DNA from: an uncultured virus (IMG/VR IMGVR_UViG_3300009128_001768)
Taxonomy: Duplodnaviria; Heunggongvirae; Uroviricota; Caudoviricetes
Direction: 5' to 3' (one strand)
Virus record (IMG/VR): IMGVR_UViG_3300009128_001768
Location: 62,001 to 123,373 of that record
Length of the DNA stretch: 61,373 bases
Part shown: piece after piece, positions 1 through 61,373 of the stretch
How the letters are laid out: each line of letters opens with the position of its first letter
How positions within the stretch are numbered: the stretch's first letter is position 1
Notes under the pieces: model-generated
Seen by the model: the letters and a program-made list of their open reading frames with translations, nothing else
What the model was told of the DNA's origin: nothing
Databases searched by the model: none
Position numbers and translations under genes: made by a program

Positions 1-1
1 A

Positions 2-1276
2 ATCAGCAGTTGGTTCAACAACCTTAAGCGTAGTCTCGTGGGCATTGGCAGTAGCACCTTCGAACACGAGGACATCTACTGTACTCTCGATAATCGTCTG
101 GTTGACTGTAGTTGTCGTTCCCTGAACAGTTAGATCACCAGCAATAATTGCCTCGCCCACAATTGTCGTTGTAGACGCAGAACCAGCGCCGATTGTTACA
201 TCAACCTGGCCATCTGTTGCGTGCTCACCCTCTAGTATCAGACCAGCAGTAAGAGTTGTCGTTGTCCCGTTACTTTCTGCGACGAACAATGACATTTTAC
301 CTGCTTCGTCAGTATCATCAGACTCAGAGACCTCTACCAGAATTTTTCCAAACGCGGTCGCGTTTTGACCAGCATCATCACCGAGCCACTCAATGCTACC
401 AACATCATCGCCATCAGCACCTGCGGCGCCCTTATCTTTAACAAACCGAAGACGAGCACCTAAGGCGTCGGAGTTGGTGTTTTTCAGGATCGCCAGCGGC
501 AAGTTGGAGGTAGAAGACTCGAGATTCAAGCCAGTAAACTGTGGGCTATCCTCAGTTCCAACACCCAAAGCGCTTGCAGCAGCAGCGGCAGTTGAAGCAC
601 CGGTTCCACCATCAGCAATCGCAACGTCTGTTCCACCAGCACGGTAGATGATGTTTCCTTCAATGTTAACATCGCCAGAACCTTGCCTTGTAAGTGTAGT
701 GTCAGATGCATGACCAAGTTCAATACCTGTAAATTGTGGACTGTCACCAGTACCAACACCAATGCTTGTGCGAAGTGTTGCTCCGCTTTCAACGGCGGGG
801 TCAGTCGTACCGTCACCAACAAGCATCTCACCATCGGAAAGAACGTTCATCGCCTGAATAGCGCCAGAGCCGTTACCAAGTAGGATACCACCGTCTGTTA
901 GCGATGTTGCTCCTGTACCACCTTGTTCCACTGTAACAGCGGTGGCGGTTGTCAGGATAGTACCTGTCGATGCAGGTAACGTGTTTACGCCAGCACCGTC
1001 TTCAGCGCGCAGCTTATTCTCGTTACCATCAGCGGAAGAGCCTTCCCAGATGATCTCACCGTTATTGTCTGTGGTGAGCTTGATATCACCGGCAGTGGCA
1101 CCATCGGTACCGATAACGACAGGAGCACCAAACTCTGATTGACCTGATACCGTATCAAATCTTAAATATGATTGATCAGATGCGCCAGAACCATCGACGA
1201 ATTCAAAAGCAGCAGCATTGTTGCTTGCGAGTCCACCAGAGAGCTGGAGCAATCTCATTTTTGTTTTTTGGGGCAT
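2..1276 (-). CDS. Tail fibre-like protein, N-terminal 425 codons; runs off the left window edge (absent from the ORF track)
   Basis: Manual translation from ATG at 1276 (SD AAGGA upstream): MPQKTKMRLLQLSGG...VEQGGTGATSL...GVGTGDSPQFTG...IADGGTGAST...GVGTEDSPQFTG...GDLTVQGTTTTV...FEGATANAHETTL. The frame stays open to the edge, with GGTGA and GDLTVxG motifs typical of phage fibres. Confidence 0.8.
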   Translation of the reverse strand, partial: MPQKTKMRLLQLSGGLASNNAAAFEFVDGSGASDQSYLRFDTVSGQSEFGAPVVIGTDGATAGDIKLTTDNNGEIIWEGSSADGNENKLRAEDGAGVNTLPASTGTILTTATAVTVEQGGTGATSLTDGGILLGNGSGAIQAMNVLSDGEMLVGDGTTDPAVESGATLRTSIGVGTGDSPQFTGIELGHASDTTLTRQGSGDVNIEGNIIYRAGGTDVAIADGGTGASTAAAAASALGVGTEDSPQFTGLNLESSTSNLPLAILKNTNSDALGARLRFVKDKGAAGADGDDVGSIEWLGDDAGQNATAFGKILVEVSESDDTDEAGKMSLFVAESNGTTTTLTAGLILEGEHATDGQVDVTIGAGSASTTTIVGEAIIAGDLTVQGTTTTVNQTIIESTVDVLVFEGATANAHETTLKVVEPTAD

Positions 1277-1386
1277 AATTTATTTTCCTTTTTCGAAATT
1301 AGTGTTCTACAAACACATAAACGAAGAAATCAACGTAAAAAACATACGGGGAAAACAAACTAATAGGAAACGAACGAACTTGCCTC

Positions 1387-1393
1387 TAACTAT
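1387..1393 (-). promoter_or_regulatory. Putative late promoter motif ATAGTTA
   Basis: Matches the ATAnTTA motif also found upstream of structural genes at 8878-8884 and 26269-26275. Confidence 0.4.
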
Positions 1394-1406
1394 ACAAGTC
1401 TTAGCG

Positions 1407-1625
1407 TTAGTGCACGAGATTTTTCAAGTTTTTTAGTATCGCATCGAAGCGTGAATAATCACTGTTGATGTACCCAACAGCGTACTTTGTACACTCAACA
1501 TTGTCTTTAAACACAAATTTATATCTGTTTTTCTCTCGACCCGCAGAGAGGAGCTCACACCCCTTCAAAAGAAGAAACGCTGCTAATCCGATATCCGCGG
1601 TAATATATTGAGATGTGTCTTGCAT
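1407..1625 (-). CDS. Small phage protein, DUF5659-like
   Basis: 72 aa with the pattern YITADIGLAAFLLLKG...YKFVF, resembling DUF5659 small phage proteins. Same strand as its neighbours. Confidence 0.55.
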   Translation of the reverse strand: MQDTSQYITADIGLAAFLLLKGCELLSAGREKNRYKFVFKDNVECTKYAVGYINSDYSRFDAILKNLKNLVH

Positions 1626-1648
1626 ACTAATTTAAATTATGGTGTCCA

Positions 1649-4012
1649 CTAGCTTACTACCTTGTATACCATTACATCGAGAACATCATCAATTTCAATA
1701 TCAAACGCAAATTTTAATGATGATGCACCAGTCACATAGTAATCTCGTTCCACAGGATCTGCTGTTACCTGCGCTGCTGTGCCAGAATGCAATAACTGTC
1801 CATTCAATAAAACGTCGATCAAACCAATGTCATAAGATACCGTCGCAAAATTTGTCGATGACACTGGAACATTCACCCCGGCAGAATACGATTGTGCTAG
1901 AAAATAGCTCTGTCTCTGTCTTTCGGATACCCCAGTATTACTAACTTGAACATAACCAGATGATCCGGTGGTTATAGAGATACCAGTACCAGACCGAAGA
2001 TACGACGTACCGTCAACGAGCCGCGTCAATGAACCCGACAATGCGGGCACGCTTAAAGTATTCGTTACCTTATTAAACGTGAATGTGCTGTCGCCACCAA
2101 AAGTGTTACTATCGTTAAATTGAATCTGCGTATTGCTTCCGCCGGGAGAACCGCTGCCTCCTGTCGAAGAAATAGTTATTGAACCATCAGAGGCTGATGT
2201 TATAGTAACGTTCGGCCCTTCCCGAAGATATGATGTACCATCGCTAAGTTGTTGTAAAGACGCGGATAGGCCGGCCAACGCTACAACAGACCCAGAAGCA
2301 AGTACATCCCCACCGAAAACAGATGAACCCCCTGTTGATGTCCCAATACTCCCTATACTTCCAGATACAAAGAAACTAGTATCACCAAAATTAGCGGGGT
2401 TGGGATCTGAGGTGCCGCCACCAGATAAAATCAGTATCTGTGTATTGGCACCTGATTCTGTCATTTTTATAAGATCGACACCACCAGCTTGAATGTTTAT
2501 ATCATCTGGCTGAAACCGAATAAAAGTGTTGGCATCATTTTTGTGGTAGATGTACTCTCCCACGTCCATATTTCCGCCAACAGAAAGCTTATAAGAAGGA
2601 GTATCAGACCCAATGCCAACTTTACCATCTGATGTAACGGTAAACATGCTACCAACACCCGCCTGACCCCTGTTGACAGATAACGTTCCGGATACTACAA
2701 CATCACCACCGAAAACAGAAGTACCTCTCCTTGAAGTATTTCGAGAATCGATAGATCCAGACACGAAGAAATTAGTGTCAGTGAACGTTCTTGGGTCAGG
2801 GTCTGCTGCTGACGAGCCGTGACCAGAAGCATCAGAAAGACTTCCGGAAAATAGAAGTACTTGGTCTGTTTCACCGTCTACCTGCAAGGCGCTACTTTTA
2901 TTTTGGGTTTCTACCCTAAAGTTTTTATCGACTCCGCTCTGGTTTACCACCACAGTTCCGTTAAGATTTACGTCACCCTGGACATCTAAAAGAGACCCGT
3001 TCCACGTAAAGTCAGCATCAGATGTTAGCGTATCTGAATCTGACCAGGTCGCAATTCTGTTTGCTGCTCCAGAACCATCAATACCTCCAGTCGATGAAAT
3101 TGTAATGGCTCCTGAAGAACCTGTCACTATTGTCGTATTACTTCCAGCAATCAAGTAGCTAGTACCATCCTGCAGATTCGTTAATGAACCGGACAATGCG
3201 GGAGCAGAAACTGTTCCTGAAAATGTTGAACCAGTTAAAGTTGCGACAATTGAATCTCTAACTGCGATCGTATAGGCAGCACCGGCACCAGAATCAGTAG
3301 TCTTTATTCCTGTTCCTGCTGTAAACACACGCTCATTCGATAGCGATGCGGTGGCGGCCAAAACAAGATATTGTGCAGCAGGATCACCATCTCCTGCACC
3401 GCCAGCTGACGCGACAACAGTGTCCAGCATATCACCAATATACAGATAGCCCTCAATAAAGTCAGGATTATCCGCCTGGTCTCCAGTTCCAGATGGGTCC
3501 TGCTGGAAGAACACTCCGTTAAAATAATCTAGATACCAATCTCGAGCGTCCAGTAGCGGAATTAGTGTACCTGATCCCTTGGACGAATTACCACCGTAAT
3601 ACGGCTTTGCCTCGTATGATGACGCAAAAGATGGAGGTATAAGTTGTAACGATCCAGACGTTATATTAATGACTTGATCATTCTGGAACGGGTACGTACC
3701 CGCCTTTGAATTCGATGAATTGGATTCATAATCAGATGGAAGCTTTAATTCAAATCCGTGTCGACCATCCGATGTATCGCTACCGGCAATAAACGTTGCG
3801 GGAAATCTGAGGTATTCCACCTGTCCCGTGATTGTATATAGCGCGGTGTTGGATGGGCTGGTAGTGACCGATTCTCCGAATATATTTTCAGAAGTTGTAG
3901 TTATACCTGACGGCAGTCCCTCGTTAGAAAGACCCTTATCGTTTGATGTCTGCGCTTTACCCGCTAATTTCTTAAGCGAAATCAAGCGCTCAGTTTTTGC
4001 ATCATACGCCAT
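1649..4012 (-). CDS. Tail fibre / virion structural protein with LSGSLxxLxDGTSYL repeats
   Basis: 787 aa, G/S/T-rich. Has three LS[GA]SL..DGTSYL repeats, two FFVSGS...SVFGGDV repeats, and the fibre motifs GKVGIGSDTPSYKL and PGGSNTQIQFND. Confidence 0.75.
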   Translation of the reverse strand: MAYDAKTERLISLKKLAGKAQTSNDKGLSNEGLPSGITTTSENIFGESVTTSPSNTALYTITGQVEYLRFPATFIAGSDTSDGRHGFELKLPSDYESNSSNSKAGTYPFQNDQVINITSGSLQLIPPSFASSYEAKPYYGGNSSKGSGTLIPLLDARDWYLDYFNGVFFQQDPSGTGDQADNPDFIEGYLYIGDMLDTVVASAGGAGDGDPAAQYLVLAATASLSNERVFTAGTGIKTTDSGAGAAYTIAVRDSIVATLTGSTFSGTVSAPALSGSLTNLQDGTSYLIAGSNTTIVTGSSGAITISSTGGIDGSGAANRIATWSDSDTLTSDADFTWNGSLLDVQGDVNLNGTVVVNQSGVDKNFRVETQNKSSALQVDGETDQVLLFSGSLSDASGHGSSAADPDPRTFTDTNFFVSGSIDSRNTSRRGTSVFGGDVVVSGTLSVNRGQAGVGSMFTVTSDGKVGIGSDTPSYKLSVGGNMDVGEYIYHKNDANTFIRFQPDDINIQAGGVDLIKMTESGANTQILILSGGGTSDPNPANFGDTSFFVSGSIGSIGTSTGGSSVFGGDVLASGSVVALAGLSASLQQLSDGTSYLREGPNVTITSASDGSITISSTGGSGSPGGSNTQIQFNDSNTFGGDSTFTFNKVTNTLSVPALSGSLTRLVDGTSYLRSGTGISITTGSSGYVQVSNTGVSERQRQSYFLAQSYSAGVNVPVSSTNFATVSYDIGLIDVLLNGQLLHSGTAAQVTADPVERDYYVTGASSLKFAFDIEIDDVLDVMVYKVVS

Positions 4013-4015
4013 AGG

Positions 4016-7000
4016 TTAGCTCCACGAAACGCTCATACTAGAAATGTACCCAGTTGATGAAGCGTCTGCCTCTATTTTCACAACTATATATTCATTACTG
4101 CCTACTGACTGTGTTCCGAAGGTCGCAGTGTTAGTCGCATTGAGCGATGAGTCTAAGCTTCCATCTAAGCAGCCGTCGCCGTCGGAGGTTTGTCCCGTCG
4201 CGAATGAGATTGCCAAATCCATCCACCCAGTTTCAAAGGCAGCAGTTGTGGTCGGAAGCTTAATCAACACGTGAAGGTTCGACGTTGTCAATGTAGTCGC
4301 TTGAGAAGCGATAGTTCCTGATCCGTTGATAGTAAGATCGAAACCTGTCTTTGAGCCCCCTGATGTGTTCTGAAAATATCTATAAAACGTTCTTGTGCCT
4401 GACGTGATACCGCTATAATTTACATTGCTACTTGGACCGTTTGTTATTGACCCGCCGTCAGAAGTGTTTCTAAAATCTCCAGAATCTCCTCCTTGGGGCG
4501 GCGCGTAAAGTCGGCTATTATAAAAAAGCAAGCCATCAACGCCGGCGAGGCTTGTTGTAGAATCCCAAGCACTCCCTCCAGCGGTAACGTTAGCTTGAGT
4601 ATTATAGCTACCTGATATTAATCTATAACTTTCACCCCTGAACGTCTCAGACGTGGCGGTGGATGTATCAGATAGATCGTATAACAAAATTCCGCTTATT
4701 GACTGTGAGCCGGCGCTGGAAAGATTCGATTTTAGCGGTGCGGGTACATTAGTACTTACAGAAATCGACCCATCTAAAATAGGATCGCCTGTAATCGTCG
4801 CTGATCCAGTAAGATGCAGAATTTTCGTTTCATCTTCGCCGCCTGCATGATTGATAGATGGAAACGCTTGAGACGAGACTGAGCAATTTGTGCCGTTAAA
4901 AGATATTGTAGATGTAGAATATACATTACGATACGCATTCAAGACGCGGATCCTATATTCAGCGGTTCCGCCAGTGTTATATTTCACTCCCGAAAGATTT
5001 TTAGTTCCTGTCATGGAAAGCGAATCCATGGCAGAATTATCGGAAGACAATGCATTGGAATCGGGATCGTTCACCCACTCCACATAGTTGCATGTTATAT
5101 CTGCGCCTGCTATTGTGTGCACCACCCTCGCGTAGTTCCACCCGCTCTGCTGATCAGCGGCGGTGATTGTGTATGTACCTTGCCGGTGTTGGAAAGTTTC
5201 GAAATTGCTGCTATCGCTAAAATGGCCTGGCGTGGTTGCAGAAAGGTTAAACCCAGACCCGTTTCCGTTCAAAGAATTCCCAGACCCGAATGAACTTAAA
5301 TCTACAGAGTGTATTGCAGTGGAATTATCATTTACAAAAAGTTTCAAAGTTCCCTGATTACCGTTGCCGAATGAATAAGCGGCGTAATTTACACCATCTG
5401 CTGACACGTCGGCGTTCAGCGTTCCGTTGATCACTGTCGAGCCGCCGAAACAAGCGCGCCGTAAGTCATTACTTGCGGCAGTTGAATTAAACGTTCCATT
5501 AATATCGATATCAGAAAGATTGTCAGTGGGCGTCAACGTGGAAGGTCGTGCATTTGTATAACCGGAAATTGACTGCGATGATCCGAAGGAAAGGACAGCC
5601 GAAGTACCAGAGTCTGAACAGTTCATATCGTCTAGACCTGGGGCGGCGGAGGGTGCAAGCCCCTTCAAGACCTCGTTAAACCTATCCACCGCTGTCCCAA
5701 CTGGTGTTACAGTACTGAAATCGGTGAATAACCCATCAGAATATGAACCGTCTTCAGCATCTCCTATAGACCCAGTGACTGCGACGACGCCACCGCCCAG
5801 ATCGCTTATAACTCCAAGCTTAGATAAGTTTAGAGTGCTGATGCTTGAAACGCTAGAAGAACCGGAAACAACTGATATTTCTCCACCGGACGCAGCTACT
5901 GTCACAGCTCCAGAGGAGCCAGTAGTAATGGTCACGTTACTTCCTGCGATCAGGTAAGATGTCCCATCTTGTAGTTTGGTGAGTGAACCAGAAAGAGCTG
6001 GAGCAGTAACCGTGCCTGTGAAGGTCGATCCAGTGATCGTTGCAATAATCGAATCGTCTATAGAGAGCTCTGTTGAATCAATCACCAACCCAGAGTTGCT
6101 CTTAAGATCGACACTGAATTCGGTGCCTGAAAGATCTAGACCATCGCCAGCAGTGTATGTTGTGTCTGTGTCAGTAGATGATATTGAAATATACCCAGCT
6201 GAGGCAGAGGTTATGATAACATTAGCATTACCTGGTCGTAGATAGGAAGTCCCGTCTTGTAGTCTTGTAAGCGAACCCGAAAGAGCTGGGGCGGTCACGG
6301 TACCAGTAAAAGTAGACCCAGTAATCGTCGCTAAAACAGAATCATCAATTGAAAGCTCGGCAGAGTCAATTACTAAGCCAGATCCGCTCTTAAGATCGAC
6401 ACTAAATGCGGTACCCGAAAGATCCAGGCCGGAACCAGCTGTGTATGTTGTATCAGTAGAAGACACTGTGACATATCCCGCTGAGGAACTTGCTATTGCA
6501 ATATTCGAGCCCTCGCGGAGGTATGACGTGCCATCAGACAGCGCTTGTAAGGACCCGGAAAGTCCTGCTTGCGCAACAACATCACCGGAAAAAATCGAGC
6601 CAGTTAATGCAGCAAACTCGCTATCTTTCACTCGTAGAGTGTACGCATTACCTGCACCGTCGTCGCTAGATGCAAGGCCTGTCCCCATTGTAATAACTCT
6701 CTCTTGCGCGAGAGAACTAGTCGCGGCCAAAACAAGATATTGTGCATTACCATCCGCGACGCCACCACCACCAGCGATTGCGCTAATTGTAATCTCACCA
6801 GAAGACCCCGTCGTTATCGTGACGTTATCACCCTGCCGGAGATATGACGTACCATCAGGAAGCCGCGTCAACGACCCAGACAAACCAGCATTAAAGACAA
6901 CAGGTCCGCTAAATTGAGACCCAGTTAATGTCGCGACGACAGAATTATCAATACCAACAGTAATACCAGAAGTCCCACCATCATAAGTGAACGTTGATAT

Positions 7001-8854
7001 CCCTGTTCCTTGAGCCAAAGAATTTGGAACATTCGCCACGCTTATACCAGAAGAACCCATATCGATTGTGCTGCCGTCAAGCTTGACCCTTAATTTATCA
7101 GAGCTAAATTCTAGGCCTGCGGTTGATGCAAGATCAACCGCCAGGGTTACATCGCCGGAAGCACCGCCACCTGTCAATCCCTGGCCAGCGGTAACACCAG
7201 TAATTTCTGTGCCATCTGTTGAAACGACTATCTGTCCGTTCGATGACGTAACGATGCTTACACCTGTACCGCAGGCAAGATATGGTACACCAGAAGACAC
7301 TTCTTGTAGAGAGCCAGTTAAGCCCGCTGTTGTTGATATACCAAACGTATTTTTCCCTGTCCACGTATTGTCGACACCCTTTCGAGGAACCACTGCAGTG
7401 TCGATTGCAACTGTCTGGGTAGAAGAGCCGTCAAACGAAAATGTATCAATGCCTGTTCCTTGAGAAATTGCATACGGCAAATTTGCAACAGATATCCCGT
7501 TATTTCCGATCGAAAGGGTACTGCCATCTAAATCAATAGAAAATAAAGTTGGTAGCTCAGCACCTTGAAAGTTCAGGTTGATCCCGCCGTTCGAAGCCGC
7601 GGCCATCAGCACGGTTCTGTCAACCAGGTCAACCAACGTACCCACAGTAGATTTTGTTATTGTAGTCCCGCCGTCAGACACAAATAGAGATGAAGACCTT
7701 GTACCAGCAGAAGACAACGATGTTGCGTCTAATCCAACTGTTGCTGCACCTGTGCCATTATACGTAAAAGTGCCAATACCTGACCCGGCGGTAAGATCTC
7801 CTCCGGCACCAAGCGAAGCAGCGATTGTTATCTGGCCAGAAGTCGGGGTATCATAAGAAATTGTAACGTTGCTACCGCCCACAAGATATGGAACGCCAGA
7901 AGACACCTCATCATGCTTCCCCAACAGTGTACCAAATGTATTTGTTCCAGACCATGTATTGCTACTTGCCAAAAGAGGAACCGTAGATGTATCGATACCG
8001 ACTGCCACGCTAGCTGTGCCGCCGTCATAACTAAATGATGATATTCCCGTTCCATGTGTTAAAGCATTCGGTACTGACGCAACGCTTAGTCCAGACGAAT
8101 TTACACTTAACGTTGGGCCATCCAGATCGGCTTTTAATTTATTTGAACTAAATTCTAAACCAGAATTTGTCGCAAGATCTACTGCGATTGTTGCCGCGGC
8201 AGTATTATTATATGAGCTTGCGCCAGAAGCAGAATCATAAATTCCGTCTCCAAAAGTAATGGCATTCGCCAAAGTGCCACCGGCGCCTGCCGCCATTAAG
8301 TTGGAGACGGAAACCTTTTTTACATTGCGTGCAGTGGGGTCATCAAGATCGTAGATGAACAGCAAGTCTCCGGAGGCGGGGGTCACAGCTAATTCTGAGT
8401 CTACATCATTTGGATTCAGACCCAGACCACTTGAAGAGAATGTAATTCCTCCGCGGTCATATAAGTCTACCTTTACTGATGCGTTTCCGCTTCCGTCATA
8501 AGTAAAGTCTTGAATTCCGTCCGCCTCTACTCCCGACAGCGTCCCGACCAGCGCGCCTGTACCCGCGGCAATCGTAACAGCGCCGTCTGAACCAGTTGTA
8601 ATCGTTACATTGTTCCCTTCGCGTAGATACGTAGTACCATCAGCAAGGCGTGTTAAAGAACCAGACAATGATGGAGCGTACACCGTTGTGGCCTCAACAT
8701 TACCATGGACAGCGAGAATCCGATGAAATTCCTTATCATCGAACCCGATCTGGAAGTGCTGGGGAGAAACTATCTTTAAGATAGAATCGTCAGTTTTCGA
8801 TCTTATGACCAAAAAATCAGATTTATTTAAAGATGTCCTTGATTCACGTGCCAT
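4016..8854 (-). CDS. Long tail fibre-like protein with multiple internal repeats
   Basis: 1612 aa. Has 5 clear and 2 degenerate LSGSL..DGT[ST]YL repeats, TAGxGL and DLDGSTL motifs, and a non-repetitive C-terminal domain of about 570 aa. Confidence 0.8.
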   Translation of the reverse strand: MARESRTSLNKSDFLVIRSKTDDSILKIVSPQHFQIGFDDKEFHRILAVHGNVEATTVYAPSLSGSLTRLADGTTYLREGNNVTITTGSDGAVTIAAGTGALVGTLSGVEADGIQDFTYDGSGNASVKVDLYDRGGITFSSSGLGLNPNDVDSELAVTPASGDLLFIYDLDDPTARNVKKVSVSNLMAAGAGGTLANAITFGDGIYDSASGASSYNNTAAATIAVDLATNSGLEFSSNKLKADLDGPTLSVNSSGLSVASVPNALTHGTGISSFSYDGGTASVAVGIDTSTVPLLASSNTWSGTNTFGTLLGKHDEVSSGVPYLVGGSNVTISYDTPTSGQITIAASLGAGGDLTAGSGIGTFTYNGTGAATVGLDATSLSSAGTRSSSLFVSDGGTTITKSTVGTLVDLVDRTVLMAAASNGGINLNFQGAELPTLFSIDLDGSTLSIGNNGISVANLPYAISQGTGIDTFSFDGSSTQTVAIDTAVVPRKGVDNTWTGKNTFGISTTAGLTGSLQEVSSGVPYLACGTGVSIVTSSNGQIVVSTDGTEITGVTAGQGLTGGGASGDVTLAVDLASTAGLEFSSDKLRVKLDGSTIDMGSSGISVANVPNSLAQGTGISTFTYDGGTSGITVGIDNSVVATLTGSQFSGPVVFNAGLSGSLTRLPDGTSYLRQGDNVTITTGSSGEITISAIAGGGGVADGNAQYLVLAATSSLAQERVITMGTGLASSDDGAGNAYTLRVKDSEFAALTGSIFSGDVVAQAGLSGSLQALSDGTSYLREGSNIAIASSSAGYVTVSSTDTTYTAGSGLDLSGTAFSVDLKSGSGLVIDSAELSIDDSVLATITGSTFTGTVTAPALSGSLTRLQDGTSYLRPGNANVIITSASAGYISISSTDTDTTYTAGDGLDLSGTEFSVDLKSNSGLVIDSTELSIDDSIIATITGSTFTGTVTAPALSGSLTKLQDGTSYLIAGSNVTITTGSSGAVTVAASGGEISVVSGSSSVSSISTLNLSKLGVISDLGGGVVAVTGSIGDAEDGSYSDGLFTDFSTVTPVGTAVDRFNEVLKGLAPSAAPGLDDMNCSDSGTSAVLSFGSSQSISGYTNARPSTLTPTDNLSDIDINGTFNSTAASNDLRRACFGGSTVINGTLNADVSADGVNYAAYSFGNGNQGTLKLFVNDNSTAIHSVDLSSFGSGNSLNGNGSGFNLSATTPGHFSDSSNFETFQHRQGTYTITAADQQSGWNYARVVHTIAGADITCNYVEWVNDPDSNALSSDNSAMDSLSMTGTKNLSGVKYNTGGTAEYRIRVLNAYRNVYSTSTISFNGTNCSVSSQAFPSINHAGGEDETKILHLTGSATITGDPILDGSISVSTNVPAPLKSNLSSAGSQSISGILLYDLSDTSTATSETFRGESYRLISGSYNTQANVTAGGSAWDSTTSLAGVDGLLFYNSRLYAPPQGGDSGDFRNTSDGGSITNGPSSNVNYSGITSGTRTFYRYFQNTSGGSKTGFDLTINGSGTIASQATTLTTSNLHVLIKLPTTTAAFETGWMDLAISFATGQTSDGDGCLDGSLDSSLNATNTATFGTQSVGSNEYIVVKIEADASSTGYISSMSVSWS
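5900..6460. repeat. Tandem intragenic duplication, period 288 nt (96 aa)
   Basis: gctcttaagatcgacact occurs at 6098-6115 and 6386-6403, and gtgtatgttg at 6153 and 6441. The protein repeat DTTYTAGxGLDLSGTxFSVDLKS...APALSGSLTxLQDGTSYL occurs twice. Confidence 0.85.
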
Positions 8855-8877
8855 TCAACATTCCCGTTACGTAACAC

Positions 8878-8884
8878 TAAATAT
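8878..8884 (-). promoter_or_regulatory. Putative late promoter motif ATATTTA
   Basis: Lies in the 56-nt gap upstream of the 1612-aa fibre gene and matches ATAnTTA. Confidence 0.45.
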
Positions 8885-8910
8885 TACGAAAAGCAACGTG
8901 GTAGCCGGTA

Positions 8911-11900
8911 TTATCTAAGCGTCGTTCGAGAAACCATATTACCGATATCGATAGACACGAATGGGTTTGTTGTAGGAGTCCGTTGGGCCTCACCCTCAAA
9001 ATACGGGATGGAAGAAGTCATAAACGTGCTTATGTTCTGGCATGATGTTTTGCTAGCATCATCTATAGGATTACCGTCAGCATCAACAAAAATACAAGAA
9101 ACAGCGGCGTCACCTGTCCCTCGAGGCGTCTCATCGTCTCCTGTGTTGAAGAACTTCGTATAACGTCGTTGCTCTAACATGTCCCTCAGCTGGCCGTATC
9201 TATCCGGTCGAAAAACTGCGTTTGTGTAAGACCAAACATAATTCTTAAGGCCATACTTGACACCTTCTGGATGGTCAAGACGCATGGAGAAGGCCTGCTG
9301 GCTGGAGGGGATGGCGTATGTATTTAAGCTTTTGCGGTTCCAGGTAAATCCATTTGTGGTACCTCCGGTGGAAGAAAGATAGCCCGAGCCATCATAGAAA
9401 TATGCGCCACCAGTTGTTGCGAATCCAAATAGAGCGGCAGCCATTGCCTTGTCTGCTGTGTCTTCTGATTGTCGACACTCCAGAGTCGGGTACGTGAGGA
9501 GCTTCCCCCTCGACGCGTAAGCCGCTCGCACCAGCGGGCTTTGGAGATAAGCAGTAAGACTTCGGGGCGGACCGAGACGTGCCCATCCCCACCTAAAAGG
9601 CCTGGGGATGAGCTGGGCCCAGCCGTAGTTCAGCCCTGGTTGCGGAATGGTGCGGTAGCTCGATTGGTCGGCGGGGTCTTTCAATACTCTATCCACGTCA
9701 TCATATCTACTCTCAAAAGGAAATGCGCCGACCCACCCATTATTTACAGCGGCAAGCCCTTCGCTGCTGCTAGGATCGGAATACCGAGTCGAGGCCTGGA
9801 GTCTATAGAACAGATTCTGACCAGATGTGTCGGGAGTCTTCCCGTCAATTTTCCAGATCTGTGATACAGTGGGCAGAACGGAGTCCCAATACACTTCACT
9901 TTGGTCTGGCAAGACCACAAATCGTTGCAATGACTTGTTAAAAGACAGGTTTCCATCCCAGCCAGTGGCTGCCACCTTCCGGACGTAGATATTACGATCA
10001 CCCGAAAAGGGGTTGTCCTTCTTATCGTCCTGTGGTATGTATCGAGCGCTACCTGTTATATATTGATCCAGGTAAGAACCGCTGTATGCTGTCTTGTCAT
10101 CGACCAAGAACTGGTCCATGACCGGGTTATCGAAGTGAAGGGCCTCGTGTACGGCGTTTGTGACCAGGGGCTGGTTCAACTCCGCGGGATGAGGTTTATT
10201 ATCACGTAACAGAGTACCGTACAAGACAAGTCGCGCTTTACCGGCTTTCAAGACAGTTTGACGGATCTGCTCAGACAGGTTCCTTCGATTGACCCCAGGT
10301 CGGAACTCATTCGGTACATAATTTGGGGTGCTCTGGTCGTTCTTTGCGCTGAAATCGTTGCCCTCGACACCCTGATACCCTTTCTCGTCAGCTCTAGAAA
10401 ATGGCCCAGAAATACTGTTCAACGGCTTAGGAGCACCCTCATTCATTCCACCGATCGCCGGCTGGAAGCCAAGCACCAGTTTATCTCCAGGCTCTAGTAC
10501 ATAAGGAGAATTATACGTATATGTACGAGCTAGGGTACCTGTCGTTTGGGTCATCGCACCGATACAAAACGGCCAGTTCGTTACCGCATTTGCAGCGACG
10601 AAATAACCAGAATTGTTTGTAGAAGCCGACTTCAGTGCTTCGAAAGTGGTCGACCATTCTTCAGAGTCTGCGCCTGGGGCATACGGCAGTGATTGGTTCA
10701 AGTGATACTGTGAAACGGCCACCCAGTCGCTATACGCTTGATTACCCTGCTGGGTTAGTGTAGATCTTAGGTTAGAAAAATCAATCGGTTGAAAGCTGGA
10801 CGTCTGGACAAAATGAGCCGAGCCAATCGGACCGGTCCACCCATAGTCCCCCCAAAAAGATCGCGGATCCCATGACTCGAGAAAGTCGCTATATGCACCC
10901 GTCACTACCCCCTTCACGGAGGGCACATACGATAATTTTTGTGATGTGGGTACATCCCCCGGGACGGACTTGACGATTGATCTTCCAGACGATAGGCCGA
11001 CACTCCTGAACACATGACTTACGCTGGTGAATTCGTCAATTTGATGGACATAACTACTTTCTCTCGGGTAGAAGACGCCTTCTTCGCTATCGTTTATATT
11101 CTGGGGTACGACAGGAGTAACATAAGAACCGACAGTGGTGCCCGGCGTCCAGCGAGCATCATATTGGTAAAAGAGAGTGTTGAAAGTTCCTCCAGCGACG
11201 GCGCCGGCGGCGTTGGAATTCTTGATGTCAGTTAACATCGTAAATGTTCCTGAGCTCAAGATATTCTGGCTAGCAGTATGATAATATTGGACATTGGTTG
11301 GCCACGGCTCCCGACTCGCCGTCGCGACGAGATACGCGGAGGAAGGCTTGAGCTTATACCATGGTGTCGAGACCAGGTCGCCGGTGGCTGGATCCCAAAC
11401 TCCGCGCGGGACACCACCCCGCCACCCTAATACGCCAGGTGTGGGATCAGCAGCCCACAGCTTAACGAATCGCTCACCGTGATCCAATCTGATCGAAGTC
11501 TCACGGCGAAGACCAGCTTCGAGAAGAGTCTGTCCCGTCAAGGATCCAGTAATCCCAAAACCGCCCCACGTAAAAAAATCATTCGCGCCGTGGCCGATGG
11601 TGGCATTCTCTTCATTCAATCCTACTGCCGCTGCTTCAGAAACGAATAACAGCGGATTCGAAACAAAAGAACCACCTCCCGCTTCGTACGATCCAGAGTG
11701 CGGCTGACCTACAAAAATTGTGGGAAGACCTTGGAGGTTAGCAGAAGGCGCGCCCCCCTTGCCCGTGGCGAGATTCGCTGTATCTATACCAAGCGTATTG
11801 TAGCGCGCCTGGAATGGATAATAAGCATTCGAGAAATTGAGACCGACGTACTCCGACTTGATCGCTGGGTTCTGCATGTCTTTTGTGGGATGTCGCGAAC

Positions 11901-14900
11901 CACCGCGGAGGTCGGCGTAAGGGAGACCTGACGAATCTGGGGACCGGTATCCAAGCCCCATCGGATCGAGGTATTGTTGTTTGACCGTCGTGAAGAGTGA
12001 GTGCGGAAACCCCGACCTCGGAGAGGCGCCCACATTATAGAACTTGTTGGTTGACCCAGACATACCGCTGCGCAAGACGTGAGTTTCTTGCCAGGATGAA
12101 CCACTCTTGAATGCCTGACAGTCGGACGTAGAACGAGTGTAGCCGTAATGAGCTATCTGACCGTACGTTATCAATTCTCTAATTTTATCGGTTGAGACGG
12201 AAGTGATTGGAAACTTGTCGGGAACAACAGGATCCCAATCTTTCTTCCGGCCTTCCATTGGCCACTGCCGCGAGCGTTGAGGAGACGCTAATGTCGAGTA
12301 CTGCGCTTTTTGTGGGCTTGAGCGATCGACAGTGCCCTTTGCTTGTCTCATTAGAAAGAACGTATCACATCTCCAGAAAGGTACTCCGCCAGGGGTTTGA
12401 ACAGACATAGTTGGTATCAATTCACGAATAGCTCCGTTGAACGTCGTCTTAGGCGCTTGGGTGGCGGGGGTCCCGCCGGCGAACATTGGATTTTGTACGA
12501 CCTTGTAAAATCCGTCATCCGATGGTAACAACATCCCCTTACCGAGATTGCTGAGGTGACTATTGGCTTGGTCGCCGTGCTGACCACCCATACCACCCAT
12601 AAGCGGAAATCGGCCATACGAGAAAACGTCATGGGAAAGTACTCCCGGCGCCTTCGGACTATATTTTGACGGTGCTTCCATGTACCATTCTGGTAACGTA
12701 GTTCCTAATCTGTTGCGCGCACCGGTGACGCCCAGGTCGTTATTCTGGAAAAAACGTAGAGATCCGGAGAGATTGGTGTCCGTGTCGCCTGTGTGTGGGA
12801 TGCACCCTTCCTCCATCTTCCATACCTGGAAATCGGCAAGTTGGCCATTGAAGCCGCGCGCTCCGTCGTTACGGTTACCTATCACACAGTCATGGTTAGC
12901 GTCCTCGAAACCGGCCCAATATATCGAGCCGTAATCAGACGGATCGATTGTCGCAGTCATCGCCTTGTAAGTGCCCCATTGTGCCGGCACGGTTTCGGCG
13001 TCTTCTCCTTCTATGGTGACACCAGGGAGGTCGCTTGTTATCCATGCCTGGCAGGACGCGGGGTTTCCAGTACCGGTGTACTCACCGCGAGAAGCGGACT
13101 GAGCGAACTCCCCAGGGTGGAACCTAAGCACAAGATGGTACCATGCCCCATTGCTTGGATCGATCACCACATCATTTGTGCCCCACTGGGCTTCATGCAT
13201 GCTGCCTGCGGAAGACGTCAGCGCTGGCTGGTAATAATTGGCATTAAAATAAAGTTTTGGGCCCGGCCCGGCGTCATAGAAGAAAGCAGCCATATTACCG
13301 AGACCTGTGTTGCTATCGTCGCCAAAGTGGAATAGCCGACCGTAGCTGCCGCCGCCGGCGCCGAGGTACCTGAACCACATCGAAAACCATATATCGCCGT
13401 AAGCGAGAGCTTGACCATTATTACCGCGATATGGATTATGGGGACCGATATACGAATTCATCTGAGAACCACTTCCGATAACAAACCCATTCGTACCGCC
13501 ATTGAAGGCGTAAGAACAACCCTGTAGTCCTCTACTCGGCGTTTGGTTACGATCGAGAGTCGGCATGGTGAGAGCGGCGCTCGGCGCGACGGCGCGGAGA
13601 AATCCATCCCAAGGCGTTCGACCTAACTGATCGAACGCGAAGAGGGTTTCGCCGAGGCCGATGTCGGCGGAATCACGGCAGCCCTCAGGATGGCTATCGT
13701 ATATTTTGCCGGAAAAGTTAGGATCGTGATCCATTCGGTACCGGAGCCACGGCCCCCGAGGGTTAGTGTACCGTCGCTGGCCACCTTGTGGTCCGGTGAG
13801 ACAAGAGGCAGACTCAGGAGGCACATGGGCGCCCGGGTACTCATTGCCATTCTTGTCTGTCAGGTTCTGAAGGCTTGTGTCACCGCACAGTACTGTTCCT
13901 ATACCTTCACCGCCATGACCTGGGACATGTCCCAGGTCTCCCTGGAGGTCATTAGTTGTTACCAATGTAGTGCCGGCCCCTCTATCGGCACGCGCTCGAC
14001 CGGGGATCGCTTTACTGGAATCCGAAGATGAAACCGCAAGGAGCGTCCCGGGATCGCTACCGTCTCTTACGACGTATCCGAGCCCATCATCACCCGACTC
14101 TATAAATTCCATATCATGGGTGATCTCCATCTTTTCCAACAAAAATGGAGCAGATATATACTTCGACATATCAAGAAGCTGGCTATCGGAAGCATCCCAC
14201 TTTTGATCGAACGGAAATCCGAACCAATCAGTCGGCCGGCCGCGGGCTGCCAGAGGAAGGAGAGGCTCTGCTTCATCAGGAGATATCGCAAAACCTGTCG
14301 TTGCGGCGAAGGCAATCGACGTACTCGCCATCAGGAAAGAACCTGATGCACCAGTGCCTGGGACCTCAACTCCGCCGGAGGGTGCTGAACCTACCTCATC
14401 TAGCGAAACTGTCCCAGTGACATCCCAACCCTTGGTATTGAAATTATAATAGCATATACTATTGATGCTCGCAGGGTCGGGATGGCGGACGGTGTCCTGG
14501 CTAAGAGGATATGGATATGAATCGTACGGGCCCTCGGAATTGGGTGATATCAAAAGCGTTGACCTATGACCCATTGTGGTGTCTGTCTCGCTACTGAGGT
14601 CTATAACGATCGCGATCCTATCTCCCAGTTTTTGATCGAACCCCAGCATCGTTTCTTTGGCAGTCGCTATTGTCGCTGTTGTCAGAGACGTATCGATACG
14701 ACTATCGTCGAATGGCGCCATGGTGCCTTCAACCCCACCGCGCAGCCCAGCGTCAGCAGTGCTACCAGACATGTTCATAATGAAGACTTCTTTATTCATC
14801 AAACCCGGACGAACGCGGTGGGAAAGATCTGCTGACGCAGTTATACGTGTCTCTATACGATGATCATCTCCCGAACGATCGCCGGAGCCCGAATGATAAG

Positions 14901-16107
14901 ATCTAAGGTGGCCTTGACGAGTTGACTCATAAAGATATGTGGGTAGCATATCTGGAAACATAACGGGCGTGTCTGTGGTAAACACAAGCGTGTCTTCATC
15001 ACTAAACGGAGTTACCGGCTCATTTCCAAGCCGTCCCTGATCACCGGTTCTGCTAATCGACGGGTATGTCCGGAGCTCATTATCCATACGCTTAAGAACG
15101 GTGCGCGGACCTCGGTTATCCAGTCCGGATGTATGCCGATTAAATCTAGCAGTGTGTGAAGTTGTGGTACCGGGGGAGCCGTCACTCCAGCCGGAACCTA
15201 TTGCTTGTGACAATTCATCAGATATCCATCCATCGAATATCGCCAATTCACTAATTCTAGAGCATTGCCCCCAATCGTTGCTGTCATTAAAGCTTGAATT
15301 GGGAGATGAATTATAGTCACCGTAACCGACAAATATCTGTGGGTTCGTTAACGTAACAGGAATTCCGCTTATGCTTTGCGCGTTCTTGGGACGTTGCGAG
15401 CCATCAGCTTCCTTCCATGCTTCAAGACTCGTGGAACCATCTTTTACACACCCAACGATCGTGTACCATTCTTGTTGGGTTATACTAACGTTGGCAGCAG
15501 TTTCGGACTGGTTGGTAAAAACTCGTAATTCGATTGTGGGAACCCCAGAAGTGCTAGTAACAGAAAAAGACACTTGTGTGGTGTTCAATTGAGATATAGA
15601 GAAAATCAGCTCGTTAAAGGTACTGGTGGAGGATTTTGCGAATTTAAAACGAAAAACGAATGTACACCCCTTGGTACTTACTGGATCTATACCTTGTAAA
15701 CCTTCCTGAAGAAGAAACCGGCCGCCTCGAGTAGAAAAATCAAACGTGCGTTTCGGATACGGACGGATGGCTCGTCGATCTGTACCGGGAATCAATTCAG
15801 CCGAGTATACGGTAGATGGATCCCCCCTGTTGTCAGTGAACATCTCCCGATCGAGAGAAAGTTCTGGAGGAAGGGCTGGAAGCATACTGCCCAATGTAAT
15901 GCTCCCCGTCACAACATTCATCCCGCCCTGTTTCCCCGACCTGTCGGGAATTATCGCGGCGGAGTCGTCACCGCCATCAACATACTCGTTAAAGCGATAG
16001 TGCGCTAGACAGCTGCTGGACAGATCCCACCTCTTACCGTGTGCACCTTCCGACGAAATAAAACGCGAAAGGTCTGGAATAAACGGTGTTTTCTTCCCTC
16101 TAAACAT
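8911..16107 (-). CDS. Very large virion-associated protein with LamG/concanavalin-like domains
   Basis: 2398 aa. N-terminal HYRFNE...EWYTIVG...ISELAIFD and internal FSMWFR...AWYHLVL...FNGQLADFQVW segments are LamG-like. It lies inside the baseplate/tail module. Confidence 0.65.
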   Translation of the reverse strand: MFRGKKTPFIPDLSRFISSEGAHGKRWDLSSSCLAHYRFNEYVDGGDDSAAIIPDRSGKQGGMNVVTGSITLGSMLPALPPELSLDREMFTDNRGDPSTVYSAELIPGTDRRAIRPYPKRTFDFSTRGGRFLLQEGLQGIDPVSTKGCTFVFRFKFAKSSTSTFNELIFSISQLNTTQVSFSVTSTSGVPTIELRVFTNQSETAANVSITQQEWYTIVGCVKDGSTSLEAWKEADGSQRPKNAQSISGIPVTLTNPQIFVGYGDYNSSPNSSFNDSNDWGQCSRISELAIFDGWISDELSQAIGSGWSDGSPGTTTSHTARFNRHTSGLDNRGPRTVLKRMDNELRTYPSISRTGDQGRLGNEPVTPFSDEDTLVFTTDTPVMFPDMLPTYLYESTRQGHLRSYHSGSGDRSGDDHRIETRITASADLSHRVRPGLMNKEVFIMNMSGSTADAGLRGGVEGTMAPFDDSRIDTSLTTATIATAKETMLGFDQKLGDRIAIVIDLSSETDTTMGHRSTLLISPNSEGPYDSYPYPLSQDTVRHPDPASINSICYYNFNTKGWDVTGTVSLDEVGSAPSGGVEVPGTGASGSFLMASTSIAFAATTGFAISPDEAEPLLPLAARGRPTDWFGFPFDQKWDASDSQLLDMSKYISAPFLLEKMEITHDMEFIESGDDGLGYVVRDGSDPGTLLAVSSSDSSKAIPGRARADRGAGTTLVTTNDLQGDLGHVPGHGGEGIGTVLCGDTSLQNLTDKNGNEYPGAHVPPESASCLTGPQGGQRRYTNPRGPWLRYRMDHDPNFSGKIYDSHPEGCRDSADIGLGETLFAFDQLGRTPWDGFLRAVAPSAALTMPTLDRNQTPSRGLQGCSYAFNGGTNGFVIGSGSQMNSYIGPHNPYRGNNGQALAYGDIWFSMWFRYLGAGGGSYGRLFHFGDDSNTGLGNMAAFFYDAGPGPKLYFNANYYQPALTSSAGSMHEAQWGTNDVVIDPSNGAWYHLVLRFHPGEFAQSASRGEYTGTGNPASCQAWITSDLPGVTIEGEDAETVPAQWGTYKAMTATIDPSDYGSIYWAGFEDANHDCVIGNRNDGARGFNGQLADFQVWKMEEGCIPHTGDTDTNLSGSLRFFQNNDLGVTGARNRLGTTLPEWYMEAPSKYSPKAPGVLSHDVFSYGRFPLMGGMGGQHGDQANSHLSNLGKGMLLPSDDGFYKVVQNPMFAGGTPATQAPKTTFNGAIRELIPTMSVQTPGGVPFWRCDTFFLMRQAKGTVDRSSPQKAQYSTLASPQRSRQWPMEGRKKDWDPVVPDKFPITSVSTDKIRELITYGQIAHYGYTRSTSDCQAFKSGSSWQETHVLRSGMSGSTNKFYNVGASPRSGFPHSLFTTVKQQYLDPMGLGYRSPDSSGLPYADLRGGSRHPTKDMQNPAIKSEYVGLNFSNAYYPFQARYNTLGIDTANLATGKGGAPSANLQGLPTIFVGQPHSGSYEAGGGSFVSNPLLFVSEAAAVGLNEENATIGHGANDFFTWGGFGITGSLTGQTLLEAGLRRETSIRLDHGERFVKLWAADPTPGVLGWRGGVPRGVWDPATGDLVSTPWYKLKPSSAYLVATASREPWPTNVQYYHTASQNILSSGTFTMLTDIKNSNAAGAVAGGTFNTLFYQYDARWTPGTTVGSYVTPVVPQNINDSEEGVFYPRESSYVHQIDEFTSVSHVFRSVGLSSGRSIVKSVPGDVPTSQKLSYVPSVKGVVTGAYSDFLESWDPRSFWGDYGWTGPIGSAHFVQTSSFQPIDFSNLRSTLTQQGNQAYSDWVAVSQYHLNQSLPYAPGADSEEWSTTFEALKSASTNNSGYFVAANAVTNWPFCIGAMTQTTGTLARTYTYNSPYVLEPGDKLVLGFQPAIGGMNEGAPKPLNSISGPFSRADEKGYQGVEGNDFSAKNDQSTPNYVPNEFRPGVNRRNLSEQIRQTVLKAGKARLVLYGTLLRDNKPHPAELNQPLVTNAVHEALHFDNPVMDQFLVDDKTAYSGSYLDQYITGSARYIPQDDKKDNPFSGDRNIYVRKVAATGWDGNLSFNKSLQRFVVLPDQSEVYWDSVLPTVSQIWKIDGKTPDTSGQNLFYRLQASTRYSDPSSSEGLAAVNNGWVGAFPFESRYDDVDRVLKDPADQSSYRTIPQPGLNYGWAQLIPRPFRWGWARLGPPRSLTAYLQSPLVRAAYASRGKLLTYPTLECRQSEDTADKAMAAALFGFATTGGAYFYDGSGYLSSTGGTTNGFTWNRKSLNTYAIPSSQQAFSMRLDHPEGVKYGLKNYVWSYTNAVFRPDRYGQLRDMLEQRRYTKFFNTGDDETPRGTGDAAVSCIFVDADGNPIDDASKTSCQNISTFMTSSIPYFEGEAQRTPTTNPFVSIDIGNMVSRTTLR

Positions 16108-18773
16108 TACAAGTCTCCGTACGTAATTGAACCAGCATTTTTGTCAAAGTAAAATCCATGATTTGCCCGCTCTTCTGTCGGGTCGGCGGTAGCTTGAGAT
16201 CCTGTGTTCATCAAACGCATCGCCGCTATTAAATTATCTTCAGCTAAAGAGTCCTCGTACGTGCCGAAACGTGCGTTGTATATCGCACGTACCTCGCTCG
16301 GCTTTAAGTCATGATGACTCCACACAGCAAGATCCGATATGATACCCGAGAATGTCTTCACACGAGTGCCGGATGTACTCACAATAAGCCCGTAGGAGTT
16401 GATGGCGTCTGGAGTTCCATTGCCGGGCGTGTCTTCTGTAATAGGAACAATTCTACCATTGATATACATCGTCGGGTCAAACAAGAACGGGTAGTCGGAA
16501 GTTAAGTACGTAATCGCGAGGTGGACCCATTCTTTCTCGGGGACTGGATTTCTCGATTCCCACTTACCAACCTGGCTTGTGTAAATTCTCTTAAATGTTA
16601 GATAGCCAGTGGTATCGTCAATATAGAGCCTAACATTACCGTTTCCGATTGTAACAATAGACGACTCTTCGTTCACTCCCGTGTTTATCACTCGTGAGGT
16701 AGGAGCATCCCACCAGACCCAAACCGATATAGAACAATATCCACCGCCACTTCCCCAAGATGTGGCCTCCCAGTCAGCGGCGTTAGAGGAAATTACACGA
16801 CAAGGATCGTCCCCCCCCCACGCAAATCCAGCGCTTCCTGTCTGGATCAATGCTGATGGAGAAGAGGTGGATGACGAAGGACCATCAGGGTCTTGCCACT
16901 CAAAGAAGACCGGGTGGTCATACGAGTTTTGCATGGAACCATCTCTACCATTTCCGCTACTGTCCACCACGTCGCCGGAGGGATCGGTAGCGTATGAGTT
17001 GTCTTCATTGAACCTAAACCAAAGAGCAAGCCTATTGGAAGCCGGAAAACGATATCTCATGGCGTGGAAGTCCGAGTTTGCGAGGTCCATAGAGAATATT
17101 GCATCTGTATCGACAAGATCGTAAGGTGCTGACATCCCACTGCTCATTAATTGATTGTTCAAAAATAATACACCGTTTGTGGCATCAAATGCTGTCGTGT
17201 CAAAAAAAGCAGTGTCAGATTCCTGAGTGATATTTGAGTACGCTCCTACGGGTATCGTCCCCCAATTTAGCGGAGCATCTAAAAAATGGGCAACTTTTGT
17301 ATCTGAGGTCTTCCACGTATCAACGATCTGCTTACTTCCGAAGTATGTCTCAGCAGCGCCCCCCGTCAAGCCACCTCTCACGGCGTGGCCCTCATAACGA
17401 TGGTCGGACATGCCCAGTATTTCTGGTCTAACATCTAGCGGCTCAATGATACCATCAAATTCGTGATCGAGCAATGAACCAAGATTAAAAAGATGCACAG
17501 GCCACATCGTCTCTTCCGATGCTTGCAAATAGGCAACTGGATCGTAGCGTTGCGTCTCGACATAGGGCATGCCCTGCTGGACGGTCGGTGCCTGTCCGAA
17601 ATCTAATTTCTCCATATCAAAATCAATACGTTGATTTATTTTCACATCATTTTCGCCGCGCATATCATTTGGGTCTGGATTCATTTGTAGCGTATCGTCA
17701 AAATACGTGTCAGGGAGCTTGTCTCCATTTCGCCATAACGACATTGGAGCGCCCTGTCTGATCCTTGGAAGGAGGCTTGGGTAGTAGATGCCATCTTTCT
17801 GTGCGTCAAGGCCCTGCAGGGACATCTCGTACTGCGAACCGGTAGGAGATAGCCTTTCGCCATAGCCGATGAGGTCATAATTTCGATACGTATAATAAAA
17901 GGAGCCACCGGTGGCGTTATATAGCGCTGTCACATCAGCTTCAGATAATACAACTCCCCAGATCGCAACATCGGCCATATTTCCGTTGTAATAATTTACA
18001 GTTTGTCTCGCACCCACATAAAGAGACTCGGCGGAATTCTCCATCGCAACATAAGATGAAGCAAGAGTAGAATCATCAGACAGGGATTGCGCGACGCCAT
18101 CAATATAAATTGACATGCAGCCCGTCGCATCGCCGCCTGCAGCGATTGTCTCTGCCCCGGTCCCGTCATATGTCGCGACTATATGGTGCCAGCTACCTCC
18201 TGTTAATGAAGCAGCTGGAGTTTGTGCTAGCAGGTTTGCATTTACGCTATCATCACCAACCTTAAATCGTATTCTAGAATTTCCGTCGCCATTGGCATCA
18301 TACAAGACCAGCTGGTACTCCAAATTAACACCACTCTGCTCACCTTTGTGGATTATAGTGTCATATGTCAGAGATCCGGTTCCAGTACGGTAAACCCAAG
18401 CGCTTACAGAAAATGGTGTGTCGGTAGCGCCGTCACCGAACGAAAGCGCAGTTGCATCAGCGGGTACCGCAACTGTGACGACGTCAGAAGATCCGTCAAA
18501 TAAACATGTCCTCATTTGGATATTCGATGACGGTGTTGATATCGAAAAGCTCGGTCGTTCGGTGAGAGCTGCAAACGAGCCGGGGAGTCCCATTCCGCTT
18601 GCATCAGTAATAGAACCAGCAGCGGAAACGTCTTCATTTAACCGCCACCATCCAGCTAATGAACTATGCGCAGTATATTGTGCAACTGGAGGTGGACCAC
18701 CAACGTACATCGATGCAGTAAGATTATAATATGCAGTATTATTGACTGGCGTCGTTATGACATATTTTGGCAT
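16107..18773 (-). CDS. LamG-domain virion protein (two LamG-like domains)
   Basis: 888 aa with FSVSAWV...WHHIVATYDG...IYIDG...YNGNMADVAIW and ISVWVW...WVHLAITY...MYING...FSGIISDLAVW. Confidence 0.75.
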   Translation of the reverse strand: MPKYVITTPVNNTAYYNLTASMYVGGPPPVAQYTAHSSLAGWWRLNEDVSAAGSITDASGMGLPGSFAALTERPSFSISTPSSNIQMRTCLFDGSSDVVTVAVPADATALSFGDGATDTPFSVSAWVYRTGTGSLTYDTIIHKGEQSGVNLEYQLVLYDANGDGNSRIRFKVGDDSVNANLLAQTPAASLTGGSWHHIVATYDGTGAETIAAGGDATGCMSIYIDGVAQSLSDDSTLASSYVAMENSAESLYVGARQTVNYYNGNMADVAIWGVVLSEADVTALYNATGGSFYYTYRNYDLIGYGERLSPTGSQYEMSLQGLDAQKDGIYYPSLLPRIRQGAPMSLWRNGDKLPDTYFDDTLQMNPDPNDMRGENDVKINQRIDFDMEKLDFGQAPTVQQGMPYVETQRYDPVAYLQASEETMWPVHLFNLGSLLDHEFDGIIEPLDVRPEILGMSDHRYEGHAVRGGLTGGAAETYFGSKQIVDTWKTSDTKVAHFLDAPLNWGTIPVGAYSNITQESDTAFFDTTAFDATNGVLFLNNQLMSSGMSAPYDLVDTDAIFSMDLANSDFHAMRYRFPASNRLALWFRFNEDNSYATDPSGDVVDSSGNGRDGSMQNSYDHPVFFEWQDPDGPSSSTSSPSALIQTGSAGFAWGGDDPCRVISSNAADWEATSWGSGGGYCSISVWVWWDAPTSRVINTGVNEESSIVTIGNGNVRLYIDDTTGYLTFKRIYTSQVGKWESRNPVPEKEWVHLAITYLTSDYPFLFDPTMYINGRIVPITEDTPGNGTPDAINSYGLIVSTSGTRVKTFSGIISDLAVWSHHDLKPSEVRAIYNARFGTYEDSLAEDNLIAAMRLMNTGSQATADPTEERANHGFYFDKNAGSITYGDL

Positions 18774-21700
18774 CAGTACTTCCTCATATCACCAACAAGT
18801 TGTCGGAGTAGTATTATCCCCTTAAGATTTCTACGAGTACTCTCGCCGAGATATACATCACCAGAACCATACGCGACCTTCGGTCGCTCGAGGCCATGGC
18901 CCTCAATTATAAAATTGAACCCCAGATAATTTGTCTTTCGAGGAATAAGGCTCTCAATAATCACATCAAATGAATCATCAAGCCATCTAAAGAAATCAAA
19001 CAGCTTTTTGTAATTAATGGACTCTGTTAAGCGATTAAAATATATTTTTCTTAATCTAGCAAGATCTGGATACTCTTCTGCAAACATCAGCTCTGGGGCG
19101 CCTAACGCGAGATCAAGTGCGTCGAGAGTCGCATAGATGTTCATTATGTCTTCGTCAAGGGCTTGCATTATAGAAAATTCAATCATAAACCGGGTGTCAT
19201 CAACTGGTTCAGCGGATTTAACGATCTCATAAACTGGGGCTGGATTACCGCCCAGCTCAAAAAGATTTTTTCCTTGAGTGAACCCGGCCACTCGAACCTT
19301 ATTCTGTTCTGGCATCTCATCGTAATTTGGGGATAAAAAGCTAAAATCAAAACGCTCGGGCTGTATAATACGTTTTTTGGCTTCAAATCCAAATGCCGTT
19401 GCGCCGCTAGCATTGCCACCGGCGGAAACAGGATTGAAGTTTTGCGAAAAATCAACCAGCGGTAAAGTACCCAATTCATTGCTTTCTGTGCTAGGCTGAT
19501 CTGTCGAAACATCAATACGAAGCTTCTCAAATGAACCCGTTACATCTGACGAAAAGCCAAAGTTAACAAGCGGGTCCTTCACGCCAAGCGACTTGAAATT
19601 TAAAATATGTTCTTTCGATTCATCTTCATCGAGCGCTTTTGACCAGAACCTGCAATGCCCCCAAAGGCCGTCAAAACGAGTTGTTCTTGCAGTGTTGCTT
19701 ATAGCACTATCGTTTAATTGGTAAAAGCCGGTGCCAGTGTGGATATTTTGAGTACCAACCACTATAAACGAGCCGCTAGCATTAAGGATCGGATCAGACA
19801 CTGCATTTTTTCGTTGAAATAAATTTTCACCGGGAAGATCAGAATAATCGTTTTCAGCAAAGTGCGAAGAAGTTACATAATACTCAGAAACGTCTCCATA
19901 CTCTTGGCGGCCAGCTCTTATAAAATAGCTCGAAGACACATACGATCCAGCATGCTCTGATCGAATTCGACCACAAGAAATATACCAAGTTTTGCCATCA
20001 AAAATATCGGCGCCGGTTAACGGAAGAGCAAGCAAAGGTGCTGATGAATTGAAACCTGGTCGACAATACAATGTGAGCTGCTCGCCTGTTTTCTCGGCGT
20101 ATACAGCACGAGATATTGGCGGAGTCGCAACGAGGTTCAGTAATACCCTGTGAGAATTATCAGCAGCGCTGGGATTACCCTCGTCCTCTGACGCAGTTAC
20201 GTGGAGGCGAAATAAGCTCTGGTTCCAGGTGATGTCTCGCGCCATTGGAAACTTCACTCGAGTTTCGATCGTCCAGCTGCCTGACGTTAATAAGCCGTCT
20301 CGGGCGGCGTCTGAATATGTACCTCCGTCGGGATGTGCAACAAAATCGCCTGATATGTTCGGGTATCCCCTCTCAACACGTGATGCAGACAGAAACACGC
20401 TTTGCACGGCTGGCTTCACGCTATAAAAACCATGCGCATCTTCAACACCCGTCATATTCGCCATACTCCCAGAAAAATCTAGTAACGTAGACACTTCTGT
20501 TGCTTTTTCTCTTGCAAGACCCAAGCGTTGTGTCGAAGTGCCACCATATTCGACAAATCTGAATATGCGATTGGGGTCTATACCAGAGGCCCTAAAGACA
20601 GCCTTCATGGCATGTTTTGTACCTTTCGAAATTATAATTTCGCGGATGTTCGTTAAAAGACGTCGCCAAATCTCGTTTTGAACAAACTGCAGACTTTTTG
20701 TTATCTTCCCATCAACAATTTCTTCGCCAGCAAAAAATTGATTCATTTTTGCGTTTCTAAACATATTTGGCAGCTCGATACCATAATGATGCGCCAGAAC
20801 TGGTAAAAATTGATCAGCAATTGATTCTTCTGTATCATATTCTGCGAACACTAAATTACTAGCATGATCAAGCATCGATTTGATCAAGTCAAACTCTCTT
20901 GCCCACACAAAAAGAAGCGAAGAAATAATCTGGGGTTGTCCCAACTGCGCGCCGCCAGGTGCGCTGTAGTCGACGGAAGTAGTTGATGATAAGCCGTCCA
21001 TCAACGAACCATCAGGGTCAGACGACACATCAAGCGTCGCCGCGGCCTCTGCCAAATAATGTTCTGGAATCAACTTTGTAATTAAGTTAGGATTGTTTGT
21101 ATCGTATGATGAGGCAGTCAATAATAATTGTTCGTTGAGCGTTAATACGGTGGGGTACGATGGAAAAAGCACAGGATGCTTTACAGACGCCTCAAATAGC
21201 ATTGGCGGAATGTTATCAGTATCAACAGTCCGCATCGAAGCGGCAAAATTGCTTATCCGTGAATGTAAGCTCATCCCAGAGTGGTCTAAAACAACATCGT
21301 TGTTCGTATACGATCCTGTTGGTTCATTAAAACGTAATGACAGCCTAAGACCGTCTTTCGCGAACATCGTTCGCTGGTTGTAATACTCTATGTCTTCCGT
21401 AGTACGTACATCAGAAAACACTCTGAATTCGTCAATGGATCCGCTAAATGTTTCAGCTGGAATAAATTCTGACCCTCCCAGTTGTAATGTGCTACCAGTC
21501 GCTATAAAAAAAGAGGCTCCGCGGGTAGACAACGATCCAAACTTAAAGCGTCGAGACTTAGCTGTTATCGCAGAACTGCTCATTATAGCTGCAAATTTCT
21601 TGCCTGGCCTCTTGTCATAAACGAAATTTAGAAAATGAAATTGGTCTTTTGGTAAAGAATAAGATGCAGAAATATGATCAGACCCGCTAATGACAGCAAA

Positions 21701-22348
21701 GTTTATATTAGCAGCCGATGCATCGCCTGAATCTAGAAAGGCAGCATAGCCCACCCCTCCATCACTCATATGACTAAAAATTATCTGATTATCATTCGCT
21801 ATGGGAGGCAAAAAAAGACGACACTCTACCGAAAAAGAGCGATCTAAAGGATCTAATATTGTTTTTGCAGAGCGGATTCTAGAAAGTGCTGGAAAAAGAA
21901 CACCTGCTCTATCTTTTATTTCGATATATTGCTTTAAAGAACTTGAGAAGGTGAGATACCCAGTATAGCTTGGGAAAGAATCTAAGACATGTTTCTCAAA
22001 TCCTGTCAGGTCATCCAAGAAGTCTTCATACTCCTCACGCGTTCCGTCGAACGGAAATTGATTTATTATCTTCTCAAATGCGATATTAACGTTTGATTCA
22101 GCAGAAGCAAAAAATGTATGGTTTTCAAATTTTGAAAAATCTAATGGAAGCTGCTGAGATGACTTAAGGGGTGATCCCGGAGGGTCATATCGAAACGAAC
22201 CTGTTGTAGAGGACGGTGCAGATCCAGAAAGCGAGGCGGCGCTCTGGTGCTTTAACACCCCCGAAGAGTCTGTATACCTTCGGATCACCTGCGGGGTGAA
22301 AAGTCGCTGGTTTTCAAAAACCCGCCTTATCTTGGGTCCCTTAGCCAT
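18773..22348 (-). CDS. Baseplate/tail-associated protein with LamG-like domains
   Basis: 1191 aa with FSGSIDEFRVF and WTIETRVKF LamG-like motifs. The central helical segment FLPVLAHHYGIEL...IWRRLL...KGTKHAMKAV is reminiscent of P2 gpI-type baseplate proteins. Confidence 0.6.
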   Translation of the reverse strand: MAKGPKIRRVFENQRLFTPQVIRRYTDSSGVLKHQSAASLSGSAPSSTTGSFRYDPPGSPLKSSQQLPLDFSKFENHTFFASAESNVNIAFEKIINQFPFDGTREEYEDFLDDLTGFEKHVLDSFPSYTGYLTFSSSLKQYIEIKDRAGVLFPALSRIRSAKTILDPLDRSFSVECRLFLPPIANDNQIIFSHMSDGGVGYAAFLDSGDASAANINFAVISGSDHISASYSLPKDQFHFLNFVYDKRPGKKFAAIMSSSAITAKSRRFKFGSLSTRGASFFIATGSTLQLGGSEFIPAETFSGSIDEFRVFSDVRTTEDIEYYNQRTMFAKDGLRLSLRFNEPTGSYTNNDVVLDHSGMSLHSRISNFAASMRTVDTDNIPPMLFEASVKHPVLFPSYPTVLTLNEQLLLTASSYDTNNPNLITKLIPEHYLAEAAATLDVSSDPDGSLMDGLSSTTSVDYSAPGGAQLGQPQIISSLLFVWAREFDLIKSMLDHASNLVFAEYDTEESIADQFLPVLAHHYGIELPNMFRNAKMNQFFAGEEIVDGKITKSLQFVQNEIWRRLLTNIREIIISKGTKHAMKAVFRASGIDPNRIFRFVEYGGTSTQRLGLAREKATEVSTLLDFSGSMANMTGVEDAHGFYSVKPAVQSVFLSASRVERGYPNISGDFVAHPDGGTYSDAARDGLLTSGSWTIETRVKFPMARDITWNQSLFRLHVTASEDEGNPSAADNSHRVLLNLVATPPISRAVYAEKTGEQLTLYCRPGFNSSAPLLALPLTGADIFDGKTWYISCGRIRSEHAGSYVSSSYFIRAGRQEYGDVSEYYVTSSHFAENDYSDLPGENLFQRKNAVSDPILNASGSFIVVGTQNIHTGTGFYQLNDSAISNTARTTRFDGLWGHCRFWSKALDEDESKEHILNFKSLGVKDPLVNFGFSSDVTGSFEKLRIDVSTDQPSTESNELGTLPLVDFSQNFNPVSAGGNASGATAFGFEAKKRIIQPERFDFSFLSPNYDEMPEQNKVRVAGFTQGKNLFELGGNPAPVYEIVKSAEPVDDTRFMIEFSIMQALDEDIMNIYATLDALDLALGAPELMFAEEYPDLARLRKIYFNRLTESINYKKLFDFFRWLDDSFDVIIESLIPRKTNYLGFNFIIEGHGLERPKVAYGSGDVYLGESTRRNLKGIILLRQLVGDMRKY

Positions 22349-23901
22349 TAAGAAACAACCTTAAAAGAAATATCCCTAAGCTCCACAATTTCCGAAACCC
22401 CGCTATCCTTCACAAGCAAGTCTATAGTATAGCTTCTATTTAATGGAAGACCAGCAGTTAATAAATCAATATACATTCCAGCAGCATCAGTACAAAGCCT
22501 TGTCGAATCCGTTACGTCATCGAATGGTATAATAACCGTATTCGTTTCAATATCTCTTATCCTATAATATACTCTATCAACCACAGCTGTCTTTAATTTT
22601 CGTGGTAGCTTGTAAGCTTTGTCTTTTAATTGCGCGTCGATATCTTCTATAAAGAGACGAATTTTCGCGGTCGAGTATTGCTTATACTCTGGCTGCGCAT
22701 TCAGCGCAGAGAACACCAAGCTTCTATTAACAAAATTATCAGTTCCGACTGCGGACTTCTTCACTGTAATAGAACTTGTCAGATATCCAATAGTTCTATC
22801 GATAGAAGACCAAATCTCTTTCAAGACAAGCTCATCCTGACTTCTCAAGGTCTTAAAAAATGTAGAATCAAACCTGTTAAGGGAAAATGAGGCAGAGTAC
22901 ACTCCAGTCATTCCCGCACCAGTTGCGGACCCGGTATGTTGAGATCCTGTTACAAAAATTGATTTAGCAGTTGGTCCAGACCCACTGATCAACGTCAGTA
23001 GTATGCAATTCTGACCTGTCAGTGCCGTATCAGATGCACCAGATCTAATGTTAGTTGCAGTTCCCCCAACAATATTTTTTAGGAACAAGCTCGCAGTAGA
23101 ATTAAATATGAAGCTTTGATGACTGTCTTTTATGGTATTATTCCATGTTACAAGAATTCGGGGTGCCAATATTTTGTTTCTAACGTGGCGAGAGGCGAAC
23201 CTTTTAGCGAACCTTGTTTTTGAATCTGTTTCGTATGACCCGCTAAAAGAAATTCTAAAGCCGTGGTTTGATAAATCACCAGCCAATGATGAAGAAACAA
23301 CCTTTGTTACGTCAAGTGATATTTTCCCAGGCCCATCACTGAAATATTGAGACGCTCCGAAGTCAGTTATGGAAGATCCCAGGACGCCAGTTGTGATATA
23401 ATCAATTCCCGAATCCCCCATAAACCCAGCTTTACCAGAGCCCGACAGACTCCATAATACCGGTGAGCCGGAAGAAGAATAGGATGCCGTCAAAAAATTT
23501 GCGGCGTCGACATCTAGAAAGCGGTTAACATCACGACCAGAGCCTTCAGAAAAAGCTTTAGCCAGTGGATAAGCAACAACCCAAAAATTTCTAGGAACTG
23601 GTGATCCTGTTTCTACCTCAGTTAATTCAAGCGTTGCTCTGAAGCTCGAGTTCGTAAAATCTAGAGAAGAACTCGCGAGTGTGGATAGCGTGCTGTAATC
23701 GAATTTTACTAATAAGCGTGACAGCTCACTAACAGATGACGTAACCCTAGTAGACCCAGAAGTATACGTAGACTCATCGTAGAGCTTAAACAAATCCAGT
23801 GTACCAGCCCTTCCAACATTCGTGTCGGTGGCTCTAAAACTATTATCAATAATTTTATTTGTGATGTATGTATCAGCGCTAGCCGTTAAGATATAAAACA
23901 T
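22348..23901 (-). CDS. Putative baseplate-associated structural protein (DNRLRE/CBM96-like N-terminal region)
   Basis: 517 aa with the pattern ADTYIT...RLLVKFD...LDVTKVV...NHGFRI...APRILVTW. Lies immediately downstream of the gp6-like gene. Confidence 0.5.
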   Translation of the reverse strand: MFYILTASADTYITNKIIDNSFRATDTNVGRAGTLDLFKLYDESTYTSGSTRVTSSVSELSRLLVKFDYSTLSTLASSSLDFTNSSFRATLELTEVETGSPVPRNFWVVAYPLAKAFSEGSGRDVNRFLDVDAANFLTASYSSSGSPVLWSLSGSGKAGFMGDSGIDYITTGVLGSSITDFGASQYFSDGPGKISLDVTKVVSSSLAGDLSNHGFRISFSGSYETDSKTRFAKRFASRHVRNKILAPRILVTWNNTIKDSHQSFIFNSTASLFLKNIVGGTATNIRSGASDTALTGQNCILLTLISGSGPTAKSIFVTGSQHTGSATGAGMTGVYSASFSLNRFDSTFFKTLRSQDELVLKEIWSSIDRTIGYLTSSITVKKSAVGTDNFVNRSLVFSALNAQPEYKQYSTAKIRLFIEDIDAQLKDKAYKLPRKLKTAVVDRVYYRIRDIETNTVIIPFDDVTDSTRLCTDAAGMYIDLLTAGLPLNRSYTIDLLVKDSGVSEIVELRDISFKVVS

Positions 23902-23908
23902 GTTGAAA

Positions 23909-25759
23909 TCACCTTACGGAAATCTTGATATCGGTATCTGGATATTTTAATTCAAAGATTGAACCATCTGGCCCTATTACCATTTGTTGAAATGTGTTCG
24001 CGTCGACGTTGAACGATACATCGCTATAAACTCTTTCCTCTACAGTCCCCGTAACATTCGTTACTTTGAGATCGACCAATGAAATTACTCCTTGCGTGTT
24101 CAGTACTACATTCGTAATATCCGACAACGCTATTGGCATATCAATTTGGAAGTTTTTTGTGTCTAATATTCTTGTCAAAGCCTTGATACACGACTGGGCG
24201 ACTTGTGTCTTGTTTGATGTTGGATGCGCAACTATTTCCAAGCTTACAGCAAAATTAACAACTTGCGCATCTAAAATATCAAATGCATCACTTACGGCCC
24301 GAAATTCGTTTAGATATTTCCGTAGGTTCTTCTTTAGCGTATCTGGAGTTAGGCCCAGCTTTTTATCTTTGTCTCGAGACACAACAAATATCTGTGATGC
24401 CAATGAATTAATTGGGTTCGGACGAACACCAACACGGTACACTCTCCCAAATTTATTGGGTAAAGTGTATATTCTAGAAACCAAATCTTCTTTCGTGATA
24501 ATTCTGTTCTGCGCTTGTCGGGAGGCAGGAATCTGAACTCGAAGTTCTTCTAGCGTAGGGGCGTTATCAGCACCGGAAGCGGGATCGTCATTCAGCACAT
24601 CCACTGACGCTCGGACTGCAGCTGCACCAGATGCCGGCGCCCTGCTATCAAACGTCAGTATTAGCGAGTCGACAGTCTTAATTGTCGATGCAGCAACATT
24701 ATGGTTCAATCCACCGCCGAAACGATACGTAATTTTTAGTGTAGTATTCTTTGGTGCTATACCAAGAGTGTGAGTTTGAAGCAACGAATTGGGGTCAATC
24801 GTAAATTTACCAAACGTCTTCTTACCATATAGCGGCAACGCTAGTTCAGCAGGGTCCGGAACAATATCATTGTCCAGCGTTGAGGCATCACCGGCGCCGA
24901 ACCTTAATTTAGTTAATTTTGTGTTGTAATCATAAGTCGTTGTGAATCTGTAGGGCGCAGGAATTATTTCAATATTATTAGGAACTTGATCAGCATCTTC
25001 AGTAGTATTTGCAACCACCTCAAAAACGGTGTCTTGTGTTAGGTTGTTCACTTCATAGTACACGTTCTCTTCTACATCTTTCACGCTTATTATTTCTGTT
25101 ATATTTTCAGACGCTAATGTTAGTGTTCTATAGGGTTTATGAACATTTGGAATTTTTATCGACTCCGTTTTTTCTTCACCAGAAAGACAAATTCCTAACC
25201 TAGTAACAACATAACTGACTGGATTCCCAGAGTCATCGGCCTCTACAAGGACTGCATTGTAAAGATAGTTTCCGAGATAATCTTTCTCTGTAAAATCCAG
25301 ATCTTCTACCAGAGAAAATGGAACACCCTTAGCAGAGGCTAGCCTTGTACCCTGTCCAACTTTTGGTAGCAGCGTTGGAGAAGGCTCATACTCGCTACCC
25401 ACAAGCTCGGCTGGGATTTCAAAATAAAATGTAACCCCGCAAACAGCCGGCGCTGCGCCCCGGACTTTAACACCCGCGCTTTTTAAGTGTTTTTGTACAT
25501 TTTTGCTCTCGATGGCAGTAGCCCAATTCAATTCGTTAAATTGGTGGTCCAAATAAAACGCCATCGAATCACCGACAAACGCAGCCATATCAAGCAGCAA
25601 CCCTCCTAAGCTAGCTTCAGTGAAATCTCTTATCTTATCAGGAAAGTAAACCCTCGCATGCGTTAATAATTCTGCTCGAAAAGAATTGAAATCTTTTGCA
25701 AGATAACTTCGCTGTAATTCTTTCTTAAGGTCTTTTTTGATGTCTGATGCCATTGTCAA
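23909..25759 (-). CDS. Baseplate wedge subunit (T4 gp6 / baseplate J-like)
   Basis: 616 aa with YLAKDFNSFRAEL, DFTEASLGGLLLDMAAFVGD..FYLD, LRFGAG, ITYRFGGG..HNV and QNRIITKED motifs. Confidence 0.85.
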   Translation of the reverse strand: MTMASDIKKDLKKELQRSYLAKDFNSFRAELLTHARVYFPDKIRDFTEASLGGLLLDMAAFVGDSMAFYLDHQFNELNWATAIESKNVQKHLKSAGVKVRGAAPAVCGVTFYFEIPAELVGSEYEPSPTLLPKVGQGTRLASAKGVPFSLVEDLDFTEKDYLGNYLYNAVLVEADDSGNPVSYVVTRLGICLSGEEKTESIKIPNVHKPYRTLTLASENITEIISVKDVEENVYYEVNNLTQDTVFEVVANTTEDADQVPNNIEIIPAPYRFTTTYDYNTKLTKLRFGAGDASTLDNDIVPDPAELALPLYGKKTFGKFTIDPNSLLQTHTLGIAPKNTTLKITYRFGGGLNHNVAASTIKTVDSLILTFDSRAPASGAAAVRASVDVLNDDPASGADNAPTLEELRVQIPASRQAQNRIITKEDLVSRIYTLPNKFGRVYRVGVRPNPINSLASQIFVVSRDKDKKLGLTPDTLKKNLRKYLNEFRAVSDAFDILDAQVVNFAVSLEIVAHPTSNKTQVAQSCIKALTRILDTKNFQIDMPIALSDITNVVLNTQGVISLVDLKVTNVTGTVEERVYSDVSFNVDANTFQQMVIGPDGSIFELKYPDTDIKISVR

Positions 25760-26253
25760 CTCGCGCTATAGATTATTACTTCAAGAATCCTGTTCTGGAC
25801 GTTTAACTTCGGAACACTATAAGTGATTCTAACACCGACTTTTGCGACGTTCTTGTTGTCAAAATACTCAGTAATGGGTTCGAATGTGGATGGAATCACA
25901 TAGGGCATGTATTTACCGACGGCGCGACTTATCCTATTTATCGCCTCAGTTTGCCCATCTTCGCTTTGAAGCTCAAACGACAACTCCATTAAGTTCGCAC
26001 CGAAATCAGGAAACCCCAACCGTTCACCGTGATTTGTGAGGATTAAGTTCTTAAAATTATCGCTAACTTGATCAGCCATAGAATAATTCATTTTAATAAA
26101 CTCAGTTCCCTCCGACGACAGCGCCACGGGGGTTTTAATCCCAAAAGCTATATTCCTTTTTTGCTCTTTCTGTCGAAGCTTCCGGGCCTCGGCTTGTTCA
26201 CCAACAGACCTAAAAGAGTAAACTTGTCTATCTCCTAATTTCGTTAACGCCAT
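25756..26253 (-). CDS. Baseplate protein, gpW/gp25 family
   Basis: 165 aa with the family signature NLILTNHGERLGFPDFGANL. Adjacent to the gp6-like gene. Confidence 0.9.
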   Translation of the reverse strand: MALTKLGDRQVYSFRSVGEQAEARKLRQKEQKRNIAFGIKTPVALSSEGTEFIKMNYSMADQVSDNFKNLILTNHGERLGFPDFGANLMELSFELQSEDGQTEAINRISRAVGKYMPYVIPSTFEPITEYFDNKNVAKVGVRITYSVPKLNVQNRILEVIIYSAS

Positions 26254-26268
26254 ACAACCACCTGGGGT

Positions 26269-26275
26269 TAATTAT
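26269..26275 (-). promoter_or_regulatory. Putative late promoter motif ATAATTA
   Basis: Lies in the 44-nt gap upstream of the gp25-like gene, followed by the SD-like AGGTGG. Confidence 0.45.
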
Positions 26276-26297
26276 CAACTTCTATAAATTCACCACG

Positions 26298-27317
26298 CTA
26301 TACGAAGTTTATTCCATTTTCTAGCATTAATAAGATAGCGTCCATGTTCACCATCTTTGCCTCAGCACCATCATCAACATACCCATCATGAACAAAATTA
26401 TCCCCGTAGTCAACAACTCTCTTTATTCCACCATAAAAATTAAGTAAAGGAACAACGTTAACGCCAAGCATCATGTCAGCTGAGTCAAGTGTATACGATC
26501 CCTGGGCATTTCCGCCTTCTACCGTTGTGGTCAGAGCAACATTCGGAGACCCCACCGCCGCGGAAGCGGCAGCGTTTGTTCCAAACGTAGTTAGTTCGGA
26601 CAGCAACTTGATGTAGTTATCATCTGGTAAAGACACTTTAATGATCGCTCTCCTCACAAATTTTTCAACCGCCAAAGCAATATAAGCTGCTAGAATTTTA
26701 CCTGGAGCTTCTGGATCTTCTGCTCCTGCAGCCATCCCAGATCGTCGGAAAGCGTATGCTATCTCATCGAATAATTGCATTCTTGCAATTGAGGGTACAA
26801 CACTCGTTATGAAATTACCATCATACGGAATTGGTGGCACAGTGTCCTTGTCATCTATACCAGCATCGCTAATGGCCTTATCGGCAGCTTCGTATATGGC
26901 AAGGACAGCTGGATCGTCTTCGGCTCTGATACCATTCAGGATCGGATCTAGCGTTTGAAAAACAGCGTCACCCATCGAAGCTTGTGCATCGGAAGATGCC
27001 TGTAATGCGTTAAAGGTCTCAATTGTTTCTTCATCTCCCTCTACGTCAGCACTACTCCCGCTTTTAGCAGGCAACGCGATTTCGGGGACATCGACGTCAA
27101 ATGCCAGCGGTAGTGTTAACGCCAGGGCGCCACCAAGAGTAGCGGCGGCGCCAACTGCGGCGGCGGAAATCGTAACCTCTTCCGCAGTGGGTTCAACAAA
27201 GGAATCGAGAAGTGCTGCTGTCGCCGCGGCCAGCTGGGCGTCTTCGTCTATTTGTAATTTGCCGAGCGAAAATGACCAGCTAGATTGACCAATTCCACTA
27301 CCTGATTCTTTAGACAT
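26298..27317 (-). CDS. Hypothetical acidic, Ala-rich protein in the baseplate module
   Basis: 339-aa ORF packed between the gp5-like and gp25-like genes. No recognisable motif. Confidence 0.6.
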   Translation of the reverse strand: MSKESGSGIGQSSWSFSLGKLQIDEDAQLAAATAALLDSFVEPTAEEVTISAAAVGAAATLGGALALTLPLAFDVDVPEIALPAKSGSSADVEGDEETIETFNALQASSDAQASMGDAVFQTLDPILNGIRAEDDPAVLAIYEAADKAISDAGIDDKDTVPPIPYDGNFITSVVPSIARMQLFDEIAYAFRRSGMAAGAEDPEAPGKILAAYIALAVEKFVRRAIIKVSLPDDNYIKLLSELTTFGTNAAASAAVGSPNVALTTTVEGGNAQGSYTLDSADMMLGVNVVPLLNFYGGIKRVVDYGDNFVHDGYVDDGAEAKMVNMDAILLMLENGINFV

Positions 27318-27320
27318 ACA

Positions 27321-29072
27321 TTATTCTCCCCAAATTCTTGTTGACGCCAACTGATCGAAATCTTCTGTTCTTGTTTTATGAATTTTAAGTAGTGCCTGTA
27401 GCTGCGTGGAGGCTGCTGTAACTTGAGGGTTTGGCCCCCAAAGAGGGCATTGATTGGATTGAAGCGTCGTACAAAAATCATCTAACGCTTCGTACAACTG
27501 CGTAAACAACTTCTTCAAATCAGAAAACCTCACCCACGGTTCAGTGCCGTTGGGACCCATTGGGTCTCCACCATCTCCCATAGCGTAGATAGACGAACGT
27601 TCAGACTGATCACTTGACTTTCTTCCTATCAATATCTGCTTTCCACTGATCTGAATCGTGCCATCAGGTAAGAGGTATATAGCGCATGCGTCATCGCTGA
27701 TATCACCTTCCTTGATCAATCTTATACTGCCATTTATCTCTGGGGCTCCAGAGACGGGATCATCTGACTCTTTTCTTCTGGCAATCAAACGAATCTCATC
27801 AGACTTTGCAACAATAGCAGCAGGAAACTCAATAGAAGACTCATCTTCTGCGGGAGCTATGTTACCATCAATTGCAGATGGGATTGTATCACCCTCCTTA
27901 TCGATGTGGAAACTTTTGTCGACCTGCATTGCCATCGCCACGTACAGCCGCGCTGCGTCGTTCTCCAAATCGGGATCGCCCTCTGCTGGAGTATCAAGCC
28001 GATTCACGTCGGCAGTGTCGTCTCCAACAGGATTTTTATTTGTTTCATCATACGCGTCTCGGCCACCTTCTTCGGGCGGAACATTCTTAACCGACCTGGA
28101 AGCCGTCAACTCGGGTTCCGCATCGACACTTCCGCCAAGGACTCTGAAATCGTAACGGCCGCGGCCGGCAACGATATCGATGCAGCCAGTGCTTATCGAA
28201 GCGTCCAGCGTGGTATCACCATCTTCCAATGTCGCGTTAGAGGTTTCTGCACCGCCAGCGTCTGTACGTGTAACACTGCTGTCTGGGTGGGTCCATCCAC
28301 GATCTTGACCAAGACATATCAAAGCGTTGTTTGAGCCTTGAATAACAAGATCTCCCGGGCGCTTCGTAAAACGTGGAACTGGCTCGGGAATAAATGAAAG
28401 ATACGACAGCGACGCGTTAACGATTTCTTCGTATGCCAGCTCAGTGTTTAAAGAAAATGCGTCTTCCGTGCCGGGACCGTTTGGAAAGCCAAAAATCTCA
28501 GCGTCTGCGTCTAACTCCTCGCCCTGAGCCGATGCGGACTTTTCCGAGGAACTCTTCTCACCTGTTGATCCGACAAACTTCCTATCTCCGTGAGTGTAAT
28601 TGACACCATCGATATGGTCTGGCTCTGGAATCCTACACATCCAATAAGACACCCCCGCAGTAACATCAGGGGAATCGTTAATCACCCATACCTGCTCCCC
28701 GGGCTTTATAGGGAAACACAGGTGGGGAGGGAAAAATGGGTAACACAGAATGCCTACTGTGCCCTTCTCCTCGTTGGATTCTTCATCTGTTTCTACAGTC
28801 GCTCTTTTGTCTGCTCCCGCGGTCACAGAACGAGCGATCACAGAATTTCGAGGGGCAGAAGCCAGCAAATCTGGAGTAGACACAAGCTCCTGTAGCTCTG
28901 TGAATTCTTCTTCAGTAAACGCAGCTAAATCATATAGGATTTCCACGACCACTGCACGTTGCAGTACTTGCGTCGGGCCTGCTGTTCCAGCTTCTTCAAC
29001 GACATCGCCGACATCGCTGGTGGGATTATTGATCTTTGCAACTGCATCTGTTCCCGAACCCTTTGCCATCAC
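27321..29072 (-). CDS. Putative baseplate hub/central spike protein (gp5/gpV-like, no lysozyme domain seen)
   Basis: 583 aa with OB-fold-like CYPFF..CFPIKPGEQVWVI followed by PGDLVIQGSNNALICLG, and C-terminal GTIQISG...EPWVR. Located upstream of gp25/gp6. Confidence 0.55.
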   Translation of the reverse strand: MMAKGSGTDAVAKINNPTSDVGDVVEEAGTAGPTQVLQRAVVVEILYDLAAFTEEEFTELQELVSTPDLLASAPRNSVIARSVTAGADKRATVETDEESNEEKGTVGILCYPFFPPHLCFPIKPGEQVWVINDSPDVTAGVSYWMCRIPEPDHIDGVNYTHGDRKFVGSTGEKSSSEKSASAQGEELDADAEIFGFPNGPGTEDAFSLNTELAYEEIVNASLSYLSFIPEPVPRFTKRPGDLVIQGSNNALICLGQDRGWTHPDSSVTRTDAGGAETSNATLEDGDTTLDASISTGCIDIVAGRGRYDFRVLGGSVDAEPELTASRSVKNVPPEEGGRDAYDETNKNPVGDDTADVNRLDTPAEGDPDLENDAARLYVAMAMQVDKSFHIDKEGDTIPSAIDGNIAPAEDESSIEFPAAIVAKSDEIRLIARRKESDDPVSGAPEINGSIRLIKEGDISDDACAIYLLPDGTIQISGKQILIGRKSSDQSERSSIYAMGDGGDPMGPNGTEPWVRFSDLKKLFTQLYEALDDFCTTLQSNQCPLWGPNPQVTAASTQLQALLKIHKTRTEDFDQLASTRIWGE

Positions 29073-29440
29073 TCATCCTGTATTTGAGAAAATAATTCGT
29101 CAGCATTTATTGCATTATGTGCAGCTTCAGACTTCGATATCAAATCTGCTAATTTCAGTAATTGCTCGTTGGACTTTCCCATGCGCTCTAAATATTTTGC
29201 CAAAGTGCTACCGAGACTGACATGTTCTGATGCACTTTGCGTCATGCATGTGTATGCCTCGACAAATAAAATGTGGGCATTCTGACGATCTATTAACGCG
29301 TTGTCATATATCTCTTTCCAGAGTATTCTTTTCTTTTCATCAGCATGCTTTATCTTTTTTAAGACTCCCTCGAAGTCTTTCATCTTCTTCTTTGTTTGCT
29401 CTAGATCCTGTAAGCTTTTTTCGACTTTATCACCCATCAT
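29069..29440 (-). CDS. Hypothetical helical protein (possible terminase small subunit-like)
   Basis: 123 aa, coiled-coil-like LAKYLERMGKSNEQLLKLA. The function is a weak guess. Confidence 0.4.
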   Translation of the reverse strand: MMGDKVEKSLQDLEQTKKKMKDFEGVLKKIKHADEKKRILWKEIYDNALIDRQNAHILFVEAYTCMTQSASEHVSLGSTLAKYLERMGKSNEQLLKLADLISKSEAAHNAINADELFSQIQDE

Positions 29441-29446
29441 TCATCC

Positions 29447-30178
29447 TTAAAGCAAATCCACGATTCGAGAATCATGCACAATATCTTTGTAATGCTTTCG
29501 TATCTTCGACATCGCAACGGAAAGCTGCTTCGATGTCAATCCCGAAATTTCCCTCACATAAACGTAAATAGCACGCTTGTTTAAAAAGTCCAAATTATCA
29601 ATGTTCTGAAAAACTGTTCGAATGGCCTGCACACAGATTTTTTCATTCTCTTTCGTAATACGTTTGTCAATTTCATCGATAACCCTTACTATATTGTCAC
29701 GAAGCTCTCCCAATTCCATAATCTCCTGGGGGGAGGGAGCAACACTGCTGTTTGCAACAGTATGTTTATCTCTTGACGACATAGTTGTTAGATCGGACAT
29801 CGAAACATGTCTTCTGTCTTCTTTTTTCGCATTTCGACAACGAATAATCAACCAATTTTTTGCTACAACGTTAAAATAAGAAAAAGCCTTTGTGCCGCGA
29901 GCAGGATCCCATTTGTGAATTGTCTCGTATAAGAACGTAACGCAGTCTGACTTCAACGCATGAAACCCATCGTACGGAGAATTAAATCCGTAAACAAAAA
30001 TCAAGCTCTCTGCTAATTGATCGAATGCCGGAAGGATCTTCTCTTTATAGACTGTCTCTCTTTTCTTTGAGTCGTCTTCGTTCTGATATTCTTCAATCGA
30101 TGCTTGAGTATCTTTATTGAAATACATGTTCCTCGGCTTACCGGGGTTTCTACGTATTTTCTTTCGTGCCATCCTCAT
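29447..30178 (-). CDS. Phage sigma factor, T4 gp55-like (late transcription)
   Basis: 243 aa with YFNKDT at the N-terminus, region-2-like LYETIHKWDPARGTKAFSYFNVVAKNWLI (compare gp55 AFAYFT..) and a C-terminal HTH-like VREISGLTSKQLS. Confidence 0.7.
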   Translation of the reverse strand: MRMARKKIRRNPGKPRNMYFNKDTQASIEEYQNEDDSKKRETVYKEKILPAFDQLAESLIFVYGFNSPYDGFHALKSDCVTFLYETIHKWDPARGTKAFSYFNVVAKNWLIIRCRNAKKEDRRHVSMSDLTTMSSRDKHTVANSSVAPSPQEIMELGELRDNIVRVIDEIDKRITKENEKICVQAIRTVFQNIDNLDFLNKRAIYVYVREISGLTSKQLSVAMSKIRKHYKDIVHDSRIVDLL

Positions 30179-30476
30179 TGTCCTTCAAACGACTAAAATC
30201 GTCCGTTAAAGTGTTGGCTATTAAAAGAATAGCTTCTCTAGAACGCACCAGGTCTGTATGGACCTGACGGATCTGTGGACTGTCTGAAAACAATGGTATT
30301 TCGACAATCTCTGTTATTGATGTGTAGCGCTCATCTAAAATATCTAAACTCTCTTCAAGCGCATCTTCGACTCGCAAGATTAGTAAAGCAAATTTAACAG
30401 CAAATGAAATTGCAATAATGGCAATAACTGTTGCTAAAACAAGCCCACAGACTAGTGCTGTTTCAAGAGTCGTCAA
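30150..30476 (-). CDS. Small membrane-anchored coiled-coil protein
   Basis: 108 aa, TTG start, N-terminal hydrophobic stretch ALVCGLVLATVIAIIAISFAVKFALLIL. Confidence 0.65.
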   Translation of the reverse strand: MTTLETALVCGLVLATVIAIIAISFAVKFALLILRVEDALEESLDILDERYTSITEIVEIPLFSDSPQIRQVHTDLVRSREAILLIANTLTDDFSRLKDNEDGTKENT

Positions 30477-31623
30477 CTATACGCTCCATAAATGCGTCAT
30501 ACTGCTCTTTTATGGCGTCTAGCGAAAATTTTTCCCTTAATATTCCTGAGCCAGTTTGTGCCCAGCGCTGGGGAAGAGAGGGTGCCTTCCTGAATTTTTT
30601 GACTCTGGCCTTGAAAGACCCTTCTTTTACATCTGCCCATGCGGTACCCTCTATAAAGACACGGCCGTCATGACGGGACGGATGAACAGGAACCATGTCA
30701 TAATCTAGTGAAAGAAATTTAATGTGCTTCAAAAAGTCTAAATGGCCAGAATAATCTGTTGCGATAACGGGAAGACCTGCCGCGGCGGCATCTAAAATGG
30801 GTAGACCCCAACCCTCTCCGCGGGTTGGTGCCAACAACGCTTTTACGTTTTCATTTTTATACAGCGTAGAAATTTCTCCCTCATCCAGCATACCATGAGC
30901 CAAATAAAAGCGCGGATAGGGCCCTTGTTTTATTTCATTTATTAGCTGCTTAAACATCACCACCGACCTTTCTCTATCAGCAGTGGTAAAACGTCCCAAG
31001 TTGGTCTTCACGATAATTCCAACATCCTTATCGCTCTTAAACGTTTCCGCTAACCACTTCAGCGCATAAAATGTATTTTTTCGATCATTCTCTGGATTAT
31101 TTCCAGTTACTTGCCCAAACATCAAAAAATTAAATGATGTAGGCAAATCGCTCAGCTGCTTATCTAGCTTTAGTGAAATTTCGTCGCTGTAGCTATGCGC
31201 CTCTGGTATCACAGCAATCTTGTGTTCTGGTACACCAGAGTCAACAAACGTCTTCTTTGTAAATGTGCTTGGAACAATTACCATGTGCATTTTCTTACAC
31301 GCTTCGACCCAAGACTGTGAACATAGGTTTGTCTCAACACCGGCAGTCACACCGATATTCACTCGTGCAAGACCCGGATCCCACTCATCAGGTAATTGAA
31401 CCTGAAACGAAAGATCAGGATCTTGAACAGGCGCGGATCGGTCCATGACCTTACCTATCAAACCATCTAAAGCAGTTGGGTCGAGGTAATACGTGCATAT
31501 CCCCCACGGCACAATCGAAGCGTATACATCCCAATTTTTTGATAATGCCCAAGAAAAAACTTGACGAGCGTGTACGCCGTATCCTGTTACACTCAGCAGT
31601 GGCGCCCTTATTATTACTTTCAT
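30463..31623 (-). CDS. Glycosyltransferase, GT4 (GT-B)
   Basis: TGYGVHAR, VIVPSTFTK and RGEGWGLPILDAAAAGLPVIAT. Start moved to the ATG at 31623 to avoid a long overlap. Confidence 0.85.
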   Translation of the reverse strand: MKVIIRAPLLSVTGYGVHARQVFSWALSKNWDVYASIVPWGICTYYLDPTALDGLIGKVMDRSAPVQDPDLSFQVQLPDEWDPGLARVNIGVTAGVETNLCSQSWVEACKKMHMVIVPSTFTKKTFVDSGVPEHKIAVIPEAHSYSDEISLKLDKQLSDLPTSFNFLMFGQVTGNNPENDRKNTFYALKWLAETFKSDKDVGIIVKTNLGRFTTADRERSVVMFKQLINEIKQGPYPRFYLAHGMLDEGEISTLYKNENVKALLAPTRGEGWGLPILDAAAAGLPVIATDYSGHLDFLKHIKFLSLDYDMVPVHPSRHDGRVFIEGTAWADVKEGSFKARVKKFRKAPSLPQRWAQTGSGILREKFSLDAIKEQYDAFMERIVDDS

Positions 31624-31624
31624 G

Positions 31625-32878
31625 TTAGTCCGATGCTCCCATTTCAATCACTTCAAAACGTGGGGTCATTCGCTCTCCAGCTTGCCATTTTTCAACAAGA
31701 TTTAATAGCGTACCATGCCAATCATCAATTGTCGTTTGCAAATCAAATTCTTTGGAAGCGTATTCTTTACATTTTTCGCTTAGAGCGGCTCTCTCACTTT
31801 CATCCATCGAATATAGTTTATAAAAACCATCTGCGACATCGTGCACGTCAGCATAGTCCTCATATATGAAGGGTACGTTTTGCGAACCCACTAATGTCGT
31901 ATGCTTAACGTCTAAGGCAACTCCGTTCTCAGTACCATCACGATGATTAACAACTTGACGTGTTAAGCCGCCAGTCTTAACTGCGACCACTGGGTTTCCC
32001 ACTTGCATCGCTTCCAGCGTAGATAACCCGAACCCTTCAGCATATGCAATATTCACACAGCAATCAGAGATATTGTGAAGTATGTTCATTTTTGTGAAGT
32101 CTACTCTTTCTGGGGAAAACAACACCGAGTGTTGAACACCCAACATCTCCGCTACTGCCACTAAATCTGGGCCCTCCTGATCATGGGGGTCCGTATGCAT
32201 CAAAAGTGTGGCATCAGTGATATTATGCTTCTCGAGAAACAAGCTCCATGCCCACAAAACATCGGCTGGCCTCTTCCGCTTTGCGTTCCGATTAATCCAC
32301 AACACAACAAAGTCATCTTTCTTTTGATACCCCAAAATATCTTGGCGCCATCGTTTCTTTTCAAGCTCTGGAAGTGGAAAAAACACATCGGTAGGTAAAG
32401 CATGAGGAATAAAATTCGTTCTTTCGGGAAATTTTTCACTCACAATTTCATACGTTGGGTATGAATGACAATTTATTAAGTCTGTTGCAGCGTAATACTT
32501 GTCGTTGAACGTCGGGCGGGGACGATTGTCCCATACATGCCAATATGCAATGGGACACAACTGGTGAACTTCATCTTCCATTTCCCACAACCAAGTAAAA
32601 AATCTTGGGTCAGTAAAAAGTAATACGACGTCCGGACGCTCTGTTGCTAATGCAATTCTAAGCATATCTGGATTTCCAAATCCGTCTATTGGCTTAATAA
32701 CAAAGTCTTCAGAGACTTGCACAACGTCGTAATTGTTATGCTTCAATGCTGCCCCGAACTGTCTTACAGTCCAGCAACCCTTCTCAATCAATCCATTAAT
32801 AAGAAACCTTGACTGACATCCAACACCCGATGTTGAAAGAGCGTGGTCAGACAGCATTAGTATTTTATATTTCTTCAT
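31625..32878 (-). CDS. Glycosyltransferase, GT4 (GT-B)
   Basis: 417 aa with NRNAKRK and the EX7E motif AEGFGLSTLEAMQVGNPVV. Confidence 0.9.
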   Translation of the reverse strand: MKKYKILMLSDHALSTSGVGCQSRFLINGLIEKGCWTVRQFGAALKHNNYDVVQVSEDFVIKPIDGFGNPDMLRIALATERPDVVLLFTDPRFFTWLWEMEDEVHQLCPIAYWHVWDNRPRPTFNDKYYAATDLINCHSYPTYEIVSEKFPERTNFIPHALPTDVFFPLPELEKKRWRQDILGYQKKDDFVVLWINRNAKRKRPADVLWAWSLFLEKHNITDATLLMHTDPHDQEGPDLVAVAEMLGVQHSVLFSPERVDFTKMNILHNISDCCVNIAYAEGFGLSTLEAMQVGNPVVAVKTGGLTRQVVNHRDGTENGVALDVKHTTLVGSQNVPFIYEDYADVHDVADGFYKLYSMDESERAALSEKCKEYASKEFDLQTTIDDWHGTLLNLVEKWQAGERMTPRFEVIEMGASD

Positions 32879-32898
32879 ACACGTACCTCATCGAGATA

Positions 32899-32926
32899 AT
32901 CATAAATGACAAGGGCTTATCGTATA
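32899..32926 (-). promoter_or_regulatory. Putative sigma70-like promoter TATACG-N16-TATGAT
   Basis: Same architecture as 60984-61011. Both are followed by a GAGGTAC SD and ATG. Confidence 0.45.
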
Positions 32927-32941
32927 TGCTACATAATGCTT

Positions 32942-33814
32942 TTAGCCGCCAGGGCAATTAGAAGTGTTCTTAAATTCACAAAACAAGCACGAATTTCTAT
33001 TTTTCAAAAAAATACCCCTGCGCACTGTTTTTACCATACTTCGTAAAATGCTCATCGACTTTTCTTCTGCTTTAGGACCAACAGATACGTTCACAAATTC
33101 GCACACATTTTCGAAAGGTGCGCCTCGTTTCAGGAGAACAAAGCCACACCGAACCTGTTTCGTACCAAGCCCAAGTTTGTTTCTCCAAAAAGTCTTATAA
33201 AGCGCAATCTGAGCCCAGGTCAAAATATCTTGGCGCTTATCCCTAAACCACCCCTTGTCGCCCGCGGTCTTCCAATCAATGACGTAATAAACATCTTTAC
33301 CACGAACGCTTGTTTTAATAAGCGCATCGATAAAACCCTTGAAAAAGATATCAGAATCTGCATAATACTCGTACAGCTCTTCTTCAGCAGAGACTATTTC
33401 GTATTTCCCGAACGTTTCAGTTAAAAATTCTGGTAATCTAGAAAGGGCTGTTTCTGCGTATTCTTTCCATTCGACGAGGGGCGGGTGTGGTTTAGGTTTC
33501 CACCCTTGTGACTTTCGATACGCAGCATGATTATCAATAAAGGCCTGGGATTCGAACCCATGTTTTTCCCACTCACTTTCTATCATCGTAACAGCAATAG
33601 AAGCGTCCATTTTGCCTGTATTCAGAAAGTTTTCGATTGCCTCATGTACAGCAGTACCATAAGAAAGATATGGAGAGGGCTCATCAGTGCCAAGCTTGTC
33701 AATATAAAGAAGCTTATGTCGATAGGCGCACTCTTTCCAGCAGCGCACTTCAGAAAACGATACGTGGGGCTTTCCGGTACGAAATTCTATCTCTTCTGGT
33801 AACCTAATATGCAT
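32942..33814 (-). CDS. PD-(D/E)XK nuclease, Cas4/RecB(AddB)-like with four-Cys cluster
   Basis: 290 aa with SFSEV..WKECAY, GTAVHEAIE, GFIDAL, VIDWKT, QIALY and C-terminal CLFCEFKNTSNC. Confidence 0.85.
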   Translation of the reverse strand: MHIRLPEEIEFRTGKPHVSFSEVRCWKECAYRHKLLYIDKLGTDEPSPYLSYGTAVHEAIENFLNTGKMDASIAVTMIESEWEKHGFESQAFIDNHAAYRKSQGWKPKPHPPLVEWKEYAETALSRLPEFLTETFGKYEIVSAEEELYEYYADSDIFFKGFIDALIKTSVRGKDVYYVIDWKTAGDKGWFRDKRQDILTWAQIALYKTFWRNKLGLGTKQVRCGFVLLKRGAPFENVCEFVNVSVGPKAEEKSMSILRSMVKTVRRGIFLKNRNSCLFCEFKNTSNCPGG

Positions 33815-33832
33815 ATAAACTTCCTATGATAT

Positions 33833-33838
33833 ATTATA
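33833..33838 (-). promoter_or_regulatory. Putative -10 box TATAAT upstream of the nuclease gene
   Basis: Perfect TATAAT in a 41-nt gap, followed by an AGGA SD. No canonical -35 is seen. Confidence 0.4.
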
Positions 33839-33855
33839 GAAGTTGTGATATGCAT

Positions 33856-34908
33856 TTACTCTATTTTTTTAAAACCTCGAAATGGTATTTTCTGACCATC
33901 CATCAAGCCTTGAAGCTTTAAATCACGACCTGCGGCTCGAAGGTCTCTTTCGGCCTCCAGTCGATCAGCCTGGTACATTAGCTTTGCTAATTGTTGAAAT
34001 TTCATCTTTGGTTCCCACCCAAGCTTTTCCTTAGCCTTAGACGGATCACCCAGCAGCAAGGGTACTTCATGTGGTCTAAACAAGCGATGATCGATCTCTA
34101 CGTTCCCATCGATCGGTAACCCAGCTTCCTTAAAGACTGCCTCGAGCCAATCTCTAACAGAGTGAGTTTCTCCTGTTGCAATTACATAATCGTCAGGGTT
34201 GTCCTGTTGTAGCATTAACCACATCATCTCCACATAGTCACCTGCATATCCCCAGTCACGCTTTGCGTCTAAATTCCCGAGATATAATTTTTCTTGTAGC
34301 CCCAGCTTAATTCTGGCCGCGGCGCGGGTTATCTTCTTTGTTACAAACGTTTCTCCCCGACGCGGTGATTCATGATTAAAAAGAATTCCGCTAGAAATAT
34401 GCATGCCATATCCTTCACGATAATTCCGGCACAGATTATGTGCAAATAATTTAGCGCAAGCGTAAGGGCTGACAGGCATAAATGTCGTACTCTCATTCTG
34501 GGGATGGGTAGGATTATCACCGTACATCTCTGAAGATGAAGCCTGATATATTTTTATTTCTTTATCTACATGACGAATCGCTTCAAAAATGCGCAATGTA
34601 CCCATTGCAATCGAGTCTACAGTCTCAATGGGGACGTCAAAAGAAACACGCACATGAGATTGAGCAGCAAGGTTATAAAATTCAGAGGGTCTGTATTCTT
34701 CTAGCAACCGATATAATGTTGTGGGATCATGCAGAGAGTAATATCGCAATTCAAAATTTGGATTATCATAAATTTCATTCACTCGGTCTGTTGTAATTAG
34801 ACTTGTTCTTCTCTTCAACCCAATAACACGATACCCCTTTTCAAGCAAAAATTCGGCAAGATATGATCCGTCTTGGCCTGTTACCCCCGTGATCATTGCT
34901 ATTTTCAT
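33856..34908 (-). CDS. gmd: GDP-mannose 4,6-dehydratase
   Basis: ITGVTGQDGSYLAE, NLAAQSHV, YQASSSEMYG, SPYACAK, FNHESPRRGETFVT and LGNLDAKRDWG. Start placed at the ATGA overlap (34908). Confidence 0.95.
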   Translation of the reverse strand: MKIAMITGVTGQDGSYLAEFLLEKGYRVIGLKRRTSLITTDRVNEIYDNPNFELRYYSLHDPTTLYRLLEEYRPSEFYNLAAQSHVRVSFDVPIETVDSIAMGTLRIFEAIRHVDKEIKIYQASSSEMYGDNPTHPQNESTTFMPVSPYACAKLFAHNLCRNYREGYGMHISSGILFNHESPRRGETFVTKKITRAAARIKLGLQEKLYLGNLDAKRDWGYAGDYVEMMWLMLQQDNPDDYVIATGETHSVRDWLEAVFKEAGLPIDGNVEIDHRLFRPHEVPLLLGDPSKAKEKLGWEPKMKFQQLAKLMYQADRLEAERDLRAAGRDLKLQGLMDGQKIPFRGFKKIE

Positions 34909-35915
34909 AAAACGCCCCACGTCGGATTGTCCAGATACCAGCGTATCGTTTCCTCAAGGCCTTGTTCCAAACTTGTTTGCTGCCTCCACCCCATTTTTTG
35001 TAATTTTTCCCCGCACACAGAATACCTAAAATCGTTTCCTGGTCTTGTGCGCTCTGGGTACTTCAACTCATACCTTAACTCTTTTCCCATAATGGAAGCG
35101 ATCATCTTCGCAAGCGTTAAATTATCTGTTTCAGCATCCGCTCGAACGTTATATTTTTCCCCAATGGTATGCGTCAGCATTAAAAATCTTACAGCTTCAG
35201 CAACGTCTCTAGAAAAAAGGTAGCGACGGCTCGAAGGTCTTGTACCTCCTCGGTCTGAGTGAATCACAATACTTTCATTATTTTGTAACTTCTTTATTAC
35301 TATAGGAATAAATTTCTCGAGATGCTGTCGTGGGCCATATGCGTTCATTGTATGCGTGACGATAACAGGAAGTTTATACGTGTTTGCATATGCATTACAC
35401 AGCTCCTCGGCCGCTGCTTTTGTTGCAGCGTAGGGATTTTTAGCATTATACCTGTCGTTTTCTTTGAACGTGGTTCCTGGCGGTGCTGGACCAAAAACCT
35501 CATCAGTGCTGAAATATAAAAACAGTTTTAACGTTTCACAGCGTTCCTTCGCGTAGTTCAGTAAATTACAAGTACCAACCACATTGTCCATCACAAACTC
35601 AAGAGGATATTGTATACTACGATTTACATGAGAACCTGCTGCAAGATGCAAGATGTAGTCTATTCTCCCCAGCTTGTGTATAACATGGTCGCTCAAAGGC
35701 GCTTTGAGATCGTGCCAAATTACATGAGTGCGTCGGCGCCACGATGGGTTTTTCGCAATAACATCACTTATCCTGTCTAGACATCCAGATGTATCCAGCC
35801 GATCAAGCGATACAATATCAAAATCGGTAGTCCTTAATAAGTGCTCTATTATCGCGTGGCCAATAAATCCCGCGCCCCCTGTTATTAGAACAGTCTCTTT
35901 TTTTGTGTTTTCCAT
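34905..35915 (-). CDS. NDP-glucose 4,6-dehydratase (RmlB/RfbB-like)
   Basis: 336 aa with TGGAGFIG, HLAAGSHV, STDEVFG, YAATK and YGPRQHLEKFIP. Confidence 0.85.
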   Translation of the reverse strand: MENTKKETVLITGGAGFIGHAIIEHLLRTTDFDIVSLDRLDTSGCLDRISDVIAKNPSWRRRTHVIWHDLKAPLSDHVIHKLGRIDYILHLAAGSHVNRSIQYPLEFVMDNVVGTCNLLNYAKERCETLKLFLYFSTDEVFGPAPPGTTFKENDRYNAKNPYAATKAAAEELCNAYANTYKLPVIVTHTMNAYGPRQHLEKFIPIVIKKLQNNESIVIHSDRGGTRPSSRRYLFSRDVAEAVRFLMLTHTIGEKYNVRADAETDNLTLAKMIASIMGKELRYELKYPERTRPGNDFRYSVCGEKLQKMGWRQQTSLEQGLEETIRWYLDNPTWGVL

Positions 35916-35960
35916 ATAAACAAAATAATATTAGAATTTTAGAAGATGTTTTAGCATACA

Positions 35961-36419
35961 CTACCCGCTGTACATTGAAGCAACATAATCGCTGCAAATA
36001 CCTGCACATATCGATAATTGCTCAGAGGAATATGACGCTGTTTCTGGCATCACACATATACACTTATCGTTTAATTCGCTACCGGGATACGCCCATATAT
36101 ATCCGGAAGATGTCATGGTGTATGCGTCGTTTTGATGCCAGAAAACATGCCACACTTGATTATCACTTAGAAAATAAGCATACGTGCTTAAGTCTTTAGC
36201 ATGAATAAACAATTTTTCTCTGCGCTGGAGGAACCAAGAAATATCTAATTGGTATTCACCAAAATCATGACCCACAATAAACGTTTCGGAACTTTCACCC
36301 TGCCGAACATCGACCTCAGCATAGAAACCTGCCTGTAGCGCTTTATCAATATAGTCTGGATTATTTTCTAAGGACGGCACGGGGCCGTTGGTGTTTCCTC
36401 GATGAGCAATAAAAATCAT
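35961..36419 (-). CDS. Short glycerophosphodiester phosphodiesterase (GDPD/PLC)-like protein
   Basis: 152 aa with IAHRGN...ENNP...AEVDV...HAKD...GICSDY. Confidence 0.7.
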   Translation of the reverse strand: MIFIAHRGNTNGPVPSLENNPDYIDKALQAGFYAEVDVRQGESSETFIVGHDFGEYQLDISWFLQRREKLFIHAKDLSTYAYFLSDNQVWHVFWHQNDAYTMTSSGYIWAYPGSELNDKCICVMPETASYSSEQLSICAGICSDYVASMYSG

Positions 36420-37048
36420 TTGTAATTTCCCGCTATTATTTCTTCCATCAATTGGGTATTTACATCTCTAAAATTGCTGATCTCGTAAACAGTTGCGCCT
36501 GAGCCGCGAGCCGAGGCTAAACCTGTTACAGAGTCTTCGAATATTATGAAGTCCTCAATTGAGCCGCCTAATTGAAGCATCGCCCTAACATATGGTTCGG
36601 CGTGTGGCTTTGTGTTCTTTACATCATTATTCGTTATTAACACATCTAGGTACTTCATAAAACCAAGATTATTTAGTAGTGTAACTGTCGAAGCACGGTT
36701 CGCATTCGTTACTACCGCTATGTTTTTATTTTCTCGTCGTAAAAATTCAAACATTTCAATTTTGTCTTGATAGTCTTCAGAGTCTAACATACTCATCATT
36801 TTATTTGTGATTATTTTTTTTCTTTCGTATACAGCGTCTACTTTATTAAGAGTAAAGTACCCCTTTTGACAAAGCTTTATGAGCTTATCACGAGTAGTTA
36901 TAGTTGACTTAAGGACAGAAATATCTTCTTGAGTTGTTAGCTTTAAATTCAAGACCTCGTCAATTGCTGCTAGCGTTGCTTTAACTTGTAGCTCAGTGGT
37001 GTCTACAAGCACCCCGTCATTGTCAAAAATAAAAGACGTATATCCCAA
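36416..37048 (-). CDS. HAD-superfamily phosphatase (beta-PGM-like)
   Basis: FIFDNDGVLVD, VVTNA, KPHAEPY and IFEDS..G motifs. Likely TTG start at 37048, just after the upstream stop, with a GGAG SD. Confidence 0.85.
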   Translation of the reverse strand: MGYTSFIFDNDGVLVDTTELQVKATLAAIDEVLNLKLTTQEDISVLKSTITTRDKLIKLCQKGYFTLNKVDAVYERKKIITNKMMSMLDSEDYQDKIEMFEFLRRENKNIAVVTNANRASTVTLLNNLGFMKYLDVLITNNDVKNTKPHAEPYVRAMLQLGGSIEDFIIFEDSVTGLASARGSGATVYEISNFRDVNTQLMEEIIAGNYK

Positions 37049-37049
37049 A

Positions 37050-37763
37050 CTAGTGATGCTCCAAATAATATTGTAAGTCTTCTGGCGTTCCAAGTCCCCA
37101 CATCTTCTCGACGTATGACACTGTAACGTAGCCACCATTATTGATTAACTCATTGTATACTGGACAGACATAGAATTCGTTATTAGTCCTTATATCTTTT
37201 TCTATCATTTGACTTGCTGCTTGTACGTAATCAGAGCCTCTTGCCCAAAAATATGCTCCAGCAGTGGCTATATCGCTGATGGGCTTTTTTTCAGCTACTT
37301 CCGTTACTCGGCCTGTTTCGTCCGTCTTCGCGAAGCTCCATTTTGGGTTCGTACCGTTAAATACAAGAATACACCCATCAACGCCGGGTTGCGTTGCGTC
37401 TCTTAAGAATGCCATGTTGTCCCAATCGAATACATTGTCAGAATTAACAATCAGTAGCGAGTCATTATTAGCGATATAGTCTCTAGCCAAAAGTGTTGTA
37501 CACGCTGCTCCCTCTGTCATTCCGTCTACCAAGACTATTTTACACCCTGGAGCTATAGATTCCAAAAAACTTGCAAGACCATATTCGTGGTAATGCGAAG
37601 CCTGAACGACAAAAATATAAGTTGCATCATAACCGAGATTTTCAACAACAGTTTGTATCATTGGAGTACCATCAACGTCGATTAATGGCTTTGGTAGAAC
37701 GTAGCCCGCAGACATAAATCGACTGCCCGCGCCAGCCATTGGAACTAAGACATTCATTTTCAA
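37050..37763 (-). CDS. Sugar-phosphate nucleotidyltransferase-like protein (BcbE-like)
   Basis: 237 aa with VPMAGAGSRF...PKPLIDV, TEGAACT, EKKPIS, NNEFYVCP and LGTPEDL. Confidence 0.85.
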   Translation of the reverse strand: MKMNVLVPMAGAGSRFMSAGYVLPKPLIDVDGTPMIQTVVENLGYDATYIFVVQASHYHEYGLASFLESIAPGCKIVLVDGMTEGAACTTLLARDYIANNDSLLIVNSDNVFDWDNMAFLRDATQPGVDGCILVFNGTNPKWSFAKTDETGRVTEVAEKKPISDIATAGAYFWARGSDYVQAASQMIEKDIRTNNEFYVCPVYNELINNGGYVTVSYVEKMWGLGTPEDLQYYLEHH

Positions 37764-38686
37764 ACTCCCCTTACATTTGGATAGCTTTCCTTAAACCATT
37801 TGCATGTCAATTGTATACCCTTCCGCAGAGGCGTATACGAGGCAGATGGCCAACCAAGAGAAAGAAAGCGCTTATTAGAGCTTGGTTTCTTAAATTGACC
37901 GCTTGGCTTTGTAATATCCCAAACAATTTCTCCGTCGTATTCTAAACTTTCACAAATCATGCTCACTATGTTTTTGATGCTTACCTCGTTTGTCGTGCCT
38001 ATATTCACAGGAGCAGCCAAATCATAATTTTCTAATAAAAAAAGCAACGCAATTGCAATATCTCTTGAGTACGTAAATTCCCTTAATGGAGACCCATCGC
38101 CCCAAAGAACAGGTGGATTTCCCGTTTGCTTTGCTTCCCACACCTTTCTTATTATCGATGGTATGACATGCCCATTTTCTAAATCAAAATTATCATAAGG
38201 ACCGTACAGATTGTTTGGCACTGCGCAGATGAAGTTACATCCATATTGCTGACGAAGGGCCCTTGAGTGTACGTCCAGCATCCTCTTAGCGTACGCATAA
38301 CCAAAGTTGCTGGGGTGCGGCTCACCGTCATGAATCTGCTCTTCTGTTAGAGGATACACAACTGCATCAGGGTATACGCAAGTTGATAACAAAGAAACAA
38401 CCTTCCCTACTCCAAGCTTATGTGCAACCGACAAGACGTTTGTATTTATCCGAATATTATCAGAAAAAAAGTCCGCGACAAAATCAGAGTTGCCCTTTAC
38501 TCCGCCCACCCTGGCAGCAAGATGTATTATTGCTTCAGGACAGTGGTCCCTCACCATACATCGAGTATCATCAAGATATCTTAAGTCATAATCTTTCGAG
38601 CCAACAAATATAAGTTCATGCTCTGTCTCTATGCTTCGAAATCCAGCTCCGACCATCCCTGTTCCGCCTGTGATTACAACCCTCAT
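37760..38686 (-). CDS. fcl: GDP-L-fucose synthase
   Basis: 308 aa with TGGTGMVG, HLAARVGG, STCVYP, YAYAKR, PNNLYGPYDNF..HVIP and WGDGSPLREF. Confidence 0.9.
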   Translation of the reverse strand: MRVVITGGTGMVGAGFRSIETEHELIFVGSKDYDLRYLDDTRCMVRDHCPEAIIHLAARVGGVKGNSDFVADFFSDNIRINTNVLSVAHKLGVGKVVSLLSTCVYPDAVVYPLTEEQIHDGEPHPSNFGYAYAKRMLDVHSRALRQQYGCNFICAVPNNLYGPYDNFDLENGHVIPSIIRKVWEAKQTGNPPVLWGDGSPLREFTYSRDIAIALLFLLENYDLAAPVNIGTTNEVSIKNIVSMICESLEYDGEIVWDITKPSGQFKKPSSNKRFLSLGWPSASYTPLRKGIQLTCKWFKESYPNVRGV

Positions 38687-39342
38687 ATCTCCATAACCTC
38701 ATAATAGTGACCAATAAGAAATTTGTTTCCTTTGCTTAGCGAAGTTAAGCGATAATTTGAGTTATAGTCTTCTGGCATCATGATCCTAAAATCGAAACTC
38801 ACCCTGGTAACGCCAGTCTTGTTAGGGAGGTTTCCATGAGTGCACTGGTTTCCATTAAAGCGCACAATCTGACCAGGCATTAATTCAAGCTGATGAAAAT
38901 CCATCTTCCCCGGCTCGCTTTCCGCAATAGTTGTATTACTCTCGAACATAGGAGTTAATGCAAGTATAAAATTTGTCTCCCCAAGAGGGTGATTGTAGTC
39001 GCTATCCTTATGCCATCCGCCCACTGCTACGTTATTTGGGAGGTGTACCCGAAATGTAGGCCACTTTTGATATATGAGTTGGTCTTTCGCATTAGTAATG
39101 GGAGCTATAAATTCTCTAATAAATTTTTGATATAATTCAAGAAATTCTGGCCAGCCAGATCTCATTTTGTTATAAAACTTTTGATGGAATATGGTATCCG
39201 AATCTTTTCCCGGCTTATCAAAAAACTCATATTCGTCAATGTGCATTTCATGCAGATACTGTAAATTACCACAATCAAATAAACCAGATATGGCTTCGAC
39301 GAATTGATAATCGTCAACGCTGTAATCGTAATACTTTTCCAT
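38683..39342 (-). CDS. StrG-like / 2OG-Fe(II) dioxygenase-fold protein
   Basis: 219 aa with PTFRVHLP, WHKDSDYNHP (HxD) and HGNLPNKTGVTRVSFDFR (distal H, RxS). Confidence 0.7.
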   Translation of the reverse strand: MEKYYDYSVDDYQFVEAISGLFDCGNLQYLHEMHIDEYEFFDKPGKDSDTIFHQKFYNKMRSGWPEFLELYQKFIREFIAPITNAKDQLIYQKWPTFRVHLPNNVAVGGWHKDSDYNHPLGETNFILALTPMFESNTTIAESEPGKMDFHQLELMPGQIVRFNGNQCTHGNLPNKTGVTRVSFDFRIMMPEDYNSNYRLTSLSKGNKFLIGHYYEVMEI

Positions 39343-40132
39343 AATCCTCGATTCCTGCTTCGAGCTGATACTCTGGGGCCCAGCCCGGTAGCCACTTTTC
39401 TTTATCGCTGCAGGTGAAAAATTGATAGCCCTCTGGAATCGTGTGAGTGGAGTGATAAGAATATTCGATTTCTAGCAAATCAAGAATATCCTCAAATGCC
39501 CTTGATTGACCGCTACCAACATCGTAGTATGATCCTCTTAACGATTCGTAATTCTTGTAAGCATGAATGTTTGCAGACACAACATCTTTCACATACACAA
39601 AATCTCGAAGAGGTCGTTTTGGAAATAACTTGCACTCCAAATTTCCTTGGTGCCTTTTGTACATCTGATACACAATCGACGCCATCTTCCCCTTGCGTTC
39701 CTCCCCCGGGCCATACACATTAAAATAACGTAATGCGATGCCAGAATTACTCACCACATAATCTTCTGCGACGTACTTACTCCATCCATATAAGTTCGAT
39801 GGATAGTCTTCAGTCACTCCATAGCTTGCAGCAGAAGAAGAGTAAATCATTGGAACGCTATTGTTGACGCACCAATCCATTAGAAACTTTGTTGTCTCAT
39901 AATTTCGATGCATCATAAAATTAACGTTTTGTTCTAATGTGTCGGAACACGCGCCGACATGAAAAATGACAGCAGGAGACGCCTCTTCCAGAAAATGGTT
40001 CCACACGTCTTTCCATCTAGCGTCATCCAAATTGTCTTCAGACAAACAAAAAATTTGCGCTTCTTCTTTTAGGGTTGCGGCAAGATTCTTCCCAATAAAA
40101 CCGTCAGCTCCTGTGACTAATACACGTTGCAT
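39314..40132 (-). CDS. ADP-L-glycero-D-manno-heptose 6-epimerase-like (HldD/RfaD)
   Basis: 272 aa with TGADGFIG, HVGACSDT, YSSSAASYG, NLYGWSK and LRYFNVYGPGEERKGKMAS. Confidence 0.8.
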   Translation of the reverse strand: MQRVLVTGADGFIGKNLAATLKEEAQIFCLSEDNLDDARWKDVWNHFLEEASPAVIFHVGACSDTLEQNVNFMMHRNYETTKFLMDWCVNNSVPMIYSSSAASYGVTEDYPSNLYGWSKYVAEDYVVSNSGIALRYFNVYGPGEERKGKMASIVYQMYKRHQGNLECKLFPKRPLRDFVYVKDVVSANIHAYKNYESLRGSYYDVGSGQSRAFEDILDLLEIEYSYHSTHTIPEGYQFFTCSDKEKWLPGWAPEYQLEAGIEDYGKVLRLQR

Positions 40133-40866
40133 TGTATCGTTGAAACCCCCCTCTTTGTAACAATTTCAGAAGCGCACTTATTTGCAAATTTTATACTTTC
40201 TATTATATCAGAATTTTCTAAAAACTTTACCACAAGAGCCGCTAGAAAACTATCGCCCGCGCCCGATACATCTTTTACCTCAGCCTTGTTGACTGGATAG
40301 ACCACTTCCCTATATACACACCCTCTTGGGCCTTCAGTCCGAATAATTTTTTCGAACATTGTTTTATCAATATAGCTTTTCGAGCGCTGGTATTCTGTAT
40401 GATTGATCTTGATATATCTAGCATCATGAACCCACGTCCCTAAAATTTTCTTAGAATCAATAAATACGTTATTATGGTTTGAGCATATTATTTTTATATC
40501 TGCTTCAGTCAAGAAACCCTTATCATAGTCTGATATTACAATCAGGTCATAATCATATGATATCACGCTTAAGTCTATTCTTTCTATTTCGTCTACCGAA
40601 TCGGCCCTAAAGAACATGTGATTACTCTCTTCATGAACGTACCGTTTTTTAGTAATATCCCCCCAGTTATCGTTTGTAATAATATCGCTTGTCACACCCA
40701 AGGCGTGAATGTTTCGATGAACATTAGCAGCCATACCCGGGTTGTCAGTCCGATATTTTTCATTTAGAACAGGAACAGGAATATCTGGACATAAGCGGCT
40801 TGCATTACAATAGACAAAAATATCCTGACAACTTTCTCCTATGACCAATATCTTTTTCATTCTCAC
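40117..40866 (-). CDS. Heptose-7-phosphate kinase-like (HldA / RfaE domain I, PfkB family)
   Basis: 249 aa with RLCPDIPVPV, PGMAANV, ISDYDKG and DVSGAGDS. Confidence 0.85.
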   Translation of the reverse strand: MRMKKILVIGESCQDIFVYCNASRLCPDIPVPVLNEKYRTDNPGMAANVHRNIHALGVTSDIITNDNWGDITKKRYVHEESNHMFFRADSVDEIERIDLSVISYDYDLIVISDYDKGFLTEADIKIICSNHNNVFIDSKKILGTWVHDARYIKINHTEYQRSKSYIDKTMFEKIIRTEGPRGCVYREVVYPVNKAEVKDVSGAGDSFLAALVVKFLENSDIIESIKFANKCASEIVTKRGVSTIQCNVY

Positions 40867-40880
40867 GCTTAACTTAAATT

Positions 40881-41363
40881 TTAGAAAAAGGGAAGACCGT
40901 CTCTCTTAATGCAGATAATCGCTGGTTCAGCCATAAGATATGCGTCGATCATTGCTTTTTCAGTTTCCTGTTGATTTCTGGGGAAATACCCAATTGTATT
41001 TTTTAAAAGCCCAATCAGCCCCTCTGGGTTTAATGGGCGGTGTGTCGGTCCATGGGTCGGATAATCAGCTTGTCCTACCAGCATTACAGGTAACTTCTGC
41101 TCATCGATGTCTATTTTGATCTGCTCAAACGGTCTCTCAATAAGAAAGGGGGTAATAGAATAGACAACTGGACGTAAGCCCTCCAGAGCCATTCCTGCAA
41201 CCATACTGATCATTGATTGCTCACAGAGCCCAGCGTTCAAATATCGTTCTGGCCATCGATCTTTGAATTCCTCCATCTCTTGTTCAACATCTCCAGTCAC
41301 TAAAACAATGTTCTCATCTTTTTCAGCCAACTTCACAATTACTCTTCCAAAAGCACGTCTCAT
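40881..41363 (-). CDS. Transketolase, pyrimidine-binding domain only
   Basis: 160 aa with NAGLCEQSMISMVAGMA, ERPFEQIKID and HGPTH. It ends before the usual C-terminal domain. Confidence 0.8.
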   Translation of the reverse strand: MRRAFGRVIVKLAEKDENIVLVTGDVEQEMEEFKDRWPERYLNAGLCEQSMISMVAGMALEGLRPVVYSITPFLIERPFEQIKIDIDEQKLPVMLVGQADYPTHGPTHRPLNPEGLIGLLKNTIGYFPRNQQETEKAMIDAYLMAEPAIICIKRDGLPFF

Positions 41364-42100
41364 TCTTCACAATCCTCCAGCTCTTTCATCGCCTGTTCTT
41401 CATAATCAGGGGCCGGCCACTGAGCGTGCCAACATGGTTGGTTCTCCATATAGCTGACTCCTTTCCCCTTTATCGTATTAGCTATTATAAATCTGGGCTT
41501 ATCTTTTTCGTGTTCCTCTAGAGCAGCCAAGATTTCAGCATAAGAATGTCCATCAACTTGTGAAACATGCCATCCAAGAAGCGCTGTAACTTTTTCCATA
41601 TTCGGAATAGGCAAAATGTCTTTCGTATATCCAGATCCCTGTATCCCGTTCCAGTCAGCTATTATGACAAGATTGTCTAGCTTGTAATGCGCTGCTAGCA
41701 GCAACGATTCCCATGTCGTTCCCTCCTGACACTCTCCATCGCCTACAATCACGTATATTTTCCCGGGCTTGTTTTTCATTTTTCTAGCTAGCGCCATTCC
41801 TATCGCGGCTGGAAAACCATGCCCCTCACTACCGGTGGTATAATGAATTCCGTTCTTTTCGTCTAGTGTGGGGTGACCCTGTAACCTTGGATTGAATCCC
41901 CTCTCTCTCAATAAAACATAATAGGGCCAGCAAGCATGACCCTTACTTAAGATAAATTTGTCGTTGTCTGTTAACACATAATCGTATAAAGAAACCAACA
42001 ATTCAACAGCGGAAAAACAACCACCGTAATGATAGCCACCGTTTGCTTTGGATAGCTTTATGGTTTCGCGTCTTATCTGTTTTGATCTTTTGTTCAGCAT
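41360..42100 (-). CDS. Transketolase, N-terminal TPP-binding subunit
   Basis: 246 aa with FILSKGHA, LQGHP, TGSEGHG, the TPP motif GDGECQEG...WN and TIKGKG. Confidence 0.9.
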   Translation of the reverse strand: MLNKRSKQIRRETIKLSKANGGYHYGGCFSAVELLVSLYDYVLTDNDKFILSKGHACWPYYVLLRERGFNPRLQGHPTLDEKNGIHYTTGSEGHGFPAAIGMALARKMKNKPGKIYVIVGDGECQEGTTWESLLLAAHYKLDNLVIIADWNGIQGSGYTKDILPIPNMEKVTALLGWHVSQVDGHSYAEILAALEEHEKDKPRFIIANTIKGKGVSYMENQPCWHAQWPAPDYEEQAMKELEDCEE

Positions 42101-42109
42101 TCTTTCCCC

Positions 42110-42922
42110 TCAAGCTAATGGATAATAATCTTGAATTTCTTTTTTGTAAGGTTTATTTGGAAAATCTAATCCCGATATAGGAAAATTACACGTTGAAGCG
42201 CTGACATCTTTTACCAGCGCTTTTCTCACAAAACTTACTTCAATAAGCGGAGGAAAACAATGCCCATCGACGTTAATCTTTCCCAAAGAATTATTTGGGT
42301 GGATATGAAAAGCGTAAAAATTTTCATTAAGGGTCTTCATCACATCGTAATACATGTCAAACAATCCAACATTTATCTTCTGATAAACTGATCTATAAAA
42401 TGAATCAAAATAAGGAGTTAGCCCGTAGTCATCGTTGGGATTGGCAATAAATTTTTCATCAGTGTCCACAGCGATTAAATGAAATTCAACTAATAACTGA
42501 TCAATCTTTTTCAATTGCTTGCTACTAAGAGATGCTAGCGTTGCCCATTCATCCCACTCAATATCCATCTTAATAGTCAAACCACCGACCTCAGAATCAA
42601 TCATGTCTGACAATGCTAAAAATTGATCTGACTTTTTTGCGGCAATTCCTTTTTTAATAAAAGCAAAATTGGGGTGTTCTGCTGGTAGCCTATCGACTGT
42701 GTGGTCGAATAATTTCACAGCTGTGTGTGGGAACTTATCTACAAAATCCTGTTCAAACGTAATATTATCCTCTACGCCGAAAGCGTATAGTGTTCTGGTA
42801 TTTTCACAGATTTCATGAAGAGCAACATATCCACCGTCTGACTTGTTTCCGATTCTTATTTTTTGAAACCCGCAATCATAAATCTTAATTTCTTCTAAAA
42901 ATCTTTGAACGCTACCACTCAC
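42110..42922 (-). CDS. FkbM-like (Methyltransf_22-type) methyltransferase
   Basis: 270 aa with RIGNKSDGGY, AFGVEDNITFE, KMDIEWDEW, QLLVEFH and HIHPNN. Confidence 0.75.
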   Translation of the reverse strand: MSGSVQRFLEEIKIYDCGFQKIRIGNKSDGGYVALHEICENTRTLYAFGVEDNITFEQDFVDKFPHTAVKLFDHTVDRLPAEHPNFAFIKKGIAAKKSDQFLALSDMIDSEVGGLTIKMDIEWDEWATLASLSSKQLKKIDQLLVEFHLIAVDTDEKFIANPNDDYGLTPYFDSFYRSVYQKINVGLFDMYYDVMKTLNENFYAFHIHPNNSLGKINVDGHCFPPLIEVSFVRKALVKDVSASTCNFPISGLDFPNKPYKKEIQDYYPLA

Positions 42923-43935
42923 ATCTTCACCATAATTCGACCAGCAGTACCCGTTTGCAAAAGATCAAACGCTTCATTGACTTGCTCTAGCGTAAATGTA
43001 TGAGTAACAATTTTATCAACGTCTAGGAGACCTGCATCGTGCATCTTAACATACCGAGGTATATCTTCAGCTGGATTAGTTTTTCCACCCTGGCTAGCTT
43101 TAATAGATTTTCCAGAGCCACCAAAAAGAGTAACGCCATTAGGGATAGTTAGTTCTTCTTCTGGGGAGGGCTGTCCCACAAGAACAATTCTACCGTTTTT
43201 AGAAAGATGATGAACCATAGAGCCAATCACCCTTGAATTTCCTGTTGTGTCTATAATGACATCGACAGAAATAGCAGTCATATCATCTTTAAGCGGATTA
43301 ATAAAGGTTGATGCACCGACCTCGAGGGTTTTTATACGCTTATCTTCGGAAACGTCAACAGCGATAATTGGATAAGCGCTCTTTAGCTTTGCACCTTGTA
43401 TTAGGTTCAGCCCCACACCTCCGCATCCAACAACCAGTACACTTTCGCCCATTTTAAGATCTATTTCGTTGTCTATAATTCCAAGCGCTGTTGTCAATCC
43501 ACACCCAAGCAAAGCGCAAAAATTATCGGGAGTGTCTGGAGGAACAACAGTCAATCTGTTTTCAGAAACAATCGAGTATTCGCTTAACGTTGTTACCTTT
43601 CCGCTGCTTATTTTTTTTCCATTAAGGATGTATTCAGGGAATGGCGCTTCGATACCTGTACTGGGCCTCCAGTGCATCACCACCTTATCACCCGGGGAAA
43701 CTGTTGTCACACCGCTACCGATGCTCTCAACAATACCACAGCCCTCGTGTCCCATTAAGTGCGGTAGAAATTTTGCGTTACCCTTGTGTCCCCTTATTTC
43801 GTGCAACTGCGCGCCACATAACCCGCTTACTAATATCCTAACCAGCACTTGACCAACCTTCAAGGGGGTTAGTTCAACCTCTCTGATGGTCAGTGGAGAA
43901 TTAAGCTTTTCTAAAATTGCTGCTCTCATAATCAT
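42919..43935 (-). CDS. Zn-dependent medium-chain dehydrogenase/reductase
   Basis: 338 aa with GLCGAQ, GHEGCG, LLGCGLTT and GCGGVG. It lacks the four-Cys structural Zn lobe. Confidence 0.85.
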   Translation of the reverse strand: MIMRAAILEKLNSPLTIREVELTPLKVGQVLVRILVSGLCGAQLHEIRGHKGNAKFLPHLMGHEGCGIVESIGSGVTTVSPGDKVVMHWRPSTGIEAPFPEYILNGKKISSGKVTTLSEYSIVSENRLTVVPPDTPDNFCALLGCGLTTALGIIDNEIDLKMGESVLVVGCGGVGLNLIQGAKLKSAYPIIAVDVSEDKRIKTLEVGASTFINPLKDDMTAISVDVIIDTTGNSRVIGSMVHHLSKNGRIVLVGQPSPEEELTIPNGVTLFGGSGKSIKASQGGKTNPAEDIPRYVKMHDAGLLDVDKIVTHTFTLEQVNEAFDLLQTGTAGRIMVKM

Positions 43936-43939
43936 TTCC

Positions 43940-44593
43940 TTACTTTCCTGACAAAAATCGACGAATTATCGTTTCTGTCGGAAGAATTGTAGTTCTTTCT
44001 TTTAAGACAATATTAACAATCGTTTCTGCGACTTCGTCCGGGTCCATGAGGTCGTCATAATTGCTTCTGTTTTTGCACATGCCAGTTTTCATTGCTCCTG
44101 GATAAAAATCAAGAATCTTTATATCGGTTCCAATCGACTCGATTTGCAAAGACTCAGAAAACCCTCTTAGACCGTATTTGCTTGCGCAATACACCGTTTC
44201 GTTGGCAGACGGACCTCGCCCGGCAAGAGAATTAATATTGACTATTGTGCCTTTATTACGCTTTTTAAAAATCCTATATACACGTTGTATCATCAATATT
44301 TGAGACACTAAATTTGTGTTCAAAACATCCTTGATATCTGCTTCACTATATTCTAGAAAAGCGCGAGGGCTGTGGATAGCAGCATTGTTCACAAAAACCT
44401 CAATTTGGTTGGCCTCCACGAATGCTTCCAAATTATCACAAAAATTATCAGCGTTTATATCACCCGCTAACTGGTTTTTTCCGCTTAGAGGCTGTCGAGT
44501 ATGCCTAAAAACTTCACAATCATTTAAATCAAAATGATTCATGAGGTGTTTTCCAAGACCCCTGCTACAACCGGTAATCAAAACTCTGCGCAT
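43940..44593 (-). CDS. Short-chain dehydrogenase/reductase
   Basis: 217 aa with ITGCSRGLG, VNNAA, NINS, YCASK and PG. Confidence 0.9.
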   Translation of the reverse strand: MRRVLITGCSRGLGKHLMNHFDLNDCEVFRHTRQPLSGKNQLAGDINADNFCDNLEAFVEANQIEVFVNNAAIHSPRAFLEYSEADIKDVLNTNLVSQILMIQRVYRIFKKRNKGTIVNINSLAGRGPSANETVYCASKYGLRGFSESLQIESIGTDIKILDFYPGAMKTGMCKNRSNYDDLMDPDEVAETIVNIVLKERTTILPTETIIRRFLSGK

Positions 44594-44953
44594 TCAGTCA
44601 CCCTTTTCAATCCTAAGACTATCACTATCAAAATGTTGCGTAGAAAATTCAAAAAGCTCTGTGTCTTCTAAAGCTATCACTCTGTGGCGAAGACCCCTAT
44701 AGACATGAAAATTTTGGCCAGGGCCCAGAACAACTTCATCTGCTTCATTTATGTCATCACCCTCAGAGTACTTGACTAAAACTCGGCCCGACTGGACATA
44801 AAACACCTCGTCTTTTAACTCATGGTAATGCCAAGAACAACACTTCCCCCTAACGAAATACAGGAGCTTTCCGCAATACTCATCGCAATTAACAATCCAC
44901 TTCTCAAATCCCCACCCTTTCGGTACAAATTTGATCTCTAATGAAGTTGACAA
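44594..44953 (-). CDS. Cupin protein (mannose-6-phosphate/lyxose isomerase-like)
   Basis: 119 aa with PKGWGFE, the cupin metal motif SWHYHELKDEVFYV, and HRV...EFST. Confidence 0.75.
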   Translation of the reverse strand: MSTSLEIKFVPKGWGFEKWIVNCDEYCGKLLYFVRGKCCSWHYHELKDEVFYVQSGRVLVKYSEGDDINEADEVVLGPGQNFHVYRGLRHRVIALEDTELFEFSTQHFDSDSLRIEKGD

Positions 44954-44955
44954 CT

Positions 44956-45369
44956 CTAACCTCTCTCTAGAATTTTTGTTGTAGAATAACCACCGATAAA
45001 TTTGAATATCTTAACTTCACATACTTCACTCCCGGCGACTTCTTCTGGCGCGTAATCACCGCCCTTAACCATCACATCGGGTGAAATATTTTTTACCATC
45101 TCTAATGGCGTATCACCGTCAAAAATACGGACTTCGTCTACGTATCTACATGCCTCAAGCATGAATTTTCGATCGTCTTGAGAAAAAAAAGGTCGTCCAT
45201 TACCTTTCAACTTCTTCACGCTAGTATCACTATTTAACCCAACAATAACGTACCCCAAAGAGTTACAATAGCGTAGGAGCTCTATATGTCCCCTGTGCAA
45301 AATATCGAAACACCCATTTGTAAAAACAACCTTTCTTGAAATATGTCTGTCCAATTTATTACCTGGCAA
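44956..45369 (-). CDS. Heptose-1-phosphate adenylyltransferase-like (HldC / RfaE domain II)
   Basis: VFTNGCFDILHRGH, VGLNSDTSV..LKG..RP, KGGDY and YSTT. The true start may be TTG at 45354. Confidence 0.9.
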   Translation of the reverse strand: MPGNKLDRHISRKVVFTNGCFDILHRGHIELLRYCNSLGYVIVGLNSDTSVKKLKGNGRPFFSQDDRKFMLEACRYVDEVRIFDGDTPLEMVKNISPDVMVKGGDYAPEEVAGSEVCEVKIFKFIGGYSTTKILERG

Positions 45370-46180
45370 TTACAGAGTATTTGATATTATCGAATAAAAA
45401 GAATCCACGAGGAATGCAGTAATCATAATCGACTTTTCGAATTATAGAGTGAACCTCTAAATCGCTGTTATATTCTTTGATCGCACTAGAAACTGCATGA
45501 CCCCCTGAATGAAGCGTGATAAAAACATCACTAGAATAAATCATATCGCAATATTCGAATATCGAATTCACCACAATCTTTTCACTTTCAAAATCATTGT
45601 ACAAAAATCTTTGATTATTTGGACTACTCCATGGTTCTTGTATTTTATTGCTTGCTGGAGGGTTGTTCAAAGAGTTGTGAAATGTCAATTGGTATATGCT
45701 TCTTCCAGGATACATAGAAACCAGTTTATCCACGGCTTCCGACACGGAATAGCCTCGATAATCACCAGATATTGATGTTAAGTCTAGCAAAATAGAATTT
45801 CTAGCCTTGCTTGTATCTTTTGGCTCGTAATATATTTTTGGGTATTTGTTTGTTGGCTTGAACCCAAACAACGTTTCCCAGTTAGAGATAACATTACCAG
45901 ATAAATTTTCATACTTTAGCCCGGGGATGTCTCCAGCATTCCATTGTCCTGCTCTCTCTCCCTTCACAAAAGGATTACAGTCCCACACAAGCTCTTTTAT
46001 CTCAGGATTTCTGAAGTATGCTTTGTCCCAAACATAAACATCGTGTCCCGCTTCAGAAAATAGTTCTGGAAGCGTCGAAAATTGCAGGCTGTCACCCAGT
46101 CCACCAAAATACGCGGCTATGCGTATGTCTTCCAAAGCGTTCGCTATCTTATAATTCCGTCCCATACATTGTGTAACCAT
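45359..46180 (-). CDS. Putative glycosyltransferase (GT-B; GT9-like N-terminal motif)
   Basis: GGLGDSLQFSTLP, WDCNPFV and FITLHSGGHAV resemble GT9 LGD..../DSG..H motifs. Start position is uncertain. Confidence 0.5.
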   Translation of the reverse strand: MVTQCMGRNYKIANALEDIRIAAYFGGLGDSLQFSTLPELFSEAGHDVYVWDKAYFRNPEIKELVWDCNPFVKGERAGQWNAGDIPGLKYENLSGNVISNWETLFGFKPTNKYPKIYYEPKDTSKARNSILLDLTSISGDYRGYSVSEAVDKLVSMYPGRSIYQLTFHNSLNNPPASNKIQEPWSSPNNQRFLYNDFESEKIVVNSIFEYCDMIYSSDVFITLHSGGHAVSSAIKEYNSDLEVHSIIRKVDYDYCIPRGFFLFDNIKYSVIAR

Positions 46181-46932
46181 TTTTCCGGATCGTACCTATC
46201 AAAAAGTTCATAATCTTGTCTATATCCAAACTCTAACAAAATATCCAATGACTCTTTTGTCAAGCGGGGCCATCCGAAATTCCGTTTCTCGCGAGGTTGT
46301 CCAAAGCGATCATCGCTGAGCTTTTTTAATGGACGGGCATTTGCATGAACAAACTTAAAATTATCATCACGTATAACGCTGCTTATGTAATGTGAAGCTG
46401 AATCCATATCATCTAAGTGCCCTATATAGTCGATGCGCGCCGAGACGTTGGCTAAAATTTTGTGCTGCGGTACTATATGACCATCCTCTCGAAATTTATG
46501 CAAATTTATTTTTTTGTGGCCCACGGTCGAAAGTAAACCATCTTCATATAAGAAATGATTTGTAATATACTCGTTAATATCCGAGTATAAAAATGGTCTA
46601 TCTGCGTTGGAATAGAATGCAGAAACAAACCTCTCGATTGGTTCTCTTGCAATAGTAAACACAGTCCAATCATCACCTAAAGACTGGACTCTGTTCCATT
46701 GCCCGGCCCACGTAAAATACTCATCATGAATCGATGTTCCGTAATTGTAATCAACACCGTCTATATTGGGCTTATATTTTTGGTGATGGCCTAACCCCCC
46801 AGCAATTTCAAGAAGATAATTCGCAAGGGAGGTCTTGACAGTCGTGCAACCGGCTTTTTTTATCTCTATATAAGCAATTTTAAGCTCATCTAGATAATAG
46901 ACTATAGTGGGGCCCCAAGTCACAGCTTCCAC
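46144..46932 (-). CDS. Sulfotransferase family 2 protein
   Basis: 262 aa with IKKAGCTTVK (5'-PSB), FTIAREPIERFVSAF (3'-PB), HIVPQ and YRQDYELF. Confidence 0.8.
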   Translation of the reverse strand: MEAVTWGPTIVYYLDELKIAYIEIKKAGCTTVKTSLANYLLEIAGGLGHHQKYKPNIDGVDYNYGTSIHDEYFTWAGQWNRVQSLGDDWTVFTIAREPIERFVSAFYSNADRPFLYSDINEYITNHFLYEDGLLSTVGHKKINLHKFREDGHIVPQHKILANVSARIDYIGHLDDMDSASHYISSVIRDDNFKFVHANARPLKKLSDDRFGQPREKRNFGWPRLTKESLDILLEFGYRQDYELFDRYDPEKWLHNVWDGIIR

Positions 46933-47564
46933 CCAATCTGGTATCCTTCAAAAAGCAGCTCCGCGCCTATATTACACATGAAGTCTTTTACATAAGAGCC
47001 TTTTCCTATTTTACCCTCTGGCGAAGACTCATCATCAACGACGTTATGATCATCAACCACAATTAAAGCACCTGGATTTAAATTTTTCATAACAGCGCAA
47101 AGCTCCTTCACATGATGAAGCATCGAAGGGTGGGGGTCTTCAGCGGAAAAATCAAAAGAATCGAGATAAAGAAAATCAATCTTAAAGTCAACGGGTAAAG
47201 ACCATAACATCTCAACAGAATCTTGACAGAATACCTTCGTTTTCTCAGATGTCAGAGCATTAGAGTACCGACAATTTTTTTCATCGATATCAACAGACAA
47301 TACTTCCCCATCATAATGGTTTACAAATTTATCAAAAATGTAAGTACCGCACCCATCATCACCAAAACACAAGTGTCCATGGTCAGGACGAGTTGTACCC
47401 GTTTCTACTATACGAAAATAATTTTGACCATTACTCTTTTTTTCATCTAGTAACTCAAATATCTTCAATAAACAACTCGCTCTATCACGCGGCACAGTTG
47501 CAGGGTGATTCGGACTAAGCAGCCTGTTATAAAACTCTTTCTTGAAATACTCAGCAAAGCTCAT
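46920..47564 (-). CDS. Class I SAM-dependent methyltransferase (Methyltransf_24-like)
   Basis: 214 aa with IVETGT, SVDID, DSV, DFLYLDSFD, LIVVDD and GKG. Confidence 0.8.
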   Translation of the reverse strand: MSFAEYFKKEFYNRLLSPNHPATVPRDRASCLLKIFELLDEKKSNGQNYFRIVETGTTRPDHGHLCFGDDGCGTYIFDKFVNHYDGEVLSVDIDEKNCRYSNALTSEKTKVFCQDSVEMLWSLPVDFKIDFLYLDSFDFSAEDPHPSMLHHVKELCAVMKNLNPGALIVVDDHNVVDDESSPEGKIGKGSYVKDFMCNIGAELLFEGYQIGWKL

Positions 47565-47594
47565 TTTATTCTCCTATTCTCAACAATCCAATGA

Positions 47595-48332
47595 TTATTT
47601 AGCATGTCGTTTGTCTTCAAATTCAAACCCAAAAAAATCAATGTCTTCTTTAAATCTTTTTGCAATAAAATCTATTGACTCTTGATCATAATAATAGCTG
47701 TAATGTCGTCGTGCATTACCTCTTTCGTCTAATTTCCTATTTGGAGCCCTAATTGGTCCGCCTATATCTGGAAATAAATCTTTTAAGGGAGCATCTTGTA
47801 TACCCAGTATTCCACACACTTTTTGATAATCTTCGTCCAGATTATCAAACCCTATATAAAAATTTAGGTCATCTTTCCCAAACCAATTAAGGAATGGTGC
47901 CCAGTGGCGGTGGTCGAACAATGGGTCGTTTAAATCATGAACATTCCAATCTTTGCTCCCCAAAAGAAATTCTTTAAATGAGGGCCCTGCTTTCACACCG
48001 CTTTTGCAAATCTCGAGCCACTGGTTCCAAGGCCTTGCTTCATGTCTATATTTCGCAACCATTCTATCCCATGGGTTTCTTATGACTGTAAACTTAAACA
48101 AGCTATCGAATTTAGCGTATATATCTGGTACCAAATGCTTACCAATTGGGCCAGGTCGGGAGGCTCGAACCAAATACCAGCGTTTAATTTCAGAATATGT
48201 AAGGTGCTGTGTAGCGCCTTTGTTATCCCAGGGGACCAGCTCGGTCGATGGAGCACGTAAGGAGTATTCTATACTTGTCCCTGCACAATTACCAATGTGA
48301 ATAAAGACAAATCCTCTGGTTAGATCAATCAT
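47595..48332 (-). CDS. Sulfotransferase family 2-like protein (degenerate PAPS motifs)
   Basis: 245 aa with FIHIGNCAGTSIE, FTVIRNPWDRMVAKY and YSYYYD...F.EDIDFFGFEF. Confidence 0.75.
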   Translation of the reverse strand: MIDLTRGFVFIHIGNCAGTSIEYSLRAPSTELVPWDNKGATQHLTYSEIKRWYLVRASRPGPIGKHLVPDIYAKFDSLFKFTVIRNPWDRMVAKYRHEARPWNQWLEICKSGVKAGPSFKEFLLGSKDWNVHDLNDPLFDHRHWAPFLNWFGKDDLNFYIGFDNLDEDYQKVCGILGIQDAPLKDLFPDIGGPIRAPNRKLDERGNARRHYSYYYDQESIDFIAKRFKEDIDFFGFEFEDKRHAK

Positions 48333-48356
48333 GGTCTATAAATCCTTGCTCCATTT

Positions 48357-49208
48357 TTAATGAGTAATTCTACGATTTTCCACAATACGACGTTCAGTCA
48401 GGACATCTTTGTTTCTACTATAAAAAATTCTACAATTTTTGTGATGAGATCGTAGCGCCCATGGCGGTACAGATCCGCTGACTGTCGACCCACTCCAGGC
48501 TGGTTTTGACTCAACACCAATTCGATAACCGCCGCAAATTTTCCCAAGTTGTTTGTACGCTCTAAACATTAAGTCATGATCGTCCATATCACAAGGAGCG
48601 AACTCATCATCGAGATAATTCATACTTCTTAAATCTTTATGATTGATCATCAAGGGTCCTCGGTTAACTGTCCCTCTCACAGCAAATTCATCTCTTTTAT
48701 AATTTGTCATCTGTATAGGATACCCATAAGCATGATCTGTCGCTAGAAAAATATCACACCAACAATTGTCTAAAATCGTATCTGTTCCAAAATGTTTGCT
48801 ATTAGGATTCAAAATCCAATTGTGCGCTGTTCTGGCAGTTACTGCGAAGACATCATCAAATACGTCAAATGGTTCTTGCATCCGCCGGTTCCATCCGGGC
48901 TCTGTCACAATTTGATCATCCTGAACGACTATGACATACTCACCTTTCGACGCTTTAAATCCAACGTTATTTGTTCGAAGCTCATATATGTCTGGTGTGA
49001 TAATTGCACGAATGTCTAAGTGCTTACTCGAATCAATATATTTTTCAACAATTAATTCTGAACCGTCGGTACATCCATCCAGCATACATAATAATTCATA
49101 ATCGCCCACCGAATTATTGATGAGACCATCTAGCACTCTTTCCAGTAATATTTCGCCATCAGCCATACGTCTCGCGCCATTATGGATGGTCAATATAATA
49201 CTGTGCAC
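48357..49208 (-). CDS. Glycosyltransferase, GT2-like
   Basis: 283 aa, GTG start, with SIILTIHN, LDGCTDGS, NNVGF and VVQDD. Confidence 0.8.
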   Translation of the reverse strand: MHSIILTIHNGARRMADGEILLERVLDGLINNSVGDYELLCMLDGCTDGSELIVEKYIDSSKHLDIRAIITPDIYELRTNNVGFKASKGEYVIVVQDDQIVTEPGWNRRMQEPFDVFDDVFAVTARTAHNWILNPNSKHFGTDTILDNCWCDIFLATDHAYGYPIQMTNYKRDEFAVRGTVNRGPLMINHKDLRSMNYLDDEFAPCDMDDHDLMFRAYKQLGKICGGYRIGVESKPAWSGSTVSGSVPPWALRSHHKNCRIFYSRNKDVLTERRIVENRRITH

Positions 49209-49217
49209 GATTCATCC

Positions 49218-50447
49218 TCACTCATTACCAATACCCCAAACGTCGATAATTTTGGTATCAAAAAATGATAATCCATTATATCTCAAATCATAGTGCATTA
49301 CAACTGCTACGTCAGAACAATCGACACATGCCTGTGGGCTTTTGCATGCTGTCACTTCATCATCTAAATTTTCGTATGTTTCCAAAAGTGGGTCGAATGT
49401 ATAAACTTGCTTCCCAAGTTTTTTGAGGTCCTTTATCAATCGAACGGACGGTGACCCAATCGTAACTGGTGAATTTGGTTTAAACGACAATCCCAAAATT
49501 CCTATGCGCTCAAATCTCGATGCTTTCTTCAAGATGTCTTGGTAAACCATTTCATTAACTTCATCGGCAAATATTAAATTTTTCGCTTGATAACCACGGT
49601 CTTGGGCAAATCTTATAAAGGCCCATGTATCACGTGGGAAGCATGTTCCGCCATATGGCGCTCCCGATCGAAAGAAAAACGGAGAAATTCTACGATCATT
49701 TCCAATTGCTTCGGTAATATTATGAATATCAACATTTTCTAAATCATCGCATAACCGGCCAAGAAAATTTGCAAATGTAATTTTGCTAACAATAAAAGCG
49801 TTTAATCCCACTTTCGCAATCTCTGCTTCTTCAAGTGTCAACTTGTAGTTTGGAGGATCATTTTCATGTAAGCCTTCAAAAATCTCTTTTGTTACGTTAT
49901 AATCATAATCACAATTCGCACCTATCAAGAAAAATTCTGGATTTCTAAAATCTTGAATAACAGCGCCTAACCGCACAAAATCTGGAACGTATGAGAAACC
50001 GAAACCTTCTTTATACTTTCTTTTAGAAATTTTCTCTACTAGAGGAATTAGCTTTGTCTTGATTGTACTGGGTAATATTGTAGAAGACAGTACGATTGTA
50101 TGATACGGCTTATCGCTCATTCGAAGATTTAAAGCAATATCGGAAAGTGCGGACTCCACAAAGTCAGATGCATATCCATCATCGCCCAATTGTGTGTTCA
50201 CTAAAATTATTGTCGCATTTGTCTCATTGATTGCTCGAAAATATGAATCAGTAAAGCCTATTATATTTGGACTCACCTCAAGCAAAAGCTCTTCTAATCC
50301 AGGCTCAAAAAAAGGAAGCGTCTTACGATTTAATTTGTCTAATACATGTTCATTTTTATCAACACACAGCACTCTGTTTTTTGACTTGGCAAGACAGCAT
50401 GCCAAGGGTAGCCCTAGCTTCCCAAGACCTATAAAAGAAATATCCAC
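49218..50447 (-). CDS. ugd: UDP-glucose/GDP-mannose dehydrogenase family protein
   Basis: 409 aa with GLGKLG, LPFFEPGL, KITFAN, YGGTCFPRD (catalytic Cys) and LGLSFKP. Confidence 0.85.
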   Translation of the reverse strand: MDISFIGLGKLGLPLACCLAKSKNRVLCVDKNEHVLDKLNRKTLPFFEPGLEELLLEVSPNIIGFTDSYFRAINETNATIILVNTQLGDDGYASDFVESALSDIALNLRMSDKPYHTIVLSSTILPSTIKTKLIPLVEKISKRKYKEGFGFSYVPDFVRLGAVIQDFRNPEFFLIGANCDYDYNVTKEIFEGLHENDPPNYKLTLEEAEIAKVGLNAFIVSKITFANFLGRLCDDLENVDIHNITEAIGNDRRISPFFFRSGAPYGGTCFPRDTWAFIRFAQDRGYQAKNLIFADEVNEMVYQDILKKASRFERIGILGLSFKPNSPVTIGSPSVRLIKDLKKLGKQVYTFDPLLETYENLDDEVTACKSPQACVDCSDVAVVMHYDLRYNGLSFFDTKIIDVWGIGNE

Positions 50448-51505
50448 TATGTGCTCCGCTCTATTATATTCAAAATGTTATCCACATGAACCAATGATCC
50501 AATAGTGATTCTAACACAATTTTCTAAATTTGTTATATAGCTGCGATCACGAACTACAATCTTGTTTTGTGTCATGGTGTCAATAAAAGAAGAAACATCT
50601 GGTACTCGAAGTAAAACAAAATTCGCTTCACTTTCTAAGGCATAAAAACCTGGAAACCTGTTTACTCCTTCGATGAACGCTCTTTTTGATTCCTTTATTT
50701 CACTAACACGAGCATGGAGATATGATAAGTCCTCCAAACAAGCTATACCAGCCACTTGAGAAAGTGCATTAACGCTCTTCCCATTTTTAATTTTTCTTAA
50801 CAAGAACAAAGAAGAAGGATGTCCAAGCACATACCCTAACCTAAGGGCTGCTAAGCCGAATGCCTTAGAAAACGTTCTTATTACTAAAAGATTTTCATGC
50901 TCTAAAACCAAGTCTGAACATGAAATACCTGAATATTCGTAATACGCTTCGTCTACTACAAACAAAGTCTCTCTATATTTTTCCACTAATGAAGTAATCA
51001 CGGAAAGTGAAATCGTCTTTCCAGTGGGATTGTTGGGAGTTACAAGATACACCACGTCGTAATTTGCACAGTGACTAAAGTCATAAACATGATTGCCTAA
51101 AGGGTCTTCGATTTGTACCTGCGTATAATGCTCTGTATTGAGAACAATAAAGGTATCCACCTGAGTGTATGAGGGTTGATAGGATAGGACCCGTGTTTCT
51201 TCATCTACGAAAACCGCAAAAATATCCCTTAGTGCAGCGTCAGACCCATTATAGGCCTCAATATGACTTGTGGGTAAATTCACATAAAGAGAAAGTTCTT
51301 CCTTTAAACGCTTATTTGAAATATCCGGATATTTTTCCATCTTGCCACTTTTCATGAACTCTTCAATAGCATTACGAACATGAGGAGTTGGAGGAAATGC
51401 AGATTCATTCCAATCAAAGCATTCCCACCCAACGGGTAATTCAAATCGTTTTCCGACGTTGTAGGGCTCTAAAGACATCACCCGCTTTTTAGCTTTCACA
51501 CTCAT
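50447..51505 (-). CDS. PLP-dependent aminotransferase/decarboxylase, HisC/CobD-like
   Basis: 352 aa with NGSD, PNNPTG, VDEAY, RTFSKAFGLAALRLGY and VRITIG. Confidence 0.85.
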   Translation of the reverse strand: MSVKAKKRVMSLEPYNVGKRFELPVGWECFDWNESAFPPTPHVRNAIEEFMKSGKMEKYPDISNKRLKEELSLYVNLPTSHIEAYNGSDAALRDIFAVFVDEETRVLSYQPSYTQVDTFIVLNTEHYTQVQIEDPLGNHVYDFSHCANYDVVYLVTPNNPTGKTISLSVITSLVEKYRETLFVVDEAYYEYSGISCSDLVLEHENLLVIRTFSKAFGLAALRLGYVLGHPSSLFLLRKIKNGKSVNALSQVAGIACLEDLSYLHARVSEIKESKRAFIEGVNRFPGFYALESEANFVLLRVPDVSSFIDTMTQNKIVVRDRSYITNLENCVRITIGSLVHVDNILNIIERST

Positions 51506-52826
51506 TGAATATGCACCTGATTTTGCCAGTATCGTGGCTTCTTTTGATTTTCTCGACTACTTGAACACTAATATCTAAATTTCCTAATCTCTGTTTTAAG
51601 CCTGTTGTTATTTCTAATATCGTTTCCTCTGTGTAGTGTTCATTGGGCACTAAAAGAAATTCGATTGTTTCCCTGGTCTTCTGAATAATCTGGAACATTT
51701 TTACACCGTCAATCTTGTACATCATCGTATAAAAATTAACACCAGGAAGGCGGGCACCATTTTTTGAAACAAGAATATCGTCACATCTTCCATCGATATC
51801 TAACATACGATAGGGGGCCCCATCCGGGTTCAGTATCCCCACATCACTTGTGCGATATCGAATAAAAGGCATATAGTAATTTAAAAATCCTGTACCTACA
51901 ATAACATTTTGACCTTCGGTATTATCAAATTCAGTAATGCCATACTCAAAATTTTCGATATAAGCAGTCGAATGCGACGTCTGATGGTGCAATACAACTT
52001 TTTCCTGCATACCATAATGAGCCTTTGGAATTATCCCAAAAACTTCTTCGATTTTGTCTTTCCATTTATCCAGCATTTTTTCTGATGCTACATGGATTGC
52101 CTCTATACCGGCCGGATATAAGCCTGATTCTTCGCACATACATGCAAAAATATAGATGCTTGACGGGTAGCCAACTAAAGTGTGATATTTCTTTCGATTA
52201 ATCTCTGTGACATAATCCTTGATGGTATCAGAATTGATATTGTAAGCAGACATGTATAGGCGCCTGAGCTCATGATCGTAATACCAAAGCGGAGAGTTAT
52301 TGTTCTTAGGAACGTACCTTCGTATCCACACACTGGGCTTATCGTACATCGTCGCACCGTGGGAGCGAAAAGCCCTTAAAATAAACGCGGCTTCTTTTTT
52401 ATAAAGATCGTCAGTGCCATAGAATACTAACTTCTTTCCTGTTGAGCCGCTTGTTCTAAACTCGACCGGGCGATCATTCATGTTTGTTGCGATTAGATCT
52501 TGAATATTGTCTCTAATAATTTCTTTAGTAAGATACGGCAGCAAATGAAGGTCTTCGATGGTTCGAAACGAATCAATAGTAAGACCCCTTTCATTCATTA
52601 AACGCCTATAATATGGAACGTTCTTATACACATGAGAAATGAGTAGCTTAAATTGGACGTGTTGATAATCTAGAAGTCTCTGCAAAGTCCATGACTCAGA
52701 CTCGCATAAGAACTTGTAAGTCTTATCGAAAGCGCTTCCGTATCGTCTCTCAAAAGGAACTAAACCATAATAGGTCTTTTTGAAAAGTGGTATGTGCCTA
52801 TTCGAAGCTGCTATCTCGGCGGCCAC
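51489..52826 (-). CDS. CapK/phenylacetate-CoA ligase-like adenylate-forming enzyme
   Basis: 445 aa with NVPYYR, LPYLTKE, RTSGSTG, GYPSS, HYGMQE, MPFIRYRTSD, GRCDD and TGKIR. Confidence 0.85.
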   Translation of the reverse strand: MAAEIAASNRHIPLFKKTYYGLVPFERRYGSAFDKTYKFLCESESWTLQRLLDYQHVQFKLLISHVYKNVPYYRRLMNERGLTIDSFRTIEDLHLLPYLTKEIIRDNIQDLIATNMNDRPVEFRTSGSTGKKLVFYGTDDLYKKEAAFILRAFRSHGATMYDKPSVWIRRYVPKNNNSPLWYYDHELRRLYMSAYNINSDTIKDYVTEINRKKYHTLVGYPSSIYIFACMCEESGLYPAGIEAIHVASEKMLDKWKDKIEEVFGIIPKAHYGMQEKVVLHHQTSHSTAYIENFEYGITEFDNTEGQNVIVGTGFLNYYMPFIRYRTSDVGILNPDGAPYRMLDIDGRCDDILVSKNGARLPGVNFYTMMYKIDGVKMFQIIQKTRETIEFLLVPNEHYTEETILEITTGLKQRLGNLDISVQVVEKIKRSHDTGKIRCIFNECES

Positions 52827-53167
52827 TAAAAAAACTCCTCTGAATTTATTGCCTTGTCATCAATAAAATAGTCGGCAGCAAATTTTACGCCCGTTCTTAA
52901 CTGATGGAATTTCAGGCCCCACGACGTTAATTGCTCATGGGTCTGGATATACCAATTAACCTTGGAAAACGAGCCACGAGCTGTCTCTATAATGATTGTG
53001 TGACCTTGTTGAAACAGCTCATTTACTCTCTCTATTCTGTCGAGATGTGGCTTAGAGTCTAAATACCCCCACGCTGTATCATCAGCGTTTCGCTTCGTGT
53101 CGCATAGCGTATTATCCAAATCAAACACATATGTCTTTTTATCACTACTCATTCTTCTGCTCTCCAC
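52826..53167 (-). CDS. Small HAD phosphatase (BcbF/capsule-biosynthesis type)
   Basis: 113 aa with FDLDNTLC, ETARG and K..ADYFIDDKA. Confidence 0.8.
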   Translation of the reverse strand: MESRRMSSDKKTYVFDLDNTLCDTKRNADDTAWGYLDSKPHLDRIERVNELFQQGHTIIIETARGSFSKVNWYIQTHEQLTSWGLKFHQLRTGVKFAADYFIDDKAINSEEFF

Positions 53168-53934
53168 TCCCCACGATTATTCCAATGGGAAAATATCCCA
53201 GATGTCCCAATACTAGACCCGCCATTTGCGTACTTGTGACCCTTTTTGTGCATATTAACGTTAAACCCCACGTATCCTCTATGCTTAGAAGATGTTTGGA
53301 TATTATATTTTACTTGTAAAAGTGACAAAATACTTTGATCATGACGATGATCTATAAACTCATCAAAATTAGAGACGCCGAGCTGGTTTGGAATATCTGT
53401 TAGTATTCTCTCATCCTTACAATATTCTAGCCACTCCCGAATAAAAGCAATATTACTTGTAGTTTTCTTTGCTGCAAAGAAACCCGCCTCGACTTGAATA
53501 GCGTTATAATATTTTTCTTCTTCACAATCCATTAAAATAAAGGTGTCTCTTTTCGTCATTTGACGATTTTTGTTTCCGCCCAACGTAATTAATAAATCGT
53601 TATTTTTCATCCATTTTTTTACATAATCCGAAATACCCTTGTTGGGCACATCACCCACGTCCATATAAACAACAATCTGGTTTTCTTTTGCTTTCTCTAA
53701 AACGTCTAAAATAATAAACGGTTTCCATAGCATATACCCAGCTAAGCGCTCTCTATCTAAAATGGACTTATTTTCTTTATAAAATTCTGTCGTCACAAGC
53801 CATTCCCTTGTGTAGTCACAAACGTAATCGAATATACCGTTTTCAATCACATGGTTCACCATGTTTCTTTGATGATGCTCATAATTTTCATCAGCGTAAT
53901 TGCAATATATCGTTTCAAATTCCATATTACTCAT
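53149..53934 (-). CDS. Putative glycosyltransferase (GT-A-like)
   Basis: 261 aa with GYMLWKPFII, VYMDVG, EWLEYC and DHRHDQSILSLL, a pattern seen in GT-A-like proteins of glycan loci. Confidence 0.6.
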   Translation of the reverse strand: MSNMEFETIYCNYADENYEHHQRNMVNHVIENGIFDYVCDYTREWLVTTEFYKENKSILDRERLAGYMLWKPFIILDVLEKAKENQIVVYMDVGDVPNKGISDYVKKWMKNNDLLITLGGNKNRQMTKRDTFILMDCEEEKYYNAIQVEAGFFAAKKTTSNIAFIREWLEYCKDERILTDIPNQLGVSNFDEFIDHRHDQSILSLLQVKYNIQTSSKHRGYVGFNVNMHKKGHKYANGGSSIGTSGIFSHWNNRGEWRAEE

Positions 53935-55324
53935 TCTTTATGGCAAAACAACCATATTCTAGTGTATGCTCTAAATTCCCAACAACGACTGGTCTTATAA
54001 TTTCAAAGCCCAAATTCTTGATATAGCTCTCTAAATCTTCAGGATTATGAGTTATGTCTATATGACCAACATCCCCACCATCGAGGTGTGCTATTTCAGT
54101 CCACAATAACAAATAACAACCCTTTTTAGCATACCGACCAATATTGTCTAAAATTGCCCAGGGATTCTTGGTGTGATCAAGACAATTTCTAGTATAAATG
54201 CACCCATCAATTCTATCTTCGAGCTCAGATATAAATTCTTCGGCACAAACTGGATACTCGATTACATCCTTGTACCAGGAGTCGCGGCCTTGGAGCGCTT
54301 TCTCAAGGAAAGGATTAATCTTCGGTAACAACGGCTCAATATGTATACGAGTCTTTATAAAGCTCCATCTAGCCACTGTTCCAAAACAAGACCCCCCAAT
54401 TTCCAACAAAGTCTTATCCTGAATTTCTTTTGCAAATTTTAACCAAACATCTTCATCATTAAGAAAAAATTGATTTAGGTTGGCCATTTCACCCGATTCA
54501 CCGCACCAATATTCTGTATCATTCCTCTCCTCGACCCAATGATTCAAAGTAGGAAGAGCATGTCCTACCCAGTCAACTGTCGCAGCCCATTCGTATTCTT
54601 GAGCCGCGGCATGACGAGTCTCAGTCATTACAGACATATCGACGTTTTTATTCGTACTGGTATCTTTTTCGTCTATATTGGTGTCGTCACTTTCGAAAAT
54701 CCACCCAATTTGATAATCTTCAAAAAGTAGATCTGCTTTTATATCACTCATAAAGTTCTTGACGTACAAGCTCTTGCACATCTTTCCTCCCGTAAAGAGC
54801 GGATCATGAGAATCGATAATGACTATGGACTCAGGTCTTAAATTTTTCATAGCAGCACAAAGCTCTTTCATACATTGAGACATAGAAGGATACGGATTTT
54901 CAGGATCAAAATCAATGGTGTCCAAATAAAGAAGGTCCACCTTGTCGGCTTCTGGCATTGACCAAAGCATCTCCACGGAGTCTTGATGGTATAATACTGT
55001 TTTCTGTGAAGTAATAGAGGTGGAATACCGACAATTTTTTTCATTGATATCAACGGATAATACTTCACCATCATAATGATTCACAAACTTATCAAAAATG
55101 TAAGTACAGCATCCGTCACCGCCAAAGCACAAATGGCCATGGTCTGCTCTAGCAGTACCCGTTTCTACAATGCGAAAAAAATCTTGGCCATTCTTACTTC
55201 TTTCGTCCAGAATTTCGAATACCTTTAACAAAGAATCTGCTCTATTGCGAGGTCTCGTTGCTGGCAATTGGGGTTGAAACAACCTTTTATAAAACACTTC
55301 CTTGAAATAATCAGCAAAACTCAT
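53927..55324 (-). CDS. Double methyltransferase fusion (N-terminal paralogue of 46920-47564 plus a second class I MTase domain)
   Basis: 465 aa. N-half has IVETGT...DLLYLDT; C-half has LLEIGG...IEPL...CAEE...NCLDH..NP. Confidence 0.75.
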   Translation of the reverse strand: MSFADYFKEVFYKRLFQPQLPATRPRNRADSLLKVFEILDERSKNGQDFFRIVETGTARADHGHLCFGGDGCCTYIFDKFVNHYDGEVLSVDINEKNCRYSTSITSQKTVLYHQDSVEMLWSMPEADKVDLLYLDTIDFDPENPYPSMSQCMKELCAAMKNLRPESIVIIDSHDPLFTGGKMCKSLYVKNFMSDIKADLLFEDYQIGWIFESDDTNIDEKDTSTNKNVDMSVMTETRHAAAQEYEWAATVDWVGHALPTLNHWVEERNDTEYWCGESGEMANLNQFFLNDEDVWLKFAKEIQDKTLLEIGGSCFGTVARWSFIKTRIHIEPLLPKINPFLEKALQGRDSWYKDVIEYPVCAEEFISELEDRIDGCIYTRNCLDHTKNPWAILDNIGRYAKKGCYLLLWTEIAHLDGGDVGHIDITHNPEDLESYIKNLGFEIIRPVVVGNLEHTLEYGCFAIKNE

Positions 55325-55328
55325 TTTA

Positions 55329-56294
55329 TTACCAACCGCGATTCTTTAGGTAGCCACACTTGCTGTAATATTCAATCAATTCGTCTTTGCTCATTTTTTG
55401 AAGCGTTTCCCACAGCTGTTCATTGTGTCGAAATGCTGGATTTGTCACACCAGAATCAGGACCTCGTGGGTGCTCTAAGTGATAAACGATAGATGGTAGC
55501 CTTAAAACATTATACTCTAGCTTCATAAACCTTACAAACCGTTCAACATCTTCGGCACCCCACGAAATAAATTCCTCATTTTCTCCGCCAGCTTGTTTGT
55601 ACTTCTCTGTATTCGCAAATATCGCCTGGCCGTAGGCTGCGCCCCACCTAAGACCGCGGTCGTTTAATATACCACCAAAATCAGAATGGATAATAGCGTC
55701 TACAATCTTTCTATCAGATGACATGTCATCTTCAATAAAAAGACGAAGCTGGTTCTTACCATGACCATACGGATAAACAAAGTCAGCATTTTCATCTCTA
55801 AGTGCCAATGCAGAAACTGCCATTGTTCCCAATGGAAGCAATATGTCTGCATCGAAATTTACGACATACGGTGTATCTACGACTGCCAACATTTCATTCA
55901 AATAGCGTGTACGATGGAACGGTTGATCAGTCGAACGAGTAGCACTTATTATTTTTACTCTTTCAATAAATTTTTGGAGAAATTCATTTGTAATATTCGG
56001 TGTGTACAAGCCTTGTAACCCAGCAACTAAATTTTGTTCTATATTGAGAGTTGGGTCTTCTGCTGCGAAAATCAGTATATTGGCAGATGTATGAATTCGC
56101 AGGTATAAAACGCTGGTTACAAGATTCCATAATCTTACATAAGAATCTGTTGCATATGGAATAATAAATGTGTGATCGCTCAAGTCGAGTTTTTTCTCAT
56201 CAGGACGGTACAGCAATTTGTATAACGTACTCTCTGTATCGAGCTCTACGTTACCCCACTCAGCATTTTTCATATCATCTGGAAACCAAGACAT
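55329..56294 (-). CDS. GT7C/GT2-like galactosyltransferase-type glycosyltransferase
   Basis: TFIIPY, FHRTRYLN, NFDAD, GGENEEFISWGAED and YHLEHPR. Start placed at ATG 56294 with an AGGAG SD. Confidence 0.75.
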   Translation of the reverse strand: MSWFPDDMKNAEWGNVELDTESTLYKLLYRPDEKKLDLSDHTFIIPYATDSYVRLWNLVTSVLYLRIHTSANILIFAAEDPTLNIEQNLVAGLQGLYTPNITNEFLQKFIERVKIISATRSTDQPFHRTRYLNEMLAVVDTPYVVNFDADILLPLGTMAVSALALRDENADFVYPYGHGKNQLRLFIEDDMSSDRKIVDAIIHSDFGGILNDRGLRWGAAYGQAIFANTEKYKQAGGENEEFISWGAEDVERFVRFMKLEYNVLRLPSIVYHLEHPRGPDSGVTNPAFRHNEQLWETLQKMSKDELIEYYSKCGYLKNRGW

Positions 56295-56302
56295 TATTTC
56301 TC

Positions 56303-57103
56303 CTACAGCAAGCCCCATCCCGGTGGGTAAATTGTACTCCAGTCTTTCGGCCCCTCAGGACCAAACCAGCGCTGGGGCGCGATAACAAGATTAGTACTTG
56401 TTGATAACCAAGCCCCCCACCAGCTAAACGAAGAATTAGCGATTACGTGAGCGTCACATTTAGTCATCATACACATATCTTCGAATTGGTTTTCACCTGG
56501 GGAAGCCAAAATCTCTGGGGGCAAAGTCTCTTGAAGCCACTCAGCATCATCTGAAAACGCTACAAATTTAATGTCAGGAAATTTATTTAGCATAATCGAG
56601 ATTGCCGTGTTGTAGTATTCTGCTTCTAGATTAGTGTGAAAATTTGGGAACTCTAGATAATCGGAGCGCCTGAAATGTACGGCACATACAAGAGAATCAG
56701 AAGATCGAATATCATCTATTTTTCCTTGAGCAACAGAATCTATATCTCTGCTAAATTGAAACTCTTCTCTCAACTCCTCCTGGAATTTAGAGAAGTAAAG
56801 GGGAGACTGGAAGTAACCATGAATATCACAATTGTCCATTAACAAAAACAGGTTTGGTGAAAATAAAAAGCTCTCTTCTTGATATTGCCCTTTAGCCTCA
56901 ATGTCGTCTATTTTTTTCGCGGACAAATTGGGGAAGGCCTCAACAATACTAAGCGGCTTTGTAGTATTCTTAAACACCTCAACTGCAGCGGCAGGTATAC
57001 CAATGTCAATTTGTCTATTTTTGCCCAACGCAAAAAGCGTGGCATATTGGAACATTTGATTTCCAATCCTTCCATTTTTTCCTAATTCAGAATAAAAAAA
57101 CAT
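56303..57103 (-). CDS. Alpha-1,2-fucosyltransferase, GT11
   Basis: 266 aa with GRIGNQMFQYA, GYFQS, VHFRRSDY, FSDD and IANSSFSWWGAWL. Confidence 0.9.
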   Translation of the reverse strand: MFFYSELGKNGRIGNQMFQYATLFALGKNRQIDIGIPAAAVEVFKNTTKPLSIVEAFPNLSAKKIDDIEAKGQYQEESFLFSPNLFLLMDNCDIHGYFQSPLYFSKFQEELREEFQFSRDIDSVAQGKIDDIRSSDSLVCAVHFRRSDYLEFPNFHTNLEAEYYNTAISIMLNKFPDIKFVAFSDDAEWLQETLPPEILASPGENQFEDMCMMTKCDAHVIANSSFSWWGAWLSTSTNLVIAPQRWFGPEGPKDWSTIYPPGWGLL

Positions 57104-57114
57104 CTAATTTTCAC

Positions 57115-58257
57115 CTATTGCCATTTAAATAATTCACCCATGTCCAGGCTCTTCCATTTTCGAGCTTTGTAATATTCACAATTTTCATAATAATTCTTGA
57201 TCCAATCAACATCTTTGTCTTGTAGCGAAACCCACAAGTCTTCATTCGATTGAAAATGCGGATTAGACTTTCCAGAATCAAGACCTCGAGGATGCTCGAG
57301 ATGTACAACAGGATAAGGAAATCTCATAACTTTAAACCCAAGCTTCGAAAACCTAGTAAACCTCTCTATATCTTCAGCACCCCACGAAACAAAATTCTCA
57401 TTCTCTCCGTACGCCCTCAAATAAGCTTCTGTCTTCGCAAAAAATATGTGACCAAAGGCCGATGACCAGGGAACACTCACTACGTCTAATATTGTATTTT
57501 GATAATATAACAAATCAATATTGTCTTTTGCAATCAATTCAATGATTGCATATGCCAACTCCGCTGAAGCTGCTTCTTCAGCTTCGCGGTGGCCGTCGGG
57601 GGCGCTTGAGGTCTCAAGCTGGTGCTTTGCCCATACCCTTAAAGAATACTGGCCATGACCGTATGGATAAATAAAATCAGCAACGCCATCTCCATCCAGT
57701 GTGGTGCTTAACATAGTCTGTGCCAGCCTGATCGTCGATGCGTCGATTAAGACGTCGGCGTCTAAATTTGCGACATATCGAGTTGTAACTTGCTCAAGCA
57801 TATCATTAAGATAAAGTGTTCGATGAAATGGTTCTCCAGGTTTCCGGGGTCGTAATATTACAGTGAGCCGACCAAGCGCTACCTTTTCAAAGGTGTCGCC
57901 ACCCCACCATTGAGCAAGCGTAGCAAAAAAATAACCCTCGTAATTCCAGTTTCTACCGTTGTTACCAAGTCTCGGGTTATTTTGTAATTCATCCAGTGTG
58001 TAATTTACGTCTGCTATTGTAAGAAGAATCTTTGAACTGGTGTTCATCAATAAGTGCGATACAACAAGACATAAATTGATTACCCGTGATAAAGAATCTG
58101 CAGCGAAAGGTATCATAAAAGTGAGCTCTGGATTGGAACGTGTGCACCTATCCAGCAACCGACCCTGTCCTAAGAGTCGCCAATCGATTTCAGGAGCAGT
58201 ACCATCGAAATTGATCATATCTTTTAGCGCTTTGGGTGCCCATTGACTATCGCTCAT
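57115..58257 (-). CDS. GT7C/GT2-like glycosyltransferase (paralogue of 55329-56294)
   Basis: TFMIPF, FHRTLYLN, NLDAD, GENENFVSWGAED and VHLEHPRG. Start likely ATG 58257 after an AGGA SD. Confidence 0.75.
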   Translation of the reverse strand: MSDSQWAPKALKDMINFDGTAPEIDWRLLGQGRLLDRCTRSNPELTFMIPFAADSLSRVINLCLVVSHLLMNTSSKILLTIADVNYTLDELQNNPRLGNNGRNWNYEGYFFATLAQWWGGDTFEKVALGRLTVILRPRKPGEPFHRTLYLNDMLEQVTTRYVANLDADVLIDASTIRLAQTMLSTTLDGDGVADFIYPYGHGQYSLRVWAKHQLETSSAPDGHREAEEAASAELAYAIIELIAKDNIDLLYYQNTILDVVSVPWSSAFGHIFFAKTEAYLRAYGENENFVSWGAEDIERFTRFSKLGFKVMRFPYPVVHLEHPRGLDSGKSNPHFQSNEDLWVSLQDKDVDWIKNYYENCEYYKARKWKSLDMGELFKWQ

Positions 58258-59029
58258 ATTTCCTTTCAATCTCCCAATCGTAAATCACTTCCTGCCTATC
58301 ACCAGAAATTACACCCTGAAGTTTGTATAGTTGGTAATACATCGTCGACAAAACTCTGACAACTCTCGGATCATATTTTTGATTGTCCCAGTCGGTCGGT
58401 GCCTGAGTGTAATCAACTAATACTTCTGGTAAATTTGCAAAGGCGAAATATGGTATAGCCTTTAACCATAAATGCATATCTTGCGCTAGTGGAAAATGCT
58501 CACTATAACCACCAGCTATTAGCGGCACCTCTCGTCTCATGACAACAGAAGAATGACAAAAAGCGTTCTGCCCTTGGATCAAAAAATACTTGATATTGTG
58601 ATCATCAGGCGGGTACACAACTGGGCGCCCCATTGATCCAAGCTCTTCTTCTTCGCCGGCCGCATTCACTAATCGTATTCGAGTTCCCAGAACACCTACT
58701 TCTGGATTTGAATCTAAAAATGCGACCTGCTTCTCTAGCTTACTTGGATACCAATAGTCATCATCGTCTTGTCGAGCGATATAAGGAGAATCGCTGTTGT
58801 ATATCCCAGTGTTTAAAGCTGCTGGATGGCCAGGAGTCTTGCACTTAACAACTCGTATGTTCGCAGTCTCAGAATATTCTTTTGCTATCTCAAGTGTATT
58901 ATCAGTACAATTGTTGTCCACTAAAATTGTTTCAAAATCCCGATACGTCTGCTCAGCAACGGACTTAAGTGCTCGACCGATCGTTTTTCCGCCATTGTGA
59001 ACTGCTAGTACAATACTGACCTTAGCCAT
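58247..59029 (-). CDS. Glycosyltransferase, GT2
   Basis: 260 aa with VSIVLAVHN, VDNNCTDNT, ALNTG, IARQDDDD and KLEKQ. Confidence 0.9.
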   Translation of the reverse strand: MAKVSIVLAVHNGGKTIGRALKSVAEQTYRDFETILVDNNCTDNTLEIAKEYSETANIRVVKCKTPGHPAALNTGIYNSDSPYIARQDDDDYWYPSKLEKQVAFLDSNPEVGVLGTRIRLVNAAGEEEELGSMGRPVVYPPDDHNIKYFLIQGQNAFCHSSVVMRREVPLIAGGYSEHFPLAQDMHLWLKAIPYFAFANLPEVLVDYTQAPTDWDNQKYDPRVVRVLSTMYYQLYKLQGVISGDRQEVIYDWEIERKYER

Positions 59030-59043
59030 TGAATCCTTCCTGG

Positions 59044-60966
59044 CTAATCTGAGTGCTTCTTAAGAAATGCAACGGGATGTTCTCTATTAATCGTTATGTG
59101 TGGTGTCGGTTCAGAAAAATCAATCTTTCTGTGAAATATCCACCCACCAAGTTGATCAGCCAATCGAACTGCCAAATTATCAATATCGTTATCCGTCACT
59201 TCCTCCCACGGCTTATCAAACATGACGTTGTTCTCGGCGGTGTCCTCAGCATCATGACGATATTGGCTTTTCCAAAACGCCCCCCAGTGCTTCTTATATT
59301 GCTTTATCTTATTACCAATGTCAAACCATGAATAATGGTGTACGCCGGGGAGATGATCGACAACGGCGTTAAACCACTCTTCGTATGCTTCTAAAGCATC
59401 TGCGTTCCCTGACAGCGACGCAGCCCTCATTTCATGTACATCCTGAGAGTAAAATGACCAAAACTGTAGTCTCTCCCGTGATTCGGCATGGATGTAATCG
59501 CACGTGTCAGTGCCAAATGCAGCGTACTCATTACCATCATCATCAAACCGACGCAAATCTGCTGGTATACCTTGTGTGATGTGTGGCAGGTTCCTGCTCA
59601 AACGCCATTTCCAAGGATTCACATCAACCCTAACTTTCTCAATCGACCCCCAATACTCAATAATAGGTAACGCAATAACATCGATAAGCTTCGGAAATGA
59701 CATTAAGATTTGATGAATTTTTGCATAGTCTGTTTCATGCACAATTTCATCAGCGTCCATTTGCCAACAATAGTCGCTAGTGCATAGCTCTCTTGCGCGA
59801 GCCTTTAATTTACCATCAGATTCATATGCAAAGCTTGGGTGTGTCGGATCAATTGCGAAACGCTTAACGACTAATCGCGATTCATCTCTTGAATACGCTT
59901 CCAGCTCCTCCCAAGTGTTGTCGGTTGAACCACCGTCTACAACAACAACCTCATTACAAAATCCGAGCATTGACTCTATACAAGCCTTCCATGGATATCC
60001 CATATCATTTGCATTTCTAACAGTCACATATCCACTAAGCGTTGGAACATAGTTCATTGTATTTTTAATCGTGCTCCAGAATCGATTACGAGCTGCGTAC
60101 AAATACGACAATGTGTCTATAATCGAAGAAGAAGTAAACCATTCTTCGTCCTTATGTTGAACGTGGTCATTCAATACTAGCTCACATCCCAAAAGCTTTG
60201 CCTCAATTACCATTCGCGGACATGTATCACCACCCTCTGGAAGGTAAACGAATCCTTGTGCAACAGCTAGCTTCTGAAGAATATCTTGATACGGAATATT
60301 CCAAACAACCTCATACTCTAAATTGTTTTCCTGACAATAGGCTTCTGCAGCGCCGGCACCCTTAATCCAAGAATCAGAACCGAGGACAATCCATCCTTTC
60401 TTTTCTGTGTCTTTATTTTGCTCAGTCAATACCTTGATAGCAGCAAAGAAACTTTCATCAAATACGCTGCTAAGAACAACCCTTGTATTTTCTGACAAGA
60501 AAGGAAATCTCTCTAAATATCTTTGTTCTTGTTCTTCGCTCATCCACCAGATAGACTGGGCACCGTGGAAGAAAGATGATATAATTTTACCATGAATTTG
60601 ATCATGACAGTTACATTCATTTCCTGTTTCAAACTTGTGTTTTTCTATTGAACGATATGCACAGAACTTATAGTCATATTCTAGAATAGAATATTTCATA
60701 TTCCCCACTATACTAGGAATTAGTTCTGGATTAAGCGAACTGAAATTTCCAAATATCCAATATTTTTCCACTCCAGCGGCCAACAGTTCCATTGTGACAT
60801 GTGCTGCATGTAATTTCTGTACATTCAAGCCTGAGGAAGATGCTAACGCTTCTGTGGTTAATTCAGCTCCACCTACGTAATCTTCAACAAACATGTCTGC
60901 AACGAATACAACATCAGCAGATTGATCAATTGTTACTGTGTTGGTTTCAAACGGACTACTAAACAT
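59044..60966 (-). CDS. Bifunctional glycosyltransferase (N-terminal GT-B-like, C-terminal GT2)
   Basis: 640 aa. N-half has GGAE, WIKG and DTCPRMVIEAKLLG; C-half has VVVDGGSTDNT and QMDADE. Confidence 0.75.
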   Translation of the reverse strand: MFSSPFETNTVTIDQSADVVFVADMFVEDYVGGAELTTEALASSSGLNVQKLHAAHVTMELLAAGVEKYWIFGNFSSLNPELIPSIVGNMKYSILEYDYKFCAYRSIEKHKFETGNECNCHDQIHGKIISSFFHGAQSIWWMSEEQEQRYLERFPFLSENTRVVLSSVFDESFFAAIKVLTEQNKDTEKKGWIVLGSDSWIKGAGAAEAYCQENNLEYEVVWNIPYQDILQKLAVAQGFVYLPEGGDTCPRMVIEAKLLGCELVLNDHVQHKDEEWFTSSSIIDTLSYLYAARNRFWSTIKNTMNYVPTLSGYVTVRNANDMGYPWKACIESMLGFCNEVVVVDGGSTDNTWEELEAYSRDESRLVVKRFAIDPTHPSFAYESDGKLKARARELCTSDYCWQMDADEIVHETDYAKIHQILMSFPKLIDVIALPIIEYWGSIEKVRVDVNPWKWRLSRNLPHITQGIPADLRRFDDDGNEYAAFGTDTCDYIHAESRERLQFWSFYSQDVHEMRAASLSGNADALEAYEEWFNAVVDHLPGVHHYSWFDIGNKIKQYKKHWGAFWKSQYRHDAEDTAENNVMFDKPWEEVTDNDIDNLAVRLADQLGGWIFHRKIDFSEPTPHITINREHPVAFLKKHSD

Positions 60967-60983
60967 TCAGGTACCTCACCAGA

Positions 60984-61011
60984 ATAATAACCCCTGGCGG
61001 GCCACTGTATA
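60984..61011 (-). promoter_or_regulatory. Putative sigma70-like promoter TATACA-N16-TATTAT heading the glycan operon
   Basis: Lies in the 180-nt AT-rich gap and is followed by a GAGGTAC SD. Same layout as 32899-32926. Confidence 0.45.
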
Positions 61012-61146
61012 AAGAAAAGAAATTGAATTATTTTCCTGTACAAATTTTACAGAGCTATTATTCTAATTCTGAATTCAGCTCCTCAGTAATCCAGTATATC
61101 TGTTTTCTTTAGTAAATTTTTCTAATTTAATAATTTAATTGATCAA

Positions 61147-61371
61147 TTAACCAATTTTTCTAATACTAATTGTCGACCCGGTATTGACAGTACCGCCAGA
61201 AGTGTCATCTATATAAATCTGGATGTAGTCATTAGCATTCAGGTGAAATATTCCTGTGAGGGTTCTCTCCACTGGATCGACTGATGTGTGGACTTGGGTT
61301 GTCGCCGTTATTTCTGCAGTGGTGTTGACATATAGGAGAAGACTGCAGTCTGTGGACTGCGCTTCTAGGAT
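61147..61371 (-). CDS. C-terminal fragment of a protein with a C1q/BclA-like beta domain (enters from the right edge; absent from the ORF track)
   Basis: Open frame ILEAQSTDCSLLLYVN...TLTGIFHLNANDYIQIYI...GSTISIRKIG*, with TAA at 61147-61149. LxxNDYIxIY resembles C1q/TNF-like fibre tips. Confidence 0.55.
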   Translation of the reverse strand: MLEAQSTDCSLLLYVNTTAEITATTQVHTSVDPVERTLTGIFHLNANDYIQIYIDDTSGGTVNTGSTISIRKIG

Positions 61372-61373
61372 AC

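Follow-up and report, generated by a model that had tools for sequence, protein, structure and literature searches.

The tripeptide [ST]-[GA]-S, which recurs in outer virion proteins of an uncultured, large aquatic tailed phage and of its relatives, is probably (at roughly 70%) a serine O-glycosylation sequon that is read by a heterodimer of two phage GT4 glycosyltransferases, GT4-A and GT4-B, while a variable gene island extends the glycan. Its copies are probably the sites at which the phage glycosylates its own virion. The following features lie in the window, by which we mean the whole 61,373-nucleotide stretch of DNA that was analyzed. Motif numbers in the list are copies of [ST]-[GAS]-S unless stated otherwise.

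1..1276, minus strand: N-terminal portion of a fibre-like gene of 918 aa, continuing beyond the window; not enriched
1649..4012, minus strand: 787-aa fibre-like protein rich in S, T and G; 14 motifs, with enrichment limited to the narrower [ST]-[GA]-S
4016..8854, minus strand: 1612-aa fibre-like protein rich in S, T and G; 27 motifs, in line with chance, some of them within repeat units
8911..16107, minus strand: 2398-aa virion protein without known family; 24 motifs
16107..18773, minus strand: 888-aa protein with two LamG domains; 7 motifs, not significant alone (family 2.0-fold enriched)
18773..22348, minus strand: 1191-aa LamG-domain baseplate-associated protein; 18 motifs
22348..23901, minus strand: 517-aa baseplate-associated protein with CBM-like and Ig-like beta domains; 17 motifs, strongest carrier
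23909..25759, minus strand: 616-aa gp6-like wedge subunit of the baseplate; inner protein, poor in motifs
25756..26253, minus strand: 165-aa gp25-like wedge subunit; motif-poor family
30463..31647, minus strand: GT4-B, 394 aa from the first TTG; core gene tracking the motif, candidate sequon reader
31625..32878, minus strand: GT4-A, 417 aa, product of a conserved core gene; predicted to dock on GT4-B through its C-terminal strand (407-414)
33856..60966, minus strand: variable glycan island; candidate source of donor sugars and chain extension
59044..60966, minus strand: 640-aa GT2-domain protein; presence does not track the motif

Motif enrichment

A sequence-only reading of this DNA had proposed that [ST]-[GAS]-S is selectively enriched in some structural proteins. 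Its counts are correct on recount: those listed above for the 517-, 1191- and 2398-aa proteins and the two fibres, none in the 616-aa wedge subunit, and one in a 425-aa fibre piece. Enrichment was measured against 1000 composition-preserving shuffles per protein, a comparison that the same reading had suggested, with an extra 500 local (30-residue) shuffles. The excess is significant in three proteins: the 517-aa protein has 17 motifs vs 4.6 in shuffles, the 1191-aa protein 18 vs 5.0 and the 2398-aa protein 24 vs 11.6, and in each case none of the 1000 global or 500 local shuffles reaches the observed count. These shuffles rule out a composition artefact for all three. The 888-aa protein shows no significant excess alone (7 vs 4.0; 116 of 1000 shuffles).

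The claim that both fibres are enriched failed for the motif as originally written. Shuffles match or exceed the observed count in 69 of 1000 cases for the 787-aa fibre (14 vs 9.1) and in 259 of 1000 for the 1612-aa fibre (27 vs 23.9), where we accept composition as the explanation. Narrowing the motif to [ST]-[GA]-S gives 13 copies vs 5.4 in the 787-aa fibre (p<0.01). Part of the fibre copies sit inside repeated units.

Two motif-poor proteins had been offered as contrasts. The absence from the 616-aa wedge subunit is uninformative taken alone (1.1 expected), and the contrast stands at the family level, where 59 non-redundant homologues are depleted in [ST]-[GA]-S (38 vs 69 expected). The 425-aa ‘fibre’ does have its single copy; it is only the N-terminal part of the 918-aa gene, truncated by the window edge, and the whole gene is not enriched (4 vs 4.8 expected). 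A hydrophobic residue does often precede the motif, as had been noted (64% of 66 sites vs 39% background, with Ala counted as hydrophobic).

Shape of the motif

The motif is real and its core is [ST]-G-S. In a look-elsewhere test on eight structural proteins, the best class motif has this core (log10 p -10.5), and the best of 40 shuffles reaches -7.4. Gly in the middle position gives most of the signal, Ala less and Ser little.

The motif is ordered and selected at the amino acid level. In four core proteins, SGS occurs 20 times vs 4.8 expected and TGS 14 vs 3.6, and a final Thr is not favoured (SGT 2 vs 3.6; TGT 5 vs 2.8). [ST]-[GA]-T is also raised 1.8–2.1-fold in the 517-aa, 1191-aa and capsid families. 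Both TCN and AGY codons are used for the final Ser in 18 of 20 conserved columns, and positions 1 and 2 of these columns interchange S/T and G/A; mixed codons at all three positions rule out a DNA-level motif or repeat. The Ser/Thr at -2 and the final Ser vary together, with a coupling of 0.35 in 38 columns compared with 0.13 in 2517 matched triplet classes (p 6e-7).

An N-linked sequon was rejected, with N-x-S at 105 vs 99 and N-x-T at 85 vs 82 in the window's genome. [ST]-[GA]-N is not enriched (38 vs 46). The motif is not avoided in non-virion (ordinary phage) proteins (0.4–1.6-fold, like controls) or in the C-terminal core of the sheath (8 vs 3.6). Among the papers listed by a full-text search of the open literature, we found none that describes it.

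Distribution over the virion

The motif is restricted to proteins on the outside of the virion and is nearly absent from wedge, tube, portal and hub. In 58 non-redundant homologues of the 517-aa protein there are 679 motifs vs 200 expected; the 1191-aa family has 451 vs 102 and the 2398-aa family 117 vs 49. Six outer families are enriched 3.3–4.9-fold in all seven genomes with a typical GT4-B. Wedge, gp25, tube, portal and hub together hold 5 motifs vs about 14 expected, and tube orthologues have none in six of six B-positive genomes. A fold search with the 517-aa model gave domain-level matches only (CBM, Ig-like).

The GT4 pair

PF00534 scores above cut-off in both GT4-A and GT4-B, which have the two-Rossmann GT-B fold. 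Judged by their sequences, both subunits retain catalytic signatures: the first Glu of the E-x7-E motif is invariant in 55 of 55 sequences of A (E281) and of B (E278), the second Glu is the consensus residue, and the donor-binding Arg-Lys is invariant (R201-K202 and R189-K190). The GT4-B model (pLDDT 95.3) matches GT4 structures, and its nearest solved fold is B736L, a glycosyltransferase encoded by a chlorovirus (Z 31.0, rmsd 3.0, 346 aligned). B736L is also the top PDB sequence match of GT4-A.

The two proteins are predicted to form a heterodimer in which the C-terminal strand of A pairs with a strand of B. The complex scores 0.87 and the best of three controls 0.00; of 157 solved complexes, 116 reach the score mark, as do 2 of 215 mismatched pairs. 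At least 95% of contacts are shared between runs, and the partner pLDDT is 90. A natural A-B fusion is found in two full-length records, and there is only one such fusion among the 120 long homologues of B listed. The docking strand was not singled out by a regular expression; the length of A beyond the Y373 column served as the measure in its place.

Co-occurrence across genomes

Alone among the core genes, GT4-B is present or absent in step with the motif. Nine of 10 B-positive genomes in our panel are enriched (1.91–3.16-fold) compared with none of 10 B-negative genomes (0.60–1.36-fold), which are mostly distant phages and include three Bacteroidota phages. A 42-kb fragment carrying both A and B (G014) is not enriched (26 vs 18). 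Among informative loci picked by their wedge or capsid genes, 67 of 71 are at least 1.9-fold enriched, and A and B lie side by side in all four near-complete loci.

LR756508 nests among B-positive phages (UFBoot 100) and is a secondary loss of B, of most motifs and of the predicted docking tail of A. Only GroEL and the B family are absent among 35 core families, and GroEL is also absent from Mel-JY01 and RM378. Six LR756508 orthologues hold 9 motifs in 3994 aa vs 29–44 per 3600–4200 aa elsewhere, a residual excess over the 4.4 expected (p 0.03). Its GT4-A ends 22 residues past the Y373 column; the other 86 of 86 sequences extend at least 36.

In RM378, A and B stand in tandem, B being far diverged (39 bits), and the motif is shifted to T-x-S (205 vs 80), with S-x-T at 80 vs 80. 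The phylogeny contains only three independent events: one gain, one loss and one shift. A capsid-only tree rooted on RM378 suggested LR756511 as a second loss. A five-marker tree rooted on T4 contradicts this and puts LR756511 outside the pair-bearing clade, so we count it as an outgroup; the AU test of the trees used 1000 replicates only. The co-occurrence, the one loss, the one shift and the outer versus inner distribution support the link between motif and neighbouring GT4 pair that the sequence-only reading had proposed.

That reading had also named the 640-aa glycosyltransferase, whose presence does not track the motif. A role for it is unsupported because motif-rich immuto and Mel-JY01 have no homologue and motif-rich G019 has only a marginal partial match.

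Proposed mechanism

The most likely explanation is a phage-encoded cytoplasmic O-glycosylation system that would recognize [ST]-[GA]-S. The heterodimer would bind the tripeptide while the chain is extended, probably as the protein folds or earlier, with GT4-B as the most likely sequon reader. The first sugar or sugars would be placed on the final Ser, and the -2 Ser/Thr may be a recognition group or a second site.

Enzymes of the variable island would then make nucleotide sugars and extend or cap the chain. The island encodes a GDP-mannose dehydratase, epimerases, nucleotidyltransferases, a PfkB kinase, HAD phosphatases, transketolase halves and a UDP-glucose dehydrogenase, alongside sulfotransferases and GT2, GT7-like and GT11 transferases, and its content differs between relatives. 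The product would be a phage-specific surface glycan on the baseplate periphery, sheath, neck and often the capsid. Its purpose may be, at a guess, to shield the virion against proteases, sticking or grazing, or to tune adsorption.

Alternative explanations

The tripeptide might instead be an inherited structural or surface feature (small residues in exposed strands or turns) that stays unmodified, with the GT4 pair acting elsewhere and shared ancestry producing the correlation. In the 517- and 1191-aa families the excess sits in about 20–26 recurrent, largely inherited columns. Free site turnover was not seen there, the ratio falling to 1.09 and 1.06 after masking these columns, a step that selects on the outcome and so biases the ratio downward. 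Since the excess is gone after masking, inheritance accounts for much of it; the ‘convergent selection’ of the sequence-only reading describes the motif across unrelated proteins and is unsupported as scatter within a family. S8 and S140 of the 517-aa family are invariant in 101 sequences and mostly retained in a motif-poor subclade (L107, L116, L119, L120, L134, L138), which keeps the GT4 pair and has a shortened, acidic 517-aa homologue with 0–3 [ST]-[GA]-S. One motif site is the F-x-G-x-I-D-E strand of LamG, which we take to be structural. The few independent events in the phylogeny also favour this account, as does a mildly raised SGS baseline in cyanophages and phi4:1 (34 vs 16.6, 52 vs 32, 15 vs 7.4). 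However, motif sites in a model with pLDDT 86.5 lie in strands, loops and one helix, and such mixed contexts imply no single structural role. Many unrelated folds carry the motif, its order is strict with S-x-T as an internal control, and the capsid motifs, located in the variable middle part, are spread across 49 columns, each in at most 17 of 51 sequences. LR756508 orthologues with the same folds lost their motifs, and the motif shifted to T-x-S in RM378, where B diverged. We consider an unmodified, inherited feature unlikely.

It is very unlikely that the motif is modified by an enzyme of the host, or that it receives a different group such as phosphate or lipid; the phage transferases would then extend a host-primed site or be unrelated. 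Bacteroidota glycosylate proteins, and the relatives include Bacteroidota phages, but three phages of Bacteroidota, phi4:1, PTm1 and crAss001, have no B and show no enrichment (0.95–1.35). Phages whose recorded hosts are Flavobacterium, Microcystis and Rhodothermus moreover carry the motif, with B as the sole core gene that tracks it. Slightly less probable still is that the pair adds sugars to phage DNA or to polymers of the host envelope, the motif having another cause. Phage glycosyltransferases are known above all for glucosylating DNA and converting serotypes (PMC12619734), and the pair adjoins a PD-(D/E)XK nuclease gene. Against this, immuto already has a 7-deazaguanine DNA-modification gene set, and such enzymes have no reason to co-vary with a virion-protein motif. 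In the GT4-B fold search, T4 alpha-glucosyltransferase (1y6f) ranks 38th (Z 19.4) and the HY126 glycosyltransferase (9iqz) 41st (Z 19.1) compared with Z 31.0 for B736L, which is weak evidence. Glycosylation of the motif by the GT4 pair remains our preferred reading.

Relation to known systems

The nearest cultured relatives by capsid, wedge and GT4-A are immuto (Immutovirus; Flavobacterium), Mel-JY01 (Microcystis) and RM378 (Rhodothermus). At only 30–47% identity, all three have the GT4 genes in tandem and carry the motif, which in RM378 takes the form T-x-S. Their GT pairs are annotated, and in our literature search no paper reported virion glycans or the motif for these phages.

Mycobacteriophage glycosyltransferases have been proposed to modify the phage's own virion proteins (Freeman et al. 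2023, as cited in PMC12619734 and PMC12363180). The window likewise encodes phage glycosyltransferases (the GT4 pair and the GT2, GT7-like and GT11 enzymes). In these two sources the mycobacteriophage glycans sit on capsid and tail tube subunits, at their C-termini, whereas the motif here is internal, has up to 24 copies per protein, occurs in the baseplate periphery, sheath and neck, and is missing from the tube. A separate C-terminal modification besides the internal motif is possible. GT4-A has nine matches at E<1e-5 among 50,697 phage records, none in a mycobacteriophage.

GtfA/GtfB is described in PMC6973325 as a two-protein cytoplasmic complex that primes Ser/Thr O-glycans in S-x-S contexts of serine-rich repeat adhesins, followed by a variable set of extending transferases. 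The GT4 pair resembles it as a two-protein complex that is so far a prediction, from the complex score, the fusion and the loss of the tail together with B. In that account GtfB is a chaperone and the contact is through DUF1975 (PMC6973325). By contrast, both GT4 subunits appear catalytic by signature, their predicted contact is a C-terminal strand, and a Pfam scan of the window proteins found no DUF1975. The adhesin substrate is a long alternating-Ser repeat exported by SecA2/Y2; here the tripeptides are isolated in folded domains, and no Sec family was found among the 50 window proteins scanned. GtfA ranks 42nd in the GT4-B fold search (Z 19.0).

Chloroviruses also encode their own glycan machinery, with atypical sequons and capsid N-linked glycans at few Asn sites, and their glycosyltransferase B736L/A546L is itself uncharacterised, with no activity assigned to B736L (PMC9614988). 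Virus-encoded transferases are common to both, B736L topping the matches given above; unlike the chlorovirus sites, N-x-S/T is not enriched here. Moraphages have family B DNA polymerase as a marker gene (PMC12619734). PolB is absent from G001 (75% complete, with a locus 99–100% identical to the window's proteins) and from the complete G004, in contrast to that marker; both have PolA, and G019 has PolB.

Implications

If the sequon reading is true, it would give tailed phages their first defined glycosylation sequon, served by a new two-subunit protein O-glycosyltransferase. To our knowledge, tailed phages are not regarded as glycoprotein viruses, save for terminal glycans on some mycobacteriophages. 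The motif would be a portable three-residue glycosylation tag, and a cytoplasmic enzyme pair with such a tag would serve glyco-engineering. The sequon is directly testable because immuto, Mel-JY01 and RM378 are cultured, one with a naturally shifted motif.

We lean slightly towards a broader view in which large T4-like phages of aquatic habitats, a whole lineage spanning RM378, immuto and hundreds of uncultured members, would be glycoprotein viruses with their own sequon-directed O-glycosylation. Two active GT4s would read the motif, B would set the sequon, as the T-x-S shift in RM378 suggests, and each virion would carry, at hundreds to thousands of sites, serotype-like glycans built by a swappable island. 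A sequon shared across this widespread lineage would explain the large, variable sugar islands in these genomes.

Genomic context

The window makes up the right-hand half of a viral contig of 123 kb. Its source is a large T4-like myophage, for which related contigs as long as 242-293 kb exist. All genes of the window lie on the minus strand.

Layout of the window
1-26253, minus strand: fibre-like and baseplate genes, adjoined by conserved small genes
30463-31647, minus strand: glycosyltransferase GT4-B, in tandem with GT4-A
31625-32878, minus strand: glycosyltransferase GT4-A, in tandem with GT4-B
Beyond the GT4 pair, minus strand: PD-(D/E)XK nuclease gene and 27-kb sugar-gene island

By wedge, capsid and GT4-A, the closest cultured relatives are Flavobacterium phage immuto and Microcystis phage Mel-JY01, with Rhodothermus phage RM378 more distant. 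A DUF5659 gene (72 aa; 1407-1625) lies between two fibre-like genes. Among related genomes, G000 has a pair of tail sheath genes in tandem, encoding 1029 and 1047 aa (C1:20376-26636; L071:876-7136), G004 and LR756508 likewise have two, and G004 also has two major-capsid-like genes in tandem (L209:16269-20000). Within the same lineage, G001, G004 and G012 have PolA whereas G019 has PolB.

Motif enrichment in virion proteins

The [ST]-[GAS]-S counts of the sequence-only reading were reproduced on recounting. The motif exceeded shuffled expectation (n = 1000) in the 517-aa (17 versus 4.6), 1191-aa (18 versus 5.0) and 2398-aa (24 versus 11.6) proteins, and in each case 0 of 1000 shuffles reached the observed count. 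With 1000 shuffles, the motif as written showed no significant excess in the 888-aa protein and no enrichment in either fibre, where it had been claimed. When tripeptides were ranked without prior choice in the four non-fibre proteins, SGS (20 versus 4.8) and TGS (14 versus 3.6) came out on top and TAS lower (9 versus 3.0), with SGT and TGT at chance level. Across the full set of eight structural proteins, the top-scoring class motif contains an [ST]-G-S core (log10 p -10.5; best of 40 shuffles -7.4). Outside the window, four proteins of the same contig are enriched: an 806-aa protein (18 versus 4.0), a tail sheath (11 versus 3.7), the neck adaptor (5 versus 1.0) and a 418-aa protein (7 versus 2.3). 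The four non-fibre proteins (8911-23901) show an excess of D-x-S as well (64 versus 35.7), and [DS][FG]S appeared in the class-motif search; genome-wide, D-x-S reaches only 1.17-fold. It may be a looser version of the [ST]-[GA]-S site.

Scored as [ST][GA]S over non-redundant homologues, enrichment is 4.9-fold in the 517-aa family, 4.4-fold in the 1191-aa, 2.4-fold in the 2398-aa and 2.0-fold in the 888-aa family. The gp6-like wedge, already noted as motif-poor, is so as a family (0.55-fold), as is gp25 (0.31-fold). Six families summed (517, 1191, 418, sheath, capsid, neck) reach 3.3-4.9-fold in seven genomes with typical GT4-B, one of which (G011) lacks three of the six. We call these families outer from gene position, LamG/CBM domains and general T4 architecture. 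Wedge, gp25, tube, portal and hub of the same genomes hold 5 motifs versus about 14 expected. The gp25-like protein of the window (25756-26253) ends in S-A-S, yet its family is motif-poor. In two loci (L339:17217-19973, L344:11561-14311), a protein of 916-918 aa encoded close to the capsid gene is rich in S-N-T, S-M-T and S-I-T repeats and nearly free of [ST][GA]S.

Co-variation with GT4-B

For the comparison of genomes, proteins had to reach 200 aa and an S+T+G content of 22%, and a context that recurred was counted a single time. The expected co-occurrence with the GT4 pair held: of ten genomes or fragments that carry GT4-B, nine were 1.91-3.16-fold enriched in [ST][GA]S, the exception being a 42-kb fragment (1.42-fold), and all ten that lack GT4-B stayed at 0.60-1.36-fold. 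The latter include T4, three phages of Bacteroidota and two cyanophages. Among 160 further loci chosen by wedge or capsid genes, 71 had an expected count of 5 or more, and in 67 of these the enrichment was 1.9-fold or higher. GT4-A and GT4-B were adjacent in all four near-complete genomes among 23 tested; the 16 of these 23 with no match were all <60% complete. The island beside the pair differs from phage to phage. A role for its 640-aa GT2-domain protein, also suggested earlier, is disfavoured: homologues are absent from immuto and Mel-JY01, and G019 has only a marginal partial match.

In one subclade (L107, L116, L119, L120, L134, L138) the pair is kept and the 517-aa homologue is shortened (363-409 aa), acidic and poor in motifs; a homologue of the 640-aa protein adjoins the nuclease gene in four of these six loci.

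A T4-rooted tree of five markers places LR756508 (484 kb, scanned whole) among immuto, Mel-JY01 and G019 (UFBoot 100), and a constraint uniting the GT4-B-positive phages without it was rejected. Only two of the 35 core families are missing from it: GroEL, which is absent from Mel-JY01 and RM378 too, and the family containing GT4-B. In its six outer orthologues (3994 aa) 9 motifs are left, versus 29-44 in 3600-4200 aa elsewhere; some excess over expectation persists (9 versus 4.4). One of its two sheaths has a single motif and the other none, versus 4-9 in 14 other lineage sheaths. RM378 retains a tandem GT4-A and a far-diverged GT4-B (39 bits versus 281-610). Its motif is shifted: T-x-S occurs 205 times versus 80 expected and S-x-T 80 versus 80, and its seven top tripeptides are all T-x-S. 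Such asymmetry is absent from every GT4-B-negative genome of the panel. LR756511, with neither gene, branches outside the pair-bearing clade. The evidence therefore comes down to a single gain, a single loss and a single shift, a coherent pattern of few events.

Selection on the protein

The motif is selected on the protein. Each of its three positions draws on a mixture of codons; the final serine uses both TCN and AGY in 18 of the 20 columns conserved in the 517-aa and 1191-aa families, and the first two positions of these columns alternate S/T and G/A. At polymorphic sites, Ser/Thr at -2 is coupled to the final serine (0.35 over 38 columns versus 0.13 over 2517 matched triplets; p 6e-7, with relatedness controlled in part). 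AlphaFold models the 517-aa protein at pLDDT 86.5, with sites in strands, turns, loops and a single helix. A hydrophobic residue usually comes just before the site, as the sequence-only reading had it; in a strand, this placement would turn both hydroxyls away from the core.

The GT4 pair

GT4-A (417 aa) and GT4-B (394 aa) both keep the GT4 catalytic signatures. The GT4-B model (pLDDT 95.3) best matches chlorovirus B736L (Z 31.0; next 28.4), and scores Z 19-20.5 against GtfA, SdgB, O-GlcNAc transferases and phage DNA glucosyltransferases. B736L is uncharacterised in the accessible text of its source (PMC9614988), and the likeness is by itself no evidence of function.

The predicted A-B complex scored 0.87 versus 0.00 for the best of three controls; the mark used, attained by 116 of 157 solved complexes and 2 of 215 mismatched pairs, applies roughly here, own alignments having been used. 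Runs agreed in at least 95% of contacts (partner pLDDT 90), setting A 98-107 and 407-414 against B 219-226 and 246-254. The prediction makes binding of A to B probable, and two independent checks agree with it: a naturally occurring 807-aa protein, present in two records, that joins the complete A to the complete B, and loss of the predicted docking strand where B is gone. GT4-A of LR756508 stops 22 residues past the Y373 column versus at least 36 in all 86 other A proteins, removing that strand, and its 98-107 helix is also degenerate.

GT4-B is also fused upstream of GT2 and GT9 domains, and some homologues carry inteins at the Glu motif (P0271-P0274). One GT4-A has a large insertion (L145, 765 aa). 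In Mel-JY01, GT4-A is split over two ORFs (190 and 302 aa; L197:3441-4932) and a 1227-aa protein has a second B-like domain (L193:4747-8430). Many bacterial multidomain glycosyltransferases, often with TPR repeats, hold one to three distant B-like domains (P0297-P0389). TPR glycosyltransferases tend to act on proteins, and the acceptors of these bacterial enzymes might show related motifs.

Interpretation

The main alternative is that the motif is an inherited structural feature. Conserved columns favour it: the whole excess of the 517-aa and 1191-aa families lies within 19 and 26 recurrent columns and disappears on masking, which also argues against the free convergence first proposed. So do the mild SGS excess in unrelated phages and the subclade that keeps the pair with a nearly motif-free 517-aa homologue. 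The capsid family shows more site turnover: its 51 sequences contain 168 motifs versus 66, distributed among 49 columns of which none has more than 17, and nearly all lie outside the conserved C-terminal core. We consider the structural explanation unlikely.

No description of the motif turned up in the freely accessible literature searched. The proposed system would work much as mycobacteriophage virion glycosylation does, but the accessible text of its sources (PMC12619734, PMC12363180) describes terminal sites, unlike those here. It would resemble GtfA/GtfB too, but these come with a chaperone subunit and repeat acceptors in the available part of the source (PMC6973325), neither found here.

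Of the proposed glycosylation by the GT4 pair, the motif, its distribution and its co-variation stand and the heterodimer is predicted; sugar transfer, the acceptor residue, and the timing and purpose of modification are what we infer. A phage O-glycosylation system is the simplest account of motif, pair and island together (probability about 0.7). The A-B heterodimer would recognise [ST]-[GA]-S and prime the final serine, and the island would supply donors and extend the chain.
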